From Phoronis australis (Eukaryota; Animalia; Phoronida), in contig NMRA01000636.1 in the NCBI GenBank assembly GCA_002633005.1, positions 44,171-108,170 on the forward strand: a DNA stretch of 64,000 nt, in the 5' to 3' direction. Below the pieces are notes generated by a model. The model did not search any database. It worked only from the letters and a program-made list of their open reading frames with translations, and was not told the DNA's origin. This document shows, piece after piece, positions 1-64,000 of the stretch. Within the stretch, counting starts at the first letter, position 1. Each line of letters starts with the position of its first letter. Position numbers and translations under genes: made by a program.

Positions 1-495
1 AGATGTGTTCCGTTTAGCAATTTTACATTCAGTATCCCAATATCAGACTATTTATTATTCATGTGTACATATGTGTATGTGTGTGTATGTAGTTGTGCAT
101 TCATGTGTATGATTGTATTTATGTATGTGAGTGTGCATTTATATATGTATGTATGTATGTGTTTATGTTTGTGTGTAAGAGTGCATGTGTATACTTGTGT
201 GTGTATGTCTTACTTTTATTAATTAATTGTCTGTTTTTAATTATTTATATTTATTTTTTAGTTAATTATCTTGTCTTACTTTCTTTATCTTCTACTTACC
301 ATATTTCATTTTTTATTTTGTTTCATCAGTCTTTCCATGTAAATTTCATATTCTTTGCTTATTATTTAAATATTGCCTTTCATTTTGTAATTCTGTTAGT
401 TTGTCTTACTATCTGTATGTTTTTACTGAGGGCCCCCATGGAAAGCAGTGTGAACTGATGGGGCTACCGTACATAAATAAATAAATAAATAATAA
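1..495 (+). mobile_element. 3' end of a CR1/L2-type LINE with a TG/TATG microsatellite and (AATA)n tail
   Basis: Stem-loop gcccccat...atggggc followed by (aata)n at about 474-495; simple repeat at about 60-210. Confidence 0.5.
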
Positions 496-1399
496 GATTG
501 AAACCCATAAAATCAACAATGACATACAGGGAGAAGGAAAATCAATTGCCAATATCAAGGCCCTGTGATGTACTTGTTCATAACCATACTTAATATCAGG
601 TACAATCCCATTAAAAAGTTGCTGGAGTCAAGTTTGTAAAAAATGGAAGGTAAAATTCAAATAAAAATGAATTGTTTTGTATGTTATACATGGAAAACAA
701 TCATGATCTTTGATATGGGTCCAAAAATCACCAATGCCCATAGGCGGATTTAGGGGGGGGGGGCGCAAAAAAATAAAACAGCAAGAGCGTAGGGAAACGT
801 TGAGTTTATTAATTTGCCCCGGTAATTAAAATTATGCAGATGAAAAAAGATTTAAATGTGTGCAGTTTTAGTGTGTTTGGGGGGGGGGCTCGGGAGGGCT
901 CAGATCCAATTTCAAGTGTCAAATTCTGAACACGGCGCATTCGTTACGGAACTATGGCTAAGTATAAGCTCTCCCGCGATATCCCAGGCGAGTGGCGCTG
1001 CGCACTGCGACCCCGTTTCCATCGTCTGCTCCACTGTGCAATGGAGAAAATTTACTTCATTTTTAAAGAAAATGGAACCTGAGTGACGATGAAAAAACAG
1101 AAGCTGCTGGTAAGATGTGAATTTTAATCGAAGCCTTAGTGAATCACTCAGAAACTCATTAATTCTCTCTTTGTCAAACCTTAACTTAAGACGATTTCCA
1201 AAGCAATCCCGTCATTATTGCCAACACGAAAAACGGATTTGGTCTTTTGGGCATTTGAAGACTATTTTAAATACAACAAATTTGTTAAGAACCGATTGCA
1301 CAAAATATAAAACGTGTAATAAGCATAACAAAAAGAAGTAGGTTTCGCGCGCAAACGCTGTGGACCATAAACAAGTAGGTCTCTTAGTTTNACGTCATC

Positions 1400-2562
1400 T
1401 CACCAATATATGCCTGTATTCAAAACTTTATAAAAATCAGTTGAGAACCTTTGAAGATACACAGACTGGTAAACATAAAAAACTAAAATTGCCACTAGGG
1501 GCACACCAAAAGTTAGATCTGTCCAAAAGTCGTCCGTTGTCAACATCATATAAATACACTTGCTAACTTAAGTAAAGATCCTGCATACGTTTTATGAGAT
1601 ACAGCGACGAGCGCAAAAAAATGCCACTACGAGGCGCCACAGTAGTCGTACTCTTCGGAAAATTATCGTCAGCCATCCACTTCGCAGTAGAAACATACAT
1701 GCCAATTTTCACAATTATTCTGAAAGTGGTTTGGTTGATAGATGAGTGGACTCCAAAAAACATACTCGAAAACAGTTAAAGTGGCCACTAGGTGGTGCAA
1801 ACTAGGTCGAATCCATCTGAAAACAGAGAGATAGCGTCACCTCATAAACAGATGCCTGTATGCCAAATTTTATGAAAATACTTTGAGGACCTTTGAACAT
1901 ACAGAGGTAAACGCAAAAAGATGAAATTGCCACTAGGTGGCACACCAGTAGTCAGATCCATCCGAAAGTCGTTGTCGTGAATTGTCAACATCATATAAAT
2001 ACACTTACTAAATTTAGTAAAGATCCTTCGAACAGTTTAAAAGATACAGCCATAGGTGCAAAAAAAACACAACTGCCACTAGGAGGCACCACAGTAGTCA
2101 AAATCATTGGAAAATCATCGTCAGCCGTCTACTTCGTAGTCAGAACATACGTACCAATTTTCACAATCATCCTTCAAAAGGTTTGGTTGATAGAGGGGTG
2201 GATGCAAAAAAAAAGTAAAATTGGTCACTAGGTGGCACAAACTACGTTGAATCCATCCGAAAATGGGAGGACAGCGTCATCTCACTAATAGGTGCCTATA
2301 TATCAAATTTTATGAAAATCCGATCTGGACTTTTGAAGATACAGAGGTAAACCTAAAAAACTAAAATTGCCAATAGGGAGCACACTGGTAGTCGGATCCG
2401 TCCGAAAGTTCGCTCATGCCGTCCCATCCATAGTAGGAACACATGTGCAAAATTTCATGAAGATACGTCAAGGCGTTTTAGAGATAGAGCAGCGGACGCC
2501 GGACGGACAGACGGAAATGACGGCATAATGCATCCACATATAATTATGTGGGCGCATAAAAA
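1400..2562 (-). mobile_element. Helentron-associated (HINE/DINE-like) element with a CTCF-motif monomer array
   Basis: About 145-bp monomers with CCACTAG(G/A/T)GGC, (GACG/GACA)n microsatellite, terminal hairpin atgcatccacat...atgtgggcgcat and an A-run. Confidence 0.75.
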
Positions 2563-2876
2563 TTCTGTATATCTTGAACTTTAGCAATCTTATTCGCCAA
2601 ACACCGCAGGTTATGAAAGTGCAAGAGAATTTCTCAACAGATGATATTGATTTGAGATTAATAACCTGAGCTGGTTATTCTCTTAGTGAGAGACAGCAAT
2701 TAGGTAGAATTCCACAAAACAGATAGGCATAAAAGCACAAATTAAAATGTTGACAAAACTTAACAAGAATGAAACCCCAATTCTTATCCTGATGAAAAAA
2801 GATATTCTGTTGCACTTAAGCACATTGAACCACTGCCTAATTTATTTTTTGGAAATTGTTATTGTAGATACACTAC

Positions 2877-2993
2877 ATGTTTCGTTTCCATTTCCCTCCA
2901 TTTGGCCAGTTCTTTTGATGCCAGCTCATCCGATGACATCCTCACTAACGTGAACGGCTTTATCTCCTCATTAAGAATCTTACGGAACAGACC
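2877..2993 (-). CDS. DIDO1: DIDO1-like coding exon 16, end of TFIIS-M (GLFRKILNEEIKPFTLVRMSSDELASKELAKWRE); gene continues beyond the window start
   Basis: LVRMS.EELAS.EL..WR motif; cttgcag acceptor; the donor position is slightly uncertain. Confidence 0.9.
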
Positions 2994-3625
2994 CTGCAAG
3001 ACAAGAACAACTTCAGAGTGACACCATATAAACAAATTACTAATGTCTAACAATGAAATTTATCTGAAGGTTGAACCAGGTAGTAACATTTGCAAAGTAG
3101 CACTAAATAAAATATAGTGAACCAAGATAGCAACAACAAGTATTTTAACCATGTTAAAAGGCCTTCAGGCTCTCCGCAGTAAAAAATATTGTAAAACCTA
3201 GTCATATTGTTCCGAATTTTAGTGGGGAATGACCGTAATTATTTCACATGAGAAATATGTCAAAGTAGCTCTGTATTTCACCGTTGGATAAAACAGTTAT
3301 AACCAAGTATGTCTGATAACAAACTTTTACTTTTTCACCAAGCCACATCACAGCAATACCAAGGTAATCAGAAAGAAAATATGTTATCAATTCAAATCCA
3401 CATCATTAAGAGGAGCCCAAAAATAAACATGGAACTCTCCACGTCACTTTTAAAAAAATTTGCAAAACATTACCTCACTGGAAAATCGGCAAAAACAGAC
3501 CAAAAATTAAAATCAGTTAATACTTTTCTACAGATTTCCAATTTGCTTCACAATTTTCCCCATATCTTCAACAGAACTTAATTTTGACAAGATTTAGTCA
3601 CTTGTTTCTTTTAAGTAGAGAGTAC

Positions 3626-3785
3626 CTCATTCTTAGAATCCTTAATGTTGAACGCCAATGAGCGATATCGTGCCTTGTACTTAGAGCCACAGTCTCCATA
3701 GAATTTGAATAGTTCTTCCTCAATATGAATCACAATCTTTTTTATCTCGCTGTGAGACAGCACAATGTCATAGGCACTGTCAGAC
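3626..3785 (-). CDS. DIDO1: DIDO1-like coding exon 15, TFIIS-M (IEEELFKFYGDCGSKYKARYRSLAFNIKDSKNE)
   Basis: TFIIS-M signature KYK..YRSL.FNxKD.KN; tatag acceptor, GAG|gtactc donor, phase 2/0. Confidence 0.95.
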
Positions 3786-3894
3786 CTATAAAAGTGGCAT
3801 TAGACAGACATATAACTTTTTAAGGGTTGAAGGTTTTCCAAGAATGCCAAACAATCATCAGTTGGAGTTAGATATGGATGCTTCTAATCATTAA

Positions 3895-6800
3895 TGCACG
3901 AGCAACGCGAAAAGTTGATATGCGCCCATGGCTGCAACGCAAACCCTGTGTTTATAATGGTGTTTTTTAGTTCATAAAATGGCCATTAGATGGCGCAGAA
4001 TACATCAAACCTGTCTGAAATTGGGAAAGCACTGCCGCCTTTCTATTACAAAACCACTCGTCAAATTTCAACAAAATACACCTGGGAACTCCAAAGATAC
4101 AGAGGCAGGTGTAAAAAAACAAACTGCCATTAGAAGGCACAGCAGTAATCGAATCCGTCCATCTGTTGTCAAATAAAAAGGAATAGACTTGAAAAATTGT
4201 TGCAAGGCTAGGCTTGTGCAAGTTGCTTGCCAGCACGCCATTGGCGAATTCTGAGTGGCACTGGCGATGGTAGAGCTAAGTTCATTTAACATCTTGGTGA
4301 ATGTTTTCGCAACTTGACAATAAAAATTAATTTCGGGAACCCTATTCGTGTGTTGACCCAAGAATCAGCTCAAATCAAGTCGTGGCGCAAACAACATTCT
4401 TACTTCAATTCTGAGTCCTAAAAATAGCAAGTGAATGTTCCACTTCATGCCCGTACCCCTGAAGTCACTCTTTTAACGCAACAAAATGTTCAACTGTGTA
4501 GGGGGGTCAGCGCTCTCAGTAGTGGCGATTTCTCGCTTCAGAGTGAGATCTCGTGTAAGTGCTGCCGCTTGTCGTCTTCAAGTGCGATGTCAAAATGACG
4601 AATAGAAGACTATTTCAGAGGCAAACGCGACCCAGATGAACGATATTAAATTACATGGGGGATAAACTGAACTGAGCTGAGCTGTCTCAAACATACAACA
4701 TGAACTCAAGGTTTCAATTTATCATTTCTCATATTACATGAATCTCTCCCAATTCATTACTAACTTTCACCTTTCAGTGCATAATTTGCCGTGTCAAATA
4801 TTGTTTCAGACTTGACAGGTTTTCTTTTCAAGGAGTAAAAGGCACAGACAACGCTGAGAAGAACAAGTTTGTTATCTATTTTTAAATCAAAATACGTCAC
4901 ATGTCTTACCTACTCAGCTCGCTAACAGTCGCAAGTGGCCGGCATACCCCACCATAACCCAGGGATAGGGGGAACCCTGTCCAATTTTCTTTAAGGTCAA
5001 CATCATTTAAATACCCATGTATGGCCGGCGAACCCAAACAGTAACTCGCGTATAGGGAGAACCTCAGCCTAAACTGTTTAGTTCAAAATAAAACCTATGT
5101 TGGCTGACATCCCGCCAACTTATTAGGTTGATATATGACCTTGGAATGATGATCATTCGTTTTTTTTCCTTAAGGCAAACATCTTTTCTTATAGTACATT
5201 ATGAAAAGGACCTGTGCATAACATAAAAAATAAAAAGTTTGGTCCGTGTAACTATTTTTATCAAATGTGGGGTCTGGAAAAGAGAAAGTATGTGGCTAAT
5301 AATTTTTGAAAATGGCTAAAAGTTTTCAGACGCTTTAGCCATTTTGGCTAATACCTTAAAAAGTGTACCATGAGCGTAGCAAGGGGTTTAGTAGATACAG
5401 CCATAGATGCAAAAATAATGTCACTAGGAGGCACCACAGTAATTGGACCCATATGAAAATCCACGGTAGTCGTGCTCATGTCGGATGGAACACATCAGCC
5501 AGTTTTCATAATGGTCCTCTGAGTGGTTTGGCTGATACAAAATACAGATTGAAAAATAAAATTGTGCACAGTATTTTTTTTACTTTGAAAAGGAAAACTT
5601 TATTAGTTCTGTAAAGCCCCACTGCAAGCGCTGTTTTTCGTGACGTCCCTGAGGCTGTGCAGCACAAAGAGATATAGGTCATTAGCCATGCGAGTACGTA
5701 GCCCAGTCGACAGATCAACATTTCATTTTTCTTTCCTGTGACGTTGATTCATCCCGGGGCCTAGCCAGCTAGCTATATGAAGACTATCTTCAAAATACGG
5801 CTAGGTGCAAGTACCACTGTGTGTTGAGCTCCATTAGACTCCGAAATTTCACGTAGTCCGGGTAGTTCCGCTTGTCAAGTCGTCGCGAAACTTAGATCAA
5901 CATGTATAGGTATAAACCGACAGGGGAACATGCAAATATATGGGTGTCAACCGACACTCAATTTGCCCGCTGGAGCTGTTTAAGTGAAAAACAATCTAGT
6001 GAACGTTATTTTATTTCATAATTCTCAGCCTTTTGTAACAAAGAAAACAGTACGCTCAACGTGCTATTTCCTAAAATTTTGCGACATCTATCGGGAGATG
6101 ACGACAGTTTCGCAGGAGCAAAATGCTTTATGAAATTCGGTTTCCTGGTATTAAAATACTAAAAATTTGAAAGGAAATGAAATCAGCTCTAATAACTTGT
6201 TGTGACACGTACACAACTTCGATCGCTTGTTATACTGGGAAGAAGAATAACTCGGGGAACGAAACTGGCCAATAAGGCAACAGGTGACAACACTGAAAGC
6301 CGACCTTAAAGAGTGCATCAAAATTTTAGCTGCAGAGTGAACGGCAGAACGCCAATTTTGTCCACCTGTAAATAATTTAGTTTACTCAAGGAAGAGCGTA
6401 ATTTTTAACGACACAAAAAAATTTATTTTATCAGTTTTTACCCATGTCGGTGCAATGGCTGTATATTTAGTATACAGCTTGCACCAAGGCAAGGCTACGC
6501 AGTCGGGGCCCTTTCCTGGCTGGTGCCGAGAACAGCATCGTTCCACTAATATTCAACACTACATGGCAGTAAACTTGTATTATGAACTTTTGAGAGCCGA
6601 GATCGCAGACAAGTTATACACATTAAGCACAGTTTTGCAGCCGAGAGGCATTCACCCAATGAGCTACATACATAATAAGCTTAATTTATCTCTATTCACC
6701 CCCGGTACAGCCTCAGTGACGTCAGACGCGCATAAGCCAACAGGAATTAACATTGAAAACAAAAACAAAAATGTGAAAAAATAACAAAGATGTGATTTCT

Positions 6801-7585
6801 GATATAGATTTTATTCATAAATTAAATCACATTAAAAATGCATGTTATTGTACTTCAGGAACCTTTTAAAGAGATACAGGCGTGGATGCAAAAACAAAAA
6901 ATTGCCACTGTAGGTTGCCACAGTAGTCTAACACATCTGAAAATCAGTGACAGCTGCGGTCTTCTCATTAGGAAAGCATCTGCCAATTTCCAAAATGATC
7001 CTTTGAACAGTGTGGCAAACAGGAAGGTGGACATCAAAAACGTATACAAAACTTTTTAAAATGGCCATCAGGAAGCACAGAATACATCAAAACCATCAGA
7101 AAACAGGAAGNNNNNNNNNNNNNNNNNNNNNNNNNNNNNNNNGGATATGCTACACAGAAAACTTTCTTGACATGTTTTCTGGAAATTTAAAAGGATTATT
7201 TGTAAACAAACGTCTTTGTTTCTGGAAAACAAAAAGTAAAACTACTTGTTCAACCCTTTATCGATATTGAACTTGGATAAATTTTATATCAACATGAACC
7301 TCATTTATTCAAGATGTATTGCTGAAAATTTGGTAAGTATATGTTTACTAATGACTGAGTGATGAGGTTTTAATTATGTGCAGTGCTTGTGACCTAGTTT
7401 TGAGTGAAATACCCTCCGACTTCAAGGGGGTAGACATTCCACAGCTCAGCCAGGCCACTAAGCAATTTATTCCATATGGTGCTCAGGGTCGAATGAGTTA
7501 AGGAGATACAGCTGCGGACGCCAGATGCCCAGACAGAGATGTTGACAATACGTACCCACACATAAATACGAGGGCGCATAAAAAC
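3895..7585 (-). mobile_element. Same HINE family, fragmented by unclassified insertions (about 4200-5375 and 5575-6850) and an N gap
   Basis: Terminal caacgc..atgcgccca at about 3904-3928, collinear monomer fragments at 3970-4200, 5375-5570 and 6850-7110, other terminus gggcgcataaaaa at 7572-7585. Confidence 0.55.
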
Positions 7586-7734
7586 TAGTTAACCAAGTCC
7601 TGAACAATGAAATCAAACCACAGAACCACCAGACGGGTACTATGTTAAGAAGACTGGCTATCATTTCCAGCTTATACAGTGGTTCACTTGATGTCATCAA
7701 GTGAAAATTGTCCTGTCTAATTACCAATCTGTAC

Positions 7735-7864
7735 CTGGCAATCAATATGTCCTTCAGGTGTTTCCTCACATTCAGTCGCACTTCACTAGGTCCTGATGAG
7801 CTGGCCTCCTGCTTGGGTTGCACAGCATGTGCTTCCTTCTTCAGCTCTTCCTTAATTTCTTTCC
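7735..7864 (-). CDS. DIDO1: DIDO1-like coding exon 14, start of TFIIS-M (EVRLNVRKHLKDILIAR)
   Basis: tttaag acceptor, AG|gtacag donor, phase 1/2. Confidence 0.88.
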
Positions 7865-8781
7865 CTTAAAAATAAAGAAAATGAAAATGTCTGCAGGAAA
7901 ATAAAAACAGCCATAAGCAATGACTTTCACCAAATTCTGGAGCAACTAGACTTTTTAAAGTCTAGTAGCTTAAAAGCTTCACCAAGCAAAATGTTAAGTA
8001 CTACAAAGTAAACGTGTAAACACTGAATTTAAAACTGGGCAGCAAAGCAATAGCAGGATTCTCCCTGATATTAGCAGAAATCTGTAAAATTTCATGTAGC
8101 TGAGACATAGGACTTAATAGACATAGATGCAGACACAAAAACTAAATTGCCACTAGGGAGAGCAATACTTGTCGGATCTGCCCAAGAGTTGACATGTTGG
8201 TGCTCTTCACAAAATTTCATGAAGATCCACCAAAGGCCTGGGAGAAACAGCGGCAGACATCAGACGTCCTACAGATTATAGAAACATGCATCCAAGCACA
8301 CTGGCAATTTCTGATAGTAAGCTCTATAGCATCAAATGTTTTTCACTTTTCTAAGTAATACTCTGAATATAAGCCAGTGACATAGACAAGGAGTGAGTAT
8401 CAATATGTGCAGTTAGAAGAGTTTATAGTACCAATTAAGTTCAATTTATTTTAGCGATAAATGAAATCATGCAGAAATATAACAATGAAGTTATGTTTAT
8501 TTTACAGGTTAACAAACCCCATGCTGAAATAAACAAAGTCAATAAAAGTACAATATATTTTAGAGATAAACCAAAACCGAGCAGTCCCGTATCCCATATA
8601 GCATTATTTTGTTCGACAATTTTCGTTTTGGGAAACCATACAAGATTCTTTTTTGGCTCCAAATGTAGGCTCATGTGCATTTATTCAGAACATTTTCCAA
8701 ATATAGGCCAATAGGCCTATTTTTGGGAGGACATGTTTGCGGAAATTCCCTGCAGAAGAATGGTGCCCATTATATATTGAA

Positions 8782-11203
8782 CAGGGCTCGACATAATGAG
8801 CCGCAGGTAGCATTTGCGACCTAAAATTTGTAAATGTGAGCTGAGATTTTCGTCAGCTTGTATCAAGGCGCCAAAAGCGACCTGGAATTTCCAACGTATG
8901 CGAGCTGAGTTTTTACATTTCTCAGCAGATACCTGGCAAATATAAAGCAACTCTAATTGTTAATCCAACCGAGAACAGCCCTACCAGTGACTTGTAAAAA
9001 AGTCACGTGAACATGGGATATGCAGAATCCGTCTTTGACATGTTTCATTGGCTAACATTTTTGGCCACTTCTGCAAATTTCCGGATTACGGCCGGAAAGT
9101 TTCAGGCCACTGCATCACACGTGATAAAACATCACAAAACAACGGTGTTTCTTAAGCGATCAACTTACCAAACTTTGTGGTAGACAAATTTTTCGCGTAA
9201 GGTGTCCTTATTACATGTACCAAATATCCACGACAATGTCTCTGCGGCACTGGTCGGTCCCATTGTTAGCGCGCAAGCTGTCCTAGCAGACAATCGTGAC
9301 TTAGAGATGTGCGTCTCGTTTTTTATCGCATATGACAGCCAAAGTGAAAATGACAAGACTATTAATTGCCAAACGACAGCCACGTCTTTACTTTCAGTTG
9401 CCAAGAAATTCTCAAACCCCTTTACTTGTTTCTGGGGCTACGTGGGCGATATATGATTTGTCTTTCACACATTGTTGCCAACGTTAAGTGTAGGCCTACT
9501 CCACCTATTCAAGGGCGTGAACTCATGCGTGCGCACCACTTCAAAGCTGCACATCAAAGGAGAACAGCGACAGTCCCAAGTGAAAGAATATACCGGCTTG
9601 GCTCTGTTAAGCACCCGGGTACGTGCCAGTGGTTTATTTGAAAACGAACTCATAGATTCCCGGGGGTTACATTAATAAAAGACCCGACGCTTTACGATAT
9701 TCCCCGGGACCGATATAATGAAGAAATGATATTTCCTGTGACAATGTTTCCCGAGGTCGATGTTCCCTAAACCCTATGCCTGTAGCCAGCTATTGCAACT
9801 AAACGGATACTAGATGCAAAATTGTGGTCAGCGAACTTTTTATTCTTCTAACTTTTAGCTTCCCGGACCACCGTCGCCATAAAATGTTCAGACTCCAAGA
9901 GAAACAACCTTGTTCCGGCCGAAGCGGGCAATTAAAACAAAATTGCTCGGAGTGGCTAAAAAGGGCCGGTACAGTGCACGTGGTAACGATATCCAGAAAG
10001 TCACCCTTACTCGATGGAGTTTGCCACGCAAAATCGTATTATTATAACATTTCTTACCATTGCAGTCTTAATATCTTATTACAGCAAACACTCCGGTTAA
10101 CGAATATGCTCACGCACAAGCCTACTCCCTACCTTTGTGTTTCATAATAAGCACTCACTGATCTACTAAGCGTTCCCCCTCAACTTTAGAGAATTTCCAA
10201 CTAAGCGCCCACAGTTAAGGCTAGCGCTCATCATAGCGCTTCACAAACGACCGCGCATGGTTTAAAATTGACACACAGCCTATAGTGTGTCACTCTCATT
10301 TTACACAGCAAATTCTGTTTTCAAAAAATCAAAAAACGTCTTTTCTCACTACATAGAAACCAAATCCCGGCTTTATTTCATACCTCCGAAATAAAGTTAA
10401 CACTAGCAATGACACGCCTGTCGTATTGTGACTGACCTATTTTTCCTGTACTTGGAATGTATTGAGGCGCAAACTCGAATTACCTGATGGAAACCCGCAA
10501 GGAGTCGAGAATTATTTCGAGGCTACTCATTTCATGGAAAACTAAATGTTGAATACGTAAACAGCATAGGTACCATTTTTTTGTAAAATTTGCTCTGAAT
10601 TGTTACCGTGCATCCAAATACGTCATTCGGTTGGGCATCGTTTCACGGTTTTTTAACAAATGTTTTTCAGACGTCGAGTTAAGCTGCAAAATTTGGGTCG
10701 TGAACAAAAAGTGGAGGGAATTTGCACTCTGAGTTAGTATGGATCTTTAACGACTTTGATGACAGCCAGTAGCAGGTCAGACCTAGCAAAATTGTGGATA
10801 CTTTTTCAACGGGCATTTTCTCCCTTTTCACATCGCAAACTTAGGTGCTCGAATGCACGTGTCAGTTAGACAGCACTGGTTCAACTTTCACGTCGGGAAC
10901 TTGCCTTGCATTTTAGAGCCTTTCAGTGGCTGTCGTTAAGAACAGTAACGCCGTAGCTGCATGAAAGAACAGTAACGCCGTACCTGCATGAAAGAACTCA
11001 ATTTTGCTGAAATTTGTAAGTATGTAACGCTGCAGGTAAGAGCATTTTCTCGATGATTTAAAAACAATCAATTTTGGCGCCAAAATGGAGGAAAAATTTG
11101 CGACCTGGCATTTATGAATACAAGCTGGATTTTGAAAATGCGACCTGGGATTTTGACTAAGTCGCAAAATGCGACCTGGAGATTTTAATAGTGTCGAGCC
11201 CTG
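8782..11203. mobile_element. Non-autonomous TIR element with 5-bp TSD (hAT5-like)
   Basis: TIR CAGGGCTCGACA/TGTCGAGCCCTG flanked by TTGAA on both sides; homologous to 44469-49679. Confidence 0.8.
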
Positions 11204-11246
11204 TTGAAGCTAATAATCACTGATATACGAGATGATGTGAGCTTAC

Positions 11247-11445
11247 GGTAAAATTTGGAGCTGGAAATATAACCCTGCTGTTGCCCTGGACGCAACACTT
11301 CAAAAGTGGGGTTTTTCTCCAGCCACAGTTTTAAATTTGCATGGGTTGGTGCATTAGGTCCCGTGACCAGTCGGCCTGTGTGGCGCTCCATCACGACGAT
11401 ACGATCCAACACCTTGTCGAGAACTTTGCCAGCCTCAGGCTTGCC
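11247..11445 (-). CDS. DIDO1: DIDO1-like coding exon 13, BRK domain (RIVVMERHTGRLVTGPNAPTHANLKLWLEKNPTFEV)
   Basis: BRK consensus RV.V....G..L.G..AP....L..WL..NP.FEV; tctag acceptor, C|gtaagc donor, phase 0/1. Confidence 0.92.
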
Positions 11446-11914
11446 CTAGATTGGAAGAAAGAAGGCCAGTTAAAAGAAGCACAAATGAGAAAAATTCAAC
11501 CTGTTTCAAGGACAAATCAGGTATTTTCCTTTAATTCTTTTCTTCCATCAAATTGCAAATAAAAATATAACGTTTGACTTTCTGTAACACACACACTCAA
11601 TAAGGAATCCAGACACTCACAAATTAAAAGGAACTGGAAAGGCCCATCTGTTACTGCCTTAAATCAATTCAGTTTTTGTACAGGTTCTATTTTCCTGAGG
11701 ATAATCATCAATAGACTGATTAAAAGAACTTCAATTAGAACTAGGGCTGTGTTGACGAGGATTCAAGTTCACATTGACTTAGTCACAATTACTTTCAATC
11801 ACTGAAGAGCTAACGTCACTTACAAGCTAGAGATAGTGCGATCACATGCTATGATCGTGATACACAGTGACATCTTCTAAGGCTTAGGTGACCTTAACAC
11901 ACAAGATACAAGCA

Positions 11915-14900
11915 ATATATACCAACAGCAATGCGGAGCGTTCAAATACACCCACGAGTGCACTGCAAATGGTGTACTTCTAGAGGTGTTTATTTGAATC
12001 ATAACCAAGAGCAACGCGGCCACGAATGCACCACAACTGGGGTGCTTCTTGGGTTGCTTATTTGTATCATAAAATAGCTGCTAGATGGCGCAATAACGTC
12101 CAATCCATCCGAAAACGGGAACATGCCATCACTTCTTTAATAGAAACCTACTATTGGGCACAGCGTTCGTTGGATCCACTTGAAAGTCGTCGTCTTCGTC
12201 TACTGTTAGCTTCATATAAGTACACTGACTAAATTTAATAAGATCTTGCAGTGGGTATAGGATATACACATATGGTGAAAAACAAAACTACCACTAGGAG
12301 ACGCCACAGTAGTCGAAGTCATCATCGTCAACCATCATCTTCACACTGAGAATGCTGATTTTCAAAATCATGCTTGGTTGACAGAGAGGTGGATGCCAAA
12401 AAACTCGAAAACAGTAAATATGGCCACTACGTGCTGTAAAATATCTCGATTCTATCCAAAAACAAGAGGATATCATCATCTCACCAAGTTTCTTATAGTC
12501 CAAATTTTATGCAAATCCGTTAAGGATTTTTTAAGAAACAGAGGTAAACGTAAAAACTAAAATTGCCCCTAGGGGGCATACTGGTACTCAGATCTGTCCG
12601 AAAGTGGTCGTCATGCGTTCCCAATATCATATAAATACACTTGGTAAATTTAGAAAAGTTCGTGCAAACAGTTTAGGAGATACACCCATGAGCGCCAAAA
12701 ACAAAATTGCCACCAGAATGCTCCACAGTAGTCGAAGTCGTTGGAAAATCATCATGAGCCGTCCTCTTCATAGTAAGAACATACATGCCAATTTTCACAA
12801 TCATACTTAGAGCGGTTTGGTTGGTAGAGGGGTGGAGGTCAAAAAACAGTAAACATGGTCACTAGGTGGCGCAAACTAAGTAAAATCCATCTGAAAACAG
12901 GAGGATAACGTCATCTCACTAATAGATTCCTATGTGCCAAATTTCATGAAAATACGTTGAGGACCTTTGATGATACAGAGGCAAATGTAAAAAACTAAAA
13001 TTGCCACTAGGGGACACATCGGTAGTCGGATCCATCGCTAAAGCTCTCTCCTGTCGTCCCATCCATGAATGACACACATGTGCCAAATTTCAAGAACATA
13101 CGTCAAAGTCTTTTGGAGATAGGACAGTGGACGCCCAACGCCAGACAGACGCCGGAAGGACAGAGGGTGACGGCATAATGTGTACACATATAAATATGAG
13201 GGCAAATAAAGATGGTCATTAGATGGCACAGAATACATTGAACCCATCCAAAAACGGGAAGGCATCGTCGTCTCTCAAAACTGTTAAATTTTATAAAAAT
13301 CCATCAAAGAACTCCAAAGATACAAAGGCAAACGTAAGAAAAACTCCCATTAGGAAAGATAGCAGTAGTCAAATCTGCCCATCTGCTGTCAAGTTAAAAG
13401 GAAATATGAATGTAAAATTTCTTCATCTAGCAAGGGGTTTAGAAGATAAGCCGTAGACGTGAAAACATTTCACTAGAGGACAACACTGTAGTTGGATCCA
13501 TGTCAGTCATTCTCTTGTCAGTAGGAACACATCTACCAATTTTCATAATGATCACGTGCGCGGTTTGGCAGATACAAAAGTCGTCATCGTCTGTTGTTAA
13601 CATCATATCAATACACTTATTAAATTTCGTAAAGATCCTGTGAACGGTTTAGGAGATACAGCCATAGGTGCAAAAAAAACAAAACTGCCACTAGGAGGCG
13701 CCACAGTAGTCCAAATCGTCTGAAAATCATTACCAGCTGTCCTCTTTATAGTAAGCACATACATGCCAATTTTCACAACCATCCTTTGAGAGGTTTGGTT
13801 GATAGAGGGGTGGACGCACAAAAACAGACTCGAAATCACTAAAAATGGCCACTAGGTGGCGCAAACTATGTCGAATCCACCTGAAAACGAGAGGATAGCG
13901 TCATCTCACTAATAGATGCCTCCACAACAAATTTCATGAAAATCCGTTCGGGATTTTTGAAGATACAAAGGTAAGCGTAAAAAACTAAAATTGCCACTAG
14001 GGGGCATAACTGTAGTCGAATCCGTCCGAAAGTTCGCACATGCCTTCCCATTCATGAATGGAACATATGTGCCAAATTTCATGAACGTATGTCAAAGGGT
14101 TTTGGAGATAAAGCAGCGGACGTCGGACGGACGCCGCCCGGACGGACGGACGGAGATGACGGCATAATGCGTCCACACATAAATATGTGGGAGCATAATA
14201 AAGATCCTGGAGTGGGTTCAGGAGAGGCAGCTATGGGCGCAAAGCAAAACAAAACTACCACTAGGAGGCACCAGAGTAGTCAAAGTCGTCATCATCAACC
14301 GATCTCTTCACACTGAGAACATATATGCCAATTTTCAAAACTATCCTTAGAATGATTTGGTTGATAGAGAGGTAGACGCCAAAAAACAGACTCGGAAACA
14401 GCAAAATTGGCCACTAGGTGGCGCAAATTACCTCGATTCGTTCCAAAAACAGGAGGATAAAGTCATCTCATCAACAGATGCCCGAATTCAAAACTTTATG
14501 AAAATCTGTTGAGGACCTTTGAACATACAGAGGTAAACGTATAACTTACCGTAATCGTTTGGGTTAACACCCATGCTCAGTTAACCGCCCATCCCCGACT
14601 TTAAGTGGATTTTCGATTTAACCGCCCACTGCTCGGTTAAGCGCCCCCCCCCCTACGATTTTTGAAGATTTCCAGTTAAGCGCCCACCTCTCGGTTAAGT
14701 GCCCATCCCCCGGCAACTTTTAAAGAATGAAGATTTAGCGCCTAGTGCTAAGGCAACGCGCGATTCCCTGACTTTTAGAAAAAGATCGATGATCACAAAT
14801 GAGTGCAACGACGCTGGGACTCCGAGCCAGTGGTTTGGCAATCTGAATTACAATACAGGTAACGAGTTATTGTCTTGGGTCATGAACTCACTTCAAAATA

Positions 14901-17103
14901 TAATACTTGAACCTTTTTGTCACTTTATTTTCTTCCCTTGTTTGCAAAGTTTAAGAATGCCGCCGGCGTCAAAACCTCCGCTTTCAGCGACTTTGTCTGC
15001 CGCGCTTAGTTTCCGTCTGCAGAGCACTAGATAAAACATATATTCGAAAAAATCAGGCCAGAGAAATGTGACAATGGTTTTGCCAACCCTCCAAATTCTA
15101 TTAAGGTGGGAAGCTCTCGTATTTTGAACAAATCTCACAACTCACGGAAAGATGTCAAATTCTCAATATTTTGATGAATATAACTGCCGGGTTATAGAGG
15201 ATGTGGGGCGACCGAAGGGACAGTACAAGTGCCTTACTGGGTTACCNNNNNNNNNNNNNNNNNNNNNNNNNNNNNNNNNNNNNNNNNNNNNNNNNNNNNN
15301 NNNNNNNNNNNNNNNNNNNNNNNNNNNNNNNNNNNNNNNNNNNNNNNNNNNNNNNNNNNNNNNNNNNNNNNNNNNNNNNNNNNNNNNNNNNNNNNNNNNN
15401 NNNNNNNNNNNNNNNNNNNNNNNNNNNNNNNNNNNNNNNNNNNNNNNNNNNNNNNNNNNNNNNNNNNNNNNNNNNNNNNNNNNNNNNNNNNNNNNNNNNN
15501 NNNNNNNNNNNNNNNNNNNNNNNNNNNNNNNNNNNNNNNNNNNNNNNNNNNNNNNNNNNNNNNNNNNNNNNNNNNNNNNNNNNNNNNNNNNNNNNNNNGA
15601 CGTGACGATAAAGCTCTTTGAAAAGGGCTACGCGTTCCGAGTATGATTGTCGTGTCGGGATTTAGATCGCCAGGTAAGATTAACCGCCCAGGGCGGTTGT
15701 CTGTCGTAATAAGCGCCCATGTTCGGTTAACCGCCCATCCCCTACTTTAGGTGGATTTTCGATTTAACCGCCCACTGTTCGGTTAACCGCCCTCCCCCGA
15801 TTTTTTAGATTCGCCAATTTAACCGCCCAGGGCGTTAACCCGAACGATTACGGTAAATTGCAACCAGGGGGCATACCAGTACTCAGATCCATCCCAAAAT
15901 AATTGTCCTTTGTTGTCAACATCATATAAACACACTTCTTAAATTTAGTAAAGATCTTAAAAACGGTTTAGGAGATACAGCAATGGGCGCAAAAAAGAAA
16001 CTGCCACTAGGAGGCGCCACAGTAGTCGAAGTCATCGGAAAATCAATATTAAGCTGTCCACTTCATAGTAAAAACATAAATGGCAATTTTCACAATTATC
16101 CTGAAAGCGGTTCGGTTCATAGAGGGGTGTGTGTACGCCAAAAAAACGACTCGAAAACAGTAAAAATGGCCACTAGGTGGCACAAACTAGGTCAAATTCA
16201 TCTGAAAATGGAAAGATAGGGTCACCTCACTAACAGAAGCATGTACGCCAAATTTTATGAAAATACGTTGAGGACCTTTAAAGATTCAGAGGAAAACGTA
16301 AAAAAATAAAATTGCCACCAGGTGGCACACCAGTAGACAGATCTGTCCGAAAGTCATCGTCGTCCATTGTCAACATCATATAAATGCACTTACTAAATTT
16401 AGTAAAGATGCTGCAAAACGGTTAAAGATAAAGTCATAGGCGCAAATAAAACAAAACTGCCACTAGGAGGCGCCACAGTAGTCCAAATCGTCTGAAAATC
16501 ATTGTCAGCTGTCCTCTTTATAGTAAGCACATACATGCCAATTTTCACAACCATCCTTTGAGCGGTTTGGTTGATAGAGGGGTGGACGCACAAAAACAGA
16601 CTCGAAAACACTAAAAATGGCCACTAGGTAGAGCAAACTACGTCAAATCCATCCGAAAACGGGAGGATGTCATCGTTTCACTAATACATACCTATACATC
16701 AAATTTCATGAAAATACCTTGAGGATCTTTGAAGATAAAAGAGGTAAATGTAAAAAACTAAAATTGCCACTAGGGGGCACACCGGTAACTGAATCTGTCT
16801 GAAAGTTCACTCATGCCATCCCATCCATGAATGGAATACATGTGCAAAATTTCATGAGCATACGTCAATCAGTTTTGGAAATAGAGCAGCGGACGCCATT
16901 CGGACAGACCGTCGGACGCAGATGACAGCATCCACATATAAATATGTGGACGCAAAAAAATTGCCACTAGAGGGCACACTGGTAGTCGTATCTGTCCGAA
17001 AGTTCGCTAATGTGTTCCATCCATGAAAGGAACACAGACCTCGAATGGACGGACGCGGATGATGGCATAATGCGCTCACACAAACACATGTGCGCAAATA
17101 AAA
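11915..17103 (-). mobile_element. Head-to-tail cluster of HINE-family units filling most of the intron
   Basis: Four terminal modules (ending about 13210, 14200, 16960, 17103) and more than 20 monomers. Confidence 0.8.
14549..15853. mobile_element. Tc1/mariner (pogo/Tigger-like) MITE with TA TSD, inserted in a HINE
   Basis: TA|CCGTAATCGTT...AACGATTACGG|TA; subterminal ttaaccgccc repeats; spans an N gap. Confidence 0.75.
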
Positions 17104-17153
17104 TTTTATTAACACACCTTCAACATACAAATGTACACACACAATAATCTTAC

Positions 17154-17309
17154 TTTGAGTCCAATACGAGTTCTTTCTTCCTGAATCAGCCGGATAGACT
17201 CATTGGCGTGCCGGACAATACATTTCTGGCTACAATAAATGGACCCATGTTCTGCCCAATTGTGACAGCCTGTTCCAATGCAATGCTGCTTGGGAGGTTC
17301 ATCTCGATG
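17154..17309 (-). CDS. DIDO1: DIDO1-like coding exon 12, Cys cluster (CIGTGCHNWAEHGSIYCSQKCIVRHA)
   Basis: Resembles the CIGPGC...SVYCSxDCIxKHA motif of DIDO/PPS; ttgcag acceptor, AAA|gtaaga donor. Confidence 0.9.
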
Positions 17310-17599
17310 CTGCAACAATTTATTTTACCAATACTGAGCAGTTTTCAAGGGCGACTAATGCAGTTGTGAAACAAATATCCAATGGCACTACATGAACTTT
17401 TATTGTAAGGGTAGAGAAGGGATCCAAAGCACATGGAAGCCAGGGTGGGAAGAGAGTGAAGAAGTCACACTCTGACTGAGGCAAAAAGTTGACAATTCAT
17501 CTCTGGTTGAAAGCTTATCTATGCAATAAACATAAAATTTCATATTTCCACCCATACCACAACCTTGGATGCATTCAAACCTCAACTAATATTACTTAC

Positions 17600-17818
17600 A
17601 CCAAACACCTTAAACCTCTTTTTGTGCTTCTTGGGATCAAGAGGTGAATCTTTCGAATGATCTTTCTTCCTGATCTCACCAAGTTTGGGCTTTGTCGTTT
17701 TTTCACCACCATCCTTATCATCTGGGTCAGACTTCTCCTGTTTGATTGGTGTTCGCTCTTTACAGGAGGAATGGTCTCTACTTTCTCGACGCTCTTTCTT
17801 GTCTTTCAAGGCTTGCAA
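17600..17818 (-). CDS. DIDO1: DIDO1-like coding exon 11 (LQALKDKKERRES...KKHKKRFKVFG)
   Basis: ORF 17582-17818; aattcag acceptor; GGT|gtaagt donor, with an alternative in-frame donor after 17609. Confidence 0.8.
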
Positions 17819-18579
17819 CTGAATTATGAAATAAACGGGAGTTTGTTACTAAAACAAGAGTAGACAATTAAGTATGAGACATCACAGCCAGCGTTTTTAA
17901 ATATGTGTAAAAATAGGGATACTTGCCACACAAGAATTGTGTCAATACCAAGCATTAACTTATTGTTTACATTCGCTATGTCGAAATTTCAACTATAAAG
18001 AAAATAAGATAAGCAAAGAACTGACTTGTTTACGAGGCAAATTCCTTTCGGATGCCATGGCGACGACATGAGTCAGTCCGTTGTTATGGATTAAGTAACA
18101 GGAATATCAGCACATGAAATGTGGGCAGTAACGCACCAACTGTCATAGACAATGATACAACACACTCATAATGAGATTCTTAAAATAAAATTTATGACAT
18201 AAGCGTACAAATGGTACAATCTAAAGAGAACTTTTCAAAATATTTAATTCAGACAATCATCGGAAAAATATATGAGCGAAATTTAGTTTACAGCACGGCG
18301 TAAACCATTATGCTGCATTATACAAAATAAATATTAATGGAATTGCAAAATGGACCATCATTCTGCCAAATGCCTATAGAGTCCATCAAACGATGACAAA
18401 ATTTCTGGAGACACCAAACTCCTCAAAGGAAGGCCGTAAGGCCTCCCATACTCTCCCAAGACTTCATCAGCACTTGGAACTTAATTCATCGATACACCCT
18501 TTGGCTGCTTTTACCACCACACCAATGCCAACACTGGCAACAATCTACCACAAAAAATACTCATACAACCTCTAGTTAG

Positions 18580-19076
18580 CAGGGCTTGGAATGACCAAGG
18601 ACAAAAAACGCGGAAACTTTGAAACTTTTACGGCCCAAATCATGCGCGCTACCCAGCCTTGAAATGGTCGATGTGAACCTTTCCCCAACAAAAATCGGGA
18701 GGACTAAAAAAAAACAAAAAAAAAACCGTTACCACCATCAGTAGCATGCGTCTGCATCCTTTTAGCTCGTCCGTCCACTCCCAACCCACACATTTTTGGC
18801 TGCAGAGCCTAGTATTTGTCGCCGCGGTTTACAATAACACGAAACGCCATTGAAAATCCCACCACACTATCCCAGATGCCCCGGCAATGTTGACATAAAA
18901 AGCAACTTCCGCTTTTCGAGGTGAACGTCGTCTGCAACGCCACGGTAAGAAAGAAATTTGCCACGGAAATTTTATATCAAATCCGATTTTTTTTACGCGG
19001 AAATATTATAAAATACGCGGACAGAACATTTGAAAAAAGCGGAAATCCGTGTTTCCGCGAAAAATTCCAAGCCCTG
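18580..19076. mobile_element. About 500-bp MITE with 6-bp TSD (hAT6-like)
   Basis: TIR CAGGGCTTGGAAT/ATTCCAAGCCCTG, TSD AGTTAG. Confidence 0.8.
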
Positions 19077-20632
19077 AGTTAGGGAATTTGATGTATTTTA
19101 ACAAGGTCTTGCCAGAGAAAAAAAACAAGCCATAATTATTAAATACATGACAACCAGACCTGTGTACCACCAAAACTGCATTGGAATACTCTGAACACCA
19201 GATTTGCAGATTTGTTAGTTTGCAGATTTTCGCTTACAGACCGAATGTACCCTAAAATATAGGGGGGGGCATGAATATTTCGCAATGGACCTTTCACTAA
19301 CTAAAAAAAATAAAACAATAAGTCTGCTCAGTGTTCAGAGCTTTCGCCGAATTTTTGCCTCTTTAGTGGATTTTTGTCTGTTTTCTCGGACTTTTGGTTT
19401 CTCTCAGGACTCTTTTTGCCCACTTCGCCAAATGGGGAACTCATTCAAGCCCCCCTGGCTACGTGCATGGGTACTTTTCCTACTTACTTGCCTCTGAAAC
19501 ATTTTCTAATATACACGTAGTGAATTGACCACCAATTTTCAGACTAATTTAAGTTGTTTAGTTGAGGGACAACACGCTTAGTGAAAAGATCCGGTTAATC
19601 AATACAAAATGTCCTTACTGAACTTAGTTATGTTAATACATGGCTAATGTACACCTTATTTCTTAACACAAAAATATATCTGCAAAAATGTGTTGATGAA
19701 TCTGCACTGGACAATGTTTTGCACCAGACGATGTTTTCTTAACCACTCACAAAAGTTTTGAATAATTATTCATTGCAAGTGTCTGTGAACACGTACCACC
19801 GTACTGCATGCGAAAAGACCTTGAGGCTCAAGGCTCGACTGTGGCTCGAGTATTATCGTCAGCTCAACTTGCTATGAAGTCACTGCAGTCACCATGTCAG
19901 CAAAAAACAACACGCTATACAACTTGCATTACAAATTCCATGGTCCCTTTTATAAGACATAGTCCTTCTTTGGAATAACGTGGCAAAAACAGATGTTCCC
20001 TTCTTTCAGAAGCTACTTTCTTCACAGCTCGGAATACGCGACCACTCATGCTTTGCCATTTTGTCAACAGTAAATATTTAGCCGTAAATAGCTGGAATTA
20101 GATGAAGTAAGCAATCCACAAATCAAAAAAGTCGTTGCTTATAGGTTAGGCCTGTGACACACATACCGATACAAGAGGCCTCGCAATTTGCCGATTATCG
20201 GGATATTCCGTGAATCAAACGAAGCAAGTTTTCCGAGTTTGTAGCTCAACTTTTTGGCTAAAATAATTATTTTACAATATTTTTTTAAATTCTAACTTCA
20301 AAATCTTCTTCCTCGTCCATTTCGACTACAAATGAGCGTATTTATTGAGAAAAAGCGAAATAATAATCTCTTTCGAATTTGTTAAATTTGCGTATTTTTG
20401 CCTGGCCGTGCGTACTTGCATACTGGAGGCTTGATTTCCATATGAATCTGCATTTTTTGCATACGGTACACAGGTCTGGACAACAGCATAATTATGAAAA
20501 CATAGGCCACATAATTTTGTTGAACAGTTGACCTTCATGGAAACAATTATTGGCACAGGATACAACTTATTTTGTTTTTAACTGGATTTAACAATAACTG
20601 GGGAGAGGGGAAAGCTTGTCCCGTCAACGTAC

Positions 20633-20745
20633 ACTTATTTCCCTCTTCCGATCCTCTTGATCTTCCTTTTCCTTCTTTTCTTTCATTCTCTCCGACTTCA
20701 GTTCTGACTTCACATTGGTCTTCTTCAACTCAGTGATCTCCTTGT
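20633..20745 (-). CDS. DIDO1: DIDO1-like coding exon 10 (K/E-rich)
   Basis: tacag acceptor, AGT|gtacgt donor, 113 nt, phase 1/0; bridges the phases of both neighbours. Confidence 0.75.
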
Positions 20746-22091
20746 CTGTAAGTATGATTCAGAAATATTCATATGACCCAAGTACGGGTACCACATTGAC
20801 AAGTCAGATATAATGCTTTTAGGTGCCTACTGCACTCCATTGTCCATTATATTACTTGTAATACACATTAAAAAAAACACTGACAAATCATAAGCGTGAC
20901 CACTGCAAACAGTTGGAAGGATATCATCCGCAGAGCATTCACTGGATCTCCTGATGATGTTGTAGGCTACGTGTGTAGAATGACAGCCACAAGATAAATA
21001 GACCCACTTAGAATGAGTTCCCCTAGCGATTAAAGTTGAAATGGTTCACACATTTTTGGTTTCAGTATGGTTAGGATTTTTCGCTCACAATTTTATTTTT
21101 TGACAAAAGGGACGCATACCAAAACTACTTTATTTCTGTTTCTGTTGACGAAGGCTGTTATTACATCTGACAATTTCAGTGATCCATTTTTGTTGTTTTA
21201 TTTACATATATTCAAAACCACCCAAAAATGTAACATGTATTTTACATGTCACAAAATAAAAATTCAGTCTAATACACACCAAGTGACGTAAGAGTGAGAA
21301 GTGAGCAACGCTGAGGCGTTGGAATGCCCACACAGAGCATCGCTGGGGCGTTGGAATGCCCACACAGAGCATCGCAAATGGTATGCTTCTAGGGATGCTT
21401 TCAAGTTTCGTGAACTACAATAACATAAAATTTGACTACTGATAGTAGGCAGATCATATACCTCTGTGCCATGTTTCACTGAAATCCATCAATCGGTTCT
21501 CTACATATGTTCCAGAAATACTCAAACTCAAAATGGCCACTAGGAGACGCTCTACCAATCGAATGCACCCAAAAATCAAATGGTGACAGTGCATTGCCAT
21601 TAAATACCTTTCTCAAGTTTAGATGTTACATGGGAACACTCTTCCTCCAAACAACACTTGAAAACCCCCTTGTTGAAAATAAAATGGCCACAAAAAGGCA
21701 CTACAGTGGTTCAATCTGCTCAAAAACTTGATGGTGACAGCACACTGACATCACATACCTCTTTGTCAACGTTCCTTTAAATGGAATCTCTACATATCAT
21801 CAGGAAACGCTTACAAACAACATGACCACAAGGAGGCTGGACAGTAGTCAAATATACACGAAAACCAAATGGTGCCAGCGAATTTACATGATATACCTCA
21901 ATGTCAAATTCATTTGAAATCCGTTGATTTGGTTCCCTTGATATCACCCAGAAATGCTCTTCCCCCCAACGAACACTTGAAAAATCTACTTATTGAGAAC
22001 ACTAAGAGGTGGTGCAGGGGTCAAATTCCGCTTGAAAATTTAAAGATGCCAGCGCATTGATATCAGATATCTCTGTGTCAAGTTTCATTAA

Positions 22092-23750
22092 AGGAAAATG
22101 CCACCCGATTGAATTAGTCTTTTTTACCGTCTTAATCAGTCGATATCCACATCGTCTCGCATACGGTCGACCTTAACTTGCCGAAAGATGTCACATTAAC
22201 CTGTGAGTAAGGTGAGAAACGACGCAGTGACGTCAGTGGTTTATTTGCAGAGTGAATGGCGCTATGTTGCGGTGCATCGTTCCCGCTTGTCCGAACTATG
22301 CAGCTTCGAGGAAAGCGGGTATATCGTTTTTTCGATTTCTTCAAGAATCCGAAATGCTTAGGAAGTGGCTCGCGATAGTGAAGAATGAAAAGTATCCTGT
22401 TAATAGCAAGTATGAGGCCATGAAACATCTCTGTGTCTGTGGCCAGCAGTCGTGGACATTGAGTCAGACGCCGCCGGCTTACCAAAAAACTATCCATACA
22501 TTCCGTTGTCTGTGCATGTTCACGACGCCTCTAATATTTATTGATAACTGTACTCCTGTTCGAACTGACAGCATGTGAAACTTAACAATGCACCTGCAAA
22601 GTCTTCATCGACCTCTAGTCTAGAAGCCAGGATTCTGTTGACGTTCTGCGTTCTGATTCAAAATGAAATATTCCCGCCCTAGCCAATGCTTATATAAAAC
22701 TGAAACAAAGTCTGTCTCATTAGATACAATTTGTAATACCTTTTGATTATTCGTGAGTGCAAATGTTTTGAGAAGCCAGCAATGAATAAACCGCTGCATT
22801 ACCGGCTTCAGATGCAAAATGGTAATTGACCGGGCACCGAGGCCGTGTGAGCGCATGCAAATTCAGTGTTTGCTGACAGAAACTGTTGTGAAACAATAAC
22901 TCGATTTTCTATCCCACGGCCAGATGTTAGGGAAATGATTGTCAATGTACAACTTCTGTCCTGACAGTTCTGTAGCCAAAGGGGAACCTGAATTCGCGGT
23001 CCCCCGACAAATAAGTAGATTTGTAGTTTCGTGGCTAATTCACCAACATAATCACGTGCACATTACTTCTTTGGCTCACTAGTATAGTATTTTCTTGACT
23101 GGAAATTTAATTTCCAACTTTAGCTGGTTTACATTCATGATGTCTTCAGTCCGCCCGCGACGGGCCTGATCAGTTTCTGAGCCACTGGCCGGGATAATGA
23201 ATCAGTCCGGCCGCGGCAGGCCTGATAGCCGGGGTTTCGAGCCACTGGCCAGGATAACGAGCGTTTTGTGTGTTTAGAAATAAGAAAATCACAAGTCTAA
23301 ACAACACAGATCAAGGTTCTCCTGTCTGTATTTCACTGAAGAATACTTCGAATTTATCTCCAAACAGACCTCAAATTCCTGCTACAGGACCTTGGTAAAT
23401 TGGCCTGTCGAACTTTGTAGGCTACGGTGTGTCCAAATACCATTAAATCCGTAACAGCGAAATAAAACAACTCGTTTTTATAAGAACTCGGTGTATTTTT
23501 AAGGGTTTTACATTCAAAAGTTTGATGATTTATTGGTGTTAAACGATGAATTCAAGCGATAAGCTGACACCGCTAACCCATTGTGAACTGCTGAACAGAC
23601 TGCGTGTGAAACCAATGACATCATTGGATAATTTCAACACTTCTGTCTGCCGTCAGGTGTCAGGTAACGCAACCGAACATGCCGTTATGGAGTAGAATTA
23701 CTCGATCCAAATTGACACAAAATAGGTTGTTTTTTGGGTGGCATGCTCCT
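22092..23750 (+). mobile_element. Kolobok-type DNA transposon remnant with a THAP domain
   Basis: TTAA|AGGAAAATGCCACCC...GGGTGGCATGCTCCT|TTAA; the ORF at 22252 reads MLRCIVPAC...SFFRF...RKWL...LCVC (THAP). A related terminus fragment lies at about 30503-30620. Confidence 0.75.
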
Positions 23751-24432
23751 TTAAAATTTGTAAATACTGAACAAGAGCAACACCGGGGTGTTGACATACA
23801 CCCACCGTGCACTGCAAATGATACAATTCTAGGGGCCACAGTGCTGCAGTAGTCGAATCAGACCGAAAATCAAATGGTGCAGGCCCATTGTCATCATATA
23901 CCTCAGAGTCAAGTTTCATTACAATCCATCAATCAGTTTTCTAGATATTATCTGAAAATGCTCTTCCCCACACAACATTTAAAAAGCCCCATGTAAAGAA
24001 TAAAATGGTGCTGGCACATGTTTATCATATACCAGCTCTTGCTGAATACAAAATGGCCACTAGGAGGTGCTGCAGTGGTTGAAACCACCCGATAATTTAA
24101 TGGTGCTGGCACTCTTTCTCAAAATAGCCACCAGGAGGCACTGCAGTGGTCCAAATCTGTCTGAAAATGTAACAGTGCCAGTACATTGTCATCATATACC
24201 TCTGTGTCATGTTTCATTGAAATCCGTCTACCGATTCTCTAGATGTCATCCGGAAACGCTCTTCCCCCAAACAGCACTTGAAAAGCCTTGTCAAGAACAA
24301 AATAGCCACTAGGTGGTGCGTCAGGGATCAAGTCCACCAGAATGGTGCAGGCGCATCGATGTACATGTTTCATTAAAATCTGTGAAGCCATTCTCGCCCG
24401 GAAACGTTCTTCCTTCCAAAATACTGAAAAAG

Positions 24433-24549
24433 CCAGGCATCCCTGACCATAGGTTGTGGGGCAGATTGATGCCAGGCGCCCCTGACCATAGGTTGTGGGG
24501 CAGATTGATGCCAGGCACCCCTGACCATAGGTTGTGGGGCAGATTGATA
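24433..24549. repeat. 39-bp tandem repeat, about 3 copies
   Basis: Unit ccaggcacccctgaccataggttgtggggcagattgatg. Confidence 0.9.
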
Positions 24550-24555
24550 AGTGGC

Positions 24556-24989
24556 GTGAACCTTTCTAGTGATGCACTACACCTTTGTGAACCTTTCTAG
24601 TGATGCACTGCACCTTTGTGAACCTTTCTAGTGATGCACTACACCTTTGTGAACCTTTCTAGTGATGCACTACACCTTTGTGAACCTTTCTAGTGATGCA
24701 CTACACCTTTGTGAACCTTTCTAGTGATGCACTACACCTTTGTGAACCTTTCTAGTGATGCACTACACCTTTGTGAACCTTTCTAGTGATGCACTACACC
24801 TTTGTGAACCTTTCTAGTGATGCACTACACCTTTGTGAACCTTTCTAGTGATGCACTACACCTTTGTGAACCTTTCTAGTGATGCACTACACCTTTGTGA
24901 ACCTTTCTAGTGATGCACTACACCTTTGTGAACCTTTCTAGTGATGCACTACACCTTTGTGAACCTTTCTAGTGATGCACTACACCTTT
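24556..24989. repeat. 31-bp minisatellite, 14 near-identical copies
   Basis: Unit gtgaacctttctagtgatgcactacaccttt. Confidence 0.95.
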
Positions 24990-25394
24990 GTGCCAAATTT
25001 CATCATAATCCAACACAAAAGTTTTCAAGTTATAGAGCAGAAACACGGACAACAGTACAACCGGACAACAACATAAAGTGACAGCAATATGCGACCACAT
25101 ATATGCGTGGGTGCATAACAATTACTGCAACTAGTAGGACATTTATGGTATTTGATGTCTTTTTGCATGTAACTTGGCCCTTTTAAAGCTGTGCAATTTT
25201 ATAATCACTTTGGCCACTTCTATATTAAAAGGCAAGAGAGGTGTCATCTATGCATGCACAATATCAGCTTATTGCTTCTGATGAGTTCCAGGCACAAAAA
25301 GGTCCCTCAAGAGGCTTTAGAAATTAAGATACAAGCAGAAAACCATACGCCTAGACCGAGATGGTGGAAACTTAGTATACACAGTTATGCGTAC

Positions 25395-25516
25395 CTTTGC
25401 AGACAGGACATATCCACTCCTCGTCATTCTTCTCCATTGCCACGCCCCTAGCCTTAGTGATCTCCACACAGTCACCATGGTACCACTCATCACATTTGTC
25501 ACAGCAAATCATGAAT
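25395..25516 (-). CDS. DIDO1: DIDO1-like coding exon 9, PHD finger (FMICCDKCDEWYHGDCVEIT...WICPVCK)
   Basis: Completes the C4HC3 PHD signature with the previous exon; ccag acceptor, G|gtacgc donor, phase 2/1. Confidence 0.95.
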
Positions 25517-27428
25517 CTGGTACAAAAGCAGCAACTTCAGTCAATCATTGCTAATGACTACGGTACTTGAAATGGTAATTTCTATCTTACTACTCTATAT
25601 AACACTTTGCACCCTTACTACAAAGCACATCTGAATGCAGAAATTGAAAATGACTACTAAAATATTATGCCATGGACTACTTGAGCACCAGTCATTATAT
25701 TATCGTCAGTTCATTCACACTTGCTTCACAAAAGGGGATCTCATTCCTCCAGCATACGCTTACTTTATCTAAATACAACTGTTGACAATCATTTCTAAAA
25801 CACAATTAAAGCACAGGCACTTGAGTTTATCTGTTAACCGATCACCACTGATGTCATTCACTACTAAGAAAACATAAAGGTTGGACACTCAAAATCTGTT
25901 TGCTCACAATTTTCACCTCAAATGTGCATGGAACTCCACGAAACTAACATTGAACATATCTTTGAATTCCTTCTTTCATTAGATCACTTCACATTTCCGA
26001 GTGGTAATTTGATGACAAAAAATGTCAAAGAACACCAAAATCATAAATTGAAGGACTTTATTTTGTGAAGAAAGACGATCTTCGAGCATCCGGGTTCTTG
26101 GCGGATGGGTTCTTGGCGGATGGGTTCTTGGCGGATGCTCCCAACGCAATTCTGGAGCTCTGTTTTCGCATGCCCACGAATGTTGTTTGAGAGCCCTCCA
26201 CATAATTTAGTATCAGTTTGAATGTATTTAAACTATGATTATGCAAAACAACATTGTTAATAACTGTGGTACCACGGGTTGCTGGCTTCTAACTCTGGCC
26301 TACTGCGAAATCCGGCATTTACTGAATCTAAACGGTGATTTACTGCGACTAAGCCTGTGGTCAGACATCGGAAATGTCCACCAAAAACCGAGTGTTCGTT
26401 GTGCTCCAACAAAGAGTAGCACATAATGTCAAGATCAAACACAAGATATGCCCGTTCTTGCAATTAAATTCTAGGTTAAGGGTTAAAATGAGCTATAAGA
26501 AGAAACAAATTACACTTAAGAGAAGGTTAATTTTAATAACTTCAATCATTGAAATTGGGGATAAATTTCTTGACTTTGACATCATAGAGATTGCTTGCTC
26601 AAACTCGAAATTTTATCTTCGACAGGCGTACGCACAACCGAAATCTGCCATTTCATGTTAACTACTTTAGGTCCTTGAATTCAGAGTTTTGAGTTTGCTT
26701 TAAAAATTTCATCGCCAATTCACCACTCACAAGGATAATTTAATGAAATCAAGGAAAAATAAGGCTTCGGAGGTTTATTCAATACCAGTCTGAGAAAGAT
26801 GCACGGACATTTTATTTGGATTTGGGACAGCTGAAATTGGGCACCTTGGTGTCCAACCTTTATGTTTCTTAATATGGTTATAAGTCATCGGGAAATTCGA
26901 GCACCTGTGAATTAAAGTTGCTCAAATCAGAAATGTGAAAGTCAGACTTTTGCTCATCTCGGACAAAGATCCGTGATACGGTTGTTCCTCAAATAGGTCA
27001 CATTTTGCTTTACTCTGACAAAATCTCTGTCCACTGGGATTTGAGATTCATGAGTTTCGCTGTACTATGTGAGATAGGAAACTTGCATGAAACCATGTTG
27101 TCTTGTTAGATATGCAACGATAACAGAACCTATCACCACATTGCTCACATGACACCATCAGGTCTTACTTTGATCGTCACGCCTTAAGTCTAGGTAACAA
27201 CCAATCGCACAGGCTCCTACAGCTGGTCTACATTCAAGAAATGCATGGAGGCCATGCGTGTAACATGCCATAGACTGGCCACAGACCAGCCACACAAGTT
27301 CTTTGTAATGTAAAACAAACTCTACACCCACTTACATTTTTTTAGTGATTTGGAGCATGCCAAAAATTGCATGGCCAAAAAATCACATGACCAGTTGTGA
27401 AAATCGGGCCTTACCTCGCGGGATTACA

Positions 27429-27614
27429 AACAGATATACTTCTCAATGCGAATTACCTGTCCCCGTGAGGCTCTCTACGGATGCACCACAACAGATATAC
27501 TTCTCAATGCTAATTACCTGTCCCCGTGAGGCTCTCTACGGATGCACCACAACAGATATACTTCTCAATGCTAATTACCTGTCCCCGTGAGGCTCTCTAC
27601 AGATGCACCACAAC
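27429..27614. repeat. 61-bp tandem triplication spanning an exon end and its donor site
   Basis: Unit aacagatatacttctcaatgctaattacctgtccccgtgaggctctctacggatgcaccac. Confidence 0.95.
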
Positions 27615-27842
27615 TTGGTTGGGTCATCCTCCTCCTCCCAATCTTCATCACCCTCGTCATCCTCATAACTAAGACCATCATTCAAATCTGAATCATCTGA
27701 TTCCACATCCTTAGACTGAGTTCCAAACTCTTTTTTCTCAGTCTTTCCTGACACTTCCTTGATAGGTGGTTTAGCTTTGTCCTTGTCTGGGTTTTCTGGT
27801 TTCTTATCAGGAGACTTGTGTTTTGTCTCTTCTTTTCTGTGG
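27579..27842 (-). CDS. DIDO1: DIDO1-like coding exon 8, acidic tract and start of PHD finger (DDPTKLWCICREPHGDR)
   Basis: ORF 27575-27880; donor AG|gtaatt; acceptor gives an exon start at 27842 (gag) or in-frame at 27836 (cag); phase 2/2. Confidence 0.9.
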
Positions 27843-28127
27843 CTCAACAAAATAAAAACAACCTTCAGATACTTTCTCAAATCATGGCATTCAAAAACAA
27901 GTTGGTCTCATAAGTAAACCACAGCTTCCAGGACATCAGTGTGGTCTATTTACTTATAACCGTGTCTTATTTCACACTTTAACACTGTGAACACATCACA
28001 AGCAAGTGAACAATGTATCTCTTATTTTTACACCAGCATCCACATTGGCTGCACAGTTTTGATAACATCTGAAGCCAGCAAGTATATTTTTTGAAACTTC
28101 ATCTTTTGATTTTATTTAACTAAATCG

Positions 28128-28400
28128 AGGCTGCATTCCGTAGACCAAGTTTCTTTTTCTGGAAACCAAGTTCTTGCGAGAAAAGCAAGATCACGCAAAA
28201 TCATGCAAGTGAAAGGCAAATACTGTGCAAAAATGCTCAAGATCTTACTAGCGTACTATAGCAAAATGGCAGCCATAGAATTGATTGGTCAGAAAGTTTC
28301 GAATGTTGGATTATGGGATGAATTTCATTATTTATGAAATAGGATTCCCCGTTTCCGGTCCATAAGAGAATTACTGTCTTGGTTCTACGGAATGTAGCCC
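28128..28400. mobile_element. Small MITE
   Basis: TIR ggctgcattccgtagaccaag / cttggttctacggaatgtagcc. Confidence 0.55.
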
Positions 28401-28650
28401 AGTTTCATAAACTTCAGAGCTGACTTCTGTACTCAGATTACCCAGGAGTAAATACACCTGTCACTAGAGATTATAAGCTTTGCCAATATCAATAAAGGAC
28501 AACACCTTATTTCTAGTACAAATGAGAAGAACATTTATTCCTACTGTGTGTAGTACTCTGGGATTAATTCGTGTTCCACGTGATAAAATGAAACTGGAAA
28601 GTCTCAGTAACATGCCCGCAACTTCTCAACTATAAACATACACCACTTAC

Positions 28651-28784
28651 CCACTGTGCTCTTTCTTCGACAGTTCCCTGCTGTCTTTTTGCATGTTCTT
28701 ATCTTTGTCATGGCCAGACGAGCTGTCTCTTCTCTTAAAGACACCAGGCATCTTACTAGATTCTGCTTCGTCTTCTTCCTTCAC
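28651..28784 (-). CDS. DIDO1: DIDO1-like coding exon 7 (VKEEDEAESSK...)
   Basis: atttag acceptor, GG|gtaagt donor, 134 nt, phase 0/2. Confidence 0.8.
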
Positions 28785-29171
28785 CTAAATAAGCACAAGT
28801 TACTCTTTAATTTATTTCACAAACCATCAAAACTTAAAATAATCAGTAACAAAAATCAAACCATCATAACTCCTATGCAGCAAACAAACAAACCAACGAA
28901 TGAACAAATAAATAAAGACTACAATCAATTTGCACAATATAACCATTACTCGCAAATTATTGTCCATAAAAACTAAAATGTTTAGACAGTAGAGTACAAT
29001 TAATAACATAAAACGTCACTACAGACTGCACACAATTGCCAAAGACAGGTCTAATGCTGAACTAGAAACTGTTCACTATTGCCAAAGACAGGTCTAATGC
29101 TGAACAAAATATACAATACACCATACTGCTGTCCTACCATTATGAGGACCTCCAAAGTAGATACTCCTTAC

Positions 29172-29444
29172 CTTTCCATGGTCGTTCTTGTTAACTGGAA
29201 TGTCTGGTGTAAACAGCACGGGTTCGTCAGGCATCATCATCCCCATACTTTGAGAACGCTTACAATCTGGTTTCACCTTTTTCTTAACCAATTCTGTTGG
29301 TGATGGTGCTTGCTGTCTATCCTTGGATCTACCTTGTTCTTTCAATTTCTGTTTCTTTAAAGGTTTCTCAGAGTGTGACTCGTCTGTTTTGTGCTTAGCA
29401 CGGTCTTTGACACTTGACATTGTAGAATCAGACTTGGGTCCTTC
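29172..29444 (-). CDS. DIDO1: DIDO1-like coding exon 6 (EGPKSDS...KNDHGK)
   Basis: Within ORF 29094-29474; taccag acceptor, AAG|gtaagg donor, 273 nt. Confidence 0.8.
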
Positions 29445-29814
29445 CTGGTAAAATATAGTTTGGAAATTCGTCATTATGTGAACTTAATACAGCTTTCTTT
29501 GGCAAAGTAGTCCTCAACACTCAAGTTCAACACCAGTTCCACAAATAGGTCACAAGTTCTGTCATAAAAAGTACCAGTTGGTACAAATAGGAACTGCAGG
29601 TTGTATGTTTTTGTTGGTGAAGATGAAAATTTGTTCTGCTACAGATGAAAACACCATCATTATTTTGAAATCTGAAATTTTTCAAAATTTCGTGGAATTT
29701 TGTGAAACTACACCATTAGAAAGAGTTTTGACGCCTATATTTTTAAACTGGTCGCGGGATTTTTAAACAGGACGCTGGATTTTTAAACAGGACGCGGGAC
29801 ATTTAAACAGGATG

Positions 29815-30372
29815 ATTTAGGAGATACAGCGATAGGCGGGAAAAAAAACTGCCACTAGGAGGCGCCACAGTAGTCGAAATCGTCGGAAAATCATCGTCAA
29901 CCGTCCTCTACATAGTAAGCATATACATGCCAATTTTCACAATCATCCTTTGAGCGGTTTGGTTGATAGAGGGGTGGACGCACAAAAACAGACTCGAAAA
30001 CACTAAAAATGGCCACTAGGTGGCGCAAACTATGTCGAATCCATCTGAAAACGGGAGGATAACGTCATCTCACTAATAAGTGCCTACATACCAAATTTCA
30101 TGAAAATCTGTTCAGGACTTTTGAAGATACAAAGGTAAGCGTAAAAAACTAAAATTGCCACTAGGGGGCACACCGGTAGTCGGATCCGTCCGAAAGTTCG
30201 TACATGCCGTCCCATTCATGAATGGAACATATGTGCCAAATTTCATGAACATATGTCAAAGGGTTTTGGAGATAGAGCAGCGGACGCCGGACGCCAGACG
30301 GACGCCGCCCGTACGGACGGATGGAGATGACGGCATAATGCATCCACATATAAATATGTGGGCGCATAAAAA
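29815..30372 (-). mobile_element. HINE-family copy, near-identical to 13650-14197
   Basis: Three monomers, microsatellite and terminal hairpin; ends about 20 bp from the exon 5 donor. Confidence 0.8.
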
Positions 30373-30392
30373 GCATGCACAATTCAACTTAC

Positions 30393-30461
30393 CTTAAGTG
30401 ATATATCTACTTCCACAGTAACTTTTAACTGTTTAGGCTTGGTAGCTTCTTGCTTGTCCGG
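30393..30461 (-). CDS. DIDO1: DIDO1-like coding exon 5 (PDKQEATKPKQLKVTVEVDISLK)
   Basis: cttttcag acceptor, AAG|gtaagt donor, 69 nt, phase 0/0. Confidence 0.7.
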
Positions 30462-30755
30462 CTGAAAAGGCAAGTTCAAATGTTGCTCAAACAACAAAAC
30501 CATTAAAGGAGAATGCCATCCGATTTAATTAATCTTTTTTACAGTCTTAATCGGTCTATACCCAAATCACCTTGTATACATTCAATCTTACCTTGCCGAG
30601 AGGTGTCGTGTTCACCTCAGAACTTGGAATTACCCATGACAAAAAAGAGGAAATTTTTTAATGCCCCAAATAAGTATTGCCATCTAAACAACCATACCTC
30701 AACAGTTAGAAAGAAATCACAAGATGCCCTGTAACAGTGTCGGGTTGGCAAAACG

Positions 30756-30998
30756 CACTCATCTTAAGCAGTACCTGACATCCACTCATCTTAAGCAGTA
30801 CCTGACATCCACACATCATAAGCAGTACCTGACATCCACTCATCTTAAGCAGTACCTGACATCCACTCATCTTAAGCAGTACCTGACATCCACTCATTTT
30901 AAGCAGTACCTGACATCCACTCATTTTAAGCAGTACCTGACATCCACTCATCTTAAGCAGTACCTGACATCCACTCATCTTAAGCAGTACCTGACATC
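30756..30998. repeat. 27-bp minisatellite, about 9 copies
   Basis: Unit actcatcttaagcagtacctgacatcc. Confidence 0.95.
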
Positions 30999-32477
30999 AT
31001 TTCAGCAACAATAATGAAGGCAATTAGATGCAATAAAAGATATTTTTTAACTTAAAATGATAAAGATAATGATGCAAAATTTGCAGTGTGAGTGACAGAA
31101 GCTTATTCTTGATTTGCTGCAGGGAGACCTGTGTAATTATTTTCAGTTCTTATAATTATGATACAAGATTATAAAAAAATTTGAAAATCGATCCAGAGAT
31201 TAATAACTGGAAAGCCTTAAATATATATATACATTTAATTCCAACAAAAAAATTAATTCCAATGCAAATGGAAAAAAGTCAAGACGAAAACCTGTGGCTC
31301 ATACCCCAACTATAGCATGGAAGAAATGAAAGTAAAAAACAACATACTTTAAACTACAGAATACATCAATCACAATCCTAAGTTGGCCTAACTTTTCAGT
31401 TTCAAACTCAAACTGTAATTACAGGAGTTAATCGTTCATATGCCACGCTGGTGTGGAGCAAACTATGTGACATAAGAAATAACTACAAGGACACTCAAAA
31501 TAGGTTGGCAGAATTTATAAACAATGGCTTAGACCAATCAGATCATTCAGAACCTGTTTACGTGACCCCTTTTCTCTTGAATTGCAAAACTCGAGTCGGT
31601 CAAAATAAGACTTTTTAACAAAATAAAACATGAAAAATGTCAAAATAAATAGGAATACATCAACAGCAATTTAAAACACAGTTGCAGTAAAGAAAACAGT
31701 CCCATTTCGGCAGCACGTAGAAAATCGGATTCGGGCCTAGCAGTAGCAGCCAACTTGGCAACTGCCAGTAAGGGTTTGCACGCGCCCAGGATCAAACAAA
31801 AGAATTTCATCCATAACTCACATCCCATGATTCCAATCCAATGAATTACCAGTTAAGGTTGAAATTCCTTCCAGAAAGTGTTTTTCTTTCGTTTCATCGT
31901 TTTCAGGTGGTCCTCTGCAATTCAGCCACGCAGGCCATAACTGTCCCCCTGTCAAAGTTTATAGCCCACAAACCCTGACTTTTGTTGTTTGCGAACATAT
32001 TGACTGTTTCTTTTATCCACTTTTCCACAAAATATTCTGTCTACTCCAAGCTCCACGCATTAATCGCACTATTTGTCACCACGATTTAATACCAAATGCA
32101 GATGCCATTGCTGAACCATGCTATCCCAGGTGCCCCGGCAATTACGATTTCCGTTCCTTCGAAACATAAAGAGCAATTTCCGCTTTTCAAGTGGTCGGCA
32201 ACGCCACAGCTAGAAACCAATGTCGCGGAAATTTTATGGCAAATCTGATTTTTTTCCACGGAAATATAACAAAAATGCACACAGGAAATAAGAGAAAAAA
32301 GTGGAAATCCGTGTTTCTGTGAAAAATTCCAAGCCTTGACGGAGACAAGGGCAATATGCACCCACCAAAAATACAATATGACGTATCAATTGAAACTGCA
32401 TCAATCTTTGATAACAATAACATCATTTATTAATGTTTAATTACCTGATTATTATGATTATTATAATGCTCACTAAC

Positions 32478-32613
32478 CTCTTCATGTTTTTTCTTCTCTC
32501 CTTCCTTCTGCTCTTGCAACTTCCTCATGGCCTTGCGTTCAGCTTCTATGTTTTCCTGGCGAATCTTTTCTGCCATTGCTCTCTGCTCAGCCTCGATGAC
32601 ACGTGTTGAACGC
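32478..32613 (-). CDS. DIDO1: DIDO1-like coding exon 4 (RSTRVIEAEQRAMAEKIRQENIEAERK..., coiled-coil-like)
   Basis: ctttcag acceptor, GAG|gttagt donor, 136 nt, phase 2/0. Confidence 0.8.
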
Positions 32614-34016
32614 CTGAAAGGAAGACTATCAATAATAACACGACTGGATTAAATGTCATCAAGAAGTGGATACACATCAGTTAAAACATGCAGAATCCAA
32701 GCTGGCATGAAGCAGCCATCACTGTGACTGAATGACTTACCAGGGCTATTGCTTAAAAAACAAATCAAATCCAGCACAAGATTTCACATTTTCTTTCTTA
32801 TGTAAACATTTATCCCATACGCGTTGAATCTGCCGAGGGAAATACGGCCATGTAATAAAGTTTTCCGTATTCTTTCCGTATTCACTTCCTACACTACTTC
32901 AACAGTGACCTCTGACATGGAAAGTTCAAAAGGTAGGTCAATGTTGACTCAACGTCGTTAGCCGGTTCGATCACCAAACTTTCAGAAATAGTTTAAAGTA
33001 ATACAATTATAGCAGTGTAAATAACGCTCGACATACTACCAGGTCTCAATCGTAACGTCTGGAACAGGACTTTAATTATATGACAGTTCCGTCTCAGTTT
33101 TCATTTGCCAAATATTTTATCATCTGCAACTCATGCGCCGATTCCTCGGTAACTACAATGTCAAATAATGTTGTTGTTTAATTATTTTCAGGAGATGTTA
33201 CACGTTCAATGAAAAGTTACTCTTGTTTTCATCTTTGTTATGTCTTTTCAAGTATTAAATCGTCACATTTAAAACTGTTTCTTTTACTAGAGAAAACTTG
33301 CAGCCTAACGCACAAGTACATAGTTATAGGATGTCATCCGCCACGTGAACAGTCTGAGTGAAATATTTAAAAAATCTGCGGAAAAAATGAAAGAAACTTA
33401 GGAATTCGAAGCGCATGAGATAAATACAAAACGTACTTTGATTGACTACGTATCTTGATTGGCATACATGAAATACATTATTCCGTGTATCGACCCAGAC
33501 CGAAGCGGAATAATGTCTCGTGGGATATTACTTCATGTACGCCACTCTCGGCACATTTTGTGCGTTTATTTGTTAATAATTGTTGACCTGGAGGTCTTCT
33601 GGAAATCAGTTTTTGACTGAGCAGGCACCTCAATCAAAATAAATAGCAGGTGCACCAGCAGTTAGTTTAAAAACCTTCTTTGGGTTTTACTTTTTACCAT
33701 GTCAACAGAGAGGATCAAGATCAGATCCAATTTCCCATCAATTTCCAGGGATCAAACAAGGTACTGGACTGGGAGATTATGGACAACTTGGAGACCAACA
33801 GGGAAAAGATGGTGATGAGTAACAGATAATTAGCAAGACAAAATCTCATTCAGTGTTATAATAAAGTTAGTTTTTAAAAACAAACTGGATTAATTATATT
33901 TGAAAAACAAAATGTTGACTAAATCATTCTACTCATACAAACCAACTTTTGATTTAAGCCACTTACTGTTAAAAATGTGTTTCATCTTGTACCTTACGCA
34001 GTTTAGAAGTGAAACC

Positions 34017-34172
34017 TGGCGTGCGTTCAGTAGACGCTAGGACCTACGCTAGGACCTAGCTAAAACCTAGTCAAAGTCACGTGTTCTTATTTACAATGCA
34101 CGGCAATATCTCACGTAATCTCGCGAAGTCTTGCTTTTTAGCGAGGTCCTAGCGTTACTGAACGGGAGGCTG
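34017..34172. mobile_element. Small MITE-like inverted repeat
   Basis: cgttcagtagacgctaggacct ... aggtcctagcgttactgaacg. Confidence 0.45.
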
Positions 34173-34525
34173 GGCACTTCCTTTTTTCTTCAAACCAAGC
34201 TTACAACACTTATTTCGACTACGGAGCAACTTGAGATCAAGCCCATAAGTGACCTAAATCAACACTTGATTCTTTGACAGAAAGCACAGGCTTCATATCG
34301 CTTTTTCCAAATATTGAGGAAAATCTCTTTCATCTGCTTTTCATGAAAAAAATGGAATCTATGAACCATTTTAATTACAAAGAATCTTGCCTTAGGAAGA
34401 GTCTTCCCAACATTACATGACAGAATGGTCAGCACAATCATCTCAAACATCACCCTTTTTGAAAATAATAAAATTGTGAGAGAAATAATCCAGAGAAAAA
34501 ATAACACATTTATAGCCATTATCAC

Positions 34526-34704
34526 CTTGGTGACAGTATATCCTCTGCGGCCTCATTGGATCTTTTCTTGCCATTTGCTTTTTTCCCCGAAGTCTCTGCA
34601 GGGCTGTCTGAGCTTTTTGTCTCAGTCTCCCTGGCTCCAGTTTCAGCTGGATCAGCCTTGACATACGAGTGCTCCAGGGGGGCATACCGTTTCACTACCT
34701 CGCC
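34526..34704 (-). CDS. DIDO1: DIDO1-like coding exon 3 (GEVVKRYAPLEHSYVKAD...)
   Basis: ctgtag acceptor, AG|gtgata donor, 179 nt, phase 0/2, open frame. Confidence 0.75.
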
Positions 34705-34789
34705 CTACAGGTACAATATGTAAATAAATGTAAATTATGACTGAACCAATCAGAAAGGTGACGTACTCTATGGGTACTCTGCAGTCAAT

Positions 34790-35038
34790 ATCATTTTTAA
34801 CCTACAGAGTATCATCTAGAAACATGTCACTAAACGGAAGGGGAAAGTATATTGCGCATTCATTGATTTTAGCAAGGCATTTGATAGTGTAGATATTTCC
34901 TGTTTATCTTATGCCCAAAGGTTTGCATGGAAAAATGTTTAACATTTTGCACAGTATGTATGACTCCACAATCATGTGTTATGGTACAGTCACAGACCAC
35001 GCCCTACTTTAACTGTGGAGTTGGTGTCTGGCAAGGAT
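34790..35038 (+). pseudogene. Degenerate non-LTR reverse transcriptase fragment
   Basis: Translates to GKVYCAFIDFSKAFDSVD and FNCGVGVWQG (RT motifs) with frameshifts. Confidence 0.7.
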
Positions 35039-35423
35039 CAGGGCTTGGAATGACCAATGACAAAAAGCGCGGAAATTAGATACCAAATTGTGCTACAAGT
35101 ACCTTCTGCGTTCGCGGTAAGTTCAAAATGGCGGTGTGTTCTTCGGGTGCGAATCCTGAGTCGCGTTTATTTAAGCTTTATTCGATTACAGTTTATGTAT
35201 TAGTTATGGGGTAGGTACTTCTTGGATCCTTATAACACCCTCTAACCATGTAATAAGGGTTAACAACGTGTGAGACCAGGACTTTAAAGAGGGATTGGTT
35301 TGGTTGATAGAGGCGCGGCTGCCAAGAACAGTCTATATAACAGGACAAATGGCCAATAGATGTTGAATCCAGTAAAAAAACAGGTAAATGTAATTTCAGT
35401 AGAAAGCTATTTACTAAACTTCA

Positions 35424-36607
35424 TAACAAGAGAAATGCAGAGCGTTGAAATGCGCCCACGAATGCATTGCAAATGGTGTGCTTTTAGGGTTATTTATTTG
35501 TATCATAAAAATGGCCACTAGATGGCGCAAAAACATACAATCCATCCAAAAATAGGAACATGCCATATTCCAAAGGAAACAAAGGAAAACAGAATAAAAT
35601 GACATTGCCACTAGTGGGCACAGAGTCCGTTGGATCTGCTTGAAAGTCGTCGTCTGTTGTTACCTTCATATAAATACACTTACTAAATTCAGTAAAGATC
35701 CTGCAATGGGGATAAAACTATGGGCGCAAAACAAAAATAACACTAGGAGGCGCCACATTAGACAGTCACCATCATCAAAGGTCGTCTTCACACTGAGAAC
35801 ATATATGCCAATTTTCAAATGATTTGGTTGATACAGGGGTGGACACCAAAAACAAGATTTGAAAACAGCACCCGTAGTCAACATCATATACCGTAATCGT
35901 TCGGGTTAACGCCCTGGGCGGTTAAATTGGCGAATCCAAAAAATCGGGGGAGGGCGGTTAACTGAGCAGTGGGCGGTTAAATCGAAAATCCACCTAAAGT
36001 AGGGGATGGGCGGTTAACCGAACATGGGCGCTTATTACGACAGACAACCGCCCTGGGCGGTTAATCTTACCTGACGATCTAAATCCCGACACGACAATCA
36101 TACTCGGAACGCGTAGCCCCTTTCAAAGACCTTTATCGTCAGGTCGCCAAATGACTTTGAAAACGTCATAACAGCGGATGATCCCAACAAAGGTTCTCTT
36201 GCCCTCAGATTATTCATTCACTATTAAATTTACAAAATTGCTGAGTAAATAGCCCCGTGCCGTCCNCCTTTTCTTCAAGTTCATCCTTAGAGTGGTTTGG
36301 TTGATAGAGAGGTAGACGCACAAAACAGACTCCAAAACAGTAAAAAAGGCCACTAGGTGTTGCAAACTACGTCGAATCCATCCGAAAACAGGAGGTTAGT
36401 GTCATTTCACTAATAGGCGCCTACATAACAAATTTCATGAAAATCCGTTGACTTTTGAAGATAAAAAGGTAAGCGCAAAAAACTAAAATTGCCACTAGGG
36501 GACACACCGGTAGTTCGAACGTTCGCTCATGTGCAAAATTTCATGAACATAGCTCAATCAGTTTTGGAAATAGAGCAGCGGACGCCGGACGCTGGGCGCA
36601 TAAAAAT
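35424..36607 (-). mobile_element. HINE-family copy with both termini, interrupted by a pogo-like MITE
   Basis: aacaagag..gcgttgaaatgcgcccac at the left, tgggcgcataaaaa at the right (sub-terminal inverted repeat pair). Confidence 0.7.
35891..36265. mobile_element. Partial inverted copy of the same pogo-like MITE
   Basis: Near-identical reverse complement of 15600-15853; breaks at the single N at 36266. Confidence 0.75.
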
Positions 36608-36926
36608 GAAGAACTGCCGACAAAATTTGATGATAAATAGCAATTTCCATAACAGAAATGGGAAAAGTGCTGATATTTCAGCATCTGCATTTCAAGTAGT
36701 TTAGGAGATCTATACAGATGCAGACAGAAGCGAGACTGTAGAACTAATAGATGACTGCAATTTGTACAAACATACAGTGCATAAAACTGTGTAAGTCTTG
36801 TATGACATCTGAACACACAAAAGCAGAGTTGGGTGAACACTACAAGTAAATGTTACGCACTCATTTATCATGCAATAGATTACCTGAAATGCTTAAGACA
36901 ACTGTCTGGTATTCCATGAATACTAC

Positions 36927-38818
36927 AACTTATTCTCTGGATAACCATATAGTACGCAAAGACCTGACACAAGTGAGAATAGGGGAAGAGGATGTGGAAA
37001 GAGTACCTGGCCTTAAGTATCTGGGGATAACGCTTGACAGAACGCTGAGTTACAAAGAGCGTGTGAACCACCTAATTAAGTGGTGCGCACATGGACTAGC
37101 TGCATTAAAGAGCATGACTACCTGTAGAGTAGAACAACGCCAGCTATTGATTTTCTTCAAGGCGGTAGTATTGTCAGTCATTGATTATGGTTTGGGCATC
37201 ATCACAGCATCCAAGACACAAATGATGAAATTAGAGAGGATACAGAACACTGGGATATGAATTATCAATGGATGTACTCAGGATACCCCGATAGCAGCAA
37301 TGAGATACATTTTTGGGCTCTCGAGTATTGAACAAAGGCACAGACTAGCCCAGGTGAAAGCAATGTTTTGGGTGGCTAAAAACAGGAAATATCTCTTGTA
37401 TGATCAGTTGGCTATACCCAAAGGCACCAGATTAAAGCGTGACAAATCATGGATGGCAGCAGCCGAAATCACAGTAGAAAGAGTGTGTGAGCTGGATCTG
37501 GTTTGCAGAGGAGAAGAGTATATGAAGGTGGGTGACAAAAAACAGCTAACAAATTCACCAGGGTTGTCATTACTATGGGCCGAGAGTGTCGTGACAGGGC
37601 GGCTTGTGCAGTTAACAGTGAAATTCTTGAGCTGGTCTATGAAAATAGTACTGAGGGAGGTGCTGTGGTGTACAATGATGGATCGGTTAAAAGAGGAGAA
37701 AGGTCTTGATGGGGCTATGTAGTCAATGTGGATGGCAAAATAGTAGCGGAAAATGGTGAGGCATATGAGCTCACGACATCTAGTATGAAGATGGAGGAGG
37801 TTGCTGCTGAAAAGGCACTTGCATGGCTACAGGAAAGCACTCACACCTGTGCAGTTATTGTGACAGACTCTCAGAGCATGCTGAGAAAACTCGAAAAGGG
37901 ATATCTCAAACCCGAGTGGCTGCTGCATTTACCAGGGCTTGGAATGACCAATGACAAAAAAACGCGGAAACTTTGAAACTTTTACGGCCCAAATCTTGCC
38001 CGATAACCAGCCTTGAAATGGTCAGTGTGAACCTTTCCCCGACAAAAATCGGGAGGACTAAAAAAAAAACGTTACCACCATCAGTAGCATGCACCTGCCT
38101 CCTTTCAGCTCGCCCGTCCACTCCCAACCCACACATTTTTGGCTGCAGAGCGGCAATATTTGTCGCCGCGCTTAACAATAACACGAGACGCCATTGAAAA
38201 TCTCCCACCACGCTGTCCCAGATGTCCCGGCAATGTTGACAATTTACGTTCCTTCGAAACATAAAGAGCAACTTCCACTTTTCGAGGTGAACGTCGTCTG
38301 CAACGCCGCGGTAAGGAATTTCCCGCGGAAATTTTATATCAAATCCGATTTTTTTACGCGGAAATATTATAAAAAAAGCGGAAAGCACATTTGAAAAAAG
38401 CGGAAATCCGCATTTCCGAGGAAAATTCCAAGCCCTGATTTACAAAACAGTGGACTGAAAAAGCTGACTTGGATATTCTACCCTGAGCATGCCGGGGTCG
38501 TCGGAAATGAGAAAGCTGACAAGTTAGCGGGAAATACACCGATATAGGGCGCCCTCAGACTGGGAGAGAGTGAGATTCTCGAAGCGCTTAGAGAGGTGGA
38601 GTCACGGGAGAATGGAGATGCAATTGACAGAATGCAGCTGTTTGGATATGAGAGAGGCTGTGGTGCTGATAGTCGGTTGCATGGCCGGGCAAGACGATCG
38701 TGTAATCAGCAGTTGGTTGGAGTAGTTAGTCAAAGGACCTTGTCTGACTTGATGATGTGGAAAGCAGAGCATCCATGGGTCTGCCCCGAGTGTGACGACG
38801 CTGGTTCTGCACCCAAGT
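36927..38818 (+). mobile_element. 5'-truncated RNase H-bearing LINE (I/Ingi-like), decayed
   Basis: LKYLGITLDRTL (RT end), YNDGSV, VIVTDSQS and HAGVVGNEKADKLA (RNase H), terminal CPEC; stops and frameshifts; possible TSD AATACTAC. Confidence 0.8.
37933..38437. mobile_element. Same MITE family, inserted in the RNase H region of a LINE
   Basis: Same TIR, TSD ATTTAC; related fragments end at about 32338 and start at about 35039. Confidence 0.8.
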
Positions 38819-38895
38819 AATACTACCACATAGTAACAAGTGTACTCGCCCCCACCCCCCCCCCCCTTAATTTCGAGACAACACACTCAACAAAC

Positions 38896-39060
38896 CTGGA
38901 GGAGTTTAGTAGCCTCTTCCACGTCAAACACCTCACTATCAGCAGCATGGCCTGAGCTACCTGTAGGAAAGCTGGTTGGGTCATTTAGGATCTCCTTGGC
39001 TTCATCTGAGGACAGAACTGCCTGGATTTGATTTATGTGCTCCTCTGTGATGCCAAACTC
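38896..39060 (-). CDS. DIDO1: DIDO1-like coding exon 2 (EFGITEEHINQ...KLLQ)
   Basis: ttttttccag acceptor, CAG|gtttgt donor, 165 nt, phase 0/0. Confidence 0.8.
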
Positions 39061-39104
39061 CTGGAAAAAATAAAAGCATGGAGACATCGAGTTGAGAAAT
39101 CACA

Positions 39105-39442
39105 GATGAAACTTGAACCTAATACTGGAAATAAAACTTACTAAAGTTAGCGACGATGCGTCTCTCTCACGGACTTCAGCTTGGCTATTGACTATGAGGA
39201 AGATTGGTTTAGAAGGGGCGTTAAGGAAGCTCTACATGAACGCAACGAGAGTTGGTTTAAGGTTCAAACTGTCACACGTGTGGGATAGTGTCCTGGCCTC
39301 AATGTTGCACAGTCAGACTAAAACGCCACCTATTAGCCAGGATAATAACAACATCAATAGCCAAGATGAAGTCCGTGAGAGACAGACGCAACGTCGCTAA
39401 CTTTAGTAAGTTTTATTTCCACGATTAGGTTCAAATTTCATC
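39105..39442. mobile_element. Foldback MITE with about 90-bp inverted arms
   Basis: gatgaaacttgaacctaat...ttggctattga pairs with tcaatagccaa...attaggttcaaatttcatc. Confidence 0.75.
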
Positions 39443-41111
39443 CTGGAAAGGATCTTTGTTCTAGATAGAAAATATAGTTACTTAGAGAACTTGTAGATGA
39501 TACAGAGTTATTGGTCGGTGTGTTGGGAGTAGAGTTTAAAATTAGCAGGTCTGATCAATTGAGAAAAATGACTTTTCATTGCTACCTAGAGGGAAAATTT
39601 GTTTTTCTGGTATGTTGGGACACGTTTTAGACATTGCACCTTAGATAATTAGCTTGGGTTTAAAGGAAATTGCCCATTTCACATCACCCTACTCATCGCA
39701 GTCAACGGCAATTTTGCGAAATTTTACCCATAACTTTCCGGCAAGTCTCAAAATTATGTCTTAGCCACACATTGCGTCCTACAATTCCCAAAATACCCCT
39801 TTACTGTTTTTAAAGATACCAAAGACAAGTAATCACAGCCTAAGCCAAAATTTCATTTAGCTACATAAGAAATACAACTTGGACAAAAGTAGTCAGATCC
39901 ATCCATAAGTCAAAACCAGCCATGCTTTCCTCAATATAAACTTATGTTCCAAAATTTCATGAAGGTCTATCAAAGAACTTATGTTGAGGTAGAAACAAAA
40001 TTTTATTTATTTTGTAGTATCTAATTTGAATTAACAATTTAAAGTCAAATGTAAGTGTGGATTACAGAGGTACTTACAGAAAAGCGGCCTCATTGATAAC
40101 CCAAGACACCTGACTACCAGTGGACACCCAAAAAATTTCAAACAGTAAATTTGCATGGAGGTAGCTTTTGACATCATCATTTAACAAAATAGGTAGAATC
40201 TGTCTAACATTGGGGAAGACCCTGTCCTTTAATTCAAAGAAACTTGTTGCCAAATAGCAATTAGGGGACACCGCAGTAGTAACTCATGACCAAAAATCAT
40301 GATCGATTACACGCCTACTAAATTTTAGCTATGACCCTTTGAGCAGCAAGGGAGATAGAGATAATGAAGTAAAAAAAGACTTGAAATCAATAATACGGCC
40401 ACTACGGATGCAAAATACATTAATCTGTCAGAAAATGGGAATGTTATTGTCTCCTTAACAGAAAATAATGTGCCAAATTTCAAGAAAATTTGCCCAGTTA
40501 GTTACAAAACTTTCTCAAAGATCCGTCAAAGGTACACCAGACAGATGGCAATAATAGCAATTTGTGCTCCCACGTCAAAAATATTTCTAAATGTAAACAA
40601 CTTTTCTAAAGATAAACAAGCAGCCATAACTGTGTTCCAATTAGAAGACAGACATGATTGGCAACCAAGCGTGACTCGTCAAATTCATGGTAATTTTGAG
40701 AGAGTGAACAATATAAGAGTTTCTAACTAGCTCTGACACAAAGTTGAACTGAAGTGTTGCCAGGAGACAAGGCATTCAGAAAACGCATGGTCAGTACCGG
40801 CAAATGGACATTCAAATACCAACATCAATGAAGCAGACAAACAACTTACAAACAACAGTCAACAAAATGTTGAAGTAATTACATATCCAACAAAACAAAT
40901 ACACATAACGGAGGACTTGAAAAATACATTTACAAGTACTTTACCCTCAAACATAATGGAAAATAACAATCCTAAGGATAAAAGAAAAACATAAAAAGTG
41001 TCAAACACCTGCTCATCTCGCATTAAACACAAAGCAAGAATTAAGCTGTCTTGATGATTCGAATGTGGACTTTATAAACAAAAAGATAAAACTTTTAATA
41101 GATGAACTTAC

Positions 41112-42323
41112 TGACATTTCCATGGAGCCCAAGTTCACATATTGTTCTGCACCAGTCTGTTGAAGGGAGCTAGCTATTTCAGCTATCGCCTCTACATCTG
41201 GATCTTTAGGTTTGAACACACTTGTTACTTTGGTACTCCACTTTTCTTCCTCCCTATCCACGTTCTTAACCTTTTTCGCATCAGATAGAATGTTAGGATT
41301 CTCAACATCAGGGACACCAGAACAAGAACCTTCAATTTGAGCAACTGATCCAGTTTTCTCAGTCTCCTCCACAACAGGACGAGATCTGCCATCTTTCACA
41401 AAAACACTCTTGGGATCAACGTTTGTATCGATTTCATCAACCCATGATGGAGTCTTGCTGCTTTCCGAGTAAACACTTTCTGATTTGGCAGGTTTACTAA
41501 GCTTGAAATTTAATGTTTGCTTAAGCTTGCCAACTATTACAGAAGCAGCGAGTTTCATTATTGTATCTTTGTTATCTGGAACTGGGTTAGACGTGACCCC
41601 TTCTACAAGTGAACTGGAGGAGGTGCCTTGAGTTTTACAAGGTTCTTCCTCCACCTTGTTCTGCACATGCTTAAACGCTAAAGGTTGTACATCTCCTTGT
41701 ATACTTTTAGACTCCAAAATTTCTGGTCTTACATTTTCAGTACTTGCAGACTTCAAAGGTTCTGGTTTTACAATTTCTTTTACTTCTTCAGAGACTACAC
41801 TTTCATGCTCCTCATTGCCTTTTAAAATCTTAAACAAAAGAATCTGAGGTTGCGCGTCTCCCACAGCACTCTTCTCATCTGCAATTGCTGGTTGAACATT
41901 TATGTCGACACACTGGGAGTCTACATGTTCTGTTTCAATCTCCCCAACTGATTTACTTCCTCTTGGACTCAGGCGTCTGCCCTTGACAGGCGACTCAACG
42001 GCCAATTTTCTTCCCCTTCGCGTTTCGGTCCCCTGTCTGTGAGCCCTCTCAGGAACTTCAGTCACATAGCTACTTTCACCTTTTCTTCCCACACCCTTTC
42101 TTCCATTAGTTTTCTGGGTCTTTTCCACAGAGCCACTCCCTGTCGCTGTAGTTTCGCTTTCATTTCCACTAGCATCACAGTCGGGTGGCAAAAATTCCTC
42201 CAACTTCAAGTTACCAGTGCTACGTGTATTACGAGGTGATGTTGATGAAACAGCTCTTCTGGGAGATCTGGACGGGCTGTCAGCAGCAGCAGATTTAGCT
42301 GATCTTCGTGTCGTAGGCATCAT
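41112..42323 (-). CDS. DIDO1: DIDO1/PHF3/PPS-like gene, first coding exon (low-complexity N-terminus, MMPTTRRSAKS...)
   Basis: Inside the 450-aa ORF; acceptor ttttgcag at 42329-42330, ATG at 42323, donor TCA|gtaagt at 41111; 1212 nt, phase 0. Confidence 0.8.
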
Positions 42324-42531
42324 GCAATCTGCAAAATTATATTGACACTGACCAAATTTCACCAAACTTCGTGAAAGAAATGTTACGTTGAAATTTCACA
42401 GCCACTCAAAAACCACTGCTAACACCTCATTGTGGCAGTTATCTGCTGTGACTGAACATGCATCAGCAAGTTTCAAGTGCTATAGCTTTTAAGTGAGTGT
42501 TACCTTGTACACTGACCTATTTTGCTGGATT

Positions 42532-43772
42532 TTTACTAGGCGGAATTCTTCAAATTCCGACAAGTATGTTGCTCTGTCACTAAGTTTTTTTTTTGTTTAT
42601 TCGCACGATACAGGTCACAATTTTCGTCCGATCATCACGAAATTTACACATAACACGTAGTTCCGGAAGTACTGGAAGCCTATTGTTTTTCGTCATAATC
42701 GGATCCAAGATGGCGGATGTGGCGGCCATTTTGTTTTCAATTAAAGGTTCAAATGCTTCTGGAGGCTACAATTTTTTACGTAAAGGGCTAGGAATCGGCA
42801 CAGTTAATGGACCGGAAGTGTGCTACAAGTATACCGAAAATTGTTTACTTCCGGTTAAAGATGGCGGAAATATTGGTGATCGCCCATGCACACATCGATT
42901 TTGGCCTAAAAACGTTTTCTCCTGTAGAGAGAACATTGTAGGGACAATTCCTTCAAATTTTTGCAGGGGTTAGTTTCTTATGACATGCTATTGTACATAA
43001 CCAATAAACCGGAAGTTGCTTTCAAGATGGCGGATCTGGCGCATGTTGACCTATTTTCAGTCGTGCTGGAGTGTGATTTTAAACGGGAAGAGAAAAAGAC
43101 GTGATTTTTTGCATGTGGATTCTTTAAAGTATACTCTTTCAAATGACCTGTAACAACTTTTTCTCAGACTTACCGTTTTCAAGTTATTTGACTTTAAAAT
43201 TCTTTAAAAAAATGCAAAATTTCATTCTTTTCGAAAAATTTACGGAATTAGGCGATACCATCAGTTTAGATAGAGTTTTGAATGGGCTTTCAGAAGATGT
43301 TTTCCATTTTTCCCTAGGACGTCTACTTTTCGAGTTATTTGAGATTTTCTGATAACGCTGTTCCTTTGTTGAGCGCTCTTGCTGCATTGATGTTGGTTTA
43401 GCTTCTATTGAACTAAACTGTAGCCTATTTCTTATTGATTGATGACATCTAAGTTCGTCATATGAATGTTACGATGTTGTTTATCATCTCCACCACCATC
43501 ATCATATTTGTCATCTTTGTCATCATCTCCGACGTCGTCTTGTTTTAAGTTAGTTTTGCCAAGTGTCGCTCAAGACTGTAGCCTATCTCTTAGTGATTAC
43601 TGACCTCTACATTCTTCATATGAATGATATCCTGACTTGCATTGTCCATCATCGCCACCATCGTCATCATAGCTGTCTTCTTCGTCATCATCTCTGTCGT
43701 CGTCTTTTCTGGTCATCTCTAACGTGGTTTTTATGGTTAATTTCGCCAAGTTTCGCTCCTCGGAAACTTTAA
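42532..43772 (+). mobile_element. Second HINE-like family with ETS and YY1 motif monomers
   Basis: 5' T-run plus hairpin cggaatt..aattccg, monomers spaced 151-166 bp, 3' degenerate subTIR atttcgccaag with palindrome aagtttc..gaaactt. Confidence 0.5.
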
Positions 43773-46287
43773 TAATTTTTTATTTTCGCTTTTTTTAAAT
43801 AACTAAAGATACAATTATAAGATAATTTGAATAAAACACATCCAAAGAGTAATACCTTGACGATATTATTGCAATTTAACATACTTGGACCTTGCAAATT
43901 ACACTTAAAATTCGACTGCACCTGCCTTTTTGGATGTGTTCCTGGATGGACCATGCTTTATCAAGTGATTAAATTTTTATTGAAATGGGTTAGAATAAGA
44001 TTGTTGATGATGACATTGAGTGTACACTTTAAAAAAATTCAGGTCGGGAAGTTAGGAGGTGCTAAAGTGTAAAAATTAATTTTTCTAATATTTTTATCAA
44101 AAAAATAAAAGTGTACACTCAGGGTTGAATGCAGAATTTTCTCACAAATCCTTTGATATCAAAATCATAGGAGTCGGTTCAGAAACGGCCATCCAGCAGC
44201 AAAAACTCTGACCCTCACTTAAAATCACAAAAATTTAGCAGTAAGTGAAAAATTTGCGAAGTGCTTGCATTACTTTAATTTTTAAGAATATTCATCATCG
44301 CCCCAATTTGTTTTAATAGATTTTAATAGAAAGGAGAAAGTTCAAATATTCTGTTGGCACACTTTTCATTTCATGTCATTTAGTATCCTAACAGATATCA
44401 GCTTGTGAAAATCATGAAAAATGGCAAAATTTTGCTCTTGCTGAATTTCGGCAATATTGGTTTGCTCACAGGGCTTGACAACGAGCTGCAGGTCGCATTT
44501 GCGTGAAATTTGGAAATGCGAGCTGAGATTTTTGTCAGCTCGTATCAAGTCGCAAAATGCGACCTGGAATTTCCAACGAAGGCGAGCTAGTGAGTTTTTA
44601 CACTTCTCGGCAGATACCTGGCAAATATAAAGCAGCTATTGTTAGTCCGACCATTACTTGGTTGTTGCCAAATCCAAGTTCAAAAGACCACTAAGTGAGA
44701 ACAGCCCTCCCGATGACTTGTAAGCAAGTCGCGTGACCATGGGATATGCAGAATCGATCTTTGATGCGTTCCTTTGGCTAACATTTTCGGCCACTTATGA
44801 AAATTTCCGGAATTTCCAAAGAAAGTTTTGGGCCACATAACACGTGATAAAACCTCACAAAACAGTGGTGTTTCTATTAATTCTTAAGCGATCAACTTAT
44901 CAAACTTTGTGGTGGACAATTTTTTTTGTTTTTCGCTCAAGATGTCCTTATTACCTTTACCAAATATCCACGACAATATCCCTGATATCGCACTGCGGCA
45001 CTGGTCGGTCCCATTGTTAGCGTGCAAGCGGTCCCGGCAAGACAATCGTGACTTAGATATGTGCGCTTCGTTTTTATCCCATAAGACAGCCAAAGTGAAA
45101 ATGAAAACCTATTAATCCCCAAACAACGATCACATCTTTACTTTCAGTTGCCTAGAAATTCTCAAACCCCATTACTTGTTTCTCAGTGGGGCTACGTGCG
45201 CGAAATATGATTTGTCTTTCACACGTTGTTGCCAACGTAAAGTGTAGGCCTATTCCAGCGATTCAAGTGCGTGAACTCACGCGTGCCCACCGTTTTGAAG
45301 CTGTACATCAATTGAGAACAGCGGCAGTCCTAAATGAAAGAGTATACCGGCTTGGCTCTGTCAAGCACCTGGGTGCCAATGGTTTATTTGAAAATGAACT
45401 CATAGATTTCCGGCGGTTATGATGCTTTACGATATTCCCCGGGACGGATGTAACCCAGAACTGATATTTTCCGGTTCCGATGTTTCTCGAGGTCGATGTT
45501 CTCTAAACCCTATATTCTATGCCCGTAGCAAGCTATTGCAACTAAACGGGTACTAGATGCGAAATTGTGGTTAGCGAACTTTTTATTCTTCTCTTCATAC
45601 ACCTCCCCCCGCCCCCTCCATGGCAACTTTTCGTTCCCCTGACCACCGCCGCCGCAAAAATGTTCAGACTCCAATAGAAACAATCATGTTCCGGCTGAAG
45701 CGGGCAATTAAAAACAAAATTATTCCAGGTGGCTAAAAAGGGTACAGTGTAGGTGGTAACGATATGCAGAAAGTCACCACTACTAGATGGAGTTTGCCTC
45801 GCAAAATCGTATTGTTATAACGTGTCATTGTAGTCTTTTAATATCTTATTACCGCAAATACTCAGGTTAACGACTATGCTAACGCACAAGCCTACTCCCT
45901 ACCTTTGAAGTGTTTCACAATAAGCGCTCACTGACCTACTGAGCGTTCCCCCTCAACTTTTGAGAATTTCCAATTAAGCGCCCACAGTTTAGGCTAGCGT
46001 CCATCATATCGCACAACAAACGACCGCGCGTGGTTTAAAATTGACTCGCAGCCTATATGGTGTGTCACTCTCATTTTACACAACAAATTCCGTTTTCAAA
46101 AAACGTCTTTTCTCAATATGTAAAAACCAAATCCCACCTTTGTTTTATACCTCCGAAAGAAAGTTAACACTAGTGACATGCGTGTCGTTTTGTGACTGAC
46201 CTATTTTCCCTGTACCTGGAAGGTATTGAGCAAACTTGCCATTACCAGATGGAAACTCGCACGGAGGGAGTCGGGAATTATTTGGAG

Positions 46288-48742
46288 TAGTGAGAACAGC
46301 GTTTTTCAAGAATTTTTGAAAATGTGCATGTAATATACATCACGAGAAAGCTCTATACGAGACCAAAAGAACGGTGCAAAAAATTTTTAAATCGCACTTA
46401 CGGTTCCAGAGAAAATGGTGTTTTAGTGTCAAATTTTTTGGTAAAAATTCTGTCAAATCAAATTTGTGAGTTTGAAATATTATGGTTACAAATCTACGTA
46501 ACCTAGGCAGACATGTTATACATTATTTCAAAGAAAATTTTATGATGAATAATTTGCAAAAAAGAACATTCCGACTGGACATTCCTGTGCGAAGATATTG
46601 ACCTTAGAGTCAACAAAGCCGACGAAGAAAAGTCAGTACGTACAATTTTGTCATTTCAAATTGGCATAAAATAACAATTACTCAAAAAAAATAAGCTAGT
46701 ATCATTTCAAGATTTTTCATCAGGAAAGTTGAAATCTGATAATTGGTTGGGCAAATTATTGATATTATTTTGTAACTTTTTTGTTGACATGCAGTTTGCG
46801 ACTCACTTAACTTTGTCAAAATGCATTACTTTAAAAAATTAAAGATAAACAACATCATTTCAAATATGTATTGATGAAAACTATCATAAACAAAAATTTT
46901 AATACAAGCTTCATACAGTAAATAGAAATTAAACATACTTTCCACAACAATGTAACAAAATGTAGACCTTGTCTTGAGCCATGCAGGAAAGTTCATGCTA
47001 TACAAATGATAACAGCAATATTTATTTCCAAAGTTGTCTTGATATGAACACATAAAGGTATGTATGATGGGCAGATAAATAAAGTTCTCAAGGCATCCTC
47101 ATGGAAGGAAGGTCAAACCTTTTCACTGATTATTGACAGTGAGTACCAGCAAGTAAACAGACAGTCAGTGGAGTTCCTTGCACAGACTTGTGGCCTCTTC
47201 AAGGGGCCAAACCCTTTCACCGACTATCGAAAGTCAGTGGAGTGCCTTACAGACTTATGGCATCCTCAAGGAAGGGGGGTCCAAACACTTTCACTAAGTC
47301 AGTGGAGTACGTCACAGAGATGTATCATCCTCAAGGAAGGGGGCTGTTAAGTCAGTGGAATACCTATACCATATGGAGCACTACAGCACTTCGAGGTCCT
47401 CTTCTTGACCAAAATTGTCCATCACCCGAAAGGTGCGCACAGCCTCATTTTCATCGTAGTGGGTATTGAGCCAAACTCACTTGCTGACTGCAAGTAGAAT
47501 TGGTAGAAGCAGGAAAGAAGAAGGATCTGGACCAAGAGCTAAAAGCAGAGTCTGATGAGACAGAAATGCGAGACATGATGATATGATAGTACACTGACAA
47601 ATAGGAATGAAATTATAAGAAAAAATGATGAAGAAAATAACAACTGGTTTGATAAACAGCAATTTCCAACAAAGGTTACCTGAAAGATATAGGCCAGGCT
47701 GAGATATATAACAATCTAGACGAACACCTGAATGTTGTTTTGTAAAAACTATAGTCATGGTAGAAAAAAATATTGATAGCATGTATAGTTTTTCATGGTA
47801 GTAAACATAAAGTTTTGGTTGAAAACACAGCACTGGAGTAGAAATACACAGTTGTAATATTTGTTTACTCTAAAATTAAAATGTTTTCATTTTCTATCTT
47901 GACATATACTGGCTAAACTGTCTTGGCCAGTATGGGTGGTCCTGTCTGACAACAAGTCAGGTCTTAGTGGCCTGACCTACAAAAATGTGAGGCAAAAATA
48001 GGAAAACAAGAACCTTAAATGAGAGAATCATTGTTCTCACAACGAGAAATTACTTCTTGGGTCTCTTTTACATTAACTTTTCAACAGGAAAAGTTGAAAT
48101 GCTTTACTCTGGGAACCAAAAATTCGCCGCGATTCGAAGGAGCACCCCTAGCGGCAGTACCTGGAACTACGAAGTGAGTCAGAAATACGCCCGACTGTCA
48201 GAAATCGACGAAGGGCACGTTTGCAACAAGTGTTTGAAATAGTTCACTGATGAACCTTTTAGTGCGCAATAGGATTCATTATGTGCGCAAATTAGGAAAT
48301 TTACCAATTAATTCAGGTCAAAGTTGAAGGTCGCGGGAACTGGCAACTTTTTCAACTTTTAAGTCAACGAAAGTGAAAAATACTTACGTAATAACGTGCG
48401 CAAGGGTTTCTTCTACAAGTTCACGAAGTTTCACGCCAAAATTCAAGAGTTTAGTCTTCTCCTGAGTTGAAAACCAAATACCACTTGTTTTTACCGGTGG
48501 CCATTTTGCTTTGAAATGTCGGTCACGTCGCTGCAAAAAAACTCGTGCAAAGTATTATTAAACGGATTTTGCGACAAAAAAAAAACTAACATTTCAGTAA
48601 AATAACGTCTTATTTCATACTTTGAAGTAATCTTTATTCACATTTATTGCATTTTTGAGTGATTTTTTGCCGATTGTAATGTGCAAATTTTACACGGTGA
48701 CTGATACGCGAAGCGATTTGATGACGTATGTTGTCCTCGCTA
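46288..48742. mobile_element. Nested TIR element with 7-bp TSD (hATw-like)
   Basis: Termini TAGTGAGAACAGC / GTTGTCCTCGCTA, TSD TTTGGAG; the empty site is visible in the other host copy at about 10510-10525. Confidence 0.75.
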
Positions 48743-49228
48743 TTTGGAGGCTATTCACTTCATAGAAAACTAATTGTTGAGTACGTAAACAGCATAAGTA
48801 CTACATTTTTGTTGTGAAATTTGCACTGAATTGTTTATTCGGTTAAAGCATCGTTTCACGGATTTTTTTTCGACAGACGTTTTTCAAACATGAGTTAAGT
48901 TGCAAAATTTGGGCTGCGAACAAAAAGCGGAGGGAATTTACCCTCGGAGTTAGTTTGAATCTTTAGCGACTTTGCCAGTAGCAGGTCAGACCTAGCAAAA
49001 TCCCGGATACTTTTTCAACGGGCATTTTCTCCCTTCTCAAATCGCAAACTTAGCTATTCGAATGCACGTGTCAGTTAGAGAGCACGAATTCAACTTTCAC
49101 GTCGGGAACTTGATTTGCGCTCTAGAGACTTTCAATGATGGTCGTGTAGAACAGTAAGGCCTACCTGCATGAACGAAGTCAGTTTTGGGATCTGAAATTT
49201 GTGAGTATTTAACGCGGCAGGAAAGAGT

Positions 49229-49528
49229 TGTAGTAAATGTCGACGTCAGCCCCGGCTGTGGCGTCTCTATGTTGTGATGTCCTTTTGGTAACAATGTTGG
49301 TCTTGGCCTGGTGCGACGTCTAACGCCAGAAGAGCCCAGCCGAGGTCACCCTTCTATCACGTGACCAGTCACCCTTCAAGACCACGTGACAAGATCGTCT
49401 GGGCCAGCTCGCTGCCGTCCTGTGCGGACGTAATGTGAGTATACTCCGGACTTTGGTCTTGCACCGCGTTAATAGGCCCGAACCTGTGTGTCTGCTTAGG
49501 CAGCCGACCCCACTTTTTTATTACAACA
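49229..49528. mobile_element. Solo LTR (300 bp), 4-bp TSD, Gypsy-like
   Basis: TGTAGTAA...TTACAACA, TSD GAGT; absent from the homologous position near 11040. Confidence 0.7.
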
Positions 49529-50492
49529 GAGTATAATCTAAACATTTTCTCGATGATCTAAAATCAATTTTGGCGCGTAAAAATGGCGGGAAAATTTTGT
49601 GACCTGGCATTTATGAATGCGAGCTGGATTTTGGAAATGCGACCTGGGATTCTGGCGATTTTAGTAGCATCGAGCCCTGGCTCACCCTACCGAGGCACTC
49701 GGCAAGGGGCTACGTGTTGCCTACCTGGTGAGAGGATTAACGTTAATGGAGTCAGATTGTAAACAATAACACAGAATTGTAAACAATAACCTAAACCCCG
49801 ACGTCGTGCAACTTATCCAGTATATAATTTTGAAGTTTTTTTAGGCAACCCAGCCCGGCAGAAGACGGTGCTGAGTCAAATGACCGCAAGCGCAGGGATT
49901 TACAAGACAAACCATGCCGGTATTTAAGTCACACAGCTCAATGGTACTTACCTTGAAATGCAGTTGCTTAAACACTTCTTAAATGCAATCACAAGTTATA
50001 GTGAGTTCAACATAGCAAATTAAAACGTAAGGTTTGCAACTTCTGCCATGTTTTATCACGTGGTACAAAAATTCTTTTTTCATTATTTTTATTGCTGTTA
50101 TTTCAGAAAAATAAGCCACGCAAATAACTTGAATATGTTTATGATGAATTAAATACTTCATCTGTGTCTACTTTATAATCTATAGCGTATTATTTAAACT
50201 GTCTCGGTGTTCTTTTTAGTGGGTCAAAAGGTCGTATTTCCGTTTGTGGCGAAAGTGAGAAAGAATCAGGAACCATATTCCCCGCCGGGCAATGGTCTAC
50301 GTTTGTCTTGGTATTATTCTGTTCATAGAATATTTTGTATTAAGTGCAGAGTATCATCAAAGTAACGTGTATTGGAAACTAGAAAGACCTTTGTTCCTAG
50401 TCAGACCCGGTGCTCACTCTCAGACTCACGCTGTCACAGGCGCTTGAGAAGTTGAGTTTAACTTTATCTGTTCCTCAATGTCAATCACGACT

Positions 50493-53400
50493 AGGCAATG
50501 ACCATCGCCTCTGTTGGCCCGAACCAGAGGCGATGCAGCTCCTATAGGCGCTCTGCACGCCGGAAGCTTTTCGGCGAATTATGCCTCGCACCGACTAAAC
50601 CATCAAAGTCACGTTGTTATAAATACCTTTTGCACATAGAGGAACACCTGAGGAGGTTGTCAATGTGTTTAATTCTAGGGACGTGACAAAGTCTTATCTC
50701 AACGCTGATTGGCTTTTCCCAGATGTTGCGTAATGGCGATTATCGATTAGACAGCCATTGTTTTATGGTGGCTATAGTATTTCCACTCTCTCTCCTCCAG
50801 AAACCAAGAAAACGGGGAACCACATTATTGATGACGTAGACCGTAAATTCTTCTGGGCATACGTCATTTTCTTTGTTGAATTTTCATTCTTGTCAAAGCA
50901 TGTCACTGGTGAGAAGTTGGGGGAATTTTTCGCTCCTGTTTGACTGCTTGTATTTTGAAAGGTAAGTTATTTTTTCTTATGAAATGTGTTCTTTATTCTT
51001 TTTTTATATCTTTTGCAACCGCTCACCAAATTTCAATTCAATCAAATCACCGTATCATGATCTGCTAACTCCGGCAAAGTTAAGACCCGAGGCAGGCATT
51101 CTCGCCAACCAGCCATAACGGACCTGTGTATCGGCATTGCCGTTTATGGTTAACAATTGCTCTTAAATTAGGTAGATTGACTAGTTTATGTAAATTAATA
51201 GCAGAATTGATCAATTTGGATGAAGTTCCATACATTTTCATGTGTATTTTTTGTATATCAATGACTTTGTAAGGTGTAGTATAGGTAATCTTGGTCCGGC
51301 GAATTTTGGACACGTGATCAAATCCCAGAGATTTGATTGGCTCAAAACCTGAATTCTTTGATAATGTTGAAGTGTGATTTTGGCTAGATTTTCTTCACAA
51401 TATTGCCATGATTTACTATTTTTTATGAAATAAAACCACAGTTTGTCAACTCCATATGACAGTAGTGTTTTTGTTGATTTTTTCATTGAATAACATATAA
51501 TGATTTTCTAATTAAACACGTTAAAAAAAATTTTCAGTTTGGGACAAGAATAGCTTGCTGATATTGTTGTTCTTTCAAAAGTTAAGTTGGTGCCTGGAAA
51601 ATCATTGAGTAGGTACATCGATTCTTTTACCTTCTTGAGGTATTTGACAAAATATAATTCCACTGGCCTGACATGATATTGTGTCCACAACTGGAGAATT
51701 TACATTTGTAGTTTTCAAGTTCTTGAAGTACACTTATTAAGGAAAGGAACTGTTCAATTTTTTGAAAAAAGATAAATCAATGCATTTTGTGAACACAAAA
51801 TGCCTCATAAAAAGTATAATTTTTTGTTATGTGTTGCTCATCTAAGTAGAATGTTTTTCACTTTGTTGCACATCAGTGTAAAAAAATTCAAACTTTAGTT
51901 TTAGGGTTCGTAGTGAGTGTTTAATAGTAATTACAGGACAAGGCAGTCTGAATCATTTGGTGTNNNNNNNNNNNNNNNNNNNNNNNNNNNNNNNNNNNNN
52001 NNNNNNNNNNNNNNNNNNNNNNNNNNNNNNNNNNNNNNNNNNNNNNNNNNNNNNNNNNNNNNNNNNNNNNNNNNNNNNNNNNNNNNNNNNNNNNNNNNNN
52101 NNNNNNNNNCTTAAAGTTGAACGAATCTCGTTTTGGTTTCATTTATCTTGTAAAATTGTATTACTACAACTACTTTTCTGTTATGGGTGGCAGCCATCTT
52201 GGCAGCCATTTTGTACAAAATAAACATGTATGCATAACACAATTGTATGATATCCTTGCAGTTCATAAAAACACATTTAATATTCATTTATTACATGTAC
52301 ATCATGGTTGCATGGTTGCTGAATCAATCTCTTCTTGTGGTCGTTAATGCAGTAACGTTGGCAGCCATTTTGGCAGCTATTGCGGAAATGTCGAAAATAT
52401 TACCTAAACATGTTTTTCACCATTCTCTTCAAAAAAGCAATGAAAAGACCTATCATTTGGTATATCACACCATATAGTTCGTTAATGGTATGTTACACCA
52501 TATAGTTCATTAACGTAAAACAATAAGACGTTTTTGCAGTCATAATGGTGGCCATATTGTCCGCCATTTTGGAATTTGGAATTTTTTGTTGTCTTAAACA
52601 TGTTTCTCACCAAGTAAATGCTAGGATGTTCATATCCTGAAATTTTCATGTTGTTATTAAAAGTATTGAGGAAGTTATTGTGAAAAAACTAATTTTGGGT
52701 CACATAAATTCCTCTAATTCCCATGTATTCAGTGGACTAAAAAAAGGGCTAATTATCGCTCTTCAAACGTTCATAAAAAGTCAACGGCTCAACGGATTTT
52801 GTTAATTTTTTTTTTGTTTGAATTTGTTTTTGATGTTTTTTTAAACCAATGCATTTTTAAATATTAAATAAGAATTTGAAATTTTTTGTCACGTCCCTAG
52901 TTTAATTCCTTCCAACTCGAACAAATACTCCCGTTATGAAACTTTTTCTTCGAGCAGTCCCTATTTCAGTTCCCAAAATCGTGAACTCACCATTTTTACA
53001 CTGCGCACGCTCCATTTTTTACCGCGCTCGCTAGGTGATGTGACTTCATGACCTCAATCTTTAAATAGGCCAAAGGTGAGCCATTGCGGTCTTGTCAGTC
53101 AAATGTTCGTTTCCAAAATGCCACCACTTATACTTGTCTGTAATTGGCGTTACTTGAAACTGATTGTATTTTAATGAATTATTGTTTGTATTTGATAAAA
53201 ATAAATGCTGTTGATATGACATTTAATAGTCTTTGTGCACATATTTGACATTTTAATGTTTAACAACAGGGCAAATGCATGGCTGGTTCCCGGCAGCATG
53301 TACGCAAAGGGAGGGAACTTCAGCTTTCAAAGTTCGCCGGTAGGACTGCAACTTCTGACGTGCGCCGAGTGAAAATGTTGATTTCACGATTTTGGGAACT

Positions 53401-53642
53401 GAAATAGGGACTGCTCAAAGAAAAAGTTTCATAACAGGAGTATTTGTTCGAGTTGGAAGGAATTAAACACATCGACAACCTCCTAAGGTGTTCCTCTATG
53501 CGCAAAAGGTATTTATAACAATGTGACTTTGATGGTTTAGTCGGTGCGAGGCATAATTCACCGAAAAGCTTCCGGCATACAGAGCGCCTATAGGAGCTGC
53601 ATCGCCTCTGGTTCGGGCCAACAGAGGCGATGGTCATTGCCT
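50493..53642. mobile_element. Long-TIR (about 300 bp) element, Mutator-like, left arm interrupted
   Basis: AGGCAATGACC...GGTCATTGCCT with 9-bp TSD ATCACGACT (alternatively TAGG ends with 7-bp TCACGAC); explains the duplicated 'MTIASVGPNQ' ORFs on opposite strands. Confidence 0.75.
50676..52899. mobile_element. Nested TIR element with 9-bp TSD
   Basis: TAGGGACGTGACAAA / TTTGTCACGTCCCTA, TSD GTTTAATTC; the uninterrupted site is visible in the host's right arm at about 53460-53468. Confidence 0.8.
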
Positions 53643-53847
53643 ATCACGACTGACGACACTAAGAAAACATTTTTCTTATATATGGTTATGAGTCATCAGG
53701 AAATTCGAGTGCCTGTGCTCAGTCGGATAAAGCATGCCCATTTCATTGGTATTTCAAATTCTGTCTGGAATACTTAAACAAGAAAATGAAGTGTCATAAT
53801 ATACAATTCCCTGCTCTCTTGGATCAGGCGCACCACTTCACACTCAC

Positions 53848-54060
53848 CTTTTCGTGAAATCTACAGCATTTGAGAAGATACTCAACAAATTATATTCGTC
53901 TCCCGAGCGTTTTCCCTTGATCCAAGATGTCCGCTAACGACCGTACGTTCGTGAGAGGACAAAACTGCCTTCTCGCGAATGAACTCACGGTCGCGAGAGT
54001 ACAAAAATTATATTCAGGCGATCGAGGTCACGGTTGCAAGAGAGCAAATTGTCTTTTCGC
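53848..54060 (-). promoter_or_regulatory. Candidate promoter and non-coding exon 1 of the DIDO1-like gene
   Basis: Strong minus-strand donor AAG|gtgagt at 53847; CpG-richer sequence outside recognisable TEs; TCTCGCGA-type motifs near 53971 and 53992. Confidence 0.45.
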
Positions 54061-54111
54061 AAATGCAAACTAGCTTACATTCGCAAGAAGTAAAAAAAAA
54101 CCCCAAAACAC

Positions 54112-56635
54112 CATTTACTACGTAAGCCAACACTGCGTGTATTATCTTACTCATATGGAATACATTTGCCTGCGCGAAAGTAGTTCACTTCTATCATTTT
54201 GCTCAGTAGACGGCGCTTTTGTAAACATGGTGGCTCGCGATTTCTGGTTTAGGCAGTAGACATATCGCGTTTTTGAATCAATGTAAATGTTACTGAACAA
54301 CTGTTGTAAATGTCGACTCAAATCAATGTCCGAACCGGGATTCTAACCTGAGACCAGCCATGTACGCCTGCACGGTAGTACTTGCTTAAAAAGTGAGTTA
54401 AAAGGGGTCTGAATTGAAAATATATTGGTGATTTTCGACACATTGCTGTGACTGTGGCCGCTTGGACTTCGACTTCAGAGTTTAGTCTTATCAACCTAAC
54501 TACTTTGGAAACAAGTCGGATATATTGTTCCCTGGTTTAGAGAATGGTGCTATCAATATGTTGTAATAACTTCAGTGCAGGTTCACTAGTTATACCTCAT
54601 GGAATCAGGCTGTTAGTGTTAGTAGTGTTAGTCAGATGGATCACGGTCGGTGACAGCAAATGTCGAGACTTGACCAGGTGATTACATGTGTTGTTGGTCA
54701 CTTTATACTAGGGAAAAATGGGAAATGAACAACAGGACAAGGACATGGTCAAAAAAAGTTGATGAATGTAACAACTGAATAACATTCCTATTATTCGGTG
54801 TATTAGATAGTGACCACCGTCTCTAGCTGGTTTCAGTAGAGACAGTGAAGCGCCTCTGAGAGTTTCATACATTGATAGATTTTTGGTGACTTATGCCTCA
54901 CTCTGATTAAAACATCAAAGTCATGTTGTTTAAGTACCTCTTGCTCATAGAGGGACACCTAAGGTACCCATTGATATCTTTAATTTCTTGTTGTGAGAAG
55001 TTTGGTCATCATTTGCTTTTGTTTACGAGTCAGTCAACATGCCACACTGTTTCTGCGTACCGGGATATACTCATTATCACCCAGAGCCTGTAAGCAGCCC
55101 TGCTGCGATGTTGAGTAGTGGGAGTGAATACAGGCCCAGTTGGGCATCGAGTGAAGAGGACAGTTCGTCGTCCAATGAACAGTTCGGTGAGCCACACATT
55201 GATAAGTTTATTGTGTACTTGTGTAAAATATTGGAGCTATTTAGAAGGTGCCAGGTGTGTGGCGAGGGAGTTACACGACGGGACTTAAGCAGCTTGTGTG
55301 CTCAGGTAATCATGCAGTGGGAGTGTGTTGCGGGACACTCGGACAAGTGGGACAGTTGTTCCTCTGTCCATGAGACGATAATGAGTACATCTCGACATGC
55401 AGCAACAGTGTGCCATGTTGACTGACTTGTAAACAAAAGCAAACGACGGCTGAACTTTACACAACGGAGGTGGAGTGATGACTGCCTCGGCAGCTCTCAC
55501 AGTCGCTCTATATGAAAAGAAATTGGTGCGAAAGTGTTGCCTCCCAAAACGTCACTTCCGGAGTAGCAAATGAGTAATTGTTTCAATTATAAAAAACTGT
55601 ATTTAAATGAAAAATATGTCTGGGATAATAAAAAACCTTATTTTTGCTAAAAATGACATGAAAAAAGTTGCCTTCGTCTTTAAGGGTTTTACAGGCAGGA
55701 AATCTTGAAACACCACCCAAGTTCATTGTGTTATGCTTGAGTACCCAACACCGCCATCACCAACCCCAGGCATTTACTACGTAAGCCAACACTGCGTGTA
55801 TTATCTTACTCATATGGAGTACATTTGCCTGCCCGATAGTAGTTCACTTCTATCATTTTGCTCGGTATTAAAGACGGCGCTTTTGTAAACATAGTGGCTC
55901 GCGATTTCTGGTTTAGGCAGTAGGCCTATTGGGTTTTTGAATCAATGTAAATGTTACTGAACAACTGTTGTAAATCACTCAAATGCCGACTCAGATCAAT
56001 CTCCAAACCGGGAATCTAACCTGGACTAGCCATGTACGCCTGCACTGTGGCACTTGCTTAAAAAGTTAAAAGGGGTCTGAATTGAAGATAAATTGGTGAT
56101 TTGCGACACATCACTGTGACTGTGCCCGCTTGGACTTCAGTCTTATCATACCCAACTACTTTGGAAACAAGTCAGATATAATGTTCCCTGGTTTTCAGAA
56201 CGACACTATCAATATGTTGTAATAACTTCAGTGCAGGTTCACTAGTTATACCTCACGGAATCAGGCTGTTAGTGTTAGCCATATGGAACACACCACTGAC
56301 AGCAAATGTCTAGACTTGACCAGGTGAATACACGTGTTGTTGTTCACTTTGTACTTGGGAAAAATGGGAAACGAACAACAGGACAAGGACATGGTCGAAA
56401 AAAGTTGATGAATGTAACAACTGAATAACATTCCTATTATTCAGTGGATTGGATAGTGACCACTGTCTCTAGCTGGCCCCAGTAGAGACAGTGAAGCCCC
56501 TCTGAGAGTTTCATACATTGATAGATTTTCGGTGACTTATGCCTTACACTGATTAAAACATCAAAGTCATGTTGTTTAAGTTCCTTTTGCTCATATAGGG
56601 ACACCTTAGGTACCCATTGATGTCTTTAATTTCTT
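54112..56635. repeat. Direct duplication of about 870 bp (54112-54989 and 55771-56635)
   Basis: Both copies start catttactacgtaagccaacac and end tctttaatttctt; scattered substitutions and indels. Confidence 0.9.
55039..55683 (+). pseudogene. Internally deleted THAP/Cys-His transposase remnant (Kolobok-like)
   Basis: MPHCFCVPG (THAP start) fused to KFIV...LELFRRCQVC...ECVAGH..KWDS; ends in gccttcgtct|ttaa. Confidence 0.5.
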
Positions 56636-57061
56636 CCAACTCAAACAAATACTCCTGTAATGTACCTTTTTCTTCAATCAGTCCTTTGTTCAGTTGCCGA
56701 AATCGTCAACTGGCCAGTTTTACACTGCGCGCCCACCCATTTTTACTGCACCTTCCAGTGTGAGGCATAATTCGCCTTAAATCTTCCGGCATATGTTACT
56801 ATCAGTGGATGAAACTTGTTATCCATGTCAGGGACCAGTATATCCGAGCAGAGTCATATTTTGTAATTCTGTAACTATAGAATTTCAGCAAACGGTTAAC
56901 TAAACATATTTCCTATCTGTAGTATTAAAATTGATCAGCTTGATTTAAATTTTACCGCCGTAAGTCAACTCACTTGGACACAGATAATTCTAAGAGGCAC
57001 ATCAGTCATGCCAGTAAAAATTGAAGGCCTTTAATTGCTATTTGCGTGTATTTAATTTCAG

Positions 57062-60000
57062 ATGGTGAACTGTAATACTCCACTGAAAAAGGCAAAGTCA
57101 AAGACATGCATATTATGTGGCAAACTGTTATACTCCGACTCTCACACACACAAAGTTAAAAAATGCTGCATTAAAGCAGAGGTACTTGAATTTTTTTGAA
57201 CTCGTTAACACTCAATTCAACAATGATTTGCTGGACAATAGGGCTGAGTTTATCTGCAGCTCATGCATTTAGTTTTGTAGAAAACTCACACAGCTGCAGA
57301 AATCAGCAAGAATGGATGTCGGCATTCTCATTGCGCAGTCTGAAGATCGACAGAAACATGTACTACTTGATTCGCCATCTGTTTCTAAGAAGCCAACAGG
57401 AGCAAAGAGATTGTTAAATTTTGAGTCCGAGTTAGTTGACCATGGGTATTCAGTATCTGAGGATTATCAACAATCCAACCCTTTCCTGTCAAACGTGTCT
57501 AAAGACTCAACTGAGCAACTTGATCGGAAACTGTTGTTTAAAATCAGTACATCTTTGGATGATCTTTGCATTTACCCATACCAAAAAAGGCCTTCCTGCA
57601 AACACTTGCCGCAAGCTTGCCGCAAAGTTGTGACAAGCTTGCTGCAAAAGTTTCTGCAAACCAGCCGCAAACACATGGAATCATCTCTGACCAAAGAATG
57701 GATGCAAATTTCCTGCAACCCAGCCGCAAACATTGACGCAAGCTTGTCGCATGTTTGCCGCAAACATGCAACAAACTTTTACCATACAATTGAAGTTTGC
57801 CGCAAGCTTGCAGCAAACATCTCTATGTTCTTATATGGAACAGTTCCTGCAACCCAGTCGCACACATTGCTGCAAGCTTGCCGCAATCATCTTCATGAGG
57901 TAGTTTCTGCGAACCACCGGAAAAAATATTGCTGCAAAACTACAACATACTTGAATTGTGGCATGAATAATTTAATGCAGAAATGTCCTTGTCAAATACA
58001 TAATTTTTATTGCATGCCAACTTTTTAAAACAAGAAAATACAGAATCAGCTGCATACTGGACTTAACATGATAATTTTCAATCTTATGTATAATGACTAG
58101 AAACGAAACCAAAATCACATGACAATGAATAACAGAAACTATAAAAGTGTCTACAGTGACAAATAGTAGTAATACTTGTATTACAATCAAAATTGTGTCT
58201 AGAGAGAACAACTTGAATGTATGCCAAGATGATTTGATCTTAACGCACGACAAAATCTATGGTAATTGCAACAATGATGTTACTTACCTGACTAAACTAA
58301 CAACAGCAACACAGCGTTGGAATGCGCCCAACGGGTTGTTTATTAGCATTGAAAATGGCGCAAAATATTTGAATGCCAGTGGAGAAAACCATGAAATCTG
58401 ACTTTCCCCCGTGTAAAGGCATTCTTAGAACAGCAAGTCGAGCATATTTAAGCATTTTATTTTAAATTACCTCATTACTTGTCAACTGAAAAAAATCACT
58501 CTTAACAACTATAAACATATTTATTTTTCCCTTGTTCATCTAAAATACTTGAAAACTGTCGAATACTACACCGATTACTATTTTTAATTCCCAATATGGT
58601 TTCATGATACATCAGTCTACTGAATAGGCTATCATTGAACTTGTACGTTGAAATTTGCAATATATTGACTATAGCGATATCATCCAGTAACATCATTCAT
58701 TCATCTAAGGCATCAACATAAATTATACCTTTCCATTCTACAATATTACCATGGTATTGAAAAGAACAACTACAGAGGTTGTCCAGTTATAACCATACTA
58801 GTAGACGTTCTAAACGCATTCTACTCCAGACTAATCTGCATTACAGCAATCACTGGTGTTCCATAGGGATCATGGGATGATCGCTCCAGTTTTCTTCCAT
58901 GTTTGTTCTAACCAACCTTGAGACGCTGTCTATGCCATTTGTTCCGGTGTTTTCAACTCAAACTTGTTGCCTCATAACCTCTGCAGTGTGTCTGGCTTTC
59001 ATCAAGTACATTATGTCACTCAATATTCATAAACCTAAAATATGAAGGCTATTTCACTTTCCACAAAAAGGCATTTTGATAGAAGTATTAGAATCTCAAT
59101 TATGTTTTAAGTCGAACTTTTGCTCTTGCTCATGATTGAACAGACAGTTGAACTTGTGTTCAATAGTTTGACTGCAGAGACTGAGAACTGGCGTATGACT
59201 GCAATGTGATGGCAGTTAAAACACCTTCCAGTAGTTAATATACAATATGCAAATCTTATTTTGTGCCCATTAGTTAACATGCATTAAACCAAAATAAAAA
59301 TTTCTTTTTCCTATTCTGTGAATCAAACAGTCAGAGAGTGATGTGAAAATTGACATAAAATTAAGTTTTACAGTCTCAAGTGATTAATTTGAAGGACTGG
59401 TTGCAATTGTAACTTGACAACGTTTTGGAAACATAGTTGATTCTGGTCTCAACCCCAACTCATTTGAAATTTGTACTGTACTTTTCCCTAACCATTATAA
59501 CCTCCAATTTGGCTGAATCAGTTAGAAAAGCAACTTCCTTTTGTTTGTGAAACCAAAACTACTGATTCATGAATGAAGTCTAAGCATGTTACTTAACAAT
59601 CACGTCACCATAAATACAATTTTAAAATCAAAACTCACATCCATACAGTTCTTCTGTTATCCATGTAGAGTGTATGCTGTACCAAAACTGTTTGAATGTG
59701 GTTCAAGTGAAAGCTTATAGGTCACTTCCCAGGCACGTCACCTTGACAACCACATGCTTTCCTTGATGAGTTCAACATGTACCTGGACTAGAATAATTAA
59801 AGTAAACAATAACCGTAGAAGTATAAAACAATAAAATAAGGTTTCACTAGTGAAATTTAATTTTGTGCAGTACCACAAGAATCCCGAGCCATATCCAAGT
59901 CCGTACCATAGCTGCTGACAGACAATATTTTGAAAAATTGTGAGTCTTCACACAATGCTAAATGTCCTTGAAAAATCCAAATGAGTAATTTTTGGCAATT

Positions 60001-61060
60001 ATTTTTGTCCGATATAGACAAAATTTTACTGTAGCTACAGTGGCTGCTACCACCTGATTATGGGATAATTTCAAATGTTGGAAAAGTACACAAATTGCTC
60101 TAAATGCTAATACTTGCACATTTGGTAAAAATGGATCATATATTTGTGTATGGTTTGTATTGATATTTATTATGCTTGTTTAAACAACATGCAGGTAACA
60201 CTGCCTTTGTTGTTTCAAAGCAATTGCATTTAATATTTTGCTGTACTGACTTTGACAGCAGTATGAAAGTTGAAAATTAGTATAGTGACTGAATAAAAAC
60301 AAAGTACATAAAGACGCAGTCTTTTAGGTCACATTTGGGCATCTTTGAGCATTTGCTGTTTTTAACAATGTAACTTACACAACAGTAGGTCACATTTAGG
60401 TAAGTTATCTAACATAAGTACCTGCCCTGCTCAGGGACTGGTATTTGAGATCTCTCATAATTTCTATCATTGTCACAATCTTAATGCGAAATTTCGTGCA
60501 AGCACTATTTCACCTATTAAGTTTGTTGTAGTCTTTCCACAATTTTGTTATTTAAAGTTTCCCGCACGTTTACCTCAAAAACTCTTTTATCTATATGTTT
60601 CCTGAGAACACTTTTCACCAATAAAGTTTCCTGCAACTTTCCCGCAAACACTTTTTCACTAATAAAGTTTCCTGCAACTTTCCCGCAAACACTCATCAAT
60701 AAAGTTTCCTGCAACTTTCCCGCAAACACTTTTTCAATCACCAAGTTTGTCGCAACTTTCCTGCAAACTTCAGTGTTTGCAGCAAGGTTGCGGCAATGTG
60801 TGCGCCTGAGTTGCGGGTAGCGGCAAACTCCTGCAAACTTTGCGGCTGGTTTGCTGCAAACAAAATTGTTTGCCGCAAGCTTGCGGCATGTTTGCTGCAA
60901 GCTTGCGGCATGGTTGCTGCAAGCTTGCGGCAAACATGGTCTTTGGTATGGGAAGAATTCAGAAAAAAATGTGCTTAGACTTCCCATGAGGGACCTGGAT
61001 GACAAGCCGTTTCTTTGGAAAATTGTGAAAGAAGTGGAAAATCGTCCACATGGGCTACCA
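57062..61060 (+). pseudogene. Decayed TE-like ORF (CxxC...CxxC finger, DHGY motif) split by an EnSpm-like insertion
   Basis: TCILCG...FICSSC with one frameshift and one stop; continues ...SLDDLCI / KNSEKNVLRL...FLWKIVKEVENRP across the insertion. Confidence 0.5.
57575..60952. mobile_element. Non-autonomous EnSpm/CACTA-like element with CCC termini
   Basis: CCCATACCAAA / TTTGGTATGGG; dense subterminal gccgcaagcttg/ctgcaaac repeats at both ends. Confidence 0.7.
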
Positions 61061-61211
61061 CATCTGTGTGTCATTCACTTCATATTGCTGTGACTAAGAA
61101 TGACTTCAATGTAGCCATAATGTAAGGGATACATGTAGATGTGTGCCAAAAAGCCTCAACTCTGTGCTACAGAGGCTAATGTCTGCTGCGTGTATTCGTC
61201 ATCATGCTGGC

Positions 61212-61883
61212 TGTCAGAATATAGACTGACACTGTTTTTAGTTGCATTGTATTGTTTTGTTTTGTTGTTCTGTTTGATTGGCATGACCCCTGATTTAAGT
61301 ACAGTGATGATGTAATTTGTTTACTGCAGTATAGTTTGGAACTTTCTAGAAGAATCTAGCAGGACAGTGATTCATGTAGTCTGGAATATTCTAGAGACTA
61401 GTACATGTTTGTAGAATGATTGGGTAGATTCTGGAAAGTTCTGGCATGTGCTTGAATTGATGAAAAGTTCTTGAAAATTGCATTAGGCTATAAATACACA
61501 GGCACGGGGTTTGTATTAGTCAGTTCATCAGAAGTTCAAGAAAGTTAATCAGGAGAATTACAGTTGAGTTGCAGTGAAGAGAATCAGCAGTTACAGCTAT
61601 AGTCAATACAGAGCCAGCTATAGAGACAGCAGGTTATTGAATCGACGAGTGTAACAGTTGCTGAATGTGTCTCAGAAATTCATCACAAGTCAAGACTCGC
61701 AGCACTGGCTGGAGCATAAACAGACATTACGTCGGAGGATTTGTTTGAGTAGGCTTGTGAAAATACGGTCGGGATTAATAAAGGATTAACTCTAACCAGT
61801 CTTCAGTCAATCGTCGCACCGAAAGCTATTAGCACCGGTCTGTAACAACCTGCGCCCACCCACATTTGGGGGAAAACGTGACA
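61212..61883 (+). mobile_element. Solo LTR (672 bp), 5-bp TSD
   Basis: TGTCA...TGACA, TSD CTGGC, TATAAA at about 61488 and AATAAA at about 61777. Confidence 0.85.
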
Positions 61884-64000
61884 CTGGCAATGGTGTATGT
61901 TTGAACATTTATCAGATGGATCACATTTATAGCTTATAATTGTTTTTAACATATATTTTTAGCAAAGGTGACATAGTTGATGATAGCAATTATATCCGTG
62001 ATATATTACATTAAAAATTCTGCAGATTGATACAACCTCCTAAATTCAGAACACAGAAATCATGGCTGAAATTTAATTTTTTCATCTTGAAATTTGAGGC
62101 ATGAGTGATTTGTATATTTTCGCACTTTTCAAATTCCTAACACTATGTTGTAGCATAACAGGTTGCAAGAATACTCCTGTAAGTTCATAAAAAGCGACTC
62201 TCATGACAAACTCCGACTTTGATCAAAATATTCACTGTCCCAAACTAGAGAATTTTTGCGTAATTAATTTTTGAAATTCAGTGTGTAATTAACTGATGGA
62301 TGGCTGTTGTTTATAAGAGGATCTGCTTTAAGAAAAAAGATAAAAGTGATGGCAATTTATTGTTTAGTTTTTGATCTTTAGTGATGGTGTGGTAGTTTAC
62401 ATCAGCTTTAAAAATGTCAGTGATGAAAGGTAGAAGTCATAAGTGGCAACAGATATCAATAGTCTATTTCAGTTAATGACTCTGAAGCAGATAATAGTAG
62501 CAGTACCCATGTAGTTAAAGAGTCATGACATAATGCTTTCGATTTAAAAATCTTGGACTTTCTGATATGTAGGCTATGAGTGTTTTTATCACAAGAAATG
62601 ACGTGTGTTGTTAAAATCAGTTGCATAGTGAGTTAGCCACTGAATGATCTCAGTGCTAAATATGCTTAAGGGGGTTTTGATCAAAGAATAATATTTTTAT
62701 TGGTTAGACTGATACATACCAAGGAACTTGTGCCATGTGATAAAATGTTATTGTTTACATATGTTTTGGAAAAAATAAATGGTTTAACAAGATAGTGAAA
62801 CATTACAATTGTCTTTAGCGTCTAACGTCAATGTTTAATACAGGATTAATTTTACATAAACATTTAAAATGTTATGGATTTCGTATATATAGGTAAGGTT
62901 AAGAATGCATGCCTACATGATGTTTTCTGCACATTTGTGGCTTTTATAACACTATCACTGATGGTGTTACTCTATCAAAAATCGAAAATTGAAGGGCAAT
63001 TTTGACAGTAAAATCACCCATGAAAATCTTACTTTAATGATTTGGATTTCCGACTCTGTTCCAATTTTTGTACTTCAGGGTGACCTAAAAGGGCTACTGG
63101 GTTCCTTGTTAATTCCAGGTTGTTGTGTCTCTTGGGAGGCATTTTTTATTTAGTGCATCTGCATTGAATAAATTTATGTTTTTGATTATTTTTTGGCAGC
63201 TTTCCCAGATTTCCGTAAAACTTCCAGGCTCAGATTTGGAAATTCTGCAGTGGGTATTAGAAAAGGCATAAAAATTGGTGCTGTGAAACCTGTTGAGATA
63301 CGAATAGATGTTATTGAAAGTATTTTTTGTCTGCATTAAACTCACCATTCGAACACAATGTGTCCTTCGTTGATTACCACAATTGCCTTGTTTTGGAAGC
63401 TACTTCCTTCTTTTGGAAGCTAATTCCTTGTTTTGCAAGCGTTTCACACCATCACTTGTTGATGTCAGAGCCTCAGGGTTAGCATACACTACTTGATAAT
63501 TTCCTTTAATTATATCACTAATTGGAACACAAAGGCGGATTTAGGGGTGGGGGGTGCAGGGGCTGCTGCAAGAAAAATGAAACAGCAACAGCGCGACGCT
63601 TGATGAAATATAACTAGGACCAGTACTGGAGAAGGGGGGGGACTCGTACCCCAGATGGTGGCGGGCTCTCGTTCCCATTTTTTATTTTTTTATTTTTTAG
63701 TCGATAGATTTCATGAACAGGAGGTTCATACTCCGGGCCCCCGCAACTTTCAGGATGCCTGTACACATACAACCGCGCTCTGCCCAATGGGGCTATTCGG
63801 AGAATTCTCCTCGGGGTGTCGCTGCTGTACTAGTGGTGATTGAATTGCGCATGCGTGGCTATCTGCATGTAAACAACTGGTAAAAGATGGAATTTTTATC
63901 AAAATACGTCGTCGCGCTAAGCCTTATTACTGCTAATTTCCGTGGTGCAAGTCTTCGACAGGTGGCCACAAATTCCCAAAAGACCTAAGGTTACTATATT

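Follow-up and report, generated by a model that had tools for sequence, protein, structure and literature searches.

Schmidt et al. reportedly found in 2012 that rodent B2 SINEs carry CTCF sites. Shi et al. are said to have described, in 2023, Helitrons at supersized sperm loops of Xenopus tropicalis, and to judge by its title that work resembles the present case in linking a Helitron-class element to three-dimensional chromatin. In the lamprey, the CTCF sites borne by hAT-Tip100 #274 and other transposons were proven by ChIP (Kadota et al., 2017, PMC5504073). According to the parts of the literature on which we draw, CTCF is bilaterian-wide with some losses, and its motifs mark open chromatin in an annelid.

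The closest structural relatives of the element described here are HINE/DINE-1 elements. In the sections of Thomas et al. (2014, PMC4067079) cited here, they are defined by subterminal inverted repeats (subTIRs) located 2–4 nt from the 5′ end and 38–60 bp from the 3′ end, an inverted repeat nested with the 5′ subTIR and followed by a microsatellite, a stem-loop 8–35 bp from the 3′ end, T's at both ends, a T-rich target without target-site duplication, and central tandem repeats. The Cg_HINE elements of Crassostrea gigas, as far as the cited part of their description goes (Vojvoda Zeljko et al., 2020, PMC7492417), are like the Phoronis element in being dispersed, in forming short satellite-like arrays of approximately nucleosome-sized monomers with fixed orientation within an element, and in having 3′-truncated tandem copies and insertions in genes. 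Unlike the Phoronis element, they are reported to be integrated in both orientations. In Caenorhabditis elegans, an animal without CTCF, intronic Helitron-derived tandem repeats (PATC minisatellite insulators) are proposed to hold active genes in an open state with few nucleosomes (bioRxiv 10.64898/2026.08.08.743475). The cited part of that work describes a protein-independent 10-bp periodicity that arises after insertion, whereas the Phoronis repeat has a protein-type motif that decays after insertion.

Results

Structure of the element

We analyzed a window of 64,000 nucleotides from Phoronis australis (assembly GCA_002633005.1, contig NMRA01000636.1, positions 44,171 to 108,170). The repeats that dominate its first half belong to a high-copy non-autonomous Helentron of the HINE/DINE-1 type. 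A sequence-only reading of the window had called them Helentron-type, and the structure of the ends bears this out for a non-autonomous element. By the HINE convention the element is read on the minus strand, and its motif is antisense with respect to both the element itself and the host gene.

At the 5′ ends a T-run is followed by ATGCGCCCAC, and GTGGGCGCAT begins about 35–37 bp from the 3′ end. The exact core of these subTIRs is 10 bp, slightly shorter and closer to the end than described for HINEs (12–15 bp in the cited part of PMC4067079). The 5′ inverted repeat is nested with the subTIR, forms a hairpin (z = −2.4 and −2.8 in two copies, −0.9 in the diverged sister family HINE-2) and is followed by a GTCY/GTCC microsatellite tract. 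The 3′ stem-loop, CAAC(G/A)C-N4-5-G(C/T)GTTG followed by CTCTTGTT, is perfect in the copies at 23770 and 21296 and decayed in the others; folding of the whole 46–48-nt 3′ ends was not significant (z from −0.8 to −1.9). Both termini end in T's, the flanking sequence in the reads is rich in T on the strand of the element, and no target duplication is visible in the flanks of the two complete copies. The central tandem repeats have no coding capacity, the longest stop-free frame over them being a single one of 120 aa. The subTIRs, nested inverted repeat, microsatellite, central repeats and 3′ stem-loop are as in the cited description of HINE/DINE-1 (PMC4067079), and the T-flanked ends and apparent lack of a target duplication would agree with it. 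The Phoronis element departs from that description in two further respects: its central repeat is a higher-order trimer, and each subunit has a CTCF-consensus site.

The 5′ boundary at 30372 is common to 270 contigs with unlike flanks and the 3′ boundary at 35425 to 209 such contigs, and these sharp genome-wide boundaries support the identity of the element as a HINE. The spread through the genome that the earlier reading had supposed is supported: the copy number is very high, and the number of motifs, estimated roughly from read depth, is of the order of 10^5.

The repeat unit is a trimer of about 440–451 bp (tandem periods of 440 and 451 in the window) composed of three subunits of 143–166 bp, each with one motif. 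The sequence-only reading had described a single array of simple monomers; its motif per subunit stands, while the unit is a trimer and the array resolves into about 10–12 separate insertions that cover about 27% of 1.4–36.6 kb.

Copies in the window

All copies lie on the minus strand. The first (1393..2562) has its 5′ end at 2562, with T-run, subTIR, inverted repeat and GTCY microsatellite, contains 2.3 trimers and lacks the 3′ end; its motifs start (CCAC, plus strand) at 1492, 1624, 1785, 1930, 2076, 2225 and 2370. A 3′-end piece at 3895..4160 (subTIR, degenerate hairpin and two terminal subunits, CCAC 3983 and 4127), a decayed subunit A at 5381..5564 (CCAC 5421) and decayed subunits with an assembly gap and a 5′ end at 7584 (6816..7584) may be one broken element. 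A decayed terminal subunit C with a 5′-end remnant follows at 8083..8293 (CCAC 8150).

A head-to-tail cluster occupies 11924..14544; its 3′ end is duplicated at 11924/12003, 5′ ends lie at 13210 and 14201, and the inner copies are truncated on the 3′ side. An unrelated element with terminal inverted repeats (TACCGTAATCG...), to which no strand is assigned and which contains an assembly gap, is located at 14545..15855, inserted about 7 bp before a subunit-C motif. The HINE copy that it interrupts continues at 15855..17103, with 2.1 trimers (CCAC on the plus strand at 15861, 16004, 16170, 16315, 16460, 16621 and 16767) and a 5′ end at 16960, beyond which a short extra subunit (CCAC 16964) is followed by a second 5′ end at 17103.

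Two copies belong to HINE-2: one at 21296..22100, with a duplicated 3′ end (CCAC 21537, 21688 and 21826), and one at 23770..25121, with both ends and with 39-bp and 31-bp minisatellites (CCAC 24057, 24128 and 24306). The best-preserved HINE 5′ half, at 29811..30372, comprises subunits A, B and C (CCAC 29852, 30013 and 30158), the microsatellite, the 5′ hairpin and the T-run. Both ends are also present in the copy at 35425..36605 (3′ end CTTGTT at 35425; CCAC 35515, 35608, 35740, 36350 and 36492), which is interrupted at 35886–36145 by the same inverted-repeat element as that at 14545..15855. Outside the interval to which the repeats had first been assigned, an old, motif-eroded subunit was found at 40314..40464; an isolated HINE 3′ end lies at 58302..58359. 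Both have the same orientation as the other copies.

A CTCF-type site in each subunit

The window was scanned with an approximate 19-bp CTCF matrix (JASPAR MA0139.1-like, maximum 29.8 bits). At p<1e-5 it gave 39 matches on the plus strand and none on the minus strand, all within 1.5–36.5 kb, while 30 dinucleotide shuffles gave a mean of 1.5 and a maximum of 4 matches on both strands. At p<1e-4 there were 47 matches on the plus and 3 on the minus strand within this interval. A regular expression for the core with up to three mismatches found 37 sites on the plus strand and none on the minus strand. The estimate of about 40–45 cores, all on the plus strand between 1.5 and 36.5 kb, was thus confirmed, as was their resemblance to the CTCF core consensus: every subunit contains a consensus site, scoring 23–25.5 of 29.8 bits (p from 1e-8 to 1e-9 with this approximate matrix). 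The plus-strand examples are CTGCCACTAGGAGGCGCCA in subunit A (29849..29867, 23.1 bits), TGGCCACTAGGTGGCGCAA in subunit B (30010..30028, 25.5 bits), TTGCCACTAGGGGGCACAC in subunit C (30155..30173, 23.3 bits) and TGGCCACTAGATGGCGCAA in terminal subunit D (35512..35530, 24.1 bits).

The six CCAC starts from 16004 to 16767 first listed proved exact, with spacings of 166, 145, 145, 161 and 146 bp. The nucleosome-like length of the repeat, to which the earlier reading had given weight, is ordinary for HINE central repeats. In the cited part of PMC7492417 the oyster monomers, which have no such motif, measure 160–180 bp in 51% of cases, and we do not take the length of the monomer to indicate phasing by CTCF.

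The motif was also sought elsewhere. Four 7-mers occurred at most 142 times in the first 400 letters of about 7,150 Cg_HINE array entries from the material cited (PMC7492417); these oyster arrays are without the motif, which is thus not a generic HINE part. There were no matches in 10 supplementary files of PMC4067079 (42,774 characters, among which the element sequences may not be included). In metagenome contigs an exact 21-base pattern occurred at 17 loci, and in none of them does similarity to the window extend past the motif. One of these loci (L002) has a 119-bp repeat that contains the motif; it was rejected as a homologue, since its alignment to the HINE subunits is within the shuffle range.

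Conservation between and within subunits

Among seven subunit types the 14-bp core is identical at 11–14 of 14 positions, against 38–57% identity outside the core in 20 of 21 pairs; subunits D and E and HINE-2 were cut out by the motif, which favours its conservation, while A, B and C were not. The expectation that the motif is more conserved than the rest of the monomer is thus borne out between subunits. Subunits A–D differ only at matrix positions 1, 2, 11, 12, 16, 18 and 19, all of low information, and their mean motif score is 24.0, compared with 15.4±2.3 for an equal number of random changes (p=2e-5). Within subunits other boxes, for example AAATTTCATGAAAA, are equally conserved, and the three motif windows rank only 45, 49 and 117 of 441.

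Mutations were counted in 16 aligned stretches of this one window, some from the same element; seven of 23 were excluded as other subunits or as too short. Variants shared between copies, which include recurrent CpG changes and conversion, affect 19 of 461 core positions (4.1%) versus 394 of 4345 outside (9.1%; p=1.5e-4). Private variants are equally frequent in the cores (23/461, 5.0%) and outside (222/4345, 5.1%; p=1.0), and the count for high-information positions is 12/263; across the 16 stretches there is no sign of purifying selection on the motif at individual genomic copies. The CpG of the motif is altered in 12 of 23 cases and other CpGs in 115 of 233, so that inserted copies have no sign of protection. 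Of the 30 motif copies that were aligned, 26 remain matches at p<1e-5. Because shared variants avoid the core while private variants do not, selection therefore acted on the transposing masters and not on inserted copies. This argues for self-service, the option of self-protection raised in the sequence-only reading, and against a co-opted insulator.

Alternatively, the motif might go back to a single capture of a host CTCF site that multiplied along with the repeat, stayed uniform through concerted evolution and serves neither the element nor its host. Helitrons do capture host sequence, as noted in the cited part of PMC7492417, and inserted copies decay neutrally. However, 14 bp would have to be homogenised by conversion even as the remaining ~135 bp diverged to 38–57% identity, and conversion would not restrict variation to tolerated positions; we find this history quite improbable.

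It is also rather unlikely, if less so, that the box is recognised by the Rep/helicase of the element or by a host zinc-finger protein other than CTCF, or acts as a tandem-expansion signal, and matches CTCF incidentally. Selection at the level of the replicating element is what a transposition signal would show, and A-rich and AAATTTCAT boxes near the motif are conserved as well. Against such a box stand the match to a 19-bp CTCF matrix at p 1e-8 to 1e-9, variation limited to positions that CTCF tolerates, the terminal position of Helentron signals in the cited description (PMC4067079) and the oyster arrays that lack the box.

Host gene and orientation of the copies

HINE copies sit in the introns of a minus-strand DIDO1/PHF3-like gene (2864..42330, ends approximate), with a PHD exon at ~25387–25515, TFIIS_M exons at ~3620–3790 and ~2865–2996, and further exons. 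The exons are covered by RNA reads, and in a HMMER search the nearest named homologues were bilaterian; a word-index protein search with one exon gave no match. In every copy within the gene the motif faces the promoter side. Stranded RNA was available from three runs of one study, in which 97–99% of HINE-family reads have the strand relation seen at this gene; a few strongly expressed host genes could weigh heavily in this proportion. This one-strand RNA bias is a new observation.

The bias is 32–137:1 for HINE and 4–8:1 for an inverted-repeat family whose A/T skew is the same. As this second A-skewed family is also biased, CTCF need not be the cause. The A-rich strand has 4–17 poly(A)-signal variants per copy, compared with 0–6 on the other strand. 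The copies are intronic, and it is the T-rich strand of the element that is transcribed there; this one-way orientation likely arose mainly because copies in the opposite, A-rich orientation were lost or avoided, not because of CTCF. The co-orientation pointed out in the sequence-only reading is no more than head-to-tail repetition within an element, and between elements it follows the direction of transcription.

Directional insertion onto a T-rich non-template strand exposed in transcription, or purging of one CTCF orientation that is harmful in gene bodies, would account for the stronger bias of HINE, and T-rich sites are HINE targets according to the cited part of PMC4067079. Either remains somewhat doubtful, since in unique intron DNA the sense strand has no more than a 1.3–2.0-fold excess of T-runs, the bias of a family with symmetric ends indicates a shared composition-based filter, the poly(A)-signal variants favour the A-rich strand, and the same weighting by expressed hosts could affect these three runs. 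T-rich targeting as the sole cause was rejected on the T-run excess. Internal oligo-dT priming was rejected because it would enrich the A-rich strand, opposite to what is observed. A separate transcript of the element was rejected as well: neither the starts nor the ends of reads pile up on it, and reads enter unlike flanks at both termini, a test limited by the fragmented libraries.

The promoter-facing motifs in this gene, together with an RNA bias suggesting that this is general, would suit arrays co-opted by the host, in which inserted copies bind CTCF as directional barriers or promoter-facing loop anchors. So would the many copies that still pass the matrix threshold, the bound transposon-borne sites of the lamprey (PMC5504073) and CTCF sites at squid TAD borders, mentioned in the cited part of a review. 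Nevertheless, we consider such co-option, which the sequence-only reading had proposed as a mobile insulator or co-opted architecture, very unlikely. Private mutations are not depleted in the motif and its CpG is unprotected; the roughly 10^5 motifs exceed the 27,633–41,421 CTCF peaks given for the lamprey in the cited part of PMC5504073; and a housekeeping-type chromatin gene would have no evident need for ~40 intronic barriers. The analogy to directional loop barriers is weak, as published comparisons found no orientation-dependent CTCF looping in protostomes or echinoderms, and a loop-barrier role in an invertebrate is unlikely.

Discussion

The motif of this HINE may be kept between element lineages and decay freely in single copies because the element recruits CTCF for its own copying, a proposal that we regard as evenly balanced. 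Binding of host CTCF would keep the element's DNA accessible to a Rep/helicase provided in trans, which would copy it. CTCF is probably the binder. With CTCF molecules bound 143–166 bp apart, the free stretch between two of them would be too short for a 147-bp nucleosome, so that a bound array would be nucleosome-poor. If CTCF binds, masters with intact sites were somewhat more probably than not copied more often.

Like lamprey hAT-Tip100 #274 and rodent B2, this mobile family spreads canonical CTCF motifs genome-wide. Those systems differ in being vertebrate and ChIP-proven, with no tandem arrays in the cited part of PMC5504073, while the Phoronis family is an invertebrate rolling-circle element with 3–8 tandem predicted sites and with selection on the element. 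CTCF sites brought by transposons are usually interpreted as benefiting the host; in the present family the pattern of mutations puts selection on the transposon. Separating the two levels of selection makes it possible to test directly whether a mobile element recruits CTCF in order to replicate. A further question is why a DNA transposon is so nearly one-stranded in transcripts.

In its widest form the proposal is speculative and rather improbable: a rolling-circle parasite would have acquired its tandem CTCF sites in evolution as a means of staying open and would lodge in genes one way, so that ~10^5 predicted CTCF motifs in gene bodies, nearly all facing their own promoters, would be bound by real CTCF and would shape gene-body chromatin. 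If true, a transposon would have given the CTCF sites within the genes of an invertebrate a common polarity throughout the genome. The tens of thousands of natural CTCF-motif arrays, in one orientation in the genes of a probable lophotrochozoan, offer a natural experiment on the role of CTCF in animals without vertebrate-type looping.

Structure of the HINE family and its CTCF-type sites

The sequence-only reading had described a Helentron-type element at 1490–36505 as a mobile array of CTCF insulator sites. A pattern search of the window for cores with up to three mismatches confirmed that the motif is present, with 37 matches on the plus strand and none on the minus strand. A scan with a JASPAR MA0139.1-like CTCF matrix (column sums 908–913, mutually consistent) gave 39 matches at p < 1e-5, all on the plus strand and confined to 1.5–36.5 kb; 30 dinucleotide shuffles averaged 1.5 matches and reached at most 4. 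Relaxing the cut-off to p < 1e-4 gave 47 plus-strand and three minus-strand matches in this interval. The CCAC positions and spacings reported earlier proved exact on re-checking.

The repeat unit is a trimer of about 440–451 bp, whose subunits A, B and C contain the CTCF-type sites CTGCCACTAGGAGGCGC, TGGCCACTAGGTGGCGC and TTGCCACTAGGGGGCAC, respectively; additional subunits (D and E) are terminal, and the family has a diverged sister. A profile search revealed 65 subunit-like pieces in the window, all 65 on one strand, which group into about 10–12 separate insertions (for 10 HINE loci, one-strand placement has a p near 0.002 under a 50:50 null). Read on the minus strand, HINE starts with a T-run followed by the subTIR ATGCGCCCAC with a nested inverted repeat and a GTCY microsatellite, and ends with a complementary subTIR, a stem-loop of six pairs and CTCTTGTT; the 5' hairpin of its copies has z values of -2.4 and -2.8. 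This is the layout of DINE-1/HINE as defined by Thomas et al. (PMC4067079), and with such ends the assignment to Helentron-type elements stands. At the boundaries 30372 and 35425, respectively 270 and 209 contigs of sequencing run X1 exit into unlike flanks, and thus both termini are fixed genome-wide. Head-to-tail copies are truncated on the 3' side (13207, 14201, 16957), as described for Helitrons (PMC7492417).

Several other repeats were observed in the window. The complete sister-family copy contains two minisatellites in its body, 39-bp x3 and nearly perfect 31-bp x14, at 24432–24992. The second inverted-repeat family, with CAGGGCTTGGAAT... ends, is represented by four pieces in one orientation (18576–19081, 37929–38442, 32115–32339, 35039–35075), and its empty site at 37926–38438 is visible in RNA and DNA reads. 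It interrupts a decayed plus-strand coding remnant (36850–38760), presumably LINE-like, whose two open frames had no Pfam match. An element with TACCGTAATCG ends has two copies in the window (14545–15855 and 35886–36145), each within a HINE copy and opposite to the other in orientation. One of them lies about 7 bp before a subunit-C motif; possibly, this element favours HINE as a target. A third family of ~2.4 kb with CAGGGCTCGAC-type inverted ends is found at 8746–11210, 44468–46290 and 48741–49680, in one orientation.

Abundance and distribution

The summed contig depth of HINE is 12,000–57,000 times that of its flank which, since contig depth is not copy number, indicates only orders of magnitude, 10^4 for copies and about 10^5 for motifs. 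The family was also found in 150 and 171 contigs of two runs labelled as other organisms (X6 and X7), with subunit junctions identical to those of the window at 29805–30370 and the flanking gene absent; these are either relatives or traces of this host.

Among metagenome loci matching the exact 21-base motif pattern, L002 (45–340, an unrelated record) has three CTCF-type motifs in a tandem repeat of 119 bp. Its alignment with the HINE family had no significance, and it is possibly an independent case. In L016 (545–789) and L017 (577–789), each unit of a 34–35-bp minisatellite is a CTCF-type site (seven co-oriented matches), and the array adjoins a 71-bp repeat.

Selection on the motif

The 14-bp core is identical at 11–14 of 14 positions across seven subunit types, of which A, B and C were excised independently of the motif and D, E and the sister family by means of it. 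Outside the core, identity is 38–57% in 20 of 21 subunit pairs and 74% between two C variants. The matrix positions differing among A–D (1, 2, 11, 12, 16, 18, 19) are all of low information, and the mean A–D score is 24.0 vs 15.4 ± 2.3 under equally many random changes (p = 2e-5).

Within subunits, we compared 16 aligned stretches (seven of the 23 belonged to other subunit types or were too short). The motif had been taken for the best-conserved part of the monomer; mismatch is indeed lower in cores than outside (9.1% vs 14.4%), yet in a ranking of 441 the motif windows come only 45th, 49th and 117th, with A-rich boxes ahead.

Variants common to several copies stand for master lineages and are rarer in cores (19/461) than outside (394/4345; p = 1.5e-4), also at non-CpG G/C positions (10/284 vs 178/1284; p = 9e-8). 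Private variants, taken as an approximation of post-insertion decay, are equally frequent in both (23/461 and 222/4345; p = 1.0); at high-information motif positions they number 12/263. CpGs are altered in 12/23 cases in the motif and in 115/233 elsewhere, and the score effect per substitution is marginally milder than expected (p = 0.05). This split of shared and private mismatches, which we regard as decisive, indicates, in a small sample of partly dependent copies, that the CTCF-type site counted for the elements undergoing copying, and the window copies show no sign of its importance for the host.

Strand bias of HINE transcripts

The HINE copies at 3–39 kb are intronic; the gene that contains them is on the minus strand and encodes PHD and TFIIS_M domains. 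Ten homologues among 150 listed matches were looked up; seven of these have names, all of them DIDO1/PHF3 proteins, from molluscs, a brachiopod, a centipede and a tick. By these homologues the host belongs to the bilaterians and probably to the lophotrochozoans. The first coding exon of this DIDO1/PHF3-like gene is probably a long, low-complexity open frame of about 440 aa at 41013–42330 on the minus strand.

In X8, a stranded RNA run, reads from the exons of this gene are on "first mate +" (5.9–15.6 against 0–0.9), and HINE-family reads match them at 33.6:1 (97.1%). A second HINE copy shows ratios of 35.5, 32.5 and 136.8 in X8, X9 and X10, three samples from one study. Most HINE-family reads share <95% identity with the window copy and continue at either end into dissimilar flanks; hence this RNA derives from many copies within host transcripts.

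Control ratios are 0.8–1.1 for the nested inverted-repeat element (partly palindromic and so a weak control), 0.6–1.8 for the LINE-like remnant, 0.1–0.75 for the repeat at 35118–35284 and 4.1–8.1 for the second inverted-repeat family. Since the latter has a skew equal to that of HINE (A 0.33, T 0.23 on the plus strand) and a bias of its own, a general filter that disfavours A-rich sense strands probably accounts for part of the HINE bias. Each copy has 4–17 poly(A)-signal variants on the A-rich strand and 0–6 on the transcribed strand; in unique intron DNA, T-runs on the sense strand are in excess by only 1.3–2.0-fold. The remaining bias could come from directional insertion or from an orientation-specific effect of CTCF; if the vertebrate orientation convention is assumed, the HINE motifs point toward the promoter of the gene. 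In mammals, a bias in the orientation of intronic retroelements has been described, in a study that left out DNA transposons (PMC3088655).

Comparison with known systems and possible role of the sites

ChIP-proven CTCF sites carried by transposons are known in mammals. They are likewise described for lamprey hAT and LTR families (PMC5504073); in contrast, those of the Phoronis HINE are motif matches. Oyster HINEs also have nucleosome-sized central repeats, 51% of monomers being 160–180 bp (PMC7492417). However, four motif 7-mers are rare there, with only 142 occurrences in the first 400 letters of about 7,150 array cells, whereas here each subunit has a motif. Searches on Helentron/Helitron and CTCF, invertebrate CTCF and repeats, and Helitron orientation bias brought up no account of the combination among the matches listed (20 of 51 for orientation bias, 25 of 1,220 in one search on invertebrate CTCF and repeats), in mostly open-access literature and bioRxiv main texts.

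The CTCF motif is the top motif in the open chromatin of an annelid, without directional arrangement (PMC7854359). A 2026 preprint reports that CTCF sites of protostomes and echinoderms lack convergence bias, insulation and loops (10.64898/2026.10.19.760054), an echinoderm study agrees (PMC13317027), and a review describes the spiralian evidence as fragmentary, with one squid study in favour (PMC10658181). A role as loop barriers therefore has less support than a service to the element itself, and in view of the undepleted private variants in the motif, the claim of a mobile insulator is not supported.

Taken together, the feature is real, a HINE with tandem CTCF-consensus sites, element-level selection and a strong one-strand transcript bias. 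The reading we favour is that the sites serve the element itself, and we consider it fairly probable that CTCF binds the HINE array. With sites 143–166 bp apart and the known footprint size of CTCF, a 147-bp nucleosome would have no room between two bound sites, so that masters with intact sites would stay open and may be copied more frequently by Rep/helicase in trans.
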